Counted from the stretch's first letter, positions 1 through 64,000 are shown. The stretch: DNA of 64,000 nucleotides from an uncultured Thermoleophilia bacterium (GCA_963715985.1 CAVQSP010000013.1:320001-384000), one strand, 5' to 3'. Program-made: numbers and translations. The notes: generated from the letters alone by a model not told the origin.

Positions 1-606
1 GACCTGCACCATGCCGTCGTACACGGTCACCTGGTAGGCGTCGCCGCTCTTCTGCACGACCAGGCCGCCGCCGCTGCCGTCGGTGCGGCCCCAGGCGCCC
101 ACCCACGCGAAGCCGGTCGTCGGCGTCGGCGAGGGCGTCGGCGACGTGCCGCCGGTGTCGCGGAGGAGGAAGTACCACGCCGCCGCGGCGGCGGCGAGGG
201 CGAGGATGATGACGATGATCACGATCCACAGCGTGCCCGAACTGCTCTGCCTGGGCGGCCGCGACATCATCAGCGTGGGCTGCGGCCGCGGGGGCGGCGG
301 GGTCCCGCCCTCGACGCCGCCCGGAGGCACGATGCGCGTGGCGTCCTCCGAGACGCCGGCCATGACGCGGGTGTCGTCCTCGGCCTGGCCGCCCATGACG
401 CGGGTGGCCTCGTCGGCCGCCGGGGTCACGAGGGTCTCGCCCGCCTCGTCCTCCCCGGCCGCTCCGGCGGCGAAGACGGTGGTCGGCGCGGTGTCCTCGG
501 GGCTCGGCTCAGGCAGCCCGGCCTCCGCGGCAGCCTCCTCGCCCGCGTCGTGCGGCGGCAGCGCGCCTTCGTCCTGCGGCGTCACGCCCGCGTTCTCGTC
601 GTCCAT
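1..606 (-). CDS. Membrane-anchored hypothetical protein, runs off the window edge (acidic low-complexity N-terminus, one TM helix)
   Basis: Manual translation from ATG at 606 (GGAGG upstream): MDENAGVTPQD...LWIVIIVIILALAAAAAAWYFLLRDTGG...VYDGMVQV; not in the ORF track because it has no stop in the window. Confidence 0.75.
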   Translation of the reverse strand, partial: MDDENAGVTPQDEGALPPHDAGEEAAAEAGLPEPSPEDTAPTTVFAAGAAGEDEAGETLVTPAADEATRVMGGQAEDDTRVMAGVSEDATRIVPPGGVEGGTPPPPRPQPTLMMSRPPRQSSSGTLWIVIIVIILALAAAAAAWYFLLRDTGGTSPTPSPTPTTGFAWVGAWGRTDGSGGGLVVQKSGDAYQVTVYDGMVQV

Positions 607-667
607 GCTCGTCCTCCCGGCTGGGTGACGTGGGTGAGTGCTCCCGGTGCCCCTCTATTTGTCCCGC

Positions 668-1989
668 TCAGGCTGTTCCCTGTTCCACCTGCGCCCAAAG
701 CTCGAAGAACCCGGGGCAGGTCTTGCGCACGCAGCCGGGATCGTCGATGAGGACGCCCGGCGTACGCAGGCCGAGGACGGCGAACGCCATGGCGATGCGG
801 TGGTCGCCGTGCGGGTCCACGTGGCCGCCGTGCGGGGCCCCGGGGAACACGCGGAGGTAGTCCGCGCCGGACTCGGTGCGCACGCCAAGGGCGATGCAGG
901 TTGGCCTCCATGGCGGCGATGCGGTCCGATTCCTTGAGGCGCACGTTGGCGATGCCGGTCACGGTGACCGGGGAGGTGGCGTAGGGCGCCAGGGCCGCCA
1001 GCGTCATGAACGTGTCGGAGATGTCGCTCATGTCCACGGTGAGGCCGGCGGGCGGAGCGGCGCCGGCCGGGCCCGCGACCGCGAGGCCGTCCGGGCCGTC
1101 GGCGACGGCGCAGCCCATCGCCTCCAGCACGTCCAGAAAGCGCACGTCGCCCTGCAGCGCGCCGTGACGGCGCAGGCCGGGCACGCGCACCCGCCCCCCG
1201 GTGACGGCCGCGGCGGCGAAGAAGTAGGAGGCCGTGGAGGCGTCCGGCTCGACCTCGTAGCAGCGCGCGCCGTAGGTGCCCGGTGTGACACGGAAGAAGC
1301 TGTGTCCATCCTGGTCCACCGCGGCGCCGAAGGCGGCCATCATGCGGAGGGTCATGTCCACATACGGCCTGCTGACGAGCCCGTCCACGGTGAGCTCGAG
1401 GGCGTTCCGCGCCGAGCGGCGCCGCCATGAGCAGCGCCGAGACGAATTGGCTCGAGGTGTCGCCGGGCAGCCTGAGGGCGCCGCCGTCGAGCCCGCTCGC
1501 CCGCAGCTCCAGGGGCAGGTGCTCGGCCTCGGCCGGCTCAGTGCGCGCGCCCTGGGCACGGAGCGCGTCGAGCAGTTGGGCGAGCGGGCGCCGGCGCAAC
1601 TGCGCCGAGGCGTCGAAGCGGTACGTGCCGGACCCGGCGGCGCATGCCGCCAGCAGGAAGCGGGCGGCCGTGCCGGCGTCGGCGCAGTACACGTCCGCCT
1701 GGGCGGCCGGGACCCGGCCCCCGCCGCCGTCCACGCGCCACACGGCGGCGCCGGCCTCGTGTACGGCGAAGCCGAGTGCCCGCAGCCCGTCCGCGAACGC
1801 CAGTGTGTCGTCGGCGCTGAGTACGCCGCGCAACTCGGAGGTGCCCTTCGCCAGCGCGGCCAGCAGCAGCGCCCTGTTGGTCACGCTCTTGGAGCCGGGT
1901 ACGCGGACGGTGACGTCGAGGTCGCGGCGCGCCGGGCGGATGAGCCGGGGCGGAAGCTGGTCCTCGAACCTGTCGGCGGGCGCGTCCAT
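668..1989 (-). CDS. aroA: 3-phosphoshikimate 1-carboxyvinyltransferase (EPSP synthase), two apparent frameshifts (~1420, ~890)
   Basis: Motifs VPGSKSVTNRALLLAALA, DAGTAARF, SSQFVSALLM, RLKESDRI, DHRIAMAF, CVRKTCPGFF spread over three frames. Confidence 0.9.
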
Positions 1990-1996
1990 GTGCCGC

Positions 1997-2941
1997 TCAG
2001 CCTCTGAGGTCCTTGGCGTAGAGCTCGTAGGTGAAGGTGACGTGCATGCCCGCCTGCTCGTACAGGAGCAGCGGCTGGGTGGCGCCCTTCGCATCCACGC
2101 CCAGCTCCACGCGGAGCTGGCCCCTGGCGGCGAGCTGCGCGAAGGCGTCCGTGAGCAGCGCCCTGCCCAGGCCGCGCCGCCGCCAGGCGCTCCGCACGCC
2201 CACACCCTGCACCCACGCCAGGTCGCCGTGGTCGTAGGCGATCAGCCCCCCGGCGGCCTCGTCGCCGTCCCACGCCAGGGCCCACAGGTCCGGGTCGAAG
2301 TCGGCGTGGCCCATGAGGCGCTGCTTCCACGCCTCGAACGGCTCCTCGCTCTGGCGGAAGTGATCCGTGAAGGCGTCGTTCATCGTGTCGCGCATCGCTG
2401 CCGCGTCGTCGGCGGCGCGGAAGCGGCGGATCTCGATGCCCTCGGGCACCGGCGCCGGCTCCACCTCGCCGGTGAGGTCGATGGCCATGCGGTAGACGGT
2501 GCGGCGCAGCTCGTAGCCGCGGCGCCGCAACAGGTCGCGCTTGCGGTGGTCCACGCCGATGCAGAAGATGTCCAGCGAGGCGGACGCGTAGCCGCGCTCG
2601 CCGGCCAGCACCCGGGCGCGGCGCTCCGTGAGCGCCAGCAGCCTGTCGGCGAGCTCCGGTTCGGCATGCTCGGGATGCACCCACACGTCCGCCTCGAGCT
2701 CGCCGGTCCGGTGCTGGTCGCCGGCGTATGCGTAGCCTACCGGCAGGCCCCCTTTCACCTCGGCGAGCCACGTGTCGCGCCCCATGTCGAAGCCGCTCAT
2801 GTTCCAGTCCGTCTCCACGTCGGCCGCGGCTGTGTCGGGGGCGCCGGTGAGGGCCACGTCGCAGGCGTTGAGCAGGTCGACGACCTCGGGGAGGTCGCCG
2901 CGCGTGGCGGGGCGGATGTGGCTGGGGCCGGCGCTCGTCAT
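1997..2941 (-). CDS. Tandem-domain GNAT acetyltransferase (MshD-like architecture)
   Basis: C-terminal part of ORF 1997..3559 from MTSAGPS; VHPEH, VGVRSAWRRRGLGRALL and LYEQAGM motifs. Confidence 0.8.
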   Translation of the reverse strand: MTSAGPSHIRPATRGDLPEVVDLLNACDVALTGAPDTAAADVETDWNMSGFDMGRDTWLAEVKGGLPVGYAYAGDQHRTGELEADVWVHPEHAEPELADRLLALTERRARVLAGERGYASASLDIFCIGVDHRKRDLLRRRGYELRRTVYRMAIDLTGEVEPAPVPEGIEIRRFRAADDAAAMRDTMNDAFTDHFRQSEEPFEAWKQRLMGHADFDPDLWALAWDGDEAAGGLIAYDHGDLAWVQGVGVRSAWRRRGLGRALLTDAFAQLAARGQLRVELGVDAKGATQPLLLYEQAGMHVTFTYELYAKDLRG

Positions 2942-2946
2942 GAGCC

Positions 2947-3525
2947 TCAGTCTACCTTGGTGAGCACGATGGAACGCTCCGCGAGGCTGACCTTGATGAC
3001 CCCGATGAACGTTCCCTCCACGGTCAGCGTGAGGTGCGCGGCGTCGCGGCGTGCGAACACCAGACGGAAGTCCCTGACGATGGCCGCGAACGTGTCGCGC
3101 ACCTGCATGGCCGTGGCGGCGTCGCCCGCGGCCGCGGCGAAGTCGTCGGCCGTCACCACCAGGTCCTCGCCGTCCTTGTGCGCGGCGACGGTGAAGGTCT
3201 GCGCGACGCCGGAGGCGTCCTTGCCTGTGAACGTCGCCTCGATGTGACGCCCGGGCCCGCTGATGACGACCCGGCTGATGGGCGACTCCGTGGCCGCCCA
3301 CGTGCCGGCAAACGGGTTGCCCGTGTCGCGCAGCAGGAAGAACCACAGGCCGAAGACGACGACCGCGGCCACGGCGACCGCGACCCAGGCCCAGCGCGGT
3401 ACCCTCAGTGCGGGCCCGCGCGGGCCGGGCGCGCGCCCTGCCGCCGCCTTGAGCGGCGGTGCCGGCGCGCCCGGCGGCTCCAGTGGCCGGAACTGCCCGC
3501 CGCCCTGCCCGCTGCCCTCGGTCAC
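2947..3525 (-). CDS. Membrane-anchored hypothetical protein
   Basis: 192 aa, single TM (WAWVAVAVAAVVVFGLWFFLL); GAGGAG upstream of GTG. Confidence 0.7.
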   Translation of the reverse strand: MTEGSGQGGGQFRPLEPPGAPAPPLKAAAGRAPGPRGPALRVPRWAWVAVAVAAVVVFGLWFFLLRDTGNPFAGTWAATESPISRVVISGPGRHIEATFTGKDASGVAQTFTVAAHKDGEDLVVTADDFAAAAGDAATAMQVRDTFAAIVRDFRLVFARRDAAHLTLTVEGTFIGVIKVSLAERSIVLTKVD

Positions 3526-3690
3526 GATCGCTCCTCTCCCGGTCGCCGGGATCGCTCACGCCTCACCGGTCACCCCCGGGTCTTCCCGCCGTATGGCCGC
3601 GCGACGCGGCGCCACCGTGACTGATACTCCCCGGTACGGGGAATCTCCCGCGCAGTATGGGTCGGCCGCGCGAGCGGGTGAGGAGGCGCG

Positions 3691-3951
3691 ATGAACATCG
3701 GCAGGTGCCCCGGACAGGACCGCATCAACTGGACCGCCGACGACATCTTCGACATCGAGTGCCCCAAGTGCGGCGGGGCCATCGAGTACTTCAAGGACGA
3801 CCAGCGGCGCAAGTGCCCCCACTGCGGCGCAGTGGTGCAGAACCCGCGCTTCGACAACGGCTGCGCCAAGTGGTGCGCTGCCGCGGAAAACTGCTCGATC
3901 ATGCGCGGCGTCCTGCTGGAAGAACCCGCCGAGGACGCCCCGCCGTCCTGA
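3691..3951 (+). CDS. Small Cys-rich zinc-ribbon protein (family often annotated 'phosphohydrolase')
   Basis: CPGQD...CPKCG...CPHCG...GCAKWC...C; GAGGAGG RBS. Confidence 0.8.
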   Translation: MNIGRCPGQDRINWTADDIFDIECPKCGGAIEYFKDDQRRKCPHCGAVVQNPRFDNGCAKWCAAAENCSIMRGVLLEEPAEDAPPS

Positions 3952-3990
3952 CGGAGCGCTCGCCGGCCCGGCGCCGGCAGCGGCCGCGCG

Positions 3991-5292
3991 TCAGAACTCC
4001 AGCTTCTCCAGCCGGCCGAAGATCACGTCGCGGCCGGCCCGGTACTGGTCCGGGTCCATCGCCGCGTCCACTTCGGCCGCCGTGAGCACCGCCATGACCT
4101 CGGCGTCGGCCTTGACGAGGTCGCCGAAGTCCACGCCCTCGCGCCAGGCGCGCATCGCCGAGTCCTGCACCACGCGGTAGGCGTCCTCGCGCAGCATGCC
4201 CTTGTCCACGAGGGCCAGCAGGACGGCCCCGCTGAACACGAGGCGGTAGCTCAGGCCCAGGTTGGCGAGCATGCGGTCCTCGTCGACGACCAGGGAATCG
4301 ACGAGCTTCGTGAACTTCTGCAGCATGTAGTCGAGCAGGATGCAGGAGTCCGGCAGCACGATGCGCTCTGCCGAGCTGTGGCTGATGTCCCGTTCGTGCC
4401 ACAGCGCCATGTTCTCCATGCCCACCACGGCGTTGCCGCGCAGCACGCGGGCGCAGCCGGCCATGCGCTCGCTGAGGATGGGGTTCCTCTTGTGGGGCAT
4501 GGCCGAGGACCCTTTCTGGCCCTTGCCGAACGCCTCCTCGGCCTCGCGCACCTCGGAGCGCTGCAGGTGCCGCACCTCGGTGGCGAACTTCTCGATGCTG
4601 GAGCCGATGATGGCGATGGCGCAGAGGAAGGCGGCGTGGCGGTCGCGCTGCACCACCTGGTTGCTGATGGGCTCGCGGCCCAGACCGAGCTCCTCGCAGA
4701 CGAGGTCCTCCACGCGAGGGTCGATGTTGTTGTACGCGCCCACCGCGCCGCTGACCTTGCCGACGCCGGCGTTCACCGTGACGATGCGCATGCGCTTGAG
4801 GTGACGGGAGACCTCGAAGGCCCACATGCCCAGCTTCATGCCGAAGGTGATGGGCTCCGCGTGGATGCCGTGCGTACGGCCCACCTGCACGGTGTCGCGG
4901 AACTCGAAGGCGCGCCGCTTGAGCACCTCCCCCAGCGCGACGAGATCGCGCTCCAGGAGGTGCCCGGAGCGCTTGATCTGCAGCGCCAGCGCCGTGTCGA
5001 GCATGTCGCTGCTGGTCATGCCGTAGTGCACGTACTTGCTGGCGTCGCCCACGTACTCGGCCACGTTGGTCAGAAAGGCGATGACGTCGTGGTTGGTGGT
5101 CGCCTCGATCTCGTTGACGCGGGCCACGTCGAAGGAGGCCTTCTCGACGATCTCCGTCACGGCCTTGTCCGGCACCTTGCCGAGCTTGTTCCACGCTTTG
5201 ACGGCGGCGATCTCGACGTCGAGCCAGGCCTGCATCTTGGCCTCTTCGGTCCAGATGCCGCCCATCTCCGGCAGGGTGTAGCGCTCGATCAT
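3991..5292 (-). CDS. purB: Adenylosuccinate lyase
   Basis: MIERYT start, GRTHGIHAEP, GSSAMPHKRNP signature. Confidence 0.97.
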   Translation of the reverse strand: MIERYTLPEMGGIWTEEAKMQAWLDVEIAAVKAWNKLGKVPDKAVTEIVEKASFDVARVNEIEATTNHDVIAFLTNVAEYVGDASKYVHYGMTSSDMLDTALALQIKRSGHLLERDLVALGEVLKRRAFEFRDTVQVGRTHGIHAEPITFGMKLGMWAFEVSRHLKRMRIVTVNAGVGKVSGAVGAYNNIDPRVEDLVCEELGLGREPISNQVVQRDRHAAFLCAIAIIGSSIEKFATEVRHLQRSEVREAEEAFGKGQKGSSAMPHKRNPILSERMAGCARVLRGNAVVGMENMALWHERDISHSSAERIVLPDSCILLDYMLQKFTKLVDSLVVDEDRMLANLGLSYRLVFSGAVLLALVDKGMLREDAYRVVQDSAMRAWREGVDFGDLVKADAEVMAVLTAAEVDAAMDPDQYRAGRDVIFGRLEKLEF

Positions 5293-5426
5293 GAGATGCC
5301 TCCGTGGTCGTGACGGCCCGATTCTCTCACACGGCAACAGGTGGGCCGGGTCTGTCGCGAAGGGAAGGGTATCGCTAGGATGGACGTACCGATCGGGTGG
5401 CGCCAAGCGAGGGAAGGGGACGGGTC

Positions 5427-5708
5427 ATGGCGACCGACGAGGAGATCCGCCAGGAGGCCATCAAGGCCGTCAAGAAGAAGCGCGACTTCAAGGGGCATCT
5501 GGTCGCCTACGCCATCGTCAACGCCTTTCTCGTGGTCGTCTGGTACTTCACCGGTGCAGGCTACTTCTGGCCGATCTGGGTGATGGGCGGCTGGGGTATC
5601 GGCGTCGCCTTCAACGCGTGGGACGCGTACGGGCGTAGCAGCGGCGCCATCAGCGAGGCCGAGATCCAGCGCGAGATAGACCGGCAGAAGGGCGCCGGCG
5701 GCGCCTGA
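5427..5708 (+). CDS. 2TM domain membrane protein
   Basis: HLVAYAIVNAFL...YFWPIWVMGGWGIG typical of the 2TM family. Confidence 0.85.
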   Translation: MATDEEIRQEAIKAVKKKRDFKGHLVAYAIVNAFLVVVWYFTGAGYFWPIWVMGGWGIGVAFNAWDAYGRSSGAISEAEIQREIDRQKGAGGA

Positions 5709-5763
5709 GGGGCGCCGCCCTGCCGCACCGTCCCCTGGACTCGCACCGCGCCGGTGGCCCGGG

Positions 5764-6141
5764 TCAGCGGACGGCGATGGCCTCGATCTCGACGCGCACG
5801 TCCTTGGGCAGCCGCGCCACCTGGACGGTGGAGCGCGCCGGGTACGGCTCGGCGAAGAACTCGGCGTACACCTCGTTGACGGCGGCGAAGTCGTCCATGT
5901 CCTTGAGGAAGATGGTGGTCTTGACCACGTCGTCCATACGCAGGCCGGCGGCGGCCAGCGTCACGCGCATGTTCTCGAGCGCCTTGCGTGTCTGGTCTTT
6001 GGGCGTGAAGCCGACGATCCTGCCGTCGTGATCAAGCGGGATCTGGCCGGAGAGGAAGACGAACTCGCCGACGCCGACGGCCGGGGAGTATGGGCCGACG
6101 GCGGGGGCGCCGTCGGGCGCTGCGAACACGTTCTTCTGCAT
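5764..6141 (-). CDS. ridA: RidA family enamine/imine deaminase
   Basis: GPYSPA, FLSGQIP, NEVYAEFF..PYPARS, VEIEAIA. Confidence 0.9.
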   Translation of the reverse strand: MQKNVFAAPDGAPAVGPYSPAVGVGEFVFLSGQIPLDHDGRIVGFTPKDQTRKALENMRVTLAAAGLRMDDVVKTTIFLKDMDDFAAVNEVYAEFFAEPYPARSTVQVARLPKDVRVEIEAIAVR

Positions 6142-6166
6142 CGCGGGACGTCCTTTCTGGAGAGGG

Positions 6167-6283
6167 TCAGGTGAAGAGCGCGCGGATGGCCACGTACGCG
6201 ATGAGCACGGCCATCACGAGGACGGCCAGGTAGATGAAGGTGGAGACCGTCCTGGGGTTCGGGGGGCGATAGTCGCGAGGCAT
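6167..6283 (-). CDS. 38-aa single-TM small protein
   Basis: Manual translation MPRDYRPPNPRTVSTFIYLAVLVMAVLIAYVAIRALFT; fills the gap between two Rid genes; GC-rich third positions. Confidence 0.6.
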   Translation of the reverse strand: MPRDYRPPNPRTVSTFIYLAVLVMAVLIAYVAIRALFT

Positions 6284-6287
6284 CGGC

Positions 6288-6674
6288 TCAGTAGCGCACG
6301 GCCACGGCCGTCACCTGCAGGCGCGCCCCCCCGGGCAGCCAGGCAGCCCCTGCGACCGTGCGTGCAGGATACGGTTCGGTGAAGTACTCGCGGCAGACCT
6401 CGTCCACGGCGTCAAGGTCGGAGGGGTCGACGAGATCGATGGTGAGCGCAGCCACGGTGTCGAGCCCGAGGCCGGTGGCGCGCAGCTGATGCGCGAGGTT
6501 GTCGAGGGCGCGGCGGGCCTGCTCGGCGGCCGAGCCGCCGGGCACGTGACCGCGCCCGTCCGCGGGCAGCTGAGCCGAGACGAAGACGAGGCGCCCCGCG
6601 GAGACGGCCGCCGAAGCGGGGCCGTCGGGCGGTGGGGCGAGCGCGGATCTGAAACCGTGAAGTGTCATGTGCAT
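6288..6674 (-). CDS. Divergent RidA family protein
   Basis: VFVSAQLP, QARRALDNL, YFTEPYPART, LPGGA. Confidence 0.8.
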   Translation of the reverse strand: MHMTLHGFRSALAPPPDGPASAAVSAGRLVFVSAQLPADGRGHVPGGSAAEQARRALDNLAHQLRATGLGLDTVAALTIDLVDPSDLDAVDEVCREYFTEPYPARTVAGAAWLPGGARLQVTAVAVRY

Positions 6675-6766
6675 AGTCTTCCCCGTGGGGGACAAGGCAG
6701 CGACACGGCGGGGCTGCGGCGCCTGAGCGGCGCTCCGCGCGCCGCGACGTCGGCCTCCGGCGGCCC

Positions 6767-7216
6767 TCAGACGTCGAGGATGCGGGCCGCGAGGATCGCC
6801 GCGTTGCGGGCGCCGTTGATGGCCACGCACGCCACCGGCACGCCCGGCGGCATCTGCACGATGCTCAGCAGCGAGTCGAGGCCGCCCAGGTCGCTGGTCT
6901 TGATGGGCACGCCGATGACCGGCACGTTGGTGTACGAGGCCAGCACGCCGGGCAGGGCCGCGGCCTTGCCGGCGCCGCCGATCAGCACCTTGATGCCGCG
7001 GGACTGGGCCGTGCGCGCGTAGTGCGCCACCTTGTCGGGGTCGCGGTGGGCCGAGAGCACGTTCACTTCGTACCTGATCTTGCGCCCGTCCAGCTCCTTG
7101 CAGGCTGCCTCCATCACCTCGCGGTCGCTCTCGCTGCCCATGACGATGCCCACCAGCACGGGGTCCATGTCGATGCCCTGCAGGATCGTCTCGACCTCGG
7201 TCTTTACCTCTTCCAC
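6767..7216 (-). CDS. purE: N5-carboxyaminoimidazole ribonucleotide mutase
   Basis: [26 protein letters not shown]. Confidence 0.95.
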
Positions 7217-7228
7217 CTCGGGCTCCTC

Positions 7229-8546
7229 TCACTTCACCGGCGGTGCCGGGAACAGATCGAGCTCGCCGGCCTGCGCCTTCACGGCGCGCTCGGCGATGTC
7301 GCGACGGACCTGCATGCCGTCGAAGCTGATGAGGCCGGCGGCCTCGTAGGCGCGTGCGCGGGCGGCGGCGAAGCCCTCGCCCAGCGCGCTGACGGCGAGC
7401 ACGCGCCCGCCGGCGGTGACCACGTCACCGCCACTGAGCGCCGTGCCGGCGTGGTACACGGTGACGTCGTCGAGCGCCGCGGCGCCGGCCAGCCCGCTGA
7501 TGATGTCACCCCTGTGGCTGCTCGCCGGATACCCGGCCGACGCCATCACCACGGTGACGCACTCGCGGGGCTTCCAGGTCGGCGCGCACGCCGGCCAGCT
7601 CGCCGGACGCGGCCGCGGCGCAGAGCTCGAGCAGGTCGCTGTCCAGGCGCGGAAGCACCGCCTGGGTCTCCGGGTCGCCGAAGCGGCAGTTGAACTCGAG
7701 CACTTTGACGCCGGCGGAGGTGACGATGAGGCCGGCGTACATCACGCCACGGAAGCGGATGCCGCGCTCGCGCAGGGCGGCCATGGTCGGCTCGACGACC
7801 TGCGCCATGGCCGCGTCCACGGCCGCCGTCTCGAACCCGGGCACCGGGCAGTAGCTGCCCATGCCGCCGGTGTTGGGGCCCTGGTCGCCGGCGAAGATGC
7901 GCTTGTAGTCCTGCGCCGGCGCCAGCGGCACGGCGTTGACGCCGTCGCAGAGCACCAGCAGCGACACCTCAGAGCCCTGGAGGTACTCCTCGATGATCAC
8001 CACGTCGCCGGCGTCGCCGAAGGCGTGCTCGACGAAGCAGCTCTCCACGGCCGCACGGGCGGCCTCGTAGTCCTCGCAGATCATCACGCCCTTGCCGGCG
8101 GCGAGCCCGTCGGCCTTCACGACCAGCGGGTAGGTGTCGCGCGAGGCGAGGTGCTCCAGCGCGGGGGCGAGGGCTTCGTGACGGCTGTACAGCCCGGTGG
8201 CCACGTGGCCGGCGCGCATCACCTCTTTGGCGAACACCTTGCTGCCCTCGAGTTGCGCGCCCTCCAGGGACGGGCCGAAGACGGCGAGCCCGTGCTCCTC
8301 GAAGAGGTCGGTGATACCGGCCACCAGCGGGGCCTCCGGCCCCACCACGGTGAGGTCCACCTGCTCGCGGCTGGCGAAGTCCAGCAGCGCCGGCAGGTCC
8401 TCCGAGCCGAGGGGGATGTTGTCCGCCTCGGCGGCCGTGCCCGCGTTGCCCGGGGCACAGAAGATGCGCTCGGCCAGAGGCGAGCGGGCGAATGAGTGGA
8501 CGAGGGCGTGCTCCCGTCCGCCGCCGCCGACAACGAGCACGCGCAT
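7229..8546 (-). CDS. purD: Phosphoribosylamine--glycine ligase, apparent frameshift ~7570-7590
   Basis: GGGGREHA, KADGLAAGKGV, NTGGMG, EFNCRFGDPETQ; C-terminus (MASAGYP...GGRVL) in another frame. Confidence 0.93.
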
Positions 8547-8694
8547 GTGCCCTCCCGTGAGTGGTCTGGAGTAGCGCCGGGAGGCGCTGGCGCCGCCCGG
8601 CCGTTCGCTGGCAGTCTACCCGCGCGGGGCGCGCTTGGGGAGGGGCCGTCTCAGCACGCGCCGCGGCCGCCCGCCCCGCCCCGCCGTCGGCGCG

Positions 8695-11453
<2,759 letters not shown>

Positions 11454-11608
11454 GGGCATCTGGGGGGAGGTCGGGCGAAGGGCAGAAGGAGGTTCCCTCT
11501 TCGGGATGATAGCCGGGCCGCGAACCCATGACAAACACGGCGCGTCTCGAAGACCGAGGACGTCCCGCCGCTGGGCGGCGGTGGTCCGAGATGACTGCGG
11601 AGGACGAG

Positions 11609-12052
11609 ATGAGGATCGAGGCGACAAGGCATGCGGCGGGGTGGGTCGCCGCGCTCGCGGTCGCGGCGGTGGCGGTGAGCCTTCTTGCCGGCTGCGGGGG
11701 CGGCGGCAGCGAGGCGACGAGCACCCCGAAGACCATCGAGCTCACCAAGGTGGAGACCGGTACGACCCTCGACGCGAACGTCGGCGACACCGTGGTCATG
11801 CACCTGGACGCCAACGCCACCACCGGCTACTCGTGGGAGTTCACGGCCGGCGATACGTTCACCATCGAGACCAACGACTACGTCCCGGACCCCAATCCCT
11901 CCGGCCTGGCGGGGAAGGGCGGTACGCAGGTGGTCAAGCTCAAGGTCACCAAGGCCGGGCAGTCCGACCTCACGGGCACCTACCGGCACCAGTGGGAGAC
12001 GCCGTCGCCGGACGCCGCGCCCGACTTCACGATGACGATCGTCAGTAAGTAA
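11609..12052 (+). CDS. Lipoprotein, chagasin/I42 protease-inhibitor family
   Basis: Lipobox LLAGC; ANATTGYSW, GKGG and YRHQWE chagasin motifs. Confidence 0.85.
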   Translation: MRIEATRHAAGWVAALAVAAVAVSLLAGCGGGGSEATSTPKTIELTKVETGTTLDANVGDTVVMHLDANATTGYSWEFTAGDTFTIETNDYVPDPNPSGLAGKGGTQVVKLKVTKAGQSDLTGTYRHQWETPSPDAAPDFTMTIVSK

Positions 12053-12293
12053 GGGTCTGAGCCCCGCGGCCGAAGGGCCTCGGGGCGCAGATGCCCCGGT
12101 CACGGGTGGGGCGGGCGGCTCGGCCGGCCCAGCGGAGCCGCCCGCCGCGCCCGGGGCCAACGTCCCGGCGCACGCGGCCGCCCGCCAACCCCACGGGCGG
12201 GCGGCCGTTCTCCCTCCTTCCCACGGCCGTCTTGTCTCGGCGCCGCGCTGCGGGTAGCCTCCAGCCGGCACCGACCCCGACCGTGAGGTGAGC

Positions 12294-12797
12294 ATGTCCG
12301 ACCCGGTCTTCAGCCGCCGCAGCATCCGCAGCTACACCGACGAGGCCGTGTCCGAGCAGGACGTGGAGCGCCTGTTGCGCGCCGCCATGGCGGCGCCCTC
12401 CGCCGGCAACCAGCAGCCGTGGACCTTCGTCGTGGTGCGGGAACGCGCGACGCTGGACGCCGTCCCCGGGTTCCACCCGTACGCGGCCATGATGCCCAAG
12501 GCCCCCGCGGCCATCGTGGTCTGCGGCCACCCTGGAGGCTGCAAGTGGCCGCAGATGTGGGTCCAGGACTGCTCCGCGGCCACCGAGAACATCCTCGTCG
12601 AGGCCGCGGCGCTCGGCCTGGGTGCCGTCTGGCTCGGTGTGCACCCTCTGGAGGAGCGCGAGCGCGGCGCCCGCGCGCTTCTCGGCATCCCCGACCACAT
12701 CGTGCCGTTCGCCATCGTCCCCGTCGGTCACCCGGCGGAGCGCAAGGAGCCTTCGGACCGGTACGACCCGGCCCGGGTGCATCTCGAGCGCTGGTGA
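12294..12797 (+). CDS. Nitroreductase family protein
   Basis: RRSIRSY, APSAGNQQPW, QDCSAATENIL, GLGAVWLG. Confidence 0.93.
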   Translation: MSDPVFSRRSIRSYTDEAVSEQDVERLLRAAMAAPSAGNQQPWTFVVVRERATLDAVPGFHPYAAMMPKAPAAIVVCGHPGGCKWPQMWVQDCSAATENILVEAAALGLGAVWLGVHPLEERERGARALLGIPDHIVPFAIVPVGHPAERKEPSDRYDPARVHLERW

Positions 12798-12898
12798 AGC
12801 GGCCGGCGGCGCCGCGGCGCGGCCGCCTCCCAACGGTGTAGCCTCGAGGTCCGCGGGTAGGCACAAGATGTCGGCGAATCGCGGATCGGAGGCCAGCT

Positions 12899-13405
12899 AT
12901 GGAGGATCCCGTTCTGGAGAGGCGCAGCATCCGCAAATTCACCGATCAGCCGGTGTCAGACGACCACGTCACCACGCTCCTCAAGGCGGCGATGAGCGCG
13001 CCATCGGCCGGCAACGAGCAGCCGTGGCACTTTGTCGTCATCCGCGAGCGCTCGCTGCTCGACGCCGTCGCCAGTTTCCACCCCTACGCGCGCATGATCA
13101 CGCAGGCGCCCGTGGCCATCCTCGTGTGCGGGGACCTCGAACGCGAGAAGAGCAAGGGCTTCTGGGTCGAGGACTGCTCGGCCGCCACCGAGAACATCCT
13201 CATCGAGGCGCAGCAGATCGGCCTCGGGAGCGTGTGGCTGGGCGTCTACCCGCGCGAAGACCGCGTGGAGAACATGCGGCGCATCATCGCCGGCATGCCC
13301 GAGAATGCGGTGCCGTTCGCCCTGGTGCCGGTCGGCTACCCGGCCGAAAGCAAGCGCCCGTCCGACCGCTGGGACGAGTCGCGGGTGCATTACGGGCGCT
13401 GGTGA
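12899..13405 (+). CDS. Nitroreductase family protein (paralog of upstream gene)
   Basis: RRSIRKF, APSAGNEQPW, EDCSAATENIL. Confidence 0.93.
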   Translation: MEDPVLERRSIRKFTDQPVSDDHVTTLLKAAMSAPSAGNEQPWHFVVIRERSLLDAVASFHPYARMITQAPVAILVCGDLEREKSKGFWVEDCSAATENILIEAQQIGLGSVWLGVYPREDRVENMRRIIAGMPENAVPFALVPVGYPAESKRPSDRWDESRVHYGRW

Positions 13406-13538
13406 GGACGCGGCGCAGACGGCGCTCACAGTTTGCCGGGCCGTCGCCCGGGGTACTTCCGCAAGCGACCCGTGACGCGGCGGTCGCCGCCCGGCGGCCC
13501 GGCGCCGCAGAGACAGGCACCGCCCCACGGGTCCTCTG

Positions 13539-13889
13539 GTGGAGCAAGCAGTGTGGAAGGGGTGGCCTGTGTCCGGACCTAGCTGGGTCCCAACCATCGA
13601 CGACACCAAAGTGCGTGACGGCCAGTATGTGGCCGTGTATCCCAAGGGCCTCAGCGTGCTGCTCGTGCGCGTGGACGGCAGGGTGCATGCCGTGGCCAAC
13701 AAGTGCGCCCACATGGCCTGTCCGCTCGAGGGCGGCAAGCTCGTCGGGCCCGTGCTCACGTGCCCGTGCCACGACTGGCGCTTCGACGTGCGCACCGGTG
13801 CGTTCCTCGATGCGCCCGAGCTCAGCGTCGCCACGTACGCGACCAAGGTCGAAGACGGCAAGGTGCTCGTCGACATCGGGGGGTCGTGA
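13539..13889 (+). CDS. Rieske [2Fe-2S] ferredoxin
   Basis: CAH...CPCH motifs; start uncertain. Confidence 0.9.
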   Translation: MEQAVWKGWPVSGPSWVPTIDDTKVRDGQYVAVYPKGLSVLLVRVDGRVHAVANKCAHMACPLEGGKLVGPVLTCPCHDWRFDVRTGAFLDAPELSVATYATKVEDGKVLVDIGGS

Positions 13890-13891
13890 CC

Positions 13892-14152
13892 ATGGTCGAC
13901 GAGGTCATCGTGTACGCGCTCAGCACCTGCCCCTGGTGCCGCAAGACGAAGAAGTGGTTCGAGGACGGCAAGATCCCGTACGAGTGCGTCGAAGTCGATA
14001 CGCTGCCCGACGACGAACAAGACGCCGTCGCCGACAAGGCCTACGAGCTCAGCGGCGGCCGCCGCTTCCCCGTGGTCGTCATCAACGGCGAGGTGATCGT
14101 GGGCTACAGCCCCGACAAGTTCCTCGAGCATCTCAAGGGCTGGGGAGGGTGA
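13892..14152 (+). CDS. Glutaredoxin/NrdH-like redoxin
   Basis: YALSTCPWC, FPVVVINGEVIVG. Confidence 0.9.
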   Translation: MVDEVIVYALSTCPWCRKTKKWFEDGKIPYECVEVDTLPDDEQDAVADKAYELSGGRRFPVVVINGEVIVGYSPDKFLEHLKGWGG

Positions 14153-14154
14153 CC

Positions 14155-14481
14155 ATGGGCAACGAAGCGCGCAAGGAATCCCTCCGCTATCTGTTCGACC
14201 GCGTGGTGGAGCCGATGGGGTTCAAGTTCTCGCCCGACGAGGAGCTCGTGGACGAGCTGCTGGAGGCCGAGGCCAAGACCGAGCAGGACCTCGGCGCACC
14301 ATACTGCCCCTGCCAGGGGCGCAGCGGCGTGCGCGCCGAGGACATGCGGATCTGCTGCCCGTGCATCCCGTTCCACCGCGAGCACTTCGACGCGATGAAG
14401 CGCTGCTGGTGCGGTCTGTTCGTCCACCTGGACGTCACCGACCCGGACAGCCTGCCCCAGTTCCCGCCGGACGAGGTCTGA
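14155..14481 (+). CDS. Ferredoxin-thioredoxin reductase catalytic subunit-like protein
   Basis: YCPC, CCPC, CWCGLF motifs; GGAGGG RBS. Confidence 0.88.
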   Translation: MGNEARKESLRYLFDRVVEPMGFKFSPDEELVDELLEAEAKTEQDLGAPYCPCQGRSGVRAEDMRICCPCIPFHREHFDAMKRCWCGLFVHLDVTDPDSLPQFPPDEV

Positions 14482-14483
14482 CC

Positions 14484-14873
14484 ATGTGGCACGAAGTAGC
14501 GAAGCTCGACGACATCGCCCCCGGCGGCATGAAGTACGTGCGCGCCGAGGACCGCGAGATCTGCCTGTGTGAGTACGACGGCTCCATCTACGCCGTGAGC
14601 CGCCGCTGCGGGCACGAGAACGCGCCGCTCGACCAGGGTTCGCTGGAGGGCTGGATCATCACGTGCCCGCTGCACAACGGCCAGTTCGACATCCGCAGCG
14701 GCGTCAATCTGGCCTGGCCCCTCGACCACGACATGGGTGACCCGGCGGCCATCCCCGAGCCGGTGAAGCGCTGGTTCACGCTCGAACACAGGCTGCAGTG
14801 GAAGACCCGTGTGCACGACCTGCACACGTACGCGGTGCGCGTCAGCGACGGCACCATCGAAGTAGACATCTGA
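14484..14873 (+). CDS. Rieske [2Fe-2S] ferredoxin with C-terminal insertion
   Basis: RCGH...CPLH. Confidence 0.88.
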   Translation: MWHEVAKLDDIAPGGMKYVRAEDREICLCEYDGSIYAVSRRCGHENAPLDQGSLEGWIITCPLHNGQFDIRSGVNLAWPLDHDMGDPAAIPEPVKRWFTLEHRLQWKTRVHDLHTYAVRVSDGTIEVDI

Positions 14874-14914
14874 GCGGCGCACCAGACCCGCTCCGACCAC
14901 GTCAAGGAGGACCT

Positions 14915-15517
14915 ATGGCCTTTGAACTCCCGCCCCTTCCGTACGCGGAAGACGCGCTCGAGCCCGACTACTCGGCGCGCACGATCAGCTTCCACTACGG
15001 CAAGCACCACAAGACCTACGTGGACACGCTCAACAAGCTCGTCGCCGGCACCGACCTCGAGGGCAAGAGCCTCGAGGACGTGGTGATGGCGGTGGCCGGC
15101 AAGGCCGACAAGCAGGCCGTGTTCAACAACGCGGCCCAGGTGTGGAACCACACGTTCTTCTGGAGCAGCATGAAGCCGGGCGGCGGTGGCGCACCCGGCG
15201 GCGAGCTGGGCGAGAAGGTCGTCGCCACGTTCGGCAGCTACGAGAAGTTCGTCGAGGACTTCAAGGCCGCGGCCGCCGGGCGCTTCGGCAGCGGCTGGGT
15301 GTGGCTCGTCATCGACAACGGCGACCTCAAGATCGTCAGCACGCCCAACGCCGAGATGCCGGTGGCGCCGGGCGTCACCCCGCTGCTCGTCGTGGACGTG
15401 TGGGAGCACGCGTACTACCTCGACTACCAGAACCTGCGTCCGGGCTACGTGCAGGTGGTCTTCGACAAGCTCGCCAACTGGGACTTCGCGGCCGCGAACC
15501 TGGCCGCCGCCAAGTAG
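14915..15517 (+). CDS. sodB: Fe/Mn superoxide dismutase (Fe-type residues)
   Basis: HYGKHH, FNNAAQVWNHTFFW, FGSGW, DVWEHAYY. Confidence 0.93.
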   Translation: MAFELPPLPYAEDALEPDYSARTISFHYGKHHKTYVDTLNKLVAGTDLEGKSLEDVVMAVAGKADKQAVFNNAAQVWNHTFFWSSMKPGGGGAPGGELGEKVVATFGSYEKFVEDFKAAAAGRFGSGWVWLVIDNGDLKIVSTPNAEMPVAPGVTPLLVVDVWEHAYYLDYQNLRPGYVQVVFDKLANWDFAAANLAAAK

Positions 15518-15649
15518 CGAGCGCAACGATCCGACACGGCGCGAGCCGCGCATCCCCCATCGCAGGTGGGTGTATGGCCGGGGCCGGCGGGCGAGAGCCC
15601 GCCGGCCCCGGCCGCGTACGGGGGCGGCGCCTGCCGGCCTTCGGGTGCG

Positions 15650-16876
15650 TCACACCGCCGCGTCCAGCGGGTCCCGTTCCCCGCCGTGGGCGAACGCGTC
15701 GCCGTCGTCCCCGGCCAGCAGTTTGAGGTAGCTGGCGTAGCGGCTGCGCGAGACGCCGCCGTCCTCGACGGCGGCCTTGACCGCGCAGCCGGGCTCATGG
15801 GTGTGTGTGCAGTCGCGGTACCTGCAGCGCACGGCGTGCGGCGCGAACTCGACGAACCCGTCTGCGAGCGGGGTCGGGTCGGCGTCATCGACGGTGAAGC
15901 GACGGATCCCCGGCGTGTCGATGACGCGGACGCCGCCGGGCAGGTCGTACAGGCTTGACGCCGAGGTGGTGTGGCGGCCGCGGCCATCGCCGGCGCGCAC
16001 AGCGCCGGTCTTCGCCGCGGCCGAGGCGTGCAGGGCGTTGAGCAACGACGACTTGCCGACCCCGCTCTGGCCGACGAAGACGCAGGTGGCGTCGGCCAGC
16101 TCGCCGCGCAGCTCCTCGATACCCTCCCCGCTGGCGGCGCTGCAGCCGATCACCGGGAGGCCGAGCGAGCGGTACGGCTGCAGGCGTACAAGCATGGCGG
16201 AGCGCTCGTCGCTGTCGAGAAGGTCGACCTTGTTGACGGCGAGGGCGGCCCGTGCCCCCGAGCTTTGGACGGCCACGAGGTAGCGGTCGATGAGCCGGGG
16301 GTGCAGCGGCGGTGCCTTGGCGGCGACCACCACGACGACGACGTCGACGTTGGCGGCGATCGCGCGCGAGCGCCGCGCATCATGCGGATCGGCGCGCGTG
16401 AGGAGGCTGCGCCGCGGCAGGACCGCGGCCACTCGGTGACCCTCGCCGCGCGGCTCGAGCAGGACTTCGTCGCCCACGGCGAGGCCGCTCTGCTGGCGGC
16501 GCGTCAGATCGGCCGGCAGGACCGCGGCCAGCTGGTCGTGGCCGGCCTGCACGACGCAGGCGCCGGCGCTCACGGCCACGACGGTGCCCCGCCGGCCGCC
16601 GTCCGGACCCGGCGAGGGGACGGCGTCGCCGGCCGCCGCGTCCGCGAAGCCGGCCGCGGCTTCGGCCTGCTCGTCCAGGAGCCGCAGCAGGAAGTCCTCG
16701 GTCTCCGGGCGGTGCCCGTCCCCGCTCATCGTGCGGAGCGCCGCCTTGCGCAGCTTGGCGGCGCGCTTGGTGAGGCGGTTGCGCTCGCCCGTGTCCAAGG
16801 CGGCGAGCAGCGCCCGCAGTCTTCTTCTTTGTCGCTTGTCCATAGTGGGGTATGCCCTTCCGTCGGGTTCTGTCAC
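15650..16876 (-). CDS. rsgA: Ribosome small subunit-dependent GTPase A
   Basis: NKVD, GQSGVGKSS, GRHTT, DTPG, CRYRDCTHTHEPGC. Confidence 0.92.
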   Translation of the reverse strand: MTEPDGRAYPTMDKRQRRRLRALLAALDTGERNRLTKRAAKLRKAALRTMSGDGHRPETEDFLLRLLDEQAEAAAGFADAAAGDAVPSPGPDGGRRGTVVAVSAGACVVQAGHDQLAAVLPADLTRRQQSGLAVGDEVLLEPRGEGHRVAAVLPRRSLLTRADPHDARRSRAIAANVDVVVVVVAAKAPPLHPRLIDRYLVAVQSSGARAALAVNKVDLLDSDERSAMLVRLQPYRSLGLPVIGCSAASGEGIEELRGELADATCVFVGQSGVGKSSLLNALHASAAAKTGAVRAGDGRGRHTTSASSLYDLPGGVRVIDTPGIRRFTVDDADPTPLADGFVEFAPHAVRCRYRDCTHTHEPGCAVKAAVEDGGVSRSRYASYLKLLAGDDGDAFAHGGERDPLDAAV

Positions 16877-16986
16877 GGCGCGCCGGCGGCGGACGGCCGC
16901 GCCCGGGCCTCACCCGGCGGGAGGGAGGGACGAGAGAGCCGCCTCAAGGGCGGCCGCGAAGAGAAACGCTCAGGACGAGCGGGGCG

Positions 16987-17046
16987 CTACGACGCGACCC
17001 TCGCGAGGGGTGACGCGATGCTGCCGTGGAGAGATCTGGCCGTCAT
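16987..17046 (-). promoter_or_regulatory. Putative 19-codon leader ORF upstream of rsgA
   Basis: GGAGGAGG RBS, ATG at 17046, MTARSLHGSIASPLARVAS*, then GC hairpins and pyrimidine tracts. Confidence 0.4.
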
Positions 17047-17246
17047 GGTGTCGCCTCCTCCGTCGTGGGGATGGGTCGCAGAGCGGGACGAGTCTACTCG
17101 CTCGGCCTACAACGCTCAAGGAGACGCTCCGGCGTCACCCGGCGCCGGCGGCGTTCCCACCCCAGCGCGACGGGGGTACGATGGACTGCGGAATCGGAGG
17201 TCGGCCGGCCTGCGCTCGTGATCTCGCCGGCGCGAAAGGAGGAGAG

Positions 17247-17651
17247 ATGTTCAAGGGGTTCCGCGAGTTCATCATGCGGGGCAACGTCGTCGACCTCGCA
17301 GTGGCCGTGGTCATCGGCGCTGCCTTCGGCGCGGTCGTCAAGGCGTTCGTGGACAACATCATCACGCCCATCATCGCGGCGATCTTCGGCCAGCCCGACT
17401 TCTCGGGCCTGTACTTCACGGTCAACGGGAGCATGTTCAAGTACGGGCTGTTCATCAACGCGCTCATCTCGTTCCTGCTGGTCGCCGCCGCCATCTACTA
17501 CGTCGTGGTCCTGCCGATGAACAAGATGGCCGAGCGCAAGAAGCGCGGCCAGGACCCGGAGACCAAGACGTGCCCCGAGTGCCTCAGCGAGATCCCCCAC
17601 GCGGCCCGCAAGTGCGCGTTCTGCAGCTCGACGCAGGAGGGCGCGGCCTGA
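17247..17651 (+). CDS. mscL: Large-conductance mechanosensitive channel with C-terminal zinc ribbon
   Basis: FREFIMRGNVVDLAVAVVIGAAF; tail CPEC...CAFC. Confidence 0.95.
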   Translation: MFKGFREFIMRGNVVDLAVAVVIGAAFGAVVKAFVDNIITPIIAAIFGQPDFSGLYFTVNGSMFKYGLFINALISFLLVAAAIYYVVVLPMNKMAERKKRGQDPETKTCPECLSEIPHAARKCAFCSSTQEGAA

Positions 17652-19205
17652 TGTCCGACTTCGGCCAGACGATCGCGACCGCCTACGCCGCGGACGGGCC
17701 GGCCCTCGACCTGGGCCGCGGCGTTCACGACGGCGCCGTGGTCCCGGAGGCCGTCGTCACGCGTGCCGCTGGGCATGCTGAGCCGCCACGGCCTCGTGGC
17801 CGGCGCCACGGGCACCGGCAAGACCAAGACCCTGCAGGGCATGGCGGAGCAGCTCTCGAGCGCGGGCGTGCCGGTCTTCGTGGCGGACGTCAAGGGCGAC
17901 CTCTCGGGTCTCGCGGTCGCCGGCGCCTCTGAAGGTCCCGCCGTCAAGCGCGCCGCCGAACTGGGCATCACCTTCGCACCGGCGGCGTTCCCGGTCGAGT
18001 TCCTCTCCCTCGGCGGCATCGGACCCGGCGTGCCGGTGCGGGCCACGGTCTCGGACTTCGGCCCCCAGCTCCTGGCCAAGGTGCTCAAGGCCAACGAGAC
18101 TCAGGAGCAGAGCCTCGGACTCATCTTCCGATACGCCGACCAGAAGGGCCTGCCGCTTCTCGATCTCAGCGACCTGCGCGCCCTGCTGACCTTTCTCGAC
18201 TCCGACGCCGGCAACGCCGAGCTGGCCGGCATCGGCGGCCTGGCCTCGGCGACGGTCGGCGTGCTCCTGCGTGCCCTCGTCGGCCTGGAGGATGGGGGCG
18301 GTACCGAGTTCTTCGGCGAGCCCCAGTTCGCCATCGGCGACCTCCTGAGAGTCGGCGCCCGACGGCCGCGGCATCATCTCCTGCCTGGAGCTGCCCGCCG
18401 TGCAGGACAGACCGGTGCTGTTCTCCACGGCGCTCATGTGGATGCTCGCCGAGCTGTTCGAGGAGCTGCCCGAGGTCGGCGACCTGGAGAAGCCCAAGCT
18501 CGTGTTCTTCTTCGACGAGGCGCACCTGCTCTTCAACGGCGCCACTGAGGCCTTCCTGGACTCGGTCACCCAGACGGTGCGCCTCATCCGCTCAAAGGGC
18601 GTGGGCGTGTTCTTCATCACCCAGGTGCCCAAGGACGTGCCCGCCGACGTCCTCGGCCAGCTGGGCAATCGCGTGCAGCACGCACTGCGCGCGTTCACCC
18701 CGGACGACGCCAAGGCCCTGAAGGCGGCAGTGTCCACGTATCCCACGTCCGAGTTCTACGACATCGCCGCCCTCCTGACCCAGATGGGCATCGGCGAGGC
18801 TGCGGTGACGATCCTCTCGTCCCGCGGCGTGCCGACCCCGGTGGTGCACACGCGCATGCGGCCGCCCAGCTCACGCATGGCGCCGGCCGACGACGTCGAG
18901 GCGGTCGCGAAGGCCTCGCCGCTGTGGGCGAAGTACGGCACCAGGGTCGACGCGCAGAGCGCCCGCGAGATGCTGGCTGCGCGTCTCCAGCCTGTGCCGG
19001 CGCGCCGGCCGCGTCCCCGGCGCAGTCGCGCGCCTCCGGCCCCCGCGCGCCGGCGCCGAGACCGACGGCCGAGCACAAGCAGGCCGGCCGAGCGATGGCC
19101 GGCGGCGTCGACGTCCTCGGCCAGTTCCTCACCTCCCGCCAGGGCAAGGCCGTGCAACGTCAGGTGGTCCGCGGCCTCTTCGGCCTGCTCAAGAAGTCAC
19201 TCTAG
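17651..19205 (+). CDS. DUF853/YjgR HerA-like ATPase, about three apparent frameshifts (~17760, ~18355, ~19000)
   Basis: RHGLVAGATGTGKTKTLQ, DVKGDLSGL, FFDEAHLLF, RLIRSKGVG, QHALRAFTP, RGLFG tail. Confidence 0.88.
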
Positions 19206-19325
19206 GGAGGCGGGCCGCGGGAGGGCACTGGACGCTGGGGCGCGGGGCGGGGCGTCACGCCCGGCCCCGCGCTTCTGGTAAGGTCACTCTCCCAGCCAGC
19301 ACCCGAGCCGGAGGACTCCAGCGTC

Positions 19326-21125
19326 ATGTCCCTGCTGCGCCTCGACGTGGACGACCGGCAGGTCGTCATGCACACGGCCGGCGCCGTGTGCGCCAGCACC
19401 CAGGAGCTCGTGGAGAGCGCCGCCTTCGCGCGCGTGCTGGGCCTCTACCTCGACCACCTCGAGACATACGACCCTCTGGCGCTCGACGACCTCGGGCTGG
19501 ACCAGGTGGGGGATCTCGACTTCGGCCGCGACGACAGGGCGGGCGCCGGCGATCCGCGGCGCGCCCGCCTGCTCGACCTGCTGCGCCTGCTCGCCAACAA
19601 CCCGCTCGAGCGCGTGGCGCGCACCTGGGCTGGGGCCGGCGACCTGCTGACGCGCCGCGACCGCCTGCACGAGTTCGTGGAGGGGCTCTACGACTTCTGG
19701 CGGCACTGGGACAGGTTCCTGATCGTGCGCGCCGAGGCGGCCGCCGAGCCCGGGGATGCGCGCCCGTTGCGCGGCTTCACCGACACCGTCGAAGTCCTCG
19801 GCCAGCTCGTGCGCACGCTGTACCGCAACGTGGCGGAGCACGTCACCGGAGGGCGGCCGCGCGTGTACCGCCAGGTCGCGGCCGGCGCCGAGATGGGCGT
19901 CTACGTCACGCCGCAGAAGTGGCCGGCGCCGGCGCGCTACCGCGAGCTGCTCGCCGGCATCCCCTTCGTGCGCCACCTGCTCATGTATCCGCCCATGCTG
20001 CTCGACCCGCCGGCCACGACCCGTACCGGCGTGTTCTCCGAGGTACAGGACAACCCGCTGGACGGCCTCTCGCTGCAGCGCGAGGAGTGGCTGTGCTACC
20101 CCGCTCTGGTCGGCCGGCTGGTGGTGTTCGTGTACTTCCACCAGCGCTTCGCCGGCCTAGGCCTCAGCCTGGCCAACCTGTTCGAGGTGGCCTCCGACGA
20201 GGAGATCGCCGCCGGCCCCGACGCCGTGTACCTGTACGGCGTCCCCCCGGCGGCTCTCGCCCGTTACGGCGAGCTGCCCACCGTCTTCCACGACGACGAG
20301 GCCCGGCGCCTGCTCGTGGCGGCGGTCCCCCTCGAGGACCGCTTCGGCTACTTCGGCTACCTCAAGAAGATGGTCCTCACGCTGCACAACGTCGCCGTGA
20401 TGGACCGGGGCCTCATGCCGTTCCACGGCGCCTACGTACGCCTCGGGCTGGCCGGCGGCCGCACGGCCAGCGTCCTCATCATCGGGGACACGGCCACCGG
20501 CAAGTCGGAGACCCTGGAGGCTCTGCGCGTGGTGGGGGACGAGCGCATCCGTGAGGTGCGCGTGATCGCCGACGACATGGGCTCGCTCGAAGTGGCGGCC
20601 GACGGCCGCCTTCTGGGCTACGGCACCGAGATCGGCGCCTTCGTGCGCCTCGACGACCTGCAGCAGGGCTTCGCCTTCGGGCAGATGGACCGCGCCGTCA
20701 TCATGAGCCCCACCAGGGTCAATGCCCGCGTGGTGCTGCCGGTCACGTCGCTCGAGCACGTGCTGCGCGGCTACCCCGTCGACTACCTGCTCTACGCCAA
20801 CAACTACGAGGCCGTGGACGCCGGGCACGCGGTGCTCGAGAGGCTGCCTGACGCCGCGGCGGCGCTGGCCGTGTTCGGCGAAGGCACGGCGATGTCCAAG
20901 GGCACCACCAGCGCGACCGGGCTCACGCACAGCCTCTTCGCCAACCCGTTCGGACCGGCCCAGCGCCCGGAGCAGCACCAACGGCTGGCGCAGGCGACGT
21001 TCGCGGCGGCGTTCGCGGCCGGCGTGTACGTGGGGCAGCTGCGCACGCAGCTGGGGTTGCCCGGCGCCGGCGTCGCCGGCCCACGCGCCGCCGCCGAGGC
21101 CCTGCTGGAGCTCATCGCCGGCTGA
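19326..21125 (+). CDS. PEP carboxykinase-like P-loop protein
   Basis: [49 protein letters not shown]. Confidence 0.75.
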
Positions 21126-21163
21126 CCGCCGGCCTGTCGACCACAGAGAGGAGCGTGACGTCC

Positions 21164-22036
21164 GTGGCAACGCTGTACGAATCCAACGAGACCGCCTGGG
21201 AGCTCATCGCCAGGGGCAAGGTGCGCGACGTGTACGCCTTCGCTCCCAACCAGATGCTCATCGTGACCAGCGACCGCCTCTCCGCCTTCGACGTCATCCT
21301 CCCGACTCCCATCCCCGACAAGGGCGTGGTGCTCACGCAGATCTCGAACTTCTGGTTCGCCAAGACCAGCGCCGTGATCGCGAACCACCTCGTGGATCCG
21401 GACCCGTTCAGCACCGACGACGAGCACGCGCACCTGGCGGGCCGCTCGGTGGTGGTGCACAGGGCCGAGGCGCTGCCCGTGGAGGCCATCGTGCGCGGCT
21501 ATCTCACCGGGTCGGGACGCAAAGACTACGAGAAGACCGGGCAGGTGTGCGGCATCCCGCTCCCGGAGGGCCTCGTGGAGGCCAGCCGGCTGCCGGAGCC
21601 GCTGTTCACGCCGTCGACCAAGGCGGAGGTCGGCACGCACGACGAGAACATCCCGTTCGCGAAGATGGCCGACCTCATCGGCGTCGATCTGGCCGAGCGG
21701 GTGCGTGACGCGGCGCTCGAGCTCTACAGCTTCGGCGCCGCCTATGCCCTGGAGCGCGGCATCATCATCGCCGACACCAAGTTCGAGTTCGGCCTCCTCG
21801 ACGGCGAGCTCATCCTCATCGACGAGGCCCTGACGCCGGACTCGTCGAGGTTCTGGCCGGCCGACGGCTACGAGCCCGGCCAGAGCCAGCCCAGCTACGA
21901 CAAGCAGTACGTACGCGACTACCTCGAGACGCTGGACTGGGACAAGACGGCGCCCGGCCCTGCCCTGCCCGACGACGTGGCGGCGCGCACGAGCGAGAAG
22001 TACCGGGAGGCGTGGCGCCGCCTGACGCAGGCGTGA
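21164..22036 (+). CDS. purC: SAICAR synthase
   Basis: [38 protein letters not shown]. Confidence 0.96.
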
Positions 22037-22111
22037 GCGGCGCCGGGCCGGGGCGGACGTGAGCGGCGCCGGCATGGCGAGGGCGTGAGCGGGCGGCCGT
22101 GAGCGGCGCCG
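22032..22111 (+). repeat. Four direct copies of CGTGAGCGG(CGCCG)
   Basis: Copies start at 22032, 22058, 22084, 22098. Confidence 0.7.
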
Positions 22112-22782
22112 ACCTCCCGGAAGCCGCGCTCTACTGGGAGGCGCGGTACGCGGCGGAGGGCAAGCTGTGGGGCGACGGCCCCAGCGAGCTGGCCCTGCTT
22201 GCCGTCGCGAGGCTGCGCGGCTTCGCCACGTCGGGACTGTCCATCCTGGACGTCGGCTGCGGGTACGGCCGCGACACCCGCTATCTGGCGGCCGAGCTTG
22301 GCTGCCGCGTGCTCGGGCTGGACCCGTCTCCGGCGGCCGTGGCGGCGGCACGCCGCCAGCGTTCGGCCGGCCTGCAGGACGACTACGAGGCCGGCGACCT
22401 GGCGACCTTCTCCGCCGGCCTCGCCGACGATGCCCGCTTCGACGCGGTGTTCGCGGCCAACGTCTACCACCTGCTGCAGCCGATCGGCCGGCGGGAGTTC
22501 GCGGCGGCGATGGGCGCCGCCGCGCGGCCCGGCGGCCTCCTCTACCTCAGTACGCTCTCGCCGCGCGACGCCCGGCACTACGCGGTGGGCAAGCCCGTGC
22601 TCGGCGAGGAGCGCAGCTGGGTCGACAAGGTCTACCTGCACTTCTGCACGGCCCCCGAGCTCGCCGCCGAACTGCGTGACTTCGAGGTCCTCGACCTCGA
22701 CGAGCGCAGCTACGAGGAGCGCAACGCCGGCGGCGTGGTGCATCACCACACGAGCTGGTTCCTGGAGGCCAGGCGGCGCTGA
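22099..22782 (+). CDS. Class I SAM-dependent methyltransferase
   Basis: ILDVGCGYGRD, GLDPS, FDAVF, RPGGLL. Confidence 0.88.
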   Translation: MSGADLPEAALYWEARYAAEGKLWGDGPSELALLAVARLRGFATSGLSILDVGCGYGRDTRYLAAELGCRVLGLDPSPAAVAAARRQRSAGLQDDYEAGDLATFSAGLADDARFDAVFAANVYHLLQPIGRREFAAAMGAAARPGGLLYLSTLSPRDARHYAVGKPVLGEERSWVDKVYLHFCTAPELAAELRDFEVLDLDERSYEERNAGGVVHHHTSWFLEARRR

Positions 22783-22817
22783 GGCGGCGCTGCGGCGGCG
22801 CCAGGTGTCCCGCGACG

Positions 22818-23021
22818 TCAGGGGGCCGGCCCGATGCGGTCGACCTCGCCGTCGGTCGAGATGACGTAGAGCTCCCCCGCCGCATCCTGAGCGAAGGATG
22901 TGATGCCGGGGAGCGCGCGGTCCGCGCCCGGCAGCGGCAGGGGGGTGCCGTGCGGGCCCTTCATCGCCCAGACGCGGCCGCCGGCGTAGTCGCCGAACAG
23001 GTACCAGCCGCGCTCGGCCGG
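22818..23021 (-). pseudogene. C-terminal remnant of a PQQ-dependent (glucose/sorbosone) dehydrogenase
   Basis: Manual translation ...RGWYLFGDYAGGRVWAM...ITSFAQDAAGELYVISTDGEVDRIGPAP*; no start or N-terminus. Confidence 0.7.
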
Positions 23022-23023
23022 CG

Positions 23024-23848
23024 TCAGCCGTAGATCGCGAGAAAGGCGGCGGCGCTGGCGTCCTCCGCCTCACGCACGAGCCCGCGCAGCAGCGCGAGAA
23101 GGGCTTCGTCCACGCGCAGGTAGCGCTCGTCCACTCGCGCCACCGGCACGATGCCGCGCACACTGCTGGTGAGCAGCATGCCGTCGTCGGCGCGCAGGTC
23201 CGACACGCGTGCGAACGCTTCAACGACGGTGAGGCCGTGCGCGCCGCCCAGCTCCTCTACTTTGGCGCGCAGCACGCCGGGCAGGATGGCGCCTTCCGCG
23301 GGTGGCGTGACGAGCCCGCCGCCGCGCACGAGGAACATGTTGGACGTGGCGCCCTCGAACATGCGCCCGTCCTCGTCCACGAGGATGGCGTCGTCGGCGC
23401 CTGCTGCCGTGGCGGCGCGCTGGGCCAGGTAGGACTGCATGACGGTCATCGCCTTGAGCTGGGCGCGCACGCGCACGCCGGGGTAGCTGATGACCCGCAG
23501 GGGCCGGTCGGGGAACACGCGGCGGTCCATCTGGATGAGCAGGTTGGGGGCGCCGCCCGGCGACCCGGCCGTGACGAGCACGCGGCAGGCGCCGTCCGGG
23601 ATGCCGCTCTCGCGGGACACGGTGCAGATCTGCGCGGCCATCTCCGTGCGGGGGTAGGGGCGCTCGAGCCCGAGCTCCACCAGGCCGCGGTCCAGACGCG
23701 CCACGTGCTCCTCGAAGAACACCGGTACGCCGCTCACCAGCTTGAGCGTCTCGTACAGGCCGAGGCCGTGTGTGAGGGCACGGTCGGTGACGGGCAGGAC
23801 GGCCTCTTCCGCTGGCAGCACGGTGCCGTTGAGCATGAGCACGGTCAT
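23024..23848 (-). CDS. Class IV PLP aminotransferase / 4-amino-4-deoxychorismate lyase-like
   Basis: DRALTHGLGLYET, EHVARL, EGATSN, ILPGVLR, TSS; adjacent to pabB-like gene. Confidence 0.88.
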   Translation of the reverse strand: MTVLMLNGTVLPAEEAVLPVTDRALTHGLGLYETLKLVSGVPVFFEEHVARLDRGLVELGLERPYPRTEMAAQICTVSRESGIPDGACRVLVTAGSPGGAPNLLIQMDRRVFPDRPLRVISYPGVRVRAQLKAMTVMQSYLAQRAATAAGADDAILVDEDGRMFEGATSNMFLVRGGGLVTPPAEGAILPGVLRAKVEELGGAHGLTVVEAFARVSDLRADDGMLLTSSVRGIVPVARVDERYLRVDEALLALLRGLVREAEDASAAAFLAIYG

Positions 23849-23910
23849 GGCGACAGTCTATCGCGTCGCAGGCGCGCGTTCAGCCGAGATCGTGCGCTCA
23901 CCCAGTGCGC

Positions 23911-25416
23911 TCACCCCGCGCGCTCGGCGATGCCGGCGCTCACCGCGCGCAGCATGCCGGCGGCCTTGTGCAGCGTCTCGCGGTACTCGCGTTCCGGCAC
24001 CGAGTCGGCGACGATGCCGCCGCCGACCTGCAGGAAGAGCCGGTCGCCGACCCGCACCAGAGTCCGGATGACGATGTTGAGGTCGAGGGCGTGCTCCGCG
24101 ATCCACCCGAACGAACCCGTGTACGGGCCGCGGCGCGTGGGCTCGAGCTCGTCGATGATCTCCATGCAGCGCACCTTGGGGCAGCCCGTGATGGTGCCGC
24201 CGGGGAACATGGCGCGGATGAGGTCCACCGAGTCGCGGGACGCATGCAGGTGTCCGCGCACGTTGCTGACGATGTGGATGACGTGCGAGTAGTACTCGTT
24301 GACCATGAGCTCGGAGACCCGCACCGTGCCGTACTCGCACACCCTGCCGAGGTCGTTGCGCTCGAGGTCGACCAGCATGATGTGCTCGGCGCGGTCCTTG
24401 GGATCCAGGTTGAGCTCCTCGGTGAGAGCGTCGTCCTCGGGGGTGCGGTCGCCGCGCGGGCGGGTGCCGGCGATGGGGCGCGTCTCGGCCCAGCCGTCCA
24501 GACCCAGAGAGACGAGGCGCTCCGGGGAGGACGAGATGAGCTCGTAGTCGCCGAAGTGCAGGTAGCCGGCGAACGGTGACGGGTTCACGGTGCGCAGGGT
24601 CTGGTAGAGGTGAAGGCTCGGCAGCGCGTACATGCCGTCCAGGCGCTGCGAGAGATTGGCCTGGAAGATGTCGCCGGCGAACACGTACTCGCGGGTGCGC
24701 GCCACCACGGCCTCGTAGTCGGGACGGCTGAAGTTGGAGCGGAACACCGAGAGGTCGTTGCCGTGCAGCTCGGCGGGGGCGGGCGCCCGGGAGTGTGCGA
24801 GGGCGTCCCGTACGCGCGCGGCCTCGATGCCCGCCTGGGCGTCTGAGGCGGCGAGCCGGTCCAGGAGCAGGAGCTCGCCGCTCTCGAGGTCGTAGCGCAG
24901 CAGGCGGCCGGGCACGAAGACGTCGACGTCGGGCAGGCCGAGGTCGTCGCGGGTGCTGTCCGGCAGACGCTCGAGGTAGCGGACTGCGTCGTAGGCGATG
25001 AGCCCGACGGCGGCCTCTGCCTCCGGGAAGCCCTCGAAGGCTGCCCTCGCGGGTGAGGAGCCGGGCGCGGGTGCCGTCCCGGGCGCGGCCGCCGGCGCCG
25101 GCAGGGCGGCGAGCCGCGTGAGCCCGCGCAGCGCCTCGACCGGCGCCAGGTCCGCGAGCGCGCCGGCGCGCTCCGCCAGCTCGCGCGCCGCGGCGCTCCA
25201 CGACGGGTCGGGATGCGCCTCCGCGGACACGACGCCGGCCCGAGCCCGGAGTCGCACGACGGGATCCCAGGCCAGGTAGTGCCGGCGGGCCAACTGCGGC
25301 GACCCCCCGGCGGAGTCCAGGAGGGCGACCGGCGCACATCCCTCGAGCTCGAGGGCGCGCAGCAGGGTGACGGGGTCGAGCGACGGTGCGCTCAGGCGGG
25401 TGAGGACGGGCGGCAT
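23911..25416 (-). CDS. pabB: Aminodeoxychorismate synthase / anthranilate synthase component I
   Basis: [50 protein letters not shown] (PabB-like), GGGIV. Confidence 0.8.
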   Translation of the reverse strand: MPPVLTRLSAPSLDPVTLLRALELEGCAPVALLDSAGGSPQLARRHYLAWDPVVRLRARAGVVSAEAHPDPSWSAAARELAERAGALADLAPVEALRGLTRLAALPAPAAAPGTAPAPGSSPARAAFEGFPEAEAAVGLIAYDAVRYLERLPDSTRDDLGLPDVDVFVPGRLLRYDLESGELLLLDRLAASDAQAGIEAARVRDALAHSRAPAPAELHGNDLSVFRSNFSRPDYEAVVARTREYVFAGDIFQANLSQRLDGMYALPSLHLYQTLRTVNPSPFAGYLHFGDYELISSSPERLVSLGLDGWAETRPIAGTRPRGDRTPEDDALTEELNLDPKDRAEHIMLVDLERNDLGRVCEYGTVRVSELMVNEYYSHVIHIVSNVRGHLHASRDSVDLIRAMFPGGTITGCPKVRCMEIIDELEPTRRGPYTGSFGWIAEHALDLNIVIRTLVRVGDRLFLQVGGGIVADSVPEREYRETLHKAAGMLRAVSAGIAERAG

Positions 25417-25430
25417 GCGGAGCTGCGGGC

Positions 25431-26789
25431 TCAGTCCTCGCCGATGTCGTAGTCGTCGGCGCTGGGGCTGAGTGGCAGGAAGCGGGTGTAGTCCTTGTTG
25501 AAGGCGAGGCGCACCGTACCCACGCGGCCGTGTCGGTTCTTGGCGACTTTGAGCTTGACGACGCCCTTGGAGGCCGGGTCGCTGGCGTCCTCGTACAGGA
25601 ACAGGACGAGGTCCGCGTCCTGCTCGATGGCGCCGGACTCGCGGAGGTCCGAGAGATGCGGCTCGCCGCTGGCGCGCGCGTCCGGTGAGCGGTTGAGCTG
25701 GGAGACGGCGACGATGGGCACGTCCAGCTCGCGCGCCAGCTGTTTGAGGGAGCGCGAGATGTTGGCGACCTCCTGCTGGCGGTTCTCGGCCCGTGAGTCG
25801 CCGGCCATGAGCTGCAGGTAGTCGACGATGATGAGCGCGAGCTGCTGCTTGGCGCTCAGCCGCCGCGCTTTGGCGCGCAGCTCGAACATGTTGAGGTCCG
25901 ACGAGTCGTCGATGAAGATGTCGGCCTTCTCCAGGTGGCCGGCGGCCTGCACGAGCTTGGCCATGTCGTCGCCGGAGAGGCCGCCGGTGCGCAGCTTGTG
26001 GGAGCTCACGCGCGCCGACGAGCACATGAGGCGCTCGCCGAGCTCCAGGGAGCTCATCTCGAGGCTGAAGATGGCCACCGCGTGCCCGTGCTCCACGCCG
26101 ATGTTGTGGGCGATGTTGAGGGCCAGAGACGTCTTGCCGACGCCGGGACGCGCGGCGAGCACGATGAGGTTGGTCTTCTGGAAGCCGCCGGTGTAGCCGT
26201 CGATGCCGTCGAACCCGGTGGAGACGCCGCTCACGCCTTCGCCGCGCTGCATCTCCTCCAGGCGCTCGAAGTTGGCGACGAGGACCTGCTTGAGGTGCTG
26301 GAACTCGGCCACGCGGCGCTGCTGCTGGATGGCGAAGACCTTCTGCTCGCAGCGGTCGAGCAGCTCGGGGACGGTGCCCGGGTGCTGGTATCCCAGCTCC
26401 GCGATCTCGTTGCCGACCTTGATGAAGGCGCGCAGCACGCTCTGCTCACGCACGATGCCCGCGTAGTACACGGCGTTGGCCGCCGCGGGGACGAACTCGG
26501 CCAGCGTGTGCACGAACTCGCGGCCGCCGGCGCGCTCGAGCACGCCCTCCCGCTCGAGCTGCGCCGCGAGGGTGACGACGTCGACCTCTTCGCTGCGGCC
26601 CGTCAGGGTGACGATGGCCTTGAAGATGAGGCGGTGGGTGTCGCGGTAGAAGTCCTCCGCCACAAGTGACTCGGCCACCGCGGTGATGGCGTTGGGGTTG
26701 ACCAGCATGGCGCCCAGCACCGACTGCTCGGCCTCGAGGTCGTGCGGCGGAAGGTGCGTGACCGCGGTCTCGATGCGCTCGACTGCCAT
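25431..26789 (-). CDS. dnaB: Replicative DNA helicase
   Basis: [46 protein letters not shown]. Confidence 0.97.
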
Positions 26790-26975
26790 GCCTGCTCCGG
26801 TGGTCCTCTGGGGTGACTGGGTCTCGCAGTCTACTCGCAAGACCACCCCGATGATAGCCGCCTCAGGGGACGGCTGCGAGGGTCCCGGCGAGTGCCGTCG
26901 GGAGGCGCAAACGGCGACGCCGGCGGCCTCTGGCCGCCGGCGTCGCCGGGAAGAGCTCGCGCCTCTGGCGCGGTG

Positions 26976-27422
26976 TTATTCGGGGACGACGATGGTCTTG
27001 ACCGAGGCCACGAAGCCGTCGGCGAGCTCCACGTCGATCTGGAACGTGCCGAGCTCCTTGATGGGCTCCTCGAGCAGCACCTTGCGCTTGTCGATGGTGA
27101 AGCCGCGAGCGTCCTTGATGGCGTCGGCGATGTCGGCCGCCGTGATGGAGCCGAACAGGTGACCGCCCTCGCCGGCCTTGGCGGCCACGGTGATGACGGT
27201 GCGGTTCAGCGTGGCCGTGAACTCCTCGGCCTGCGCCGCCATGCGTGACTCGCGCGCCTTGCGCTCTTCCTCGCGGCGCCGGAACTCGGCGATCTTGCCC
27301 GGCGTGGCCGGCTCGGCCAGCTTGCGCGGGATCAGGTAGTTGCGGGCGTAGCCCTTGGCGACGTTGGCGAGAGAGCCCTTGTCGCCAAGGTTCTCGACGT
27401 CCTGGAGCAGGATGACCTCCAT
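26976..27422 (-). CDS. rplI: 50S ribosomal protein L9
   Basis: MEVILLQDVENLG...GYARNYLIP, LFGSIT. Confidence 0.97.
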   Translation of the reverse strand: MEVILLQDVENLGDKGSLANVAKGYARNYLIPRKLAEPATPGKIAEFRRREEERKARESRMAAQAEEFTATLNRTVITVAAKAGEGGHLFGSITAADIADAIKDARGFTIDKRKVLLEEPIKELGTFQIDVELADGFVASVKTIVVPE

Positions 27423-27432
27423 GCAGCCCTCC

Positions 27433-27699
27433 TCAGCTGTTGACGTTGGGCAGGAGCGCCATCTCGCGGGCGCGCTTGACCGCCACGGCGACCTGGTTCT
27501 GGTGCCGCCGGCACGTGCCGGTGATGCGACGGGCACGGATCTTGCCCCGTTCTGACACAAGACGACGAAGGACCGTCAGGTCCTTGAAGTCGACCTCTTC
27601 GATGCTCTCTTCGCAGAACTGGCAGTGACGGCTGCGAGTCTGGCCGGCACCGCCGGCCTTTGGCTTCGCGCGCCGCGGCCTGGGTGGTGAAACGGGCAT
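27433..27699 (-). CDS. rpsR: 30S ribosomal protein S18 (zinc-binding C+ form)
   Basis: [28 protein letters not shown]. Confidence 0.96.
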
Positions 27700-27747
27700 G
27701 CGTGTTCTCTCCTCAGAGCGCCCGGCAGGGCGCCGTGTCATCGCGAC

Positions 27748-28233
27748 TCAGAACGGGATGTCGTCGTCCGCCTCGGCGAAGTCGCCGGGCGGCGGACCGT
27801 CGAGGCCCGCGTTGTTGAAGGTGGTGCCGGCGCCGCGCGCGGTGCCGCCCTGGGGAGCGGCGTAGCCGCCTTGGCCGCCGCCCTGGCCGCCGCCCTCACG
27901 CGGGCCGATGAACTGCACCCTGTCGGCGGCGATGCTCACGGCCTCGCGCTTCTGGCCGTCCTGCGTCTCCCACTGGCGCCAGCGCAGGCGGCCGGAGACG
28001 GCCACCTGGCGCCCGCGGGCGAGGTACTGCGCGCAGGTCTCGGCCTGGCGTCCGAAGACGTCCACGGTGAAGTAGTTCGCCTTCTCCACCCACTCGCCGG
28101 TGCCCTGATCCTTGACCTGGTCGTTGACGGCGATGCGCAGGCTGCACACGCTGGTGCCGCTCGGCGTCGCCTTCAGCTCAGGGTCACGCGTGAGGTTCCC
28201 GATGACGATGACGCTGTTGATTGACCCGGCCAC
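27748..28233 (-). CDS. ssb: Single-stranded DNA-binding protein
   Basis: GNLTRDPEL; acidic tail DDDIPF. Confidence 0.97.
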   Translation of the reverse strand: MAGSINSVIVIGNLTRDPELKATPSGTSVCSLRIAVNDQVKDQGTGEWVEKANYFTVDVFGRQAETCAQYLARGRQVAVSGRLRWRQWETQDGQKREAVSIAADRVQFIGPREGGGQGGGQGGYAAPQGGTARGAGTTFNNAGLDGPPPGDFAEADDDIPF

Positions 28234-28260
28234 GGGGCCTCCCTTCGCTGGAACGGACGG

Positions 28261-28548
28261 CTAGGACTTCAGCCGGATGGTCTTGACCCGCAAGACCTCG
28301 TCGGTGATGCCCAGGACACGCTCCACCTCGGCGAGAGTCTCGGGAGTGGCCGTGAACGTGATGACGGAGTAGACGCCTTCGGTCTCTTTCCTGATCTCGT
28401 AGGCCATCTTCTTCTTGCCCCACTCGTCGATGCCGGCCACTTGGCCTTTGCCCTTCTCGACGGTGGAACGAAGACGTTCCACGATCTCCTTCTGGCGCTC
28501 CTCATCAGCGTTCGGGTTCACGATGAGCATGAGCTCGTACTTGTTGAT
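28261..28548 (-). CDS. rpsF: 30S ribosomal protein S6, probable ATC start codon
   Basis: xNKYELMLI...WGKKKMAYEI...VLR; rpsF-ssb-rpsR synteny. Confidence 0.93.
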   Translation of the reverse strand: MNKYELMLIVNPNADEERQKEIVERLRSTVEKGKGQVAGIDEWGKKKMAYEIRKETEGVYSVITFTATPETLAEVERVLGITDEVLRVKTIRLKS

Positions 28549-28551
28549 CGC

Positions 28552-28605
28552 GATCACCTCCTGTGGTCTGCGCGGCCCCAGCCCGTGTGCTGGAGCAGGG
28601 GTGAC
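28552..28605 (-). promoter_or_regulatory. S6:S18 autoregulatory leader (CCG motif next to SD)
   Basis: Minus strand CCCCTGCTCCAGC-ACACGG-GCTGGGGCCGCGCAGACCACAGGAGGTG: hairpin, CCG, pyrimidine tract able to pair with the SD. Confidence 0.65.
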
Positions 28606-28742
28606 AAGCTGCCGTGTGACAGCATGAAGGGGCACTGTACCAGCCCCCGCCGGGTGCAGGCAAACCATAGCCCGGGGTCGGGACGGAAGGCGAGGGTGAC
28701 GCGGGGCCGCCGGCGGTGACGTTGGGGCGGCGGCCGCGGAGC

Positions 28743-29714
28743 TCAGGTCTCGGCGGCCAGACGGCTGCCCGCCGGGATGCCGGTGTCGACTTCCTGCAGC
28801 GCCAGCTCGCCGTCGCTCACGCCGCTCACGGCCCACAGGGCGGCGAGGCGCGGCAGGCCCTTCTCGTCGGAGTGCATGTGCGCGAACAGGGGCTTGACGG
28901 CGGCGAGCACGGCGCGGCCTTCGTCGCCGGCCTCGCCGAAGGCGCCGACGATCGTGTCCACGGCACGGCCCACCGAGTCGGCGCGTAGCGTCGCCATCCC
29001 GCCGATGTGTGTGTCCTCGGCGAGCAGGCGGAAGAACTCGCGCATCTCGGCGACGTGCATCTCGCCGACGACGAGGCGCCCGGGGCTCATGCGCCGTGCC
29101 TTGGCGAAGAGGGCGGGGATGTCGGTGTCGTCATCGACGCCCAGGCGTACGCAGAACGAGCGCTCCTTGAGGGCGGGGAGGTCGGGGCCGCGCTCCACGG
29201 CCACGAACCGCTCGTCCATCGAGATCAGCTCGAAGAGCGAGTTCAGCAGCGTCGACTTGCCCGTGGCCCGGTCCCCGAAGACGACGATCGTCCGCCGGTC
29301 GCCGAGCAGGCGGACCAGGCGGGCGGCCTGCCCGCCGCTGACGGTGCCGCCGTCCAGGAGGCCGCGGAAGGTGGTGGAGAGGACGCCCGGCGGCCCGATC
29401 TCTCCGGCGTACATGACGGACGTGTGCGAGTACAGCGTGGCGCGGCGGCTGACGAAGTGCTCGAGATACGCCGTGACCTGCGCCTTGAGGAGGCTGCGCA
29501 GGATCTCCAGGTGCTCGCGCGTGGTCTCCCCGAGACGAGCGCGCTCGAGGCGCGACACGGCGTCGTCGATCTCCTTGAGGAGGGCGGTCTGGACGGCGCG
29601 GAGAGCCTGGACCTGCCCGTCGGCGCGCGCCTCGCCGCCGTCGTTGAGGCCGACGCGCGCGGCGCCCGCCTCAGCGGCCCCGCCCGGGGCCTGCCCCGTT
29701 TCGTCGTCGAGCAT
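28743..29714 (-). CDS. Stand-alone VirB11/CpaF-like P-loop ATPase
   Basis: Last 323 aa of ORF 28743..34496; GDRATGKSTLL, AVE, RMSPGRLVVGE; GAGGAG RBS. Confidence 0.7.
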   Translation of the reverse strand: MLDDETGQAPGGAAEAGAARVGLNDGGEARADGQVQALRAVQTALLKEIDDAVSRLERARLGETTREHLEILRSLLKAQVTAYLEHFVSRRATLYSHTSVMYAGEIGPPGVLSTTFRGLLDGGTVSGGQAARLVRLLGDRRTIVVFGDRATGKSTLLNSLFELISMDERFVAVERGPDLPALKERSFCVRLGVDDDTDIPALFAKARRMSPGRLVVGEMHVAEMREFFRLLAEDTHIGGMATLRADSVGRAVDTIVGAFGEAGDEGRAVLAAVKPLFAHMHSDEKGLPRLAALWAVSGVSDGELALQEVDTGIPAGSRLAAET

Positions 29715-29843
29715 GCGTCGCTCCTCGCATGGTGTGCGGTCTGCCCCACCTATCGGCAGGACGGGCGGGGGAGTCGAGCAGGAGCCGCGCGGAGCCCCGA
29801 CGAGCCGTGCTTCCCCCGGCTCCGCTGGTGGTACAGTCGCGCC

Positions 29844-30092
29844 ATGGCGACGCCCTGTGACACCGTGACCGAGCGCCTGTTCGGGGGTCTCGAGCGGCGC
29901 ACGCTCGAGCGACGCGCGACCTGCGAGCCGCCCGTGGCCGAGGCGCTCGCCGCGCGCGCCCTGCGGGGCGTGCTGGGTCTGTCCGACGGGTCCGCCGGCG
30001 TCGTCCTCGTCCACAGCCTCCACGCAGGTGACGTTGCCCCGCTGCGCGGCGGTGACGCAGTGCCCCCGTTCCTCCCGCTTGGGGGAGGGTGA
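29844..30092 (+). CDS. Hypothetical protein
   Basis: 82 aa; extended -10 (TGGTACAGT) just upstream of ATG. Confidence 0.45.
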   Translation: MATPCDTVTERLFGGLERRTLERRATCEPPVAEALAARALRGVLGLSDGSAGVVLVHSLHAGDVAPLRGGDAVPPFLPLGGG

Positions 30093-30143
30093 GCTACGGA
30101 CGGGCGCTCCGGCGAGGTCTCCGGCTCCGGCGCGGGCCACGGC

Positions 30144-30863
30144 GTGGGCTCCGGCCCCGACCGTGGCCCCCTCGCGGGCGCCAGACGCCCGCGCCGGCAC
30201 CGGTTCGCGGTGGCCATCGTCGGCTTGCTCGCGGTGGCCAGCGTGGTGTGCGTCGGCCTCTTCCTCGCGCGCATGGCCTACTCCCACACGGTCGCCTACT
30301 GGTTCCTGATGTGGAACCTGGCGCTGGCTTGGGTGCCGTTCATCTTCGCCGGTGTCGCGTACACCTTGTCCACATCGCGGCGCACGCTCACCTACGTGCT
30401 CGTGATCTGCGCCGCCCTCGTGTGGCTGGTCTTCTTCCCCAACGCGCCGTACATCCTCACCGACTTCCTCCACCTTGGCAGCATGGGCGACAGCGTGCCG
30501 GGGTGGTACGACGTCCTGATGCTCTACTGGTACTCCTGGACCGGCCTGCTGCTCGGCGTGGTCTCGCTGTACCTCATGCAGGAGATCGTCGCCCGGGGCG
30601 CGGGCCGCCCCGTGAGCTGGGTCTTCGTCGTGGCGGTGTCGCTGGCGGGGAGCATCGGCACCTACCTGGGGCGGTTCCTGCGCTGGAACAGCTGGGACCT
30701 GCTGCGGCGGCCCATGCCCTTGGCCGGCGAGCTCTTCGGCAAGGTCACGGACCCGGCGTCGCAGCCCCGGCTCCTCGGCTTCACGGTGATGTTCGCGGCG
30801 CTGTTCCTCTTCATCTACATGGCCGTGTACATCTTCGCGAAGCTCGCCAAGCCGCAGGAGTAG
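30144..30863 (+). CDS. DUF1361 family membrane protein
   Basis: FLMWNLALAWVP, FFPNAPYILTDFLHL, YLGRFLRWNSWD; start uncertain. Confidence 0.88.
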   Translation: MGSGPDRGPLAGARRPRRHRFAVAIVGLLAVASVVCVGLFLARMAYSHTVAYWFLMWNLALAWVPFIFAGVAYTLSTSRRTLTYVLVICAALVWLVFFPNAPYILTDFLHLGSMGDSVPGWYDVLMLYWYSWTGLLLGVVSLYLMQEIVARGAGRPVSWVFVVAVSLAGSIGTYLGRFLRWNSWDLLRRPMPLAGELFGKVTDPASQPRLLGFTVMFAALFLFIYMAVYIFAKLAKPQE

Positions 30864-30929
30864 AGCGGCGGCTGACCCGCCTGCGCCGGCCCCTTGCCCG
30901 CTGCTGCGGCGCTGGGTACACTCGCGCGC

Positions 30930-31115
30930 ATGACCGCAGGCAACATCCCCCGCCTCATCGAGACCCTCCGCGCCACGGCCGGCGAGGACAAGCACCTCGC
31001 CTGCGCCGACGCCTTCAAGATCGCCCACGACCTCGACGTGCCGCTGGCCGAGGTCGGGCGGGCCTGCAACGAGCTGGGCATCAAGATGATGCAGTGCCAG
31101 CTCGGCTGCTTCTAG
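30930..31115 (+). CDS. Small Cys-containing protein (C..AF.IA...CQLGCF family of anaerobes)
   Basis: LACADAFKIA...GRACNELGIKMMQCQLGCF; TACACT 7 nt upstream. Confidence 0.8.
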   Translation: MTAGNIPRLIETLRATAGEDKHLACADAFKIAHDLDVPLAEVGRACNELGIKMMQCQLGCF

Positions 31116-31349
31116 AAGGCGGGCCCGTGCGGCGCGCGCGCCGCGCCGCCGCACGCCGCGATCCCGCCCGCCTCGCTCGTCACCCCCGTCCCCGCGGAAA
31201 ACTCTGTGCCAACAGTGTTTATCCCGCGTGCGCGCGGGAACAGCCTCAGTACTGAGAAGTAGTGCGTGCGGGCCCTGCGGAGGGGTGCTCCCTCCGGCCC
31301 GCTGTCGAGGTCGGGCTGCAGAGGCCGCGACCTCCGAGAGGTGAGGACG

Positions 31350-32984
31350 ATGGCGACGGTGATGAAGTCCGTGCATGTAGACGAGTACAAGATGTACGTG
31401 GGCGGGCGCTGGGTGGACGCCGACAGCGGCGAGACCACGGTGGTCGTGGACCCGTCCGCCGAGGAGGTCGTGGCGCGGGTGCCCAAGGCGGGCGTGGCGG
31501 ACGCCGAGCGCGCCGTGAAGGCCGCTCGCGAGGCGTTCGACAGCGGTCCGTGGCCGCGCCTGAAGGCGCTGGAGAGGGCTGCCGTGCTGCGCCGCGCGGC
31601 GGAGCTGCTGCGCGAGCGCGCCGAGGACCTCGCGCGCCTCGAGAGCAGGCAGATGGGCAAGCTCTACACCGAGGCCATCGTCGACGTCGCCGACGCGGCC
31701 CACACCTTCGACTACTACGCCGGCCTCGTGCTCGAGTCGGGCGGCGAGACGCTCGAGGTCCCCGGCGACACCATGAGCATGGTGGTCCGCGAGCCGGTCG
31801 GCGTCACCGTCGGCATCACGCCGTGGAACTACCCGCTGCTCATGGCCGCCTGGAAGGCCGCGCCGGCGCTGGCGGCCGGCAACGTGATGATCCTCAAGCC
31901 GGCGAGCGTCAGCCCGCTGACGTCGCTGGAGCTGGCTCGCGTCTTCGAGGAGGCCGGCCTTCCGGCCGGCGTCTTCCAGGTGCTCACGGGGCCCGGTGGA
32001 GAGATCGGCGACTACCTCGCAGCTCATCCCGCCGTGGACATGGTCGCCTTCACCGGCTCCGTGGACGTGGGCAAGAACATCATGCGCAAGGGCGCGGACA
32101 ACGTGAAGCGCGTCGGCCTCGAGCTCGGCGGCAAGAGCCCCAACATCGTGTTCGCCGACGCCGACTTCGAGGCTGCCATCGACGGCGCCCTGATCGGCAT
32201 CTTCGCCGGGACCGGCGAGGTGTGCTCGGCCGGCTCCCGGCTGCTCGTGGAGCGGTCCATCCACGACCGCTTCGTCGGTGAGCTCGTGAGCCGCGCCATG
32301 GCCATCAAGGTCGGTCCAGCGCTCGATGAGGAGAGCGAGATGGGGCCGCTGGTCTCGCGGCAGCAGCTCGACACGGTGGAACGGTACGTGAAGATCGGCC
32401 TCGAGGAGGGCGCCACGCTGGCCACCGGGGGCCGCCGTCTCGAGGGCCCCGGGATCTTCTACGAGCCGACCATCTTCACCGGCGTGGACAACAGCATGCG
32501 CATCGCGCAGGAGGAGATCTTCGGCCCCGTGCTGGTCGTGATCCCCTTCGACTCCGAGCAGGAGGCGATCGATATCGCCAACGACACCATCTACGGCCTC
32601 GCCGGGGCGGTGTGGACCAAGGACGTCGCGCGGGCGATGCGCGTCGTCAAGGCGCTGCGCGCCGGCATCACCTGGGTGAACACCTATCACCCGACCTACA
32701 GCGAGGCGCCCTGGGGAGGCTACAAGCAGAGCGGCGTCGGCCGCGAGCTGGGCACCTACGGGCTCGACGAGTACACGGAGGTCAAGCAGATCAACATCGA
32801 CCTGACCGGCGTCCCGATGGGCGTGTACCCGCGCGGCAAGACCGGTGCCGAGACGGCCGCGCGGAAGGACGGCGGGCGCGGCACGGTGGTGCCGCTGAGT
32901 GACCGCCGCCCGTTCCGCGGTGACGGGCAGGCCAAGCCCGAGAGCTGGGTGCAGTTCTGCGAGAACTGCCATCCGGGACAGTGA
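31350..32984 (+). CDS. NAD(P)-dependent aldehyde dehydrogenase (betaine/aminoaldehyde DH-like) with C-terminal extension
   Basis: ITPWNYP, FTGS, LELGGKSP, GEVCSAG, EEIFGP, PWGGYKQSG. Confidence 0.93.
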   Translation: MATVMKSVHVDEYKMYVGGRWVDADSGETTVVVDPSAEEVVARVPKAGVADAERAVKAAREAFDSGPWPRLKALERAAVLRRAAELLRERAEDLARLESRQMGKLYTEAIVDVADAAHTFDYYAGLVLESGGETLEVPGDTMSMVVREPVGVTVGITPWNYPLLMAAWKAAPALAAGNVMILKPASVSPLTSLELARVFEEAGLPAGVFQVLTGPGGEIGDYLAAHPAVDMVAFTGSVDVGKNIMRKGADNVKRVGLELGGKSPNIVFADADFEAAIDGALIGIFAGTGEVCSAGSRLLVERSIHDRFVGELVSRAMAIKVGPALDEESEMGPLVSRQQLDTVERYVKIGLEEGATLATGGRRLEGPGIFYEPTIFTGVDNSMRIAQEEIFGPVLVVIPFDSEQEAIDIANDTIYGLAGAVWTKDVARAMRVVKALRAGITWVNTYHPTYSEAPWGGYKQSGVGRELGTYGLDEYTEVKQINIDLTGVPMGVYPRGKTGAETAARKDGGRGTVVPLSDRRPFRGDGQAKPESWVQFCENCHPGQ

Positions 32985-33134
32985 CGGCGAGCGCGGCGTG
33001 GAGGCCGGACGGAGCCTCCGCGCCGCACCCCGACACCCTCGTCCGTTCGGGCCGGCGCCCGGACGGGTAGGGAGGGTCAAGATGCTGAGAGGCGCGTCAC
33101 AGCGCCGCAGGAGCCGGACGGGGAGGAGCCGACC

Positions 33135-34658
33135 ATGAGCACGACCGCGGAGCGGGCCGCCGGGATCACGGTGAGCGACATCATCGAGCCGGGCCTCGTG
33201 ATCCGCGGGCCGTTCGGTCACGGCGAGCCGCTCACGCTGCGGGCGCCGTGGGACGGGGCCGTGCTGGCGGAGGTGCCCACGGCGACGCTCGACGACATGG
33301 ACGTCGTGCTCGACCGGGCGCGGGCCGCCGCCGAAGGCTATCGCTGGACGGCGGCCTGGAAGCGCGCCCAGATCCTGGAGCGCGCCTCGCACCTCATCGA
33401 GGACAACGCGGAGCAGATCGCGCGTATCATCGCCGCCGAGGGAGGCAAGCCCCTCAAGGACGCGCGCGTGGAGGCCAAGCGTGGCGCCTCCACCTTCCGC
33501 TGGGCGAGCGAGGAGGCCAAGCGTACCGCCGGCGACCTCATCGAGATGGACGCCGACCCGAGCGGCGAGCACCGCTTCGGCTGGACCATCCGCGAGCCGC
33601 GCGGCGTGATCGCCGCCATCTCGCCCTTCAACTTCCCGCTCAACCTGGTGGCGCACAAGGTGGCGCCGGCGCTCGCCGGCGGCAACGCCGTGGTGCTCAA
33701 GCCGGCCTCCACCACGCCGCTCACCGCCCTGCGTCTGGCGGAGCTGCTGGCCGAGGCCGGCCTGCCCGACGGAGTCCTGCAGGTGGTGGTCGGCTCCGGC
33801 GCCACCATCGGCACGAAGATGGTCACCGACGAGCGCACCAACATGGTGAGCTTCACCGGCAGCCCCCCGGTAGGGCGGCAGATCGCCCGCGACGCCGGTA
33901 TGAAGATGGTCACGCTCGAGCTGGGCAACAACTCGGCCACCATCGTGGAGGACGACGCCAACCTGGACCTCGCGGTGCAGCGCGTGGTGGCCGGCGGCTT
34001 CGCCAACTCCGGCCAGATCTGCATCTCCGTGCAGCGCGTGGTCGTGCACAAGGCCGTGTACGACGAGTTCATGGCCATGCTGATCCCCGCCGTGCAGGCG
34101 CTGCGCGTGGGCGACCCGCTGGACCCCGACACCGACGTGGCCACGCTCATCAGCCAGTCCGAGGTCGACAGGGTCAAGGCGTGGATCGCCGAGGCCGTCG
34201 AACAGGGCGCCACCCTGGCCGCCGGCGGGGTACGCGAGGACGGGCGCCTGCTGCCCACCGTGCTCACCGACGTCACGCGCGAGATGAAGGTGTGCGCCAA
34301 CGAGGTCTTCGGCCCGGTGCTCAGCATCCTCAAAGCCCGCGACCTCTGCGAGGCGATCGACATCAGCAACGACAGCGAGATGGGTCTGCAGGCCGGCGTG
34401 TTCACCAACGACCTCAACAAGGCGCTCTACGCGGCCAAGCATCTGGAGGTGGGCGGCGTGATGATCAACGAGGTCCCCACCTTCCGCGTGGACCACATGC
34501 CGTACGGCGGAATAAAGGGTTCCGGCATCGGCAGAGAAGGAATAAAGTACGCACTAGCGGAAATGACTGAATTGAAGATGGTCGCTATCCGCGAGATGGA
34601 CTGGCAGACCGGCGGACCGCCTACCGACGCCTGCCTGCGCGAGCCGCTCGGGCCGTGA
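33135..34658 (+). CDS. NAD(P)-dependent aldehyde dehydrogenase (lactaldehyde DH/GapN-like)
   Basis: ISPFNFPLNLVAHK, LELGNN, SGQICISVQR, EVFGP, MPYGGIKGSG. Confidence 0.93.
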   Translation: MSTTAERAAGITVSDIIEPGLVIRGPFGHGEPLTLRAPWDGAVLAEVPTATLDDMDVVLDRARAAAEGYRWTAAWKRAQILERASHLIEDNAEQIARIIAAEGGKPLKDARVEAKRGASTFRWASEEAKRTAGDLIEMDADPSGEHRFGWTIREPRGVIAAISPFNFPLNLVAHKVAPALAGGNAVVLKPASTTPLTALRLAELLAEAGLPDGVLQVVVGSGATIGTKMVTDERTNMVSFTGSPPVGRQIARDAGMKMVTLELGNNSATIVEDDANLDLAVQRVVAGGFANSGQICISVQRVVVHKAVYDEFMAMLIPAVQALRVGDPLDPDTDVATLISQSEVDRVKAWIAEAVEQGATLAAGGVREDGRLLPTVLTDVTREMKVCANEVFGPVLSILKARDLCEAIDISNDSEMGLQAGVFTNDLNKALYAAKHLEVGGVMINEVPTFRVDHMPYGGIKGSGIGREGIKYALAEMTELKMVAIREMDWQTGGPPTDACLREPLGP

Positions 34659-34829
34659 GGCCAGAAGGGGCTCGGACGGGCAGGCGGCCGGGAGCGCCGG
34701 GGCTGAGAGAGCCCGGAGCGCGGCCGGGAGCCACGGCGAAAGGAGGTACGCGACATTGACTGACTTACGAGGTGCGGCGCGCTAGACGCCCCGCATGCGG
34801 TGCTATAGCTAGCGCGCCGCGCCAAGCTT

Positions 34830-34865
34830 GGGGCGGCGGGCCTTCGGGCCCGCCGCCCCTCTTCT
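34830..34865 (+). terminator. Strong GC hairpin (cTTCGg loop) with pyrimidine tail
   Basis: GGGGCGGCGGGCC-TTCG-GGCCCGCCGCCCC-TCTTCT. Confidence 0.7.
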
Positions 34866-34880
34866 GCGTACGGGGTGGCT

Positions 34881-34909
34881 TTCTCACCGGAGGGCGGCGG
34901 CGGTACAAT
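34881..34909 (+). promoter_or_regulatory. Putative sigma-70 promoter for riboswitch 1
   Basis: TTCTCA-17 nt-TACAAT just upstream of the aptamer. Confidence 0.5.
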
Positions 34910-34914
34910 CGGCG

Positions 34915-35020
34915 GGCGCCTCCGAGCCCCGGAGGCCTACGGGCGCAGAGCCTATGGAGCCGGGGCCGGCAGGGTACAGCGGGAAACCGCCGTGTCTCCC
35001 AGTGCGGAAAGGAGGGCGCC
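34915..35020 (+). ncRNA. Moco-family riboswitch, P3-less (Tuco-type), copy 1
   Basis: CTCCGAG..CCTA..TATGG..CAGGGT..GGAAAC..CTCCC..GGAAAGGAG; P1 3' strand contains the SD of GTG 35023. Confidence 0.85.
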
Positions 35021-35022
35021 GC

Positions 35023-36177
35023 GTGACCATCCGTACGTCCTTCGCTCCGGTGGCCTGCCTCGTCGCGCTCGCCATGCTGCTCGGTGTCGCTCCTGCGGCC
35101 CGGGCCGCGCATCGGGCTGTCTCCACGTACGGGGAGGGCACGGCAGCCGCGCCGTTCTCTCTGGTGCCGCCGGTGGATCAGGCGTTCTCCCTCGGGCCGC
35201 CGGCCGACCAGTCGATCAGCCTCGCGATCCCCGTGCAGGGGGAGCTGCCCTTCACGGCCGTCGCCACCTCCCGCCCCCTGGACATGGGCAAGCCCACGCA
35301 GGACAAGGAGTTCCTCAGCTTGACCTGGCTCGCCACCAAGCCGCGCGGGACCGTGCTGTTCGTCAGCTACAGCGTGGACGGCGGCGCCTGGCTGCCGGCC
35401 GTGGGGGGCGTCGGGTACGACATCCCCGAAGGCACGCACGGCCGCACCATCGCCTACAGGATCACGTTGACGACGGGCGATTCCTCGCAGACGCCGGTGG
35501 TCGAGGAGCTCGCGATCGAGTGGACGCGGTGGACGGGAAAGCCCACCGACCCGCCGCCGGGCGGCGGGGGCGGCACCAGCCATCAGCCCGGCGCCGACCA
35601 CAAGCCGGGCAGCGGCAGCTACACGTACCCCGACTCTGGCGGTGACTCGGCCTCCTCGGCGGGCGGCTCGGGCAGCAGCGGCACCTCGGGGACGAGCGGC
35701 GGCTACTCCGGTGGCGGTTCCGGTGGCGGCTCGGGGACGGGCGGTGGCTCGGGGTCCGGCGGCGGCTCCGGAGGGTCCGGGGCGGGTGTCGTGAACAGCA
35801 CGACGACGGACGTTCCGCCGCAGACCACCACTGCGCCGGCTGTGACCGTGCCTTCCCCGCCGGTGCTGTCGGCGCCGGTGGGCACCCCAGCAGCGGTGAG
35901 CGGCCTCCCCGTCAGCGGCGAAGACGGCCGTCATCGGGCGTCCCGCTGGAACCGTCCGGCGGTACCGCCGCCCTCGGTGGTGAGGCGCGGCCAGACCCCG
36001 GCCGCAGCCGCCGGCCACCGCGACTTCCCCGTGCTGCCGGTCACCGGGGTGGTCTCCGGCCTCGTCGTCGCGGTCTTCGTGCCGTGGATGCTCATGGCGG
36101 CGCGGCTGCGCCGCATCACCGGCGCCGACCTTGAGAACGCCCGCCTGCTCGGCCCGTTCTGGCCGCTCGGACACTGA
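35023..36177 (+). CDS. Secreted, C-terminally anchored surface protein (beta-rich domain, Gly/Ser linker)
   Basis: Signal peptide ending APAARAA; YSVDGG..IAYRITLTT..TPVV; GSGG repeats; C-terminal TM; possible compensating indels ~35920-36010. Confidence 0.75.
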   Translation: MTIRTSFAPVACLVALAMLLGVAPAARAAHRAVSTYGEGTAAAPFSLVPPVDQAFSLGPPADQSISLAIPVQGELPFTAVATSRPLDMGKPTQDKEFLSLTWLATKPRGTVLFVSYSVDGGAWLPAVGGVGYDIPEGTHGRTIAYRITLTTGDSSQTPVVEELAIEWTRWTGKPTDPPPGGGGGTSHQPGADHKPGSGSYTYPDSGGDSASSAGGSGSSGTSGTSGGYSGGGSGGGSGTGGGSGSGGGSGGSGAGVVNSTTTDVPPQTTTAPAVTVPSPPVLSAPVGTPAAVSGLPVSGEDGRHRASRWNRPAVPPPSVVRRGQTPAAAAGHRDFPVLPVTGVVSGLVVAVFVPWMLMAARLRRITGADLENARLLGPFWPLGH

Positions 36178-36195
36178 CCGCAGACTCGCCGTGCC

Positions 36196-36659
36196 TCAGA
36201 GCCCGGTCTTGATGTCCTCGCGCGCGGTGACGGTCATGGTTGCGGTGCCGGCGCGATCCTCGATCAGTCCCGGTGACCGTGACGAGCTGGCCGTCGTAGT
36301 AGGTGGCCGGGTCGGCCGGGAACTTCGCCAGCGCTTCTTTGGGGATGACGACCACGAAGCGGGACGGGTCGCTCTCCGGCCCGCCCACGTTGAGCACCAC
36401 GCCTCCGGCGCCGTCGTCGCCGGTGCTCGTGACGGGGCCCTGCACCGTCAGCTCCTCCCCCATGCGAGACGACGCCTCGCTCCAGCTGATCGGCCCGTTG
36501 GACTCGAGCGGGCCGGGCGTCACGGTCCCGGCGGGGACCACGCTGTCGGACGACGAGCAGGCGGCCAGGGACAGGGCGGCGAGCGCCACGGCGGCGATGC
36601 TGAGCGTGATGCGGGCGGCAGGCGCGCCCACGGCGTGCAGGCCCGGCAGGTGGTCTCAT
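36196..36659 (-). CDS. OB-fold-like lipoprotein, apparent frameshift(s)
   Basis: Lipobox LAAC; LTVQGPV, VVLNVG, YDGQLVTVTG; tail IEDRAGTATMTV...TGL* in another frame. Confidence 0.65.
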
Positions 36660-36670
36660 GTCGACCTCTC

Positions 36671-37829
36671 TCACTGGACTGCCGCTCCACCTCGTCGAGG
36701 GAGCAGCTGGATGGCGGTGGCCTTGATGGCGGCGTACACGCGCTGGCCGGCAGCCACGTCGAGCTCCTCGCAGGCGGCGCGCGTCAGCAGGGCGTCGATG
36801 CGGTGCGCACCCCACTGCAGGGCGACGATGCGCGAGCGGCCGGCAGGCCGAACGTCACGCACCGTGACCGCGAGCACGTTGCGCAGGCTGGTGCCGCGCG
36901 TGTCGGGCGGCGCGAGGAAGAGCATCACGTCGTCGGGGCGGATGCAGGCCACGGCCGGACCGGGCTCGGCGTCGGCACACACCAGGGTCGCGCCGTCGGC
37001 CAGGACGAGGCGCGTGCCTCCGCCCTCGTCGACCTCGACCGTGCCCTCGAGCCAGACGTCGACGCCGAGGTAGTCGGCCACCACCTGCGAGGCCGGGTTG
37101 TTGAAGACGTCGGTGGGGGCGCCCTCCTGCACCACGGCGCCCTCGGCGAGGAACGTGACCCGCTGCGCTACCGCCAGCGCCTCCTCGGTGTCGTGGGTCA
37201 CCCACAGCACCGCCGTGGAGAGTCTCTGGAAGATGACCTCGAGGTCGGCGAGCAGGCCGCGGCGGGTGGGCGGGTCCAGCGACGCCATCGGCTCGTCGAG
37301 AAAGACGACGGCGGGGTCGACGGCGAGGGCGCGCGCGATGCTCACGCGCTGGGCCTCCCCGCCGGAGAGGCCGGCGCGACGCCGGTCGGCGAGCTGCTCG
37401 ATGCCGAGCATCTCGAGGGCGGCGTCGCACCGCCGCTTGCAGCTCGTCGCCGCCCACGCCGCGGATGCGCAGCCCGCTCTCCACGTTGCCGCGCACCGTG
37501 GTCGCGAGCAGGTAGGCCTGCTGGAACACGGCGGAGGTGTGGCGGCGCAGGCGCAGCCGGTCGCCGCCGCTGCGCACCGGCGACCCGTCGAACACGAGCT
37601 CGCCGTCCGCCTTCTCGAGCCCGTTGAGGGCCCGCATCAGCGTCGTCTTGCCGGCGCCGTTGGGCCCGAGCAGCACGTGGACGTCGCCGCGGGACAGGGC
37701 GAAGCGGTCGACGTGGACGAGAGTGCGGCCGCCGCGGACCACGCTGAGGTCGCGCGCCTCGATGATGGCCCCGCCCGCACGCGGTGCCGCGACTCCGCCC
37801 GCGCTCAGGCCGTCGCCACCTGAGGTCAC
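36671..37829 (-). CDS. tupC: Tungstate ABC transporter ATPase with TOBE domain, apparent frameshift ~37430
   Basis: GPNGAGKTT, LSGGEAQR, FLDEP, TSLRNVL TOBE tail; follows tupB. Confidence 0.85.
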
Positions 37830-38530
37830 GCGCGCGACCTCGCTCCGGCCTGCTGGATGAGCGTCATGGCGTAGTTCGTGGTGAACGAGAGGATCATGAG
37901 CACCACCGCCAGGGCGACCGCGGAGGCGAAGAGGCCCATGCTCACGTCGGTGACGATGCCGGTGGTGAGCACCTCCGTCTGCCCGATGATGTTGCCGCCC
38001 ACCATGAGCACGGCCCCGACCTCCGAGATCACCCCGCCGAAGGCCGCCATCACGGCGGCCATGAGCGGGACGCGGATCTCGCGCATGAGCAGGAGGAAGG
38101 TCCGCCAGCGGCCGGCGCCCAGCGCCATGATCTGCAGACGGAAGCCCGGGTCGAGCTGCTGCAGGGCGGCCAGGGAGAGGCCCGCCACGATCGGGAGTGC
38201 GATGAACACCTGCGCGATGATCATCGCCTGCAGCGTGTACATGAGGTGCAGGTCGCCGAGCGGGCCGGTGCGCCAGAGGAAGAGGGCGACGATGAGTCCG
38301 ACCACCACCGGCGGCACGCCCATGCCGGTGTTGATGACGGCCACCACGAAGCGGCGGCCGGGGAAGTGCGAGAGGGCGATGGCGGTGCCCATGGGCACCC
38401 CGACAACGAGTGAGACGGCCAGCGCGGCCGCCGAGACCTCGAGAGAGCGGAGGGCGATCTCGTAGGTCGTGGAGTCGCCGCTGAACAGCAGGCGGATGGC
38501 CTCCCACACGCCCTGGAGTATGAAGTGCAT
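37826..38530 (-). CDS. tupB: Tungstate ABC transporter permease
   Basis: NTGMGVPPVVVGL, GPLG..L.YT..AMIIAQ, FG..ISEVGA...VGGNI...T.VLTT. Confidence 0.9.
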   Translation of the reverse strand: MHFILQGVWEAIRLLFSGDSTTYEIALRSLEVSAAALAVSLVVGVPMGTAIALSHFPGRRFVVAVINTGMGVPPVVVGLIVALFLWRTGPLGDLHLMYTLQAMIIAQVFIALPIVAGLSLAALQQLDPGFRLQIMALGAGRWRTFLLLMREIRVPLMAAVMAAFGGVISEVGAVLMVGGNIIGQTEVLTTGIVTDVSMGLFASAVALAVVLMILSFTTNYAMTLIQQAGARSRA

Positions 38531-38579
38531 GGCGGGTCCTCCCGAGGCGGAGCCTGCAGCGTCCGCAGGAGCTTACCAA

Positions 38580-38613
38580 ACCGCCCCGCCGGGCCTTGGC
38601 CCGGCGGGGCGGT
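38580..38613 (-). terminator. Perfect inverted repeat between tupA and tupB
   Basis: ACCGCCCCGCCGGGCC-TT-GGCCCGGCGGGGCGGT, followed by TT on the minus strand. Confidence 0.6.
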
Positions 38614-38655
38614 CGTCAGACACCCGGTAGGTGGTTCAGGCCGGGTGCGCCGTGC

Positions 38656-39603
38656 TCAGAACTGCGCGGAGATGGTGAACGCGTTGGGGTAGAACAGCGG
38701 CTGCTTGTACTGCAGCTTGCCGTAGTCCCCGATCGCCTTCTGCCCGTCATAGCTGACGAGGTAGGCGGCCATCCACTCGGCGGCCGTCGAGTTGACCTGC
38801 TCATGCATCTGCTGGTTGAGAAGCAGCACGGAGTACTGGTTCTTGAGGTCCTCCGTCTTGGTGAGGACCTTGACCAGCGGCGCAAGCGTGCTCTTGTTCT
38901 TCAGCCAGGTGGCCGTGTCGGTGAGGGTGTAGGCGCCCTTCTCGGCGGTCACCTGGAGGCAGGGCAGCATGCCGCCGGCGGCAGTGATGTACCAGGCGCC
39001 GGTCGGGGCGACGGCGGCCGACGGCGTCACGCCGGCGTCGTACCAGAGCTGCAGCTCCTTCTTGTTGGTGCCCGAGGCGTCGCCGCGGGAGACGAAGGCG
39101 ACCTTGCCGGCGGCCAGCTTGTCGCCGTACCTGGCGATGCGCTTGAAAGCGTCGCTGGCCGACTTGGCCTTGCCCACCTTCGCGGGGTCACCCTTGGGGC
39201 CGACGATGGTGAAGTAGTTGTAGCCCCACGGCATGCGGATGGTGGCCACACCGTCCGCGAGCAGCTGCTTCTCGTCGGCCGGCGAGTGCACGATGATCAC
39301 GTCGGCGAGACCGTCGCGCGCCGCCTGGATGGCCTGGCCGGAACCCGTGTAGATGGGGTTCACGGTGATGCCGGGGTGCAGTGCGTTGTAGGCCGGCAGC
39401 ACGACGTCCTGCATGAGGCCGGAGTCGCGCACGCTGGTGGTGCTGTAGAGAACGAGTTTGGTGTAGTCGGGCGCCGCCTTGCCGGCGGTGTGGCCGCTGC
39501 CGGCGGCGATGCTGGTGCCGACGAGCGCGGCCAGGGCGAGTGCGACGATGGCGAACACGAGCAGCGTGCGCCTGGCGATCCGCGAACCTGTTGAACCGGA
39601 CAT
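38656..39603 (-). CDS. tupA: Tungstate-binding protein
   Basis: STTSVRDSGL (TTTS-like), GSGQA, VHSP, SRGDASGT, YTLTD.ATW, L.NQY. Confidence 0.9.
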   Translation of the reverse strand: MSGSTGSRIARRTLLVFAIVALALAALVGTSIAAGSGHTAGKAAPDYTKLVLYSTTSVRDSGLMQDVVLPAYNALHPGITVNPIYTGSGQAIQAARDGLADVIIVHSPADEKQLLADGVATIRMPWGYNYFTIVGPKGDPAKVGKAKSASDAFKRIARYGDKLAAGKVAFVSRGDASGTNKKELQLWYDAGVTPSAAVAPTGAWYITAAGGMLPCLQVTAEKGAYTLTDTATWLKNKSTLAPLVKVLTKTEDLKNQYSVLLLNQQMHEQVNSTAAEWMAAYLVSYDGQKAIGDYGKLQYKQPLFYPNAFTISAQF

Positions 39604-39746
39604 GGTGCCTCCTCAGGCGGGGGTCAGTGCCGCTTCGAACGCGGGAGCCCGGCGGTCGGTTCGCTTCGTGCCCCGGCGGCAGAGTGCTGCGGAGGTCGTC
39701 TGTCGCTCACGGGGGGAGAGTGGGGCACAGCCCGCAGCGCGGGCCC

Positions 39747-39847
39747 CTCTTCTTTCCACGATGGGAGACACGGCCGTTTCCAGCTGTACCCTGCCGGCGC
39801 GGGCTCCGTAGGCACACCGTGCCCGTAGGACTCCCGCACTCGAAGAG
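39747..39847 (-). ncRNA. Moco-family riboswitch, P3-less (Tuco-type), copy 2
   Basis: Minus strand CTCTTCGAG..CCTA..TACGG..CAGGGTACAGCTGGAAACGGCCGTGTCTCCCATCGTGGAAAGAAGAG; upstream of tupA. Confidence 0.85.
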
Positions 39848-40020
39848 ATTGGCAGACAGTAGACGAGCGGCCCGGCCGGGGTCAACCGGGCGAGTTCCAT
39901 TCTGGCTGGGCGCGCACTCCGATCCCCCGTTGTGCGCGCCAGCCTGTCCAATGCCCACAGGCCGACTTGGGACATGGCGACCTTGTGCGGCTGCGCACAT
40001 GACGAGTAGACTGGGTCGGC

Positions 40021-40118
40021 TTCTCCGAGTCCCGGATGCCTAAGGGCTGCGGCCTATGGCGCCGGGACCGGAAGGGTACAGCGGGAAACCGCCGTGTCTC
40101 CCAGTGCGGAAAGGAGAG
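40021..40118 (+). ncRNA. Moco-family riboswitch, P3-less (Tuco-type), copy 3
   Basis: CTCCGAG..CCTAAG..TATGG..AGGGTACAGCGGGAAACCGCCGTGTCTCCCAGTGCGGAAAGGAGAG; TAGACT -10 at 40007. Confidence 0.87.
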
Positions 40119-40130
40119 CGCGCTTCGCCG

Positions 40131-40158
40131 GGCCTTTCCGCGTGCGGAAGGGCCTTTT
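40131..40158 (+). terminator. Putative riboswitch expression-platform terminator
   Basis: GGCCTTTCCG-CGTG-CGGAAGGGCC-TTTT. Confidence 0.6.
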
Positions 40159-40326
40159 CGTGTGCCTGCCGCCACGCGGAAGCGGCTGCTCGACGAGGAG
40201 CCGTGGCCGACGGGCCCGGCACCTCACGGCGAGGCTCCTTCGAGCCAGCCGCCCTGACGATACGGCGTCCTTCTTCCCCCTCGCCCGTGAAGCGCCGGAA
40301 AGGACACCACGGGGAGGAGTGGGACC

Positions 40327-41906
40327 ATGAGGAGAAGACTGATCGTGGCTGCCGTGGGCGCGGTGGCCCTCATCCTGCTGATGGCGGCGCCGGCGTTCGC
40401 CAGGCACGACGCGGCTTCGGCAGAGCCCTTCGGCTGGGATCTTCAGCTGCGCAACACCGTGTCGACGCAGTACGACGCCGACATGACGTACGCGGCCTTC
40501 ACCACCTGGGCCGCCGCCCACCAGGTGACGATCGTCGACACCAACAAGACCCCGAACGACACGAGCGACGACACCACGTACAAGGGCGTCGCGCTCAAGA
40601 CGCTGGTCGGCTACTTCGATGACCAGGACCCCGCCACGTTCAACGCGGCCCTGGCCACCGGCGGCTACAACGTCGTCGTCGCCGGGCATGGACGGGTTCA
40701 CCGCCACCTTCGCGAGCGCGGACGTCGCGAGCCTCGGCGACAAGGCCATCGTCGCCAACCTCGCCAACGACGCGCCGCTCCCGGTGCCGAAAGCGACGCT
40801 CAGCAACGGTGCGGCGAGCTGGAAGCCCAGCTGGCCACTCAAGGTCGTGAGCAACGAGTCCAGCGTGACCGGCAAGATGAAGCCCGGTGGCGTCGTGCGC
40901 GTGAGCATCGTGGCGGCGGTGGCGCCGGCGGCGTCCACCGAGCCGTTCGGATGGGACCTGCAGCTGCGTAACACCATGACCAAGAAGTACGGCGCCGACA
41001 TGACCTACAAGCAGTGGGCCGCATGGGCCGCCAAGGCCGGCCGCGCGGTGACCATCACCGACAGCACCGTACCGACCGCCACCATCGCCTACAAGGGCGT
41101 CGCCCTCAAGACCCTCGTCGGCTACTTCGACGACAAGGACCGCAGCACGTTCAGCAAGGCCCTGGCCAAGAAGGGCTACTACGTCACTATCCTCGGCATG
41201 GACGGCTTCTCCGAGACGTTCGCGGCCGCCGACATCGCCCAGCTCGGCAAGAAGGTGATCGTCGCGAGCCTGGGCAACGACGCCCCACTGCCCGTGCCCA
41301 AGCCGTTCATCAACAGCGACGGGCAGCCGCAATGGGTCCCGGACTGGCCGCTGCGCGTGGTCAGCAACGTCCCCGCCGTCGGCGTCGACACCAAGACGCA
41401 GGGGATCGTGCGCATCAGCATCGTGAAGAAGTCGCCGGCGGGCCTGGCCCCCTTTTGACGGGGGGCGAGCGACTCACCGGGGCGGCTGGACGCTGACGCT
41501 GCGCGGCAAGACGAAGAAGGTGCTGCCCTGGGCCAAGGTGCCGGCGAAGGTCGCCTGGCACGGCGAGAAGGCCGGCAACATCAACCCGTCGCTGCGCTAC
41601 GTGTACCGAGGCCAGACGCTGTACAAGCTGGTCGGCCTCGTCGACGGCGGCGGAAGCTCGTTCAACGTCGCCCGGGCGAAGAAGGGCTACACGATCCAGT
41701 TCGTCTGCCGGGACGGCTACAAGCCCAAGATCCCGAGCAAGTGGATCGTCGGCAAGAAGACGTGGGTCGTGGCCAAGCTGAAGTCCGGCAAGCCGCTGGA
41801 GGGTGACGAAGCACCGTTCCGCTTCGTCGGCGGCAAGCCGATCACGCAGCCGTTCAACAACAAGCTGTCGGCCTACGGGGTCGTCGAGATCCGGCTCATC
41901 TTCTGA
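40327..41906 (+). CDS. Secreted protein with three repeats of a molybdopterin-oxidoreductase-like domain; split by frameshifts at ~40685 and ~41455
   Basis: Signal peptide (APAFA); repeats EPFGWDLQLRNT..YKGVALKTLVGYFDD..GY.V...GMDGF..WPL.VVS; third unit WTLTLRG..LYKLVGLVDG..DGY..PFRFVG may be a separate gene. Confidence 0.7.
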
Positions 41907-42043
41907 GCCGTGCGGACCCGGCTCACACGGCGCGGCGGGGGTCTCTCGCCCAGTCTCCCCGCCGCGCCGCCGCCGGGTCAGGGCGTGGCCACGACGCCGC
42001 GCCCCCCGCGAGGACGCCCCATGGGGCGACGGAGGGAGAAGCA

Positions 42044-43084
42044 ATGAAGAGGACGAGCATGTGGGCAGGCCTCGTGGCCGCCGTGGTGGCCGCAGCGGTC
42101 GTGCTGGCCGGCGTGGCGGTGCCGGGCGGCACGCCGCAGGCGGCTGCCGCCGACCCGGTGGTGCTCACAGTCACCGGCAACGGCCAGACGAAGACCTTCA
42201 CCATGGCGGAGCTCCAGGCGCTCCCCGCCTATACGGGGTGGTCAGGCTACGTGAACAGCGCCGGCACGGTCACGCCGCCCTGGCCCGTCAAGGGTGTCAA
42301 GGTGACCGACCTTCTGGCGACCGTGGGCGGCATCCCCGAGCTGCAGTCCGTGGACGTGACGGCCAGCGACGACTACGGCATGACCTTGACGTACGACGAA
42401 GCCGTCAACGGCAACATCACCGTCTACGACGCGACGACCAAGAAGGAGGAGCAGCCCGAAGCTCCCGTGTCGATGGTGCTCGTGTACGAGGAGAGCGGGG
42501 CCCCCATCGCGCCGTCGCCCGCGGGTGACGGCCCCTTGCGCCTCGCGGTCTGCCAGCCCACGAACGTCAACCAAATCGCGGACGGGCACCTGTTCGTCAA
42601 GTGGGTCGACCGCATCGGCCTGCGCGACGCCGTCGTGCCGTGGGACGTCAAGATGTACGGTCTCAAGGACAAGAGGGGCAAGCGGCAGACCTACACGCTG
42701 GATCGCAAGACGTACGATTCCTGTGCGACGCCCGGGTGTCACGGCTCCGCCTGGACCGACCCGGCGACGCAGAAGACGTGGACCGGCGTGCCCCTCTTCC
42801 TCTGCATCGGCAAGGTGGACGGCGGCAAGGGTCACGGCGGCTACGGCGCCTACAACGAGGCGCTGGCGCTCAAGGGCTACCGGATCAAGCTCACGTCGGC
42901 GACCGGGGCGACGGCGATCATCGGCTCGCGCACCATCCGCAACGACGACAGGATAGTCCTCGCAAACAAGCTGATGGGTTCTGAGCTGGGACCGGACTAC
43001 TACCCGCTGAGGCTGATGGGGCCGAAGATCGGCAGCAAGAGCTTCGTCGGCCAGATCACCAAGATCCAGCTGTTGCCCAAGTGA
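42044..43084 (+). CDS. Secreted two-domain molybdopterin-oxidoreductase-like protein with CATPGCH motif
   Basis: Sec signal; FTMAELQALP, GVKVTDLL, ASDDY, DGPLRL, VKWV; second domain WTGVPL..YNEALA..PLRL. Confidence 0.8.
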   Translation: MKRTSMWAGLVAAVVAAAVVLAGVAVPGGTPQAAAADPVVLTVTGNGQTKTFTMAELQALPAYTGWSGYVNSAGTVTPPWPVKGVKVTDLLATVGGIPELQSVDVTASDDYGMTLTYDEAVNGNITVYDATTKKEEQPEAPVSMVLVYEESGAPIAPSPAGDGPLRLAVCQPTNVNQIADGHLFVKWVDRIGLRDAVVPWDVKMYGLKDKRGKRQTYTLDRKTYDSCATPGCHGSAWTDPATQKTWTGVPLFLCIGKVDGGKGHGGYGAYNEALALKGYRIKLTSATGATAIIGSRTIRNDDRIVLANKLMGSELGPDYYPLRLMGPKIGSKSFVGQITKIQLLPK

Positions 43085-43151
43085 GCGCGCCGTCGGCAAG
43101 CCTGGAGGCGGAGCGCCCGCGGGTGCGTCGTGCCACGCGGGGGGTCGCACC

Positions 43152-44172
43152 GTGAGGTCCCGGGTCCTCACGGTGACCGCGTGGCTGTTCGCGCTCGCCG
43201 GGCTGGCCGCCCTGGCCGCCTGCGGCGGCCAGGGCGGCTCCTCCGGATCGCCGTCCCCATCCGTCAGCCCCTCAGGCCCCGTCGTGCTCACAGTCGTGGG
43301 TGAGAAGGGCCAGAAGCAGTTCACGATGAACGAGCTCCAGGCGCTCCCGGCCTACACCGGCTACGCGGGGTTCAAGAGCAGCACCGGCGTCATCACGCTG
43401 CCCGAGGAGTACACCGGCGTCTCGTTGATCTCCCTCGCCGACCTGGTCGGTGGCATCAGCAAGGCGAACGGCGTGACCATCGTGGCCAAGGACGGCTACG
43501 GCATGACGTTCTCGTACGGGCAGATCGTGGACCACACCTTCACGGCCTACGACCCCGCCACCGGGGACGAGGTGACGCCGTCCAAGGACCTCACCGTCAT
43601 CGTCGCCTACGACCGCAAGAGCAAGCCCCTGGGGGAGGACGAAGGGCCTCTGCGTCTTGATGGTCGCGACGCCGGACCCGGGCGGACAGATCGTGGACGG
43701 CCACTGGACGGTCAAGTGGCTCGACCGCGTCTCGGTGACCAAGGCGTCGGCGGAGTGGAAGGTCCAGCTCGAGGGGGTCATCCCGGGCAAGCTGGACAAA
43801 CCCAGCTACGTCAACTGCGCTTCCCCGGGCTGCCATGGCTCGGGATGGGTGGATAGCGCCGGCACGCGCTGGGAGGGCATCCCGCTGTATCTGGTGGCCG
43901 GGATGCTGGACGACAAGCAGAAGCACGGCGCCGGGGCGTACAACGAGAAGCTGGCGCGCAAGGGCTACGACATCCTCATCGAGACCGCCGACGGCAAGGT
44001 GGTCACCATCGACTCGCGCGACATCGCCGGCAAGGACGACGTGGTCCTTGCCGGGAAGGTGGACGGCGGCGAGCTCTCCGAGGACTACTTCCCGCTGCGG
44101 CTCGTGGGCCCGGGCCTGAGCGAGGACCAGATGCCCGGGCGCATCGCGCGCATCGTCGTGCGGCCGAGGTAG
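43152..44172 (+). CDS. Lipoprotein paralog with CASPGCH motif, apparent frameshift ~43655
   Basis: Lipobox LAAC; FTMNELQALP, AKDGY, EGPLRL|MV, VKWL, WEGIPL, YNEKLA, FPLRLVG. Confidence 0.8.
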
Positions 44173-44182
44173 GAGGCGCCGC

Positions 44183-45295
44183 GTGGCCGGAGGCTGGCGC
44201 TCGCGCAGACCATGGGGCCGGCGTGCACGGATCTGCGGCGTTGCGGCGGCGCTCCTCGCCGCGCTGGCGCTCGCCGTGGCGGCGCCGGCCTGCGGCGGCG
44301 ACCACCGGCAGGTGAGGATCATCGAGGCCGGCAGTCTCATCGTGCCGTTCGCCGACGTCGCCGCTGCCTTCGAGCGCGAGCACCCCGGCGTGGAGGTCGT
44401 CACCGAGAGCCACGGCAGCATCCAGGTGCTGCGTCACATCTCGGAGCTCGGCGACCGCATGGACCTGGCGGCGAGCGCCGACGAGCTGCTCATCCCGCCG
44501 CTGCTCTACGACCGCGACGACCCGGACACCGGTGCGCCCTTCGCCTCCTGGTACTGCTCCTTCGCGACCAACCGCATGGTGCTGGCGGTCTCGCCCGAGA
44601 GCCCTTTGGCCGGCGAGCTCACAGCGGAGAACTGGTACCGGCGCCTGACTGAGCCGGACGTGCGCTTCGGCCTCGCCGACCCGCGCTTCGACGCGGCCGG
44701 CTACCGTGCGCTGATGGTGCTGCAGCTGGCGGAGCGGGCCTACGACGACCCGTACCTCTTCGAGGATCTGCTGATGGGCAAGTTCACGGCGCCGATCACG
44801 GTGGAGCGACGGGGCCGCACCCAGGTCATCGAGGTGCCGGAGATCCTGGAGACCAGCTCCGGGTCGAACGTCCTGCTGCGCGGGGCCAGTATCCAGCTGG
44901 TGGCACTGCTCGAGTCGGGCGACCTGGACTGCGCCTTCGAGTACGAGAGCGTCGCCCGCCAGCACGGACTCGAGTTCGTGGAGCTGCCGGGGTCCGTCGA
45001 CCTCGGCGATCCGGCGCAGCGAAGCGTCTACCGGACGGTCGAGGTCAAGCTCGACTTCCGCCGCTTCGCCAGCGTGCGGCCGGTGTTCCGCGGGGACGTC
45101 ATCCGCTACGCCTTCACCATCCCCGCGAACGCACCGGACCCTGCCCTGGCGGCGGAGTTCGCCGCCTTCCTGCTCGGCCCCGAGGGACGCCGGATCATGC
45201 TCGCCGACCACCAGCCACTTCTCACCCCGCCGGAGCTCGACCACCCGGCGGCCGCGCCCGAGGAGGTGAGGCGGGCGTGCGCGGGGTCCCGGTGA
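44183..45295 (+). CDS. wtpA: WtpA-type tungstate/molybdate-binding lipoprotein
   Basis: AGSL..PF, ESHGS, ASAD, FATNRMVLA, DP..D..GYRA, AFEYESVA.QH.L, I.YAFTIP. Confidence 0.82.
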   Translation: MAGGWRSRRPWGRRARICGVAAALLAALALAVAAPACGGDHRQVRIIEAGSLIVPFADVAAAFEREHPGVEVVTESHGSIQVLRHISELGDRMDLAASADELLIPPLLYDRDDPDTGAPFASWYCSFATNRMVLAVSPESPLAGELTAENWYRRLTEPDVRFGLADPRFDAAGYRALMVLQLAERAYDDPYLFEDLLMGKFTAPITVERRGRTQVIEVPEILETSSGSNVLLRGASIQLVALLESGDLDCAFEYESVARQHGLEFVELPGSVDLGDPAQRSVYRTVEVKLDFRRFASVRPVFRGDVIRYAFTIPANAPDPALAAEFAAFLLGPEGRRIMLADHQPLLTPPELDHPAAAPEEVRRACAGSR

Positions 45296-46170
45296 GCGTT
45301 CTCAGGGATCACAGGCACCCCCTTCGTTTCCGGGCCCCGCGCACGCCCGCCCCGCCGGCACTGATGCTGGGCCGGCGTCCATCGCGGTTCTGGGCGCTCT
45401 GCGCCGTCGCCGGCGCGCTGCTCATCGCCTTCGTTGTGCTGCCGGCGGCGAGCATGATCGTGGGCGCCGGGGCCGGCCTGCTCGGCGAGGCGCTCCGCCA
45501 GGACGACGTGCGGCGCTCGCTGTGGCTGACGGTGAGCGCCGCCGCCATCGCCACGGCCATCGCCTTCGTCGTCGGCGTGCCGCTCGCCTACCTTCTGGCG
45601 CGCCGTGACTTCCCCGGCAAGCGGGTCGTGGAGGGCATCATCGACCTGCCGATCGTGTTCCCTCACACCGCCGCCGGCGTCGCCCTGCTCACCGTGTACG
45701 GGCGCGAGGGCATCGTGGGGCGCGCGCTGGCGCCGCTCGGCATCACCTTCACCGACACGGTGGCCGGCATCGTGCTGGCCATGCTGTTCGTGAGCCTGCC
45801 CTTCCTCGTGGACACCGCCCGCGAGACCTTCGCCCTCGTCGACGAGCGGTACGAGCACGTGGCCCGCACGCTCGGCTCGTCGCGCGGCGGCGCCTTCGTG
45901 CGCGTCACGTTCCCCCAGGCCTGGCGCGGCGTGCTGTCGGGCGCCGTGCTCATGTGGGGCCGCGGCATCAGCGAGTTCGGCGCCGTCGTGATCCTCGCCT
46001 ACAACCCCAAGGTCATCTCCGTGCTGACCTTCGAGCGCTTCGAGGGCTTCGGGCTGCGGGCGGCGCAGCCGCCCGCCGTGCTCATCGTCATCGTCGCCTT
46101 CCTCGTGTTCCTGGTGCTGCGCGCCGTCCTGCTGCCGCGTCGCGGCCGCTCCCGTAAGGACGTCGTGTGA
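45292..46170 (+). CDS. wtpB: Tungstate/molybdate ABC permease
   Basis: DLPIVFPHTAAGVALL, LAMLFVSLPF, ARTLG, ISEFGAVVILAY; start uncertain. Confidence 0.8.
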   Translation: MSVLRDHRHPLRFRAPRTPAPPALMLGRRPSRFWALCAVAGALLIAFVVLPAASMIVGAGAGLLGEALRQDDVRRSLWLTVSAAAIATAIAFVVGVPLAYLLARRDFPGKRVVEGIIDLPIVFPHTAAGVALLTVYGREGIVGRALAPLGITFTDTVAGIVLAMLFVSLPFLVDTARETFALVDERYEHVARTLGSSRGGAFVRVTFPQAWRGVLSGAVLMWGRGISEFGAVVILAYNPKVISVLTFERFEGFGLRAAQPPAVLIVIVAFLVFLVLRAVLLPRRGRSRKDVV

Positions 46171-47230
46171 TCGGGCTGCGACAGCTCGAGGTGGAGGCCG
46201 GGGGGTTCCGCGTGGGGCCGCTCGACCTGGAGGTGGCCGACGGCGCGTACGCCGTGCTGCTGGGGCCGAGCGGCGCCGGCAAGTCGCTGGTGCTGGAGGC
46301 GCTCGCCGGGGTCCGTGTCGCAGCGGCGGGCCGGATGGTGGTGGACGGCGACGACGTCTCACGGCTGCCGCCGGAGCGGCGCCGCGTGGGCCTGGTGTTC
46401 CAGGACGGGCTCCTCTTCCCGCACCTCGACGTGGCCGGCAACGTGGCCTACGGCCTCCGCGCGGAGGGCGGCAGTGGACGGCGCGGCCGCGAGGACGGCG
46501 TGCGTGAGCTCGCCGCGAGCGTGGGCGTGGAGCAGCTGCTGAAGCGACGCCCCGACACGCTGTCGGGCGGCGAGCGCCAGCGCGTCGCCCTGGCGCGCGC
46601 GCTGGCGGCGCGGCCGCGCGCCCTGCTGCTCGACGAGCCGCTCAGCGCCGTGGACGTCGAGGCACGCGAGGACCTCCAGGACATGCTGCGCGCGGTCAGC
46701 CGCGACCGCGGCCTCACCGTGCTGCACGTCACGCACGACCGCGCCGAGGCTTTCGCGCTCGCCGACGTGTGCGCCGTCCTCGTCGACGGCCGCCTGCGCC
46801 AGGTGGGCCGGCCGCAGGACGTGCTGCGGCGGCCGGCCGACGACGCCGTGGCCCGCTTCCTCGGTGCGCGCAACGTGCTGCGCGCCGCCCGTGACCCGGG
46901 CGACGCGTCTCTGGCGCGCGCCGGCGGAAGGCCTCTCGCTGCGCGTCGCCGATGCCTCTTCCGGACGCGGCCGTGGACGTCGTGGTCCGGCCGGAGGACG
47001 TGGAGTGCTGGCCGGCCGGCGGAGCTCCGCCGGCGGCCGTCAACGTGGTCCCGGCGACCGTGGTCCGGCTCGTACTGCAAGGGGGGCACGTGCTCGTCGG
47101 CACGGAGGCACCGGCGCCGCTGGACGCGCTGCTCACCGCGCGCCGCGCGGACGAGCTCGGCCTGCGGCTCGGCGCCCGCGTCGACCTCACGCTCGAGCCC
47201 GAGCGCTTGCACGTCATCCCCTCCGGCTGA
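46167..47230 (+). CDS. wtpC: Tungstate/molybdate ABC ATPase, apparent frameshift(s) ~46920-46960
   Basis: GPSGAGKS, LSGGERQR, LLDEP, HVTHD; TOBE tail in another frame. Confidence 0.8.
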
Positions 47231-47360
47231 CCGTTCGAGGCAATCTCCTTGCGGCCCCCAGTGTCCCGATGGCCGCGCGCCACCGTTTGCGGAACGTGGC
47301 CCGGGGAATGTGAGACGCGACGGGCCGCAACGGGCGGCGATCTGAGCGGGGGAGGGACCG

Positions 47361-47564
47361 ATGGCACTCAGCGCGCGCAACCAGCTGCCGGGCACGGTGA
47401 AGAGTGTCGTGCTCGGCGCCGTGATGGCGGAGGTCGTCATCGACGTCGCGGGGCACGAGGTGGTCTCTGTCATCACGCGCCACGCCGTCGAGCGGCTGGG
47501 GCTCACGGCCGGCGACGAGGTCAAGGCCGTGATCAAGTCCACCGAGGTCATGATCGAGAAATGA
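47361..47564 (+). CDS. mop: Molbindin (Mop/TOBE protein)
   Basis: LSARNQLPG..SVIT..LGL..KAVIKSTEVMI. Confidence 0.9.
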   Translation: MALSARNQLPGTVKSVVLGAVMAEVVIDVAGHEVVSVITRHAVERLGLTAGDEVKAVIKSTEVMIEK

Positions 47565-47655
47565 CGCGCGGCCCCGCGGGCGGTAGACTGGTCCACACCC
47601 GAGTACCAGCTCCCGGCGGTGCAGTCCGCCGGCCGTCCGAGGAAGACCGAACCGC

Positions 47656-48621
47656 GTGAACGCCATCCCCGACAGGACGCAGGGAAGGGTCGATTACCTG
47701 CGCCTCTCCATCACCGACCGCTGCAACCTGCGCTGCACGTACTGCATGCCGCCCGAAGGCGTGCCGGCGCGGTCGCACGCCGACATCCTCAGCTACGAGG
47801 AGATGGCGGCGTTCACACGCGTGGCGGCCGCCTGCGGCATCAGCAAGGTGCGTATCACCGGCGGCGAGCCGCTGGTGCGGCACGGCTGCGCCGACCTCGT
47901 GGCGCTGCTGGCGCGCACGGGCGGCATCGAGGACATCTCGCTGACCACCAACGGCCTGCTGCTGCCGCGGTACGCGGACGACCTGCGCGCGGCCGGCCTG
48001 CACCGTGTGAACATCAGCATCGACAGCCTGGACGAGCGGCGCTTCGCCGCGGTCACGCGAGGCGGCCGGCTGGACGACGCGCTCGCCGGCCTGGACGCCG
48101 CCTTCGACGCGGGGTTCGCGCCGGTCAAGGTCAATACACTGCTGCTCGAGGGCGTCGAGGACGAGCTGCCCGCCTTCGTGGAGCTCACGCGACGGCGCGA
48201 GGTGCACGTGCGCTTCATCGAGTTCATGCCGCTGGACCGGCGCCTGGGCGGCAGCGGACGCCTGGTGCCCGCTCCCGCCGTGCTGCAGCGCCTGCGCGAG
48301 CTGTACGAGCTGGAGCCGCACGAAGGACCGTTCGGGCACGGGCCGGCGCAGTACTGGCACGTGCCCGGGGCACCGGGCACCATCGGCTTCATCGCCGGGG
48401 TCTCCGAGCACTTCTGCGAGAGCTGCAACCGCCTGCGGCTCACCGCCGACGGGCGCCTGCGCACCTGTCTGTTCTCGGGCGAGGAGATGGCCGTGCGGCC
48501 GCTCATCGCCCGTCCGCACGACCTGCGCGAGGCCATCCTCGCGGCGGTCTCGGGCAAGAGCTTCGACCGCTGCGTGGAGCAGCGCGCCAACGAGCGCGCC
48601 ATGTCGCAGATCGGCGGCTGA
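47656..48621 (+). CDS. moaA: GTP 3',8-cyclase
   Basis: [38 protein letters not shown] terminus. Confidence 0.96.
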
Positions 48622-48628
48622 GGCCGGC

Positions 48629-49144
48629 ATGACGACACCCGGCAGGGACGACCTCAGCCACCTCGACGAGCGCGGGCGCGCGCGCATGGTGGACGTGGGC
48701 GGCAAGGACGAGACCGAGCGCGTAGCGTGCGCCGAAGCGCTCGTCGTCATGGCCCCGGCCACCCTCCGGCTCATCGCCGACGGCGCCGTGCCCAAGGGCG
48801 ACGTGTTCGCCACGGCGCGCCTGGCCGGCATCATGGCCGCCAAGCGCACGCACGAGCTCATCCCTCTCTGCCACCAGCTGAACCTCACCGCCGTGCACGT
48901 GGAGATCGAGGCGGATCCGGACCTGCCCGGCCTGCGCGTGACCACCGAGGCACGGCTCCGCGGCCGCACCGGCGTGGAGATGGAGGCGCTGGTGGCGGCC
49001 TCAGTGGCCGCTCTCACCGTGTACGACATGTGCAAGGCCGTGGACAGGGGCATGGAGCTGCGCGCCGTCCGGCTGCTGGCCAAGAGCGGCGGCCGCAGCG
49101 GCACCTGGCAGCGGGCGGACGGCGACGAGAAGAGCGAGGACTGA
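48629..49144 (+). CDS. moaC: cPMP synthase
   Basis: [33 protein letters not shown]. Confidence 0.96.
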
Positions 49145-49146
49145 CG

Positions 49147-50115
49147 ATGACCGACTACAAGGTGGACGGGTACATCGTCTCCGTCAACGTGGCCGACTCC
49201 AAAGGCGTGCGCAAGGACCCGGTGGAGTCCATCACGCTGGTCGTGGACCACGGCGTGGAGGGCGATGCGCACGCCGGCCCGTGGCACCGCCAGGTGAGCC
49301 TGCTCGCGCAGGAGAGCATCGACAAGATGCTCGCCGCCTGCCCCAGCGTCGATCCGGGCGCCTTCGGCGAGAACATCACGACTCGCGGCATCGTGCCCTA
49401 CGAACTGCCCGTCGGGGCCCGCTTCTACGCCGGTGAGACACTGCTGGAGGTGACGCAGATCGGCAAGGAGTGCCACGACCGCTGCGCCATCTTCCACCAG
49501 GCCGGCGACTGCGTGATGCCGCGGGAGGGCATCTTCGCCAGGGTGATCGAGGGCGGCGAGATCTACCCCGGCAACGGCATCGTCTTCCTTCAGGCGAGCC
49601 TCATCGTGGCGGCCGTGCTCACCATCAGCGACAAGGGCTCGCGCGGAGAGCGCGAAGACACCAGCGGCGACGCCCTCGAGGAGGCGCTCAAGGCTCTCGG
49701 CGTCGCCTCGGTGGAGCGCGCCGTGGTCCCCGACGAGCAGGACCTCATCGCCGGGGAGCTCAGGCGCTGGGCCGACGAGACCGCGGTCAACCTGATCCTC
49801 ACCACCGGGGGCACCGGCATGACCACCCGCGACGTGACGCCGGAGGCCACGATGACGGTGCTCGAGCGCCAGGCGCCCGGGTTCGCCGAGGCCATGCGCG
49901 CCGGCTCGCTGGCGGTCACGCCCCACGCCATGATCTCGCGCGCCGTGAGCGGCACACGCGGGCGCACGCTCATCATCAACATGCCGGGCAGCCCCGGCGC
50001 CTGCCGTGACCAGTTCAAGATCATCGCCCCGGCCCTGCCGCACGCGGTGGAGAAGCTGGCCGACCGGGGCGGCGACTGCGCTCCGGCCCCGCCGCCGCGC
50101 GTTTCGCAGAGCTGA
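49147..50115 (+). CDS. mog: MOSC-domain / molybdopterin adenylyltransferase (MogA/MoaB) fusion
   Basis: N-terminal GDAHAG.WHRQVSLL, QIGKECH..C; C-terminal TISD, TTGGTG..RDVTPEA, NMPGSP. Confidence 0.85.
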   Translation: MTDYKVDGYIVSVNVADSKGVRKDPVESITLVVDHGVEGDAHAGPWHRQVSLLAQESIDKMLAACPSVDPGAFGENITTRGIVPYELPVGARFYAGETLLEVTQIGKECHDRCAIFHQAGDCVMPREGIFARVIEGGEIYPGNGIVFLQASLIVAAVLTISDKGSRGEREDTSGDALEEALKALGVASVERAVVPDEQDLIAGELRRWADETAVNLILTTGGTGMTTRDVTPEATMTVLERQAPGFAEAMRAGSLAVTPHAMISRAVSGTRGRTLIINMPGSPGACRDQFKIIAPALPHAVEKLADRGGDCAPAPPPRVSQS

Positions 50116-50154
50116 GGCTCGCCGGCGCCGGGCCGGCGGGGCTCGCAGGTGCTT

Positions 50155-50796
50155 TCAGGGCGTCAGGCGCTGGCGGCGGATGTAGCTGAGGTACGTGGAC
50201 ACCGCCGCGTCGGCTTCGTCCACGTCGCGGCGGTGGCCCGCGACGAGCCGGTCGCCCACGCTCTGCCGCGTGACGCCCAGCTTCTCGGCCACGTCGCGCT
50301 GGTGGCCGAGCTCGCGGTACGCGGCGATCGCCTCCCACTGTTTGGCCGTGCGCGCGCGGATGAGCGGGTCCACCAGCCGGCAGAGCGCGGCCAGCAGCAC
50401 GTCGCCCGCCTCCCCGGTGCCCACGTAGCGCGTCAGGCCGTCGTCGCGGATCGTGAGCTGCAGGGCCCGGCGCGCGCCGGAGAAGGCATCGCGCGCCTCA
50501 CCGCCGGCGTCCCGGGCTCCGGCCGCCGGCCCCACACCGACCCCCACGCGCAGCAGGCGCGGCGCCAGACTCTCGCGCAGGACGCTGATGCAGTGCGGCG
50601 CCCGGGACGGGTCGGAGAGGGCGCCGTCGATGCGGTCCGCCGCCGCCAGGGTGAAGGGCTCTGCCAGCGCGGCGAAGTACAGACGGTTGACGCGCTCCAG
50701 CGCTGCCCGCAGGGTGCCGTCTCCGCCGCCGCTGGAGACCACGTCTGCCTCGATCACGGCGATGACCCTGCTCTCGCGGCGTTTGTCGAACGGCAT
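50155..50796 (-). CDS. SatD-like protein with C-terminal HTH
   Basis: VIEADVVSS, LRVGVGVG, AF..ARRAL, T.KQWE, QRDVAEKLGVTRQSV..RL. Confidence 0.7.
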   Translation of the reverse strand: MPFDKRRESRVIAVIEADVVSSGGGDGTLRAALERVNRLYFAALAEPFTLAAADRIDGALSDPSRAPHCISVLRESLAPRLLRVGVGVGPAAGARDAGGEARDAFSGARRALQLTIRDDGLTRYVGTGEAGDVLLAALCRLVDPLIRARTAKQWEAIAAYRELGHQRDVAEKLGVTRQSVGDRLVAGHRRDVDEADAAVSTYLSYIRRQRLTP

Positions 50797-50898
50797 GCTG
50801 CAAGCTACGCCGCTCCGTCCGCGTCTCCTGCCGGGTCGCCTCCCGAGCCGCTGTGGCGCGGCCTTCACAGGGCTTAATCATCCTCCGCACAGTGTAAA

Positions 50899-50927
50899 TG
50901 GCACGAAGCGCCGAGGTGGGCTACACT
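50899..50927 (+). promoter_or_regulatory. Putative promoter of ccm operon
   Basis: TGGCAC-17 nt-TACACT in an AT-richer intergenic region. Confidence 0.45.
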
Positions 50928-50962
50928 ATGTCCTCGTTGGCCATACAACCGGGGGTATCCGC

Positions 50963-51388
50963 GTGAACAAGAAGTCTCGCACCCGTTTGCTCATCGCCAC
51001 CGGCGTCATCGTGGTGGTGTTCATCGTCGGAGTCGTCTTCCTCGTCCAGAAACAGGGCGCGTATTATCGGCAGGTCTCGGACCTCACCACCGGCCAGTAC
51101 GACGGCAAGAACGTCAAGGTCGGGGGACGCGTGATGGACGGCACGATCAACCGCGATGCCAGCGGCGTGCACTTCGCCATCAAGGACCTCACCGGCAAGG
51201 ACGACACCGTGCAGGTCACGTACAGCGGCCAGATGCCCAACACGTTCGAGAGCGGCGTCGACGTCGTCGTCATCGGCACCTACGCCTCAGACGGCAGCCT
51301 GATCACGGCGGACCAGCTGCAGACCAAGTGCCCCAGCAAGTACAAGGGGTCGGCTTCACCGGCGGCCACGACAGACGCGACCCAGTGA
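50963..51388 (+). CDS. ccmE: Heme chaperone CcmE, CxxxY variant
   Basis: TM, V.YSG.MP..F..G..VVV.G, TKCPSKY. Confidence 0.92.
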   Translation: MNKKSRTRLLIATGVIVVVFIVGVVFLVQKQGAYYRQVSDLTTGQYDGKNVKVGGRVMDGTINRDASGVHFAIKDLTGKDDTVQVTYSGQMPNTFESGVDVVVIGTYASDGSLITADQLQTKCPSKYKGSASPAATTDATQ

Positions 51389-51398
51389 GGCCGCGCCT

Positions 51399-53414
<2,016 letters not shown>

Positions 53415-53425
53415 CGGAGGAGCCC

Positions 53426-54139
53426 GTGCCGCTCGAGATCGAGGTCGAGGGTCTGCGCAAGACGTTCGGCCGCCGCGAAGTGCTGAAGGGCCTCTCCTTC
53501 AGCGTCGAGCGCGGCGGCTTTCTGAGCATCTTCGGACCCAACGGGGCCGGCAAGACCACCACGCTGCGCGTGCTCGCCACGCTGCTCACGGCGAGCGGGG
53601 GCAGCGTCAAGGTCGCCGGTCACGACGTCCGCAACGACCCCATGCCGGTCCGCTCCACCATCGGCCTGATCTCGCACACCCCGATGCTGTACCCGGACCT
53701 CACTGCCGACGAGAACCTCAGGTTCTACGCCGACATGTACGGCCTGCAGGACCGCGAGGCGCGCATCAGCGACCTCCTCGAACGCCTCGAGCTCAGCCAC
53801 CGCCGCCACGACGTGGTGCGCACCTACAGCAAGGGCATGCGCCAGCGGCTCGCCATCGCGCGCGCCGTGCTCCACCGCCCGCGCGTGCTTCTGCTCGACG
53901 AGCCGCACTCCGGCCTCGACCCGCGCGCCGTGGACATCTTCGACGGCCTGCTCGCGGAGATCCGCGACGAGCACACCTTCGTGATGGTGACCCACAACAT
54001 CGCCAAGGGCCTGGACTGGGGCACCGAGCTCATGATCATCGAGAACGGCCGCATCGCCTACCAGCACGCCGCCGGCGTGGATCACGACGCCTTCAGCGCC
54101 GTGTACCGCGAGCACGTCCGCGACGGGAGCGTGGTGTGA
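53426..54139 (+). CDS. ccmA: Heme exporter ATPase
   Basis: GPNGAGKTT, YSKGMRQR, LLDEP. Confidence 0.9.
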   Translation: MPLEIEVEGLRKTFGRREVLKGLSFSVERGGFLSIFGPNGAGKTTTLRVLATLLTASGGSVKVAGHDVRNDPMPVRSTIGLISHTPMLYPDLTADENLRFYADMYGLQDREARISDLLERLELSHRRHDVVRTYSKGMRQRLAIARAVLHRPRVLLLDEPHSGLDPRAVDIFDGLLAEIRDEHTFVMVTHNIAKGLDWGTELMIIENGRIAYQHAAGVDHDAFSAVYREHVRDGSVV

Positions 54140-54822
54140 AGGGTCGCCGCCAGTTCATGGCCATCCTGCGCAAGGACCTCATCCGCGAGCTGCGCACCCG
54201 CGAGATGCTGATCAGCATGATCCTCTTCGTGCTGCTGGCGATGGTGATCTTCCACTACGCCTTCACCGTGAAGGAGGGCGCCGACCTCACCTTCTTCACC
54301 GGCGGCATGCTGTGGGTCACGTTCATCTTCGCCATGCTGCTGGGCCTCAACCGCTCGTTCGCGCAGGAGAAGGACGAGCGCTGCCTGGACGGCCTGCTCC
54401 TCTGCCCGGTCGATCGCGTGACCATCTTCCTCGCGAAGACGGCCGGCAACCTCATCTTCCTGCTCATCATCCAGGTGGTCGCGGTACCGGTGTTCACGCT
54501 CTTCTTCGTGGAGCGCAGCTACTTCGGCGACATCCTGCAGTTCCTCATCGTCCTGCTGCTGGCCGACGTGGGTATCTGCGCCCTGGGCACGCTGCTCGCG
54601 ACGATATCCATGAACACGCGCTCGCGCGACCTGCTGCTGCCCATCATCTTCCTGCCGCTCATCGTGCCGGTGCTGATCGCCGCCACCGGCGCCACGACTC
54701 TGATCTTCGCCGAGGGCGCGAGCCTCGGCAGCCTGCTCGCGCGCATCCTGTTCCTGTTAGGCTTTGACGCCGTCTTCCTGGTGGCGGCGTACGGCACCTA
54801 CGACTTCGCGATAGGAGAGTGA
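54136..54822 (+). CDS. ccmB: Heme exporter permease
   Basis: KDL..ELRTRE, LNRSF..EK...CLDGL, LLLP..FLPL. Confidence 0.92.
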   Translation: MKGRRQFMAILRKDLIRELRTREMLISMILFVLLAMVIFHYAFTVKEGADLTFFTGGMLWVTFIFAMLLGLNRSFAQEKDERCLDGLLLCPVDRVTIFLAKTAGNLIFLLIIQVVAVPVFTLFFVERSYFGDILQFLIVLLLADVGICALGTLLATISMNTRSRDLLLPIIFLPLIVPVLIAATGATTLIFAEGASLGSLLARILFLLGFDAVFLVAAYGTYDFAIGE

Positions 54823-55508
54823 GCGTGAAGAAGCTCATCAGCGCACCGTCGCTCTTCATCGGCGCCGGCATCTTCCTGATCGTCGGCCTGCTGCTCGGCT
54901 TCTGGTGGGCCCCGGTGGATTCCTCGTCGATGGGGTTCAGCCAGAAGATCTTCTACTACCACGCGCCCATCGCCGAGACGGCTCTCGTGGCCTTCGGCAT
55001 CTCCTTCGTGGCCGCCATCCTGTACCTGCGCTCCCAGGACCTGAAGTGGGACCGCCTCGGCTTCGTCTGCGTGCGCCTCGGCCTGCTCTTCAGCGTGCTC
55101 GTGATGATCACGGGCATGATCTGGGGCAAGGCGTCCTGGGACACGTGGTGGGCCTGGGAACCGCGCCTCACCACCTTCCTGCTGGTCTGCTTCCTCTACA
55201 TCGCCTACTGGGTGTTGCGCTCGGTCGTGGAGGAGGAGCAGCGGCGCGCCACCTACGCGGCGGTGTTCGCGATCATCGCCTTCATCGACGTGCCCATCAC
55301 GTTCTTCGCCACGCGCTTCCTGCCGGAGGGTCTGCACCCTGTGGTCATCACCACCGGCGACACCGGCATGGAAGGCAGCATGTTCGTGAGCTTCTTCCTC
55401 AGCATGATCGGCATGACCCTTCTCCTGGTCGCGCTCATCCGCAGCGAGCTCGTCGTCGAGGCGCTCAAGGACCGCGTGGCCGACCTCAAGCACAAGATCG
55501 GAGGCTGA
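54819..55508 (+). CDS. ccmC: Heme exporter protein C
   Basis: QKIFYYHAP, TGMIWGK..WDTWWAWEPRLT, LHP. Confidence 0.93.
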   Translation: MSVKKLISAPSLFIGAGIFLIVGLLLGFWWAPVDSSSMGFSQKIFYYHAPIAETALVAFGISFVAAILYLRSQDLKWDRLGFVCVRLGLLFSVLVMITGMIWGKASWDTWWAWEPRLTTFLLVCFLYIAYWVLRSVVEEEQRRATYAAVFAIIAFIDVPITFFATRFLPEGLHPVVITTGDTGMEGSMFVSFFLSMIGMTLLLVALIRSELVVEALKDRVADLKHKIGG

Positions 55509-55512
55509 CCCG

Positions 55513-55686
55513 ATGTCCATCGAAGAGGCTGCCAGGTTCGTTGCCGCCGCCTACGCCGTCATCCTCGCGGTGCTGATCCTGTACTTCATCATCACCGCCC
55601 GCCGGGTGAACGTCCTGAAACGCGACATGGAGTTGATCGAGCAGGAAGTGGAGCGCCGGCAGCCCGGCGAGTCGCCCGAAGGGTGA
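55513..55686 (+). CDS. ccmD: CcmD-like small membrane protein
   Basis: Manual translation MSIEEAARFVAAAYAVILAVLILYFIITARRVNVLKRD...; position after ccmC, GGAGG RBS. Confidence 0.7.
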   Translation: MSIEEAARFVAAAYAVILAVLILYFIITARRVNVLKRDMELIEQEVERRQPGESPEG

Positions 55687-55730
55687 CCCGCCGGTAGCCC
55701 CGGCGCACGCCGGAGCGCATACTCCCGCTC

Positions 55731-56558
55731 ATGGAGCACACTTCCGTCATCTTCCTCTGGGTCGCGTACCTGCTGTACGCGGGCGCCTTCGCCGTGTTCG
55801 TGGTCCAGTTCCTCACCAAGAGCCCGGTGCTCAACCGGGTGGGCCTCTGGGTGGCCGCGTTCGGCCTCGTCGGCCAGACGGTGGCGATCATCCTGCGCGG
55901 CTTCAGCGCCGGGCACGTGCCCTTCGCGGGCGCCTACGAGTCGCTGGTCATGGTGGCCTGGTCGATCGCTCTCGTGTGGCACATCCTGGAGTCGTTCACG
56001 AAGATCCGCGCCGTCGGGCTCTACGTGCTCCCCGTGGTCCTCGTGCTGCTCACCGTGGCCTGGGTGGAGTACCGGGCCCCCGCCGAGCTCGTCCCCGCCC
56101 TGCGCAGCGACATCGTCGTGCTCCACGTCATCGTGATGCTCACGGCCATCGGCTGCCTGTACGTGGCCGGCGGCGCGGCCATCATCTACCTCATCGAAGA
56201 GGCGCTGCTGCGGCGGCATCACGCCGACGGCGTGTTGGGCCGCCTGCCCTCGCTGGGCACGCTGGAGAAGCTCGTCTACCACGCCACGCTGGTGGGCCTG
56301 CCCTTCCTCACCGCCGGCATGCTCGCCGGCATCATCCGTGCCGAGACCTACAGCGTGCCGGACTGGTGGCTCGACCCCATGGTCCTCCTCGCGCTCGGCG
56401 CATGGGCGCTGTACGCGGCGCTGCTGTGGGGCAGGGTGCGCGCCGACTGGGTGGGCAGCCGCATCGCCTGGCTGGCCGTCTCCGGGCTCGTCGTCCTGCT
56501 CGTCATCCGGTTCGCCGCCGTTCCGTTCTGGAGCGGCTTCCACACCTACGGGGGCTGA
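55731..56558 (+). CDS. CcsA/HemX-like cytochrome c assembly family membrane protein
   Basis: GHVPF...YES, LHV, RLPSL..LE, DP, FH.Y tail; directly upstream of hemA. Confidence 0.82.
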   Translation: MEHTSVIFLWVAYLLYAGAFAVFVVQFLTKSPVLNRVGLWVAAFGLVGQTVAIILRGFSAGHVPFAGAYESLVMVAWSIALVWHILESFTKIRAVGLYVLPVVLVLLTVAWVEYRAPAELVPALRSDIVVLHVIVMLTAIGCLYVAGGAAIIYLIEEALLRRHHADGVLGRLPSLGTLEKLVYHATLVGLPFLTAGMLAGIIRAETYSVPDWWLDPMVLLALGAWALYAALLWGRVRADWVGSRIAWLAVSGLVVLLVIRFAAVPFWSGFHTYGG

Positions 56559-56561
56559 GGC

Positions 56562-58083
56562 GTGCTCGTCGTCGTCACCGGCATCTCGCACAAGACCGCC
56601 TCGCTCGAGCTGCGCGAGCGCCTTGCGTTGGACGAGGCCGAGTCGCTGAATCTGGCGCAGGAGCTGCTGGAGAGCGGCGTGGCCTGCGAGGCCGTCGCGC
56701 TCAGCACCTGCAACCGCACAGAGCTCTACGTGTACGCGCCGGATTCTCTGGCGGCGCGCCACGCTTGCGTGGCTGCTCTGGCGCACCACGCCGGCGTGCC
56801 GGGTCGCCGAGCTCGAGCCGAGTCTGTACAGCTACTCCGGGGACGGCGCCATCAGCCACCTGTTCCGCGTCACCTCGAGCCTGGACTCCATGGTGGTCGG
56901 CGAGGCGCAGATCGTCGCGCAGATGAAGGGCGCCTACCAGCTCGCCTGCGAGGGCGGTTGCACCAGCGTGGTCTTCAACCGCCTGTTCCGCCACGCCCTC
57001 GAGGTGGGCAAGCGGGTGCGCACCGAGACCACGATCGGCGAGCGGCCGGTGAGCGTCAGCTCCGCGGCCGTCGAGCTGGCCCTGCAGGTGTTCGGCAAGC
57101 TCAAGGACCACACCGTGCTCATCGTCGGCGCGGGAGAGACCAGCGAGCTCACGGCCGTCCACCTCAAGGCCCAGGGCATCGAGCGCATCCTCGTGACCAA
57201 CCGCACCTTCGAGACCTCTGTGGAGCTCGCGCGTCGCGTGGGCGGTGAGGCGGCGCACTTCCGCGACCTCGAGGAGCACCTGACTGCAGCGGACATCGTC
57301 ATCAGCTCCACCTCGGCGCCGCACTACGTCATCACCCGTGAGGTGGTGGAGCGGGCGCTCAAGCATCGCCGCAAGCGCCCCATCTTCTTCATCGACATCG
57401 CCGTGCCGCGCGACCTGGACCCCGAGATCAACCGCGTCAGGAACGCCTACCTGTACGACATCGACGACCTGCAGCACGTGGTGGAGCACAACCGCCACGA
57501 GCGTGAGAAGGACGCCCAGCATGCGGAGCGCATCGTCGGCGAGGAGCTGGGCAGCGTGAACGACTGGCTGCGCAGCCTCGAAGTGGTGCCGACCATCGCC
57601 ACCCTCCGCGAGGCCGTGGAGGGCATCCGCAAGAGCGAGCTCGAGCGGCTGAGCAACAAGCTCACCGGACTGACCGAGGAGCAGCGCGCCCAGGTGGAGA
57701 TGCTCACGGCGAGCATCGTGAACAAGATCCTGCACATGCCCACGGTCAAGATGAAGGAGGCCGCGGGCCGCAGCGAGTGCTACCTGTACGTGGATGCGGT
57801 GCGGACGCTGTTCGACCTCTCGGGCGGCGGCAGCGAAGAGGACGCCGCGGCCGGAGACGGCAGCGGGGCGGGCGCGAGCAGCAGCGGCGCCGCGGGCAAG
57901 GGGTCCGGTGGCGACGACGCCGCGGTGAACGGCGCCGGGCACACCGGGGACGTGGCAGCGCCGCCGGCGGAGCCCGCTGCGGCTCCCGAGGCGGCGCCGG
58001 CCACCGGCCGCGACGGCGTCGACGTCGCCGCCACCGGCGCCACCGTCCACCAGCTGCGCGGCACGGGCACGGGGCGCGCGTGA
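56562..58083 (+). CDS. hemA: Glutamyl-tRNA reductase, apparent frameshift ~56800
   Basis: GISHKTA..LRE, STCNRTE, SLDSMVVGEAQI, GAGE, DIAVPRD; long Ala/Gly-rich tail. Confidence 0.93.
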
Positions 58084-59084
58084 ATAGCCGCCGAAGTCCA
58101 GCTATCGAGCGGGACACCGAAGGGGTACCGCTCCGCGACGTCCTGCGCATCGGCTCGCGCGGCAGCAGGCTCGCCCTCATCCAGAGCGAGTGGGTGCGCG
58201 ACCAGCTGATGCGCCTGCACCCAGGGCTGCACGTGGAGATCGAGGTCATCCAGACCAAGGGCGACAAGCTCCTCGACGCCCCGCTGGCCAAGATCGGCGA
58301 CAAGGGACTGTTCACCAAGGAGCTCGAGTCCGCGATGCTGGAGGGGCGCACCGACCTGGCCGTGCACTCCGCCAAGGACATGCCGACCGAGGTGCCCGAC
58401 GGCCTCGCGATCGTCGCCTTCACGGCTCGCGAGGACGTGCACGATGCGTTCGTGGCCGGCCCGCAGGGCCGGCCCCCAGGCGTCTCTGCGATCCCCGAGG
58501 GCGCCGTGATCGGCACCTCCAGTCTGCGGCGCCGCTCGCAGCTGCTGGCCCTGCGCCCGGACCTCCAGCTTGTCGATATCCGCGGCAACGTGCAGACGCG
58601 CCTGCGCAAGCTCGAAGAGCAAGACCTGGCCGGCACCATCCTGGCGGCGGCCGGCCTCGCGCGGCTGCGGCAGCCGGAGCTGGCGGCCTTCGCCTTCTCG
58701 TTCCAGCAGATGCTGCCCGCCGTAGGCCAGGGCTCTCTGGCCATCGAGGCGCGCGCCGACGACGCGCGCGTGGCCGCACTGGTCATGCCGCTCGTGCACG
58801 AGCCGACCAGTCTGGCCGTGCGCGCGGAGCGCGGCCTGATGCACGCCCTCGAGGGCGGCTGTCAGGTGCCCATCGCGGCGTACGCCGAAGTCTCGCGCGT
58901 GCCCGGCGACCTCAGTCTCGAACAGCTCCGCCTGCGCGCCTTCGTCGGCTCGCTCGATGGCACCGACACCGTGCGCGGCGAGCTGACAGGCCCGTCAGGC
59001 GCGCCCGAGGGCCTCGGGATCGCCCTGGCGGCCGACCTGCGCGCCCGCGGGGCCGACCGCATCCTGGCGCAGGTCCGCGGGTAG
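58080..59084 (+). CDS. hemC: Hydroxymethylbilane synthase
   Basis: GSRGSRLAL.Q, KGLFTKE, VHSAKD, GTSSLRR, RGNV.TRL, GGCQVP. Confidence 0.96.
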   Translation: MNSRRSPAIERDTEGVPLRDVLRIGSRGSRLALIQSEWVRDQLMRLHPGLHVEIEVIQTKGDKLLDAPLAKIGDKGLFTKELESAMLEGRTDLAVHSAKDMPTEVPDGLAIVAFTAREDVHDAFVAGPQGRPPGVSAIPEGAVIGTSSLRRRSQLLALRPDLQLVDIRGNVQTRLRKLEEQDLAGTILAAAGLARLRQPELAAFAFSFQQMLPAVGQGSLAIEARADDARVAALVMPLVHEPTSLAVRAERGLMHALEGGCQVPIAAYAEVSRVPGDLSLEQLRLRAFVGSLDGTDTVRGELTGPSGAPEGLGIALAADLRARGADRILAQVRG

Positions 59085-59091
59085 CGGCGGC

Positions 59092-59940
59092 GTGAGCGAC
59101 CGCCGCCCGCTCGCCGGCAAGACGGTGGTCGTGACCCGCCCGCGCGAGCAGGCCGCCTCGCTGGCGGAGCCGCTGCAGCACCTGGGCGCCGACGTGCTCC
59201 TCGCGCCCACCATCCGCATCCGGCCGCGACCCTGGGACGACGAGGTCGCGGCCGCCGTCGCCGGACTCGCCGGGTACAGGCTCGTGATCTTCACCAGCGT
59301 CAACGGCGTGCGGATCTTCCTCGACTACTTGGAGGCGCCGGAGGCAGCGGCCCTCCCGGGCCGGTCCGCCGGCATGGCCGCGGCGCTGCCGTCTGCGGTC
59401 ACCGTGGCGGCCGTGGGGTCGGCCACGGCGTCCGCCCTCGAGCAGCGGGGAGTGGCCTGTGACGTGGTGCCCGACGAGTTCGTCGCCGAGGGCCTCGTGG
59501 CGGAGCTCGAACGCCGCGGCGCTGCGCCTGCGGGCACACGCGTGCTGATCCCCGCGGCCCGGCGCGCCCGACCCGTGCTGCCCGACGCGCTGCGCGCGTG
59601 GGGCGCCGAGGTCGACGTGCTGGCGGTGTACGACACGGTGGCGGCCGGGTCTCTTGACGTTCCCGTGGCGCGCCTGGCCGCCGCTGACTTCATCACCTTC
59701 ACGTCGGGCAGCACGGCACGCGAGTTCGTCGCCCTTGTGAGCGATGCCCTGGCGAACGAGGCTGCCGGCGCGGCCCTGCCCCTGGCCGACATCCTCAGCG
59801 GCGTGCGCCTCTGCTCCATCGGTCCGGCCACCAGCGCCGTGCTGCGTGAGCTGGGCCTTCCCGTGGCAGTCGAGGCGCCGGAACACACGGCGGCGGGCCT
59901 CGTGGCCGCTATCGCCGCCGCCGCCCTGCACCTCGCCTGA
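59092..59940 (+). CDS. hemD: Uroporphyrinogen-III synthase
   Basis: VVVTRPREQ, FTSVNGV, AVG.AT, VYDT, FTSGST, SIGPAT. Confidence 0.92.
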   Translation: MSDRRPLAGKTVVVTRPREQAASLAEPLQHLGADVLLAPTIRIRPRPWDDEVAAAVAGLAGYRLVIFTSVNGVRIFLDYLEAPEAAALPGRSAGMAAALPSAVTVAAVGSATASALEQRGVACDVVPDEFVAEGLVAELERRGAAPAGTRVLIPAARRARPVLPDALRAWGAEVDVLAVYDTVAAGSLDVPVARLAAADFITFTSGSTAREFVALVSDALANEAAGAALPLADILSGVRLCSIGPATSAVLRELGLPVAVEAPEHTAAGLVAAIAAAALHLA

Positions 59941-59991
59941 GCCTGCCGGCTGCTCCCCCTCGCTTCGCTGAGGCCCGGCCGGCCTGTATAC

Positions 59992-60360
59992 ATGACTGGC
60001 AACGCTTCGCTGCACCCTCCCGTTCTGGGCCGGCGCGCCCACGACCGTGTCCTCGGCGAGCAGGCCGAGCTCAGCGAGGCCATCCCGCGGCGCTGGCCCG
60101 CCATGGACCGCCCCTTCCTCGTTACTCTCTGCGGCATGTACTGGGGTTCCCCGGACGAGTACGTGCCGCCGCAGGACCCGCATCACCGCTGCGCGCCGGA
60201 CGACGTGCACTGCGGCGCCCAGCTCAATGACACGGTCTACGTGATGCCCGACGGCAGGATCATCCCGTGCCCGCGGTTCGTCGACACGCCGATCCAGGAC
60301 GCCATGCGGTCCCCGCTCGACGTCGGCCTGCCGGAGGCTTGGGAAGACTCCGCCGGGTGA
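59992..60360 (+). pseudogene. Probable fragment of a radical SAM/SPASM protein
   Basis: HCGA....VYVMPDGRIIPC (first half of SPASM/Twitch); no CxxxCxxC core. Confidence 0.5.
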
Positions 60361-60412
60361 GAGGTCGCCCGTGGACGTTGCGCCGCGGGGCGCAACGTCG
60401 TAGGTTGCCGTC

Positions 60413-61219
60413 ATGTCCCGGCCCATCTGCTTCGCCAGCGACTACGGCTACGCCGACGACTTCGCCGGCGTGTGCCGCGGCGTCATCGCGCGCCTCGCCC
60501 CGGACGTACGCGTCATCGACGTGACGCACGGCCTGCCGCAGCGCGACGTGCTCGCGGGGGCGCTGATCCTGCGCAACTCGCTGCCCTACATGCCGGACCA
60601 CGCCGTGCACCTCACGGTCGTCGATCCCGGCGTGGGCGGACTGCGTCGGGCGGTCGCCCTGCGCAGCCACGGCGACCGCTTCTTCGTGGGCCCAGACAAC
60701 GGCCTCATGATGCTGGCCGTCGCCCGCGACGGCGGCGTGGCTGAGTCCTTCGAGCTGACCAACGAGGAGCTCTGGCTCTCGCCGCTCTCCGCCACCTTTC
60801 ACGGCCGCGACGTCTTCGCCCCCGTGGCGGCGCGCCTTGCCGACGGGCTGCCGCTCGACGCGACGGGTACGCCCGTGGACATCGAGTCGCTCGCCGGGCT
60901 CGAACTTCCCGAGGTCCGCCGCCATCGCGACGGGCTCACGGCGACCGCGCTCCTCGTGGACCGCTTCGGCAACATCACCCTCAATCTGCGCGCCCGGCAG
61001 CTCGAGGAGGCCAAGCTCGGCGACGACGTCGAGCTGATCTGCGGGGCGGAGCGGTTTCTGGCGCGCGTGGCGAGCACGTTCTCCTCAGTGCGCCCCAGCG
61101 ACATCGTCGTCCTCGTGGACAGCTACGGCCAGGCGGCCATCGCCGTCAACGCCGGCTCCGCCGTGGAGGTGCTCGGCCTCGAACCGGGCGACCAGGTGAG
61201 GCTGCGCCGCCTGGGGTAG
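60413..61219 (+). CDS. SAM hydroxide adenosyltransferase (DUF62, chlorinase/fluorinase family)
   Basis: [38 protein letters not shown]. Confidence 0.93.
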
Positions 61220-61267
61220 CGCCGCACCCGCCCTCGCGGTGGCCGGCGGCGCCTCACGCTGCTCGTG

Positions 61268-61296
61268 TTGCGCCGCCCGCCGGGATTCGCTATAGT
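61268..61296 (+). promoter_or_regulatory. Putative sigma-70 promoter of rplM-rpsI
   Basis: TTGCGC-17 nt-TATAGT. Confidence 0.6.
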
Positions 61297-61350
61297 TCCC
61301 CTTCGCGCGTCCGCATGGGCGCGCTTTCCGACAGCGAACCGAGTGAGCGC

Positions 61351-61785
61351 ATGAAGACTTACGTCGCCAAGCCGTCCAGCATCGAGAAGAAGTGGTACAT
61401 CGTCGACGCCAAGGGCCAAACGCTGGGCCGGCTCGCCACGGTAGTCGCCGACTGCCTGCGCGGCAAGCGCAAGGCCATCTACACCCCCAACATCGACACC
61501 GGCGATTTCGTCGTCGTGATCAACGCCGAGCAGATCGTCGTGACGGGCAAGAAGCCCGAGCAGAAGATGTACTACCACCACTCCGGCTATCCCGGCGGCA
61601 TCAAGAGCGAGTCCTACGCCAAACTGCAGGCGCGCCGCCCCGAGGAGATCGTGCGCCACGCCGTGCGCGGCATGCTGCCGCACAACAAGCTGGGCCGCGC
61701 GCAGATCCGCAAGCTCAAGATCTACGCGGGCGCGGAGCATCCCCACGAAGCGCAGCAGCCCGAAGCGCTCGAGATCAAGGAGTAA
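61351..61785 (+). CDS. rplM: 50S ribosomal protein L13
   Basis: WYIVDA..LGRLA, YTP.IDTGD, HSGYPGG, VRGMLP. Confidence 0.97.
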
Positions 61786-61788
61786 GGC

Positions 61789-62184
61789 GTGTCTGATGCA
61801 GTCACCTACCGCGCGACCGGCAAGCGCAAGACCAGCGTCGCCCGCGTGATCCTCACCCCCGGCGTCGGCAAGGTCGCCATCAACGGTCGCGAGATCGACG
61901 CCTACTTCGGGCGCAAGGTCCTCGAGACCATCGCGCTCATGCCGTTCGAGACCACCCGCACCGCAGGTCGCTTCGATGTGTCGGCCAACGTGTACGGCGG
62001 CGGCATCTCCAGCCAGGCCGGCGCCGTGCGTCACGGCATCGCCCGCGCCCTGTGCGAGGCCGACGAGAACCTGCGCACGCCGCTCAAGCGCGCCGGCTTC
62101 CTCACGCGCGACGACCGTCAGGTCGAGCGCAAGAAGGCCGGCTTCCACAAGGCGCGCAAGAAGCCGCAGTTCAGCAAGCGCTAG
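61789..62184 (+). CDS. rpsI: 30S ribosomal protein S9
   Basis: [33 protein letters not shown]. Confidence 0.97.
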
Positions 62185-62209
62185 GCCGCGGCGACTCGTA
62201 CGATGTTTC

Positions 62210-62237
62210 CGGCGGGCCGCCTTCGGGCGGCCCGCCG
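62210..62237 (+). terminator. Hairpin after rpsI
   Basis: CGGCGGGCCGCC-TTCG-GGCGGCCCGCCG. Confidence 0.6.
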
Positions 62238-62415
62238 TCGTTCCGCCCCAGTGCCGGACCGGCGCATCGCCGCCGCCGGACCGGCAACCCCAGCGTCCGA
62301 GACGCGGCGATGCAGCCGCGGTGCTAGGATGGCAGCCGTCGTCGCAAGGAGTCCCATGTTCTCGCGGTCCAGGAGGAGAAGAGCCAGCGTGCCGGTGCGC
62401 AGGAACACCGCACCC

Positions 62416-62601
62416 ATGTGGAAGAAGCTCGCCGTCGTGCTGTCGGCGCCCGTGGCCGTCGTGGTCGTCGTAGGGCTCCTGCACGCCAACACGTGGAACT
62501 TCTTCCTCTTCCTCGCCGTGGTCATCGGCGTCGCCGCAGCCGCAGTGTGGGGAACGGCCAAACTCCTCGGCGTGCATCTCAGCCTCGGCAGCTGGGACTG
62601 A
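62416..62601 (+). CDS. Small two-TM membrane protein
   Basis: MWKKLAVVLSAPVAVVVVVGLL...FFLFLAVVIGVAAAAVW. Confidence 0.6.
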   Translation: MWKKLAVVLSAPVAVVVVVGLLHANTWNFFLFLAVVIGVAAAAVWGTAKLLGVHLSLGSWD

Positions 62602-62618
62602 CCCGCACCTCTCTCATC

Positions 62619-63956
62619 ATGGGCACCTACTTCGGCACCGACGGCATCCGCGGCGTGGCCGGCGAGCTGCTCACGGCGGAGTTCGCCGTCCAGGTGGGAC
62701 GTGCGGCGGCCGTGGTCCTCGCCCGGAAGGCCGGTCCGCACCCGCTGTTCGTCATCGGTCGCGACACGCGTCTGAGCGGGCCGATGCTCGAGGCGGCGCT
62801 CACCGCCGGCCTCACGAGCGGCGGCGCCCGCGTGGAGGTGGCCGGCGTGATCCCGACGCCGGGGCTCGCCGCGCTGGTGCTCCAGCGCGGCGCGGACGCC
62901 GGCGTCGTCGTCAGCGCCTCGCACAACCCTTTCGGCGACAACGGCATCAAGTTCTTCTCCTCGGCCGGGCTCAAGCTCAGCGACGAGGAGGAGGCCGAGA
63001 TCGAGGCGCACATCGCCCGCCACGACCTGCAGTCGCTGGCCGGCGACCGCTTCGGCGCGGCCGACCGGCTGGAGCGCGTGGTCGAGAGCTACGCGTGGGA
63101 CCTCGTGCGGCGCATCCCGCTCGACCTGGCGGGTCTGAAGATCGCCGTCGACTGCTCCCACGGCGCCATGCACCGGGCGGCGCCGCTGGCGCTGGCCGAG
63201 TCCGGCGCCGACGTCGCCGTCATGTTCGCCGAGCCGGACGGGGTCAACATCAACGCCGGCTGCGGCAGCACGCACATGGACGCGCTGCGGGAGGCCGTGC
63301 GCGCCGACGGCTTCGACCTGGGCCTCGCCTTCGACGGCGACGGCGACCGCGTGCTCGCCGTGGACGCCTCCGGTGAGCTGGTGGACGGCGACTTCATCAT
63401 CGCCATCCTCGCCCGCCACCTCAAGGCGCAGGACAAGCTCCGCCACGACACCGTGGTCACCACGGTCATGACGAACCTCGGCTTCCACCACGCCATGCGC
63501 CGCGAGGGCATCAACGTGGTGGTCACCGACGTCGGCGACCGCTACGTGGTGGCGGAGATGCTCAAGGGCGACTACCTGCTCGGCGGCGAGCAGTCCGGGC
63601 ACATCATCAACCGCGACGTGAGCACGACCGGCGACGGGCTCGCCACCGCGCTGCTCCTCCTTCAGGCGCTGCGGCAGATGGACGTGCCGCTGGCGGAGGC
63701 GGCTGCGGTCATGACGCGGCTGCCGCAGAAGCTGGTCAACGTGCGCGTGAAGGACAGGGACGCGCTGGGCGAGGCGGCCGCGGTGTGGGCGGCGGTGGAC
63801 GAGGAGTCCCGCCGCCTCGAAGGCAGGGGCCGCATCCTGGTGCGCACGTCGGGCACCGAGCAGCTCGTGCGCGTGATGGCCGAAGGTCCTACCACCGACG
63901 ACGTGGATCGCGCCTGCGAGCGCATCGTCGCGGTCGTCGAAGAGCACCTCGCCTAG
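62619..63956 (+). CDS. glmM: Phosphoglucosamine mutase
   Basis: YFGTDGIRG, SASHNP, DGDGDR, GGEQSGH, R.SGTE. Confidence 0.95.
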   Translation: MGTYFGTDGIRGVAGELLTAEFAVQVGRAAAVVLARKAGPHPLFVIGRDTRLSGPMLEAALTAGLTSGGARVEVAGVIPTPGLAALVLQRGADAGVVVSASHNPFGDNGIKFFSSAGLKLSDEEEAEIEAHIARHDLQSLAGDRFGAADRLERVVESYAWDLVRRIPLDLAGLKIAVDCSHGAMHRAAPLALAESGADVAVMFAEPDGVNINAGCGSTHMDALREAVRADGFDLGLAFDGDGDRVLAVDASGELVDGDFIIAILARHLKAQDKLRHDTVVTTVMTNLGFHHAMRREGINVVVTDVGDRYVVAEMLKGDYLLGGEQSGHIINRDVSTTGDGLATALLLLQALRQMDVPLAEAAAVMTRLPQKLVNVRVKDRDALGEAAAVWAAVDEESRRLEGRGRILVRTSGTEQLVRVMAEGPTTDDVDRACERIVAVVEEHLA

Positions 63957-64000
63957 AAGACCGGCTCAGGCTTGACGGTGCGTCCTTCGGCCCCGTCCGC

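Follow-up and report, generated by a model that had tools for sequence, protein, structure and literature searches.

Moco-family riboswitches that lack the P3 stem correlate with genes for the tungsten cofactor, as described in Regulski 2008 (PMC2408646). In the account given there, two P3-less RNAs in S. wolfei stand as an unexplained exception, being located before genes for 'putative sulphite oxidases', and it is left open whether these proteins use Tuco. The SUOX fold (PF00174) is known from molybdoenzymes such as SorT (4pw3), SoxC (2xts), YedY/MsrP (1xdq) and the plant and chicken sulfite oxidases. PruR, whose structures are available from the PDB (7kom, 7kp2, 7rkb and 7kos), is described as a periplasmic pterin-binding protein of Agrobacterium, Vibrio and Klebsiella (PMC11194511). 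What is new in the locus reported here is the linkage of secreted proteins of the SUOX/PruR fold with the gene for the binding protein WtpA. What the locus suggests is an outer helper of tungsten or molybdenum uptake that has not been described before, and not a new enzyme.

The window analysed is a 64,000-nucleotide stretch of the genome of an uncultured Thermoleophilia bacterium. Between positions 34881 and 59940 it contains three Moco-family RNAs that lack P3 and head three separate gene sets: surf, coding for a surface protein; tupABC together with a gene for a small lipoprotein; and g1-g2-g3-wtpABC-moaA-moaC-MOSC/mogA. A preliminary description had reported the three riboswitches. Exactly three matches to the Rfam family RF01055 were found in the window, the P3 columns are deleted in each, and the RNAs belong to the class that the literature associates with the tungsten cofactor (Regulski 2008, PMC2408646). 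One correction concerns the strand, since the second of the RNAs, like the tup genes, is on the minus strand. The observation itself holds, whereas the interpretation then offered is only partly right.

Against a gathering score of 36 bits in Rfam, the three RNAs scored 54.3 bits (riboswitch 1, 34919–35015, plus strand), 53.7 bits (riboswitch 2, 39734–39857, minus strand) and 63.6 bits (riboswitch 3, 40011–40132, plus strand). A promoter-like site, TTCTCA-17-TACAAT, is located just 5' of riboswitch 1 (34881–34909, plus strand); it is a consensus match only, with one found against 0.4 expected. The 3' strand of the P1 stem of riboswitch 1 (GGAAAGGAGG) includes the Shine-Dalgarno sequence of the GTG start codon at 35023, on which ground this RNA reads as a translational OFF switch. 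Riboswitch 3 is directly followed by a terminator-like hairpin (40130–40165, plus strand; −19.8 kcal/mol), consisting of an 11-bp stem and then UUUUCGUGU. The 5' arm of the hairpin, CCUUUCC, is complementary to GGAAAGG of the aptamer, and the arrangement reads as a transcriptional OFF platform. No clear expression platform was seen for riboswitch 2. The OFF polarity is thus a prediction from sequence complementarity only. Lack of P3 truly sets these three RNAs apart within the genome, because a fourth RF01055 RNA (C13:475096-475253), which carries a 39-nt insert, has kept P3 and heads modB/modC-like and mobB genes (ORFs read by eye). The ligand of the P3-less RNAs may be the tungsten cofactor and not the molybdenum one, as suggested by the published correlation (Regulski 2008) and by the split between tup/wtp and mod genes within the genome.

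Riboswitch 3 is followed on the plus strand by genes for three secreted proteins. The second of them, g2 (42044–43084), is intact and encodes a two-domain SUOX/PruR-fold protein of 346 aa with an N-terminal signal or anchor; its start, MKRTS..., has no twin-arginine signal. Its paralog g3 (43152–44172) encodes a lipoprotein (lipobox LAAC) and is interrupted at 43655 by a single extra base, which is absent from one X3 contig; g3 is one frame in most relatives. No Pfam match to g2 was obtained at E 0.01, and the C-terminal half of g3 reached 22.4 bits against PF00174, under the cut-off of 24. The same profile was found on most close homologs of g2/g3 and on 10 of 10 representatives. In Foldseek searches with the AF2 model of g2 (pLDDT 80.7), the best PDB matches were the pterin-binding PruR proteins (E 2.7e-6 to 6.5e-4; TM 0.65–0.73 of the target); SoxC, SorT, Thermus SDH and YedY came next (E 2e-5 to 2.5e-3). 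These family and structural matches bear out the molybdopterin-domain fold proposed earlier for the secreted proteins. With solved SUOX enzymes, profile searches gave weak matches (E 0.006–1), restricted to the C-terminal half of a domain.

Cys227, Pro230, Cys232, His233 and Gly234 are invariant in domain 2 of g2. The Cys-His pair is kept in 74 of 80 distant homologs and is invariant in A6; it is missing from domain 1 and from g1. The site appears to be roughly at the position of the Mo-binding cysteine of SUOX enzymes, the alignments to solved SUOX enzymes all leaving Cys-His uncovered. Among the 73 distant homologs with complete N-termini, 42 carry a lipobox-like signal and one an RRx-hydrophobic motif, as judged by regular expressions only.

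The product of g1 (40327–41906, plus strand) contains three SUOX/PruR-like repeats without Cys-His, the third of which has Trp-His-Gly at the place of Cys-His-Gly in g2. An extra base in a GGG run near 40686 disrupts the gene. Repeats 2 and 3 are joined by a CCC-TTT-TGA-C junction (41450–41459, plus strand), which looks like a programmed +1 frameshift. The ten bases are identical in six of six close genomes (the window and L001–L005), and the +1 frame downstream reads PFD...GWTLTL with no start codon ahead of the conserved strand; the later GTG is GTC in L005. In 12 related loci g1 is a single stop-free frame. A programmed +1 frameshift at CUU UGA C is known from prfB, the gene for RF2, where it uses an upstream Shine-Dalgarno-like stimulator at a fixed short spacing. 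As in prfB, the slippery P-site codon could re-pair in +1 (UUU U), ahead of UGA C, and the rest of the protein is encoded in the downstream frame. Unlike prfB, g1 encodes a secreted repeat protein with no evident link to release-factor level. Inspection of the six sequences by eye revealed no Shine-Dalgarno-like stimulator at the prfB spacing upstream of the junction, and G-rich runs 8–10 nt upstream in some of them.

The remaining genes of this set, also on the plus strand, begin with wtpA (44183–45295), the product of which is a tungstate-type substrate-binding protein matching TIGR03730 with 268 bits, above the cut-off of 242.75. It is followed by the permease gene wtpB (45277–46170; BPD_transp_1) and the ATPase gene wtpC (46167–47230), which scores 246 bits against NF040840, below the cut-off of 440; its C-terminal TOBE domain is in the +2 frame owing to extra bases at 46927 and 46955. 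Then come moaA (47656–48621; Radical_SAM and Mob_synth_C), moaC (48629–49144; profile match) and a MOSC-MogA fusion gene (49150–50115, start codon approximate; MOSC and MoCF_biosynth).

The genes on the minus strand headed by riboswitch 2 encode a tupA-like substrate-binding protein (38656–39603; PBP_like_2), a tupB-like permease (37826–38530; BPD_transp_1), a tupC-like ABC ATPase with TOBE (36671–37829) and, 3' of tupC, the small lipoprotein (36116–36631; lipobox LAAC). All three components of the transporter previously assigned as TupABC are present, although the binding protein, with 139 bits and an E-value of 1.6e-40, does not reach the cut-off of 400 of the TupA equivalog NF041772. The tupC gene is split by one extra base near 37440, absent from the X3 and X4 contigs, so that positions 5–79 of the ABC_tran profile are in one piece and positions 93–137 together with TOBE in the other. 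An extra base near 36272 interrupts the lipoprotein frame; the X2, X3 and X4 contigs lack one base of the window at 36272, and those of X2 and X3 also lack one at 36620. No Pfam or NCBIfam match was found for this protein, including for the OB fold proposed earlier. The surf gene (35023–36177, plus strand) encodes a secreted, C-terminally anchored protein composed of a signal peptide, an all-beta domain of ~170 aa, a conserved His/Gly-rich motif, a Gly/Ser linker and a TM helix. It has no family match in Pfam or NCBIfam, and its middle part shows indels at 35683 and 35740 relative to independent contigs. Five homologs were found, and in the related locus L010 a homolog is encoded between wtpC and moaA. 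The block comprising surf, the lipoprotein gene and tup (34.7–39.9 kb) is missing at this place in most relatives, and it is only by their position that surf and the small lipoprotein would belong to the system. Single extra bases break g1, g3, tupC, wtpC, hemA and the lipoprotein gene; those in all of these genes except hemA are assembly insertions.

The arrangement g1-g2-g3-wtpABC-moaA-moaC-MOSC/mogA recurs in 26 related loci, as far as each extends. An RF01055 RNA is located in front of g1 in all 14 of these loci tested, and four of the 14 carry a second one before moaA, which makes g1–g3 and wtpABC the tightest unit. A further 80 distant metagenomic loci (27–41% identity to g2, GC 35–75%) were retrieved with a peptide pattern of the protein alone. 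Among the 46 with at least 1.5 kb of downstream sequence, wtpA is directly downstream on the same strand in 40, at a median gap of 152 nt; the other six lack a downstream wtpA, and in two of the 46 it is upstream of the homolog. Ten of ten binding proteins encoded beside homologs scored above the WtpA equivalog cut-off, and in one AT-rich group the homolog gene is situated between wtpB and wtpA. In 29 distant loci an RF01055 RNA was detected upstream of the homolog, at a distance of up to 3.5 kb; where more than 3 kb of sequence is available on that side (31 loci), it is present in 18 and absent in 13. By eye, 21 of the RNAs are P3-less and eight have P3, and with both riboswitch classes ahead of its members the g2/g3 family is not tungsten-specific. 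The partner is optional, since 201 Actinomycetota yielded one further WtpA-positive genome, in which no g2 homolog is encoded within 1.5 kb upstream. The proteins g2 and g3 are members of a widespread two-domain SUOX/PruR-fold family that is a genetic partner of WtpA-type transporters. The neighbourhood survey that the preliminary description had called for thus ties the secreted proteins to W/Mo uptake, through both wtpA and the Moco RNA, much more widely than the window alone could reveal; the adjacency of ccm genes, also to be surveyed, is conserved in the close clade only.

These ccm genes are found beyond the locus, past a weak SatD-like gene (E 0.0016, under the cut-off) on the opposing strand. 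The cluster consists of ccmE, ccmF, ccmA (53420–54139), ccmB, ccmC, a gene for a Cytochrom_C_asm protein, hemA, hemC and hemD, and adjoins rplM-rpsI-glmM; no Pfam or NCBIfam match supported the ccmD reported earlier. One alternative is that Ccm matures g2 and g3 as haem-c proteins, forming a W-linked redox enzyme. In agreement with this, ccmE-ccmF follow the locus in 13 of the 13 related loci reaching that far, a CX4CH motif is invariant in 23 of 23 close-clade homologs, and Sec-type export fits the attachment of haem c. The motif is, however, not a feature of the family, occurring in four of 80 distant homologs and 29 of 150 representatives, with Gly in place of the first Cys in most of the wider family, and g2 and g3 have no CXXCH haem-binding motif. 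In addition, ccm/hem genes are present in none of the 80 distant loci and form a separate unit, past the opposing gene and beside ribosomal protein genes. Since the genome encodes at least ten multihaem cytochromes for them to serve, the ccm/hem cluster is housekeeping, a general cytochrome c and haem machinery outside the system, and the haem-c explanation is very improbable.

The absence of a W/Mo enzyme, from which it had been concluded that the secreted proteins are the dedicated clients of the cofactor, is confirmed in so far as no AFOR_N, Molybdopterin or PF00174 match was found in the window. The conclusion fails, because 13 AFOR_N matches (approximately nine AOR-type genes) and 19 Molybdopterin-family matches (more than ten DMSOR-type genes) are present elsewhere in the genome.

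We consider it somewhat probable (about 0.55) that the locus is a tungsten-cofactor starvation regulon, the surface proteins of which help to capture W/Mo for WtpABC. The three P3-less riboswitches would act as OFF switches, allowing expression when the metal-pterin cofactor is scarce. This would release the importers TupABC and WtpABC, the enzymes of early pterin synthesis (MoaA, MoaC and MOSC-MogA) and the extracytoplasmic proteins g1, g2 and g3, probably along with surf and the small lipoprotein. As an outer uptake accessory, g2 and g3 would capture W/Mo species at the cell surface, with the conserved Cys-His of domain 2 as the probable site, and then make the metal available to WtpA, while g1, with its three Cys-less repeats, would extend the surface layer. 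The cofactor itself would be used in the cytoplasm, by the numerous AOR- and DMSOR-family enzymes whose genes lie at other sites of the genome. Of the two options in the preliminary description, the evidence favours the surface scavenging relay. More tentatively, the Cys-His SUOX-fold lipoproteins could represent a new class of metal-handling component that serves oxyanion ABC importers outside the cytoplasm and amounts to a fourth Wtp subunit, binding W/Mo species directly and passing them on. A fold evolved for holding the Mo-pterin cofactor would then have been turned outward, possibly taking up thio- or mineral-bound forms beyond the reach of WtpA, and in the Thermoleophilia clade this layer would have expanded to a surface relay of three genes, with a programmed +1 frameshift required to complete one of the proteins.

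Could g2 and g3 instead be PruR-type sensors, which bind extracellular free or released pterin and tune the transporter or another partner without handling metal? PruR proteins are the best structural matches of g2, are Sec-exported and are described as binding pterin in a truncated Moco site (PMC11194511), and Trp-His-Gly of the third g1 repeat recalls the Trp of PruR at the place of the Mo-cysteine. Nevertheless, no DcpA-type GGDEF/EAL partner is encoded at the locus, where WtpA is the conserved neighbour; the wide conservation of Cys-His contrasts with the Trp of PruR homologs; and regulation is already provided by the riboswitch. We regard such a sensor as rather unlikely. A slightly lower probability is assigned to the client option, in which g2 and g3 are tungsten-using SUOX-fold surface enzymes whose conserved Cys carries a W- or Mo-pterin cofactor. 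The fold, the approximately expected linear place of this Cys, the co-regulation with cofactor synthesis genes and the question about the S. wolfei proteins left open in the account of Regulski 2008 (PMC2408646) are all compatible with it. The domains, however, measure only ~150 aa each, no domain for dimerisation or for a redox partner accompanies them, a transporter and not an electron carrier is conserved next door, and an OFF switch would yield apo-enzyme just when the cofactor is lacking. Periplasmic Moco enzymes are exported folded via Tat, and the Sec/lipoprotein signals of the homologs, with the RR motif in a single one, speak against a cofactor-loaded enzyme.

The existence of huge multi-repeat surface proteins with PKD domains in the wider superfamily would suit a function unrelated to W/Mo, such as cell-envelope structure or adhesion, with the transcript merely shared. 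That is improbable in view of the persistence of wtpA adjacency over such a range of GC content and sequence identity, the embedding of the gene between wtpB and wtpA in one lineage, and the recurrence of the Moco RNA upstream.

With PruR, which gave the closest Foldseek matches, g2 and g3 share the SUOX-like domain of ~150 aa, Sec-type export and the lack of catalytic partner domains, and PruR is described as binding its ligand outside the cytoplasm (PMC11194511). They differ in having two domains (three in g1) instead of one, in carrying Cys-His where PruR has the Trp of a PW motif at the place of the Mo-cysteine, and in being paired with WtpABC and a Moco-family riboswitch rather than with the cyclase-phosphodiesterase DcpA. 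With the SUOX-fold molybdoenzymes they have the fold in common, and their conserved Cys appears to be in a comparable stretch ahead of the WxGxPL strand; in contrast to these enzymes, they have no Tat signal and no dimerisation or haem domain, their domains are much shorter, their sequence matches are marginal, and the genes are found in the context of a transporter instead of a redox partner. As in the Moco/Tuco regulons described in Regulski 2008 and in Eubacterium limosum (PMC11725836), P3-less RF01055 RNAs precede tup/wtp and genes for MPT synthesis, and one locus carries several riboswitches. The difference from those regulons is that here, and in 29 distant loci, secreted SUOX-fold proteins are the first regulated genes.

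The window (71% G+C) belongs to a genome of 4.35 Mb in 22 contigs, 88.8% complete with 7.3% contamination. An Rfam scan returned three matches to RF01055, the Moco/Tuco riboswitch family, and no other RNA above threshold. These lie at 34919–35015 on the plus strand (riboswitch 1), 39857–39734 on the minus strand (riboswitch 2) and 40011–40132 on the plus strand (riboswitch 3), and the P3 hairpin is deleted in all three, as had been noticed in the preliminary description. Pfam and NCBIfam profiles likewise supported the greater part of the gene list given there: wtpA scored above its equivalog cut-off and is followed by wtpB and by wtpC with a TOBE domain; moaA, moaC and a MOSC–MogA fusion come next; and ccmE, ccmF, ccmA, ccmB, ccmC, a Cytochrom_C_asm protein, hemA, hemC and hemD were confirmed, as was, by a weak match, a SatD-like gene on the opposite strand. 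For tupA/B/C, on the minus strand, the assignment of TupA holds at the family level only (139 bits against a cut-off of 400).

Neither the small lipoprotein encoded after tupC nor the secreted, C-terminally anchored protein behind riboswitch 1 (35023–36177) matched any Pfam or NCBIfam family. The latter belongs to a tiny family, with five homologs in a large protein collection (P0270–P0274), in which a globular domain is followed by a strictly conserved Gly/His/Pro-rich stretch (WTG.P..PP...G.SH.P...KPGSG.YTYP), a Gly/Ser linker and a C-terminal membrane helix. In one related locus (L010) a homolog is encoded between wtpC and moaA (7595–8593). The AF2 model of its N-terminal domain, based on a six-row alignment, had a pLDDT of 44.9 and was too poor for a fold search.

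Upstream of wtpABC are genes for three secreted proteins, g1 (40327–41906), g2 (42044–43084) and g3 (43152–44172), which had been proposed to adopt a molybdopterin-domain type of fold. The structural comparison bears this out. The g2 product is intact (346 aa), and its 194 homologs in a first search were mostly labelled PF00174 or 'YedYZ catalytic subunit'. Its AF2 model (pLDDT 80.7) consists of two beta-rich domains, and the best matches among solved structures were those of PruR (7kom, 7kp2, 7rkb and 7kos; E-values 2.7e-6 to 6.5e-4; TM-scores 0.65–0.73 of target), followed by SoxC, SorT, the Thermus sulfite dehydrogenase and YedY. PruR is Sec-exported and has the SUOX fold; it binds a small pterin and is devoid of the Mo-cysteine (PMC11194511). 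A protein-cluster search with g2 gave sub-threshold leads only (0.88, PF00174 clusters). The g3 product is a lipoprotein paralog of g2, and repeats of g1 align with the second domain of g2 (hhalign probabilities of 68% and 94%).

The motif S-C-x-x-P-G-C-H-G, which resembles CX4CH, is invariant in the close clade (23/23). The wider family retains only the second Cys and the His: this pair is present in 74 of 80 distant loci, where the full CX4CH occurs in four, and CX4CH was found in 29 of 150 representatives. The Cys-His pair sits 10–24 residues ahead of a WxGxPL strand, about where SUOX enzymes carry their Mo-cysteine, as judged by linear position only. Profile searches of PDB sequences gave no alignment that covers this region in a solved enzyme. 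At the corresponding place, repeat 3 of g1 reads Trp-His-Gly. By regular expression, lipobox-like signals were found in 42 of 73 distant homologs and a twin-arginine-like motif in one. The superfamily as a whole (1216 clusters at E ≤ 0.001) extends far beyond the Wtp-linked branch. The same module, without Cys-His, recurs in surface proteins of very large size (up to 3139 aa; P0153, P0170, P0236 and others) with four to nine copies each, and some of these proteins carry PKD domains.

The order g1-g2-g3-wtpABC-moaA-moaC-MOSC/mogA is kept, as far as each sequence reaches, in 26 related loci, mostly labelled Thermoleophilia MAGs. An RF01055 RNA of 119–125 nt precedes g1 in all 14 loci tested, and four have a second one before moaA. 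The block extending from the surface protein gene to tupA (34.7–39.9 kb) is missing at this place in most relatives, in which a homolog of the aldehyde dehydrogenase gene at 33135–34658 directly precedes the riboswitch. The tup module is mobile within the locus, being located after wtpC or before g1 in five cases (L004, L016, L018, L021 and L025), and tupA stands alone in L001 (7012–7956) and L002 (7002–7946).

Metagenome contigs scanned with a peptide pattern derived from distant family members only yielded 80 further loci, the products of which are 27–41% identical to g2 and the G+C content of which ranges from 35 to 75%. A wtpA homolog lies directly downstream on the same strand in 40 of the 46 loci with at least 1.5 kb of downstream sequence (median gap 152 nt), and upstream in two of the other six; 10 of 10 such proteins passed the WtpA equivalog cut-off. 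One AT-rich group has the order riboswitch-wtpB-partner-wtpA, the partner being the g2/g3 homolog. Many distant loci contain two WtpA genes flanking the SUOX-fold gene (L055, L056, L061, L063, L065, L066, L069–L073, L078, L085 and L122), and the upstream copy outscores the downstream one (∼393–408 versus 314 bits on NF003196). Of the 80 loci, 32 contain an RF01055 RNA; in 29 of them it lies no more than 3.5 kb upstream of the partner, and 18 of these 29 are among the 31 loci whose upstream sequence exceeds 3 kb. Inspection of the P2–P4 junction by eye classified 21 of the upstream RNAs as P3-less and eight as P3-bearing; the family therefore accompanies Wtp under both riboswitch classes. The source names of partners include Dehalogenimonas sp. 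THU2 (P0174), Dehalococcoidales/Dehalococcoidia, Anaerolineales, Bipolaricaulota and Bathyarchaeota. WtpA was above its cut-off in two of 201 sampled Actinomycetota genomes, a tally in which the unpublished genomes G174, G018, G120, G088 and G148 count as non-carriers; these five enter into nothing else stated here. In the sole other WtpA-positive genome no partner is present in the 1.5 kb upstream of wtpA, and the partner is thus not obligatory.

A fourth Moco RNA, outside the window on the same contig (C13:475096–475253, minus strand), keeps P3 and has a 39-nt insert; the ORFs downstream, read by eye, include modB/modC-like, mobB and DMSOR-family genes. Judged by these differing downstream gene contents, the P3-less RNAs of this genome go with tup and wtp and the P3-bearing one with mod. 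Riboswitch 1 ends in GGAAAGGAGG, seven bases 5' of the GTG at 35023, so that its P1 helix would mask the ribosome-binding site. Directly 3' of riboswitch 3, from 40130, there is an 11-bp hairpin with a U-tract, the 5' arm of which is complementary to the GGAAAGG of the aptamer. From these arrangements we infer that riboswitches 1 and 3 would act as OFF switches; no clear expression platform was seen for riboswitch 2.

Several genes of the locus are interrupted by single-base frame changes, located with a GC3 frame plot and translations in the lipoprotein gene (∼36272), tupC (∼37440), g1 (∼40686 and 41455), g3 (43655), wtpC (46927 and 46955) and hemA, with one site near 56850. Decay of the locus was rejected as their cause in view of a genome-wide GC3-frame scan, which yielded 382 candidate breaks (∼88 per Mb; 287 of them +1), and of the absence of the extra base at 36272, 37440 and 43655 from independent contigs. 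In these contigs, from four wetland metagenome runs in which 46–48% of the 31-letter words sampled from the stretch occur, exactly one base is absent at each of these positions and at 46927 and 46955; cover is near zero over 40312–40735 and none was shown to bridge 41455, which places 40686 and the TTTTGAC sequence outside the comparison. Most relatives have g3 in a single frame; g1 runs through one frame without a stop in 12 relatives and shifts frame at other places within the gene in four further loci. Since the extra bases are missing from independent contigs and relatives have one frame, the genes are whole in nature, and the breaks in the window are assembly errors, except at the junction of g1 repeats 2 and 3. 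Gene calls on this genome will come out fragmented owing to the many single-base insertions.

At that junction the sequence CCC TTT TGA C (41450–41459) is identical in the window and in L001–L005, which together make up six species-level assemblies of separate projects. Translation in the zero frame ends here, and the +1 frame reads PFD, a variable linker of 13–14 residues and the conserved strand GWTLTL of repeat 3, with no start codon ahead of that strand; a later GTG is GTC in L005. After reading UUU, tRNA-Phe is able to shift to the overlapping UUU and pair again, and the stop of the prfB frameshift has this same context, UGA C. On sequence grounds the junction is accordingly a candidate for prfB-type programmed +1 ribosomal frameshifting, here in the gene of a secreted protein; if true, this would be a rare bacterial case besides prfB.

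The secreted proteins had initially been viewed as the dedicated clients, either as a surface scavenging or storage relay or as a new redox enzyme with W-pterin and haem c. The remainder of the genome argues against the client view and against the link to haem c. It contains 13 AFOR_N matches (about nine AOR-type genes) and 19 Molybdopterin-family matches, which explain the demand for tungsten cofactor without the secreted proteins; one ordinary PF00174 gene lies 17 kb before the window. The best Molybdopterin-family match (C10:180663–181931, minus strand) lies in an open frame of 1489 aa that includes a single in-frame TGA; a formate dehydrogenase with selenocysteine and a further assembly break are both conceivable explanations. 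Similarly, at least 10 ORFs carry 4 to 23 CXXCH motifs, five to six of them clustered on C11 (C14:31109–33019, C11:511846–522033, C10:207602–208522, C21:47969–48652 and C9:717–2252 among the regions), so that Ccm has ordinary clients. All 13 related loci that extend far enough are followed by the ccm and hem genes, which follow none of the 80 distant ones; in the window these genes lie beyond the opposing gene and adjoin genes for a SAM hydrolase, rplM, rpsI and glmM. We treat ccm/hem as conserved neighbours rather than parts of the system. Most actinobacteria use System II, and this is a multihaem-rich Actinomycetota genome with CcmE/CcmF (System I) maturation.

An OFF switch sensing the finished cofactor should govern genes whose products raise its supply; this logic would suit importers and MPT synthesis, but not an apo-enzyme. 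Together with export by Sec or as lipoproteins and the near-constant place beside WtpA, this makes it most likely that the Cys-His SUOX-fold proteins serve W/Mo acquisition in a step outside the cytoplasm; we would assign this role a probability slightly better than even (roughly 0.55). Such proteins might capture the metal directly at Cys-His, convert thio-metalates or bind a pterin in the manner of PruR. The predicted complex of mature WtpA with mature g2 scored 0.00, which carries no weight for or against contact. The labels 'molybdopterin-dependent oxidoreductase' and 'DMSO/TMAO reductase YedYZ catalytic subunit' are probably misleading for these proteins.

In the conventional view, uptake of W or Mo takes no more than a binding protein together with a permease and an ATPase. 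With a conserved secreted partner, uptake would include a further, unstudied step, and this could account for the ability of anaerobes to draw W and Mo from pools that are sulfidic or mineral-bound. The Dehalogenimonas homolog (P0174) might allow a bench test. No description of a SUOX-like Wtp partner was found in the literature searched, although supplements or a 2008 review of the SUOX fold might mention one. If the proposed role is correct, the sulfite-oxidase fold would have two non-enzymatic uses, PruR being the first. The nearest precedent is a pair of S. wolfei 'sulphite oxidase' genes preceded by P3-less RNAs, remarked on as an exception in Regulski et al. 2008 (PMC2408646); the role proposed here would settle that exception. 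The same paper correlates loss of P3 with the tungsten cofactor, an assignment also assumed in a 2024 study of E. limosum (PMC11725836), and the pairing of P3 with mod and of P3-less RNAs with tup and wtp in the present genome agrees with that correlation.
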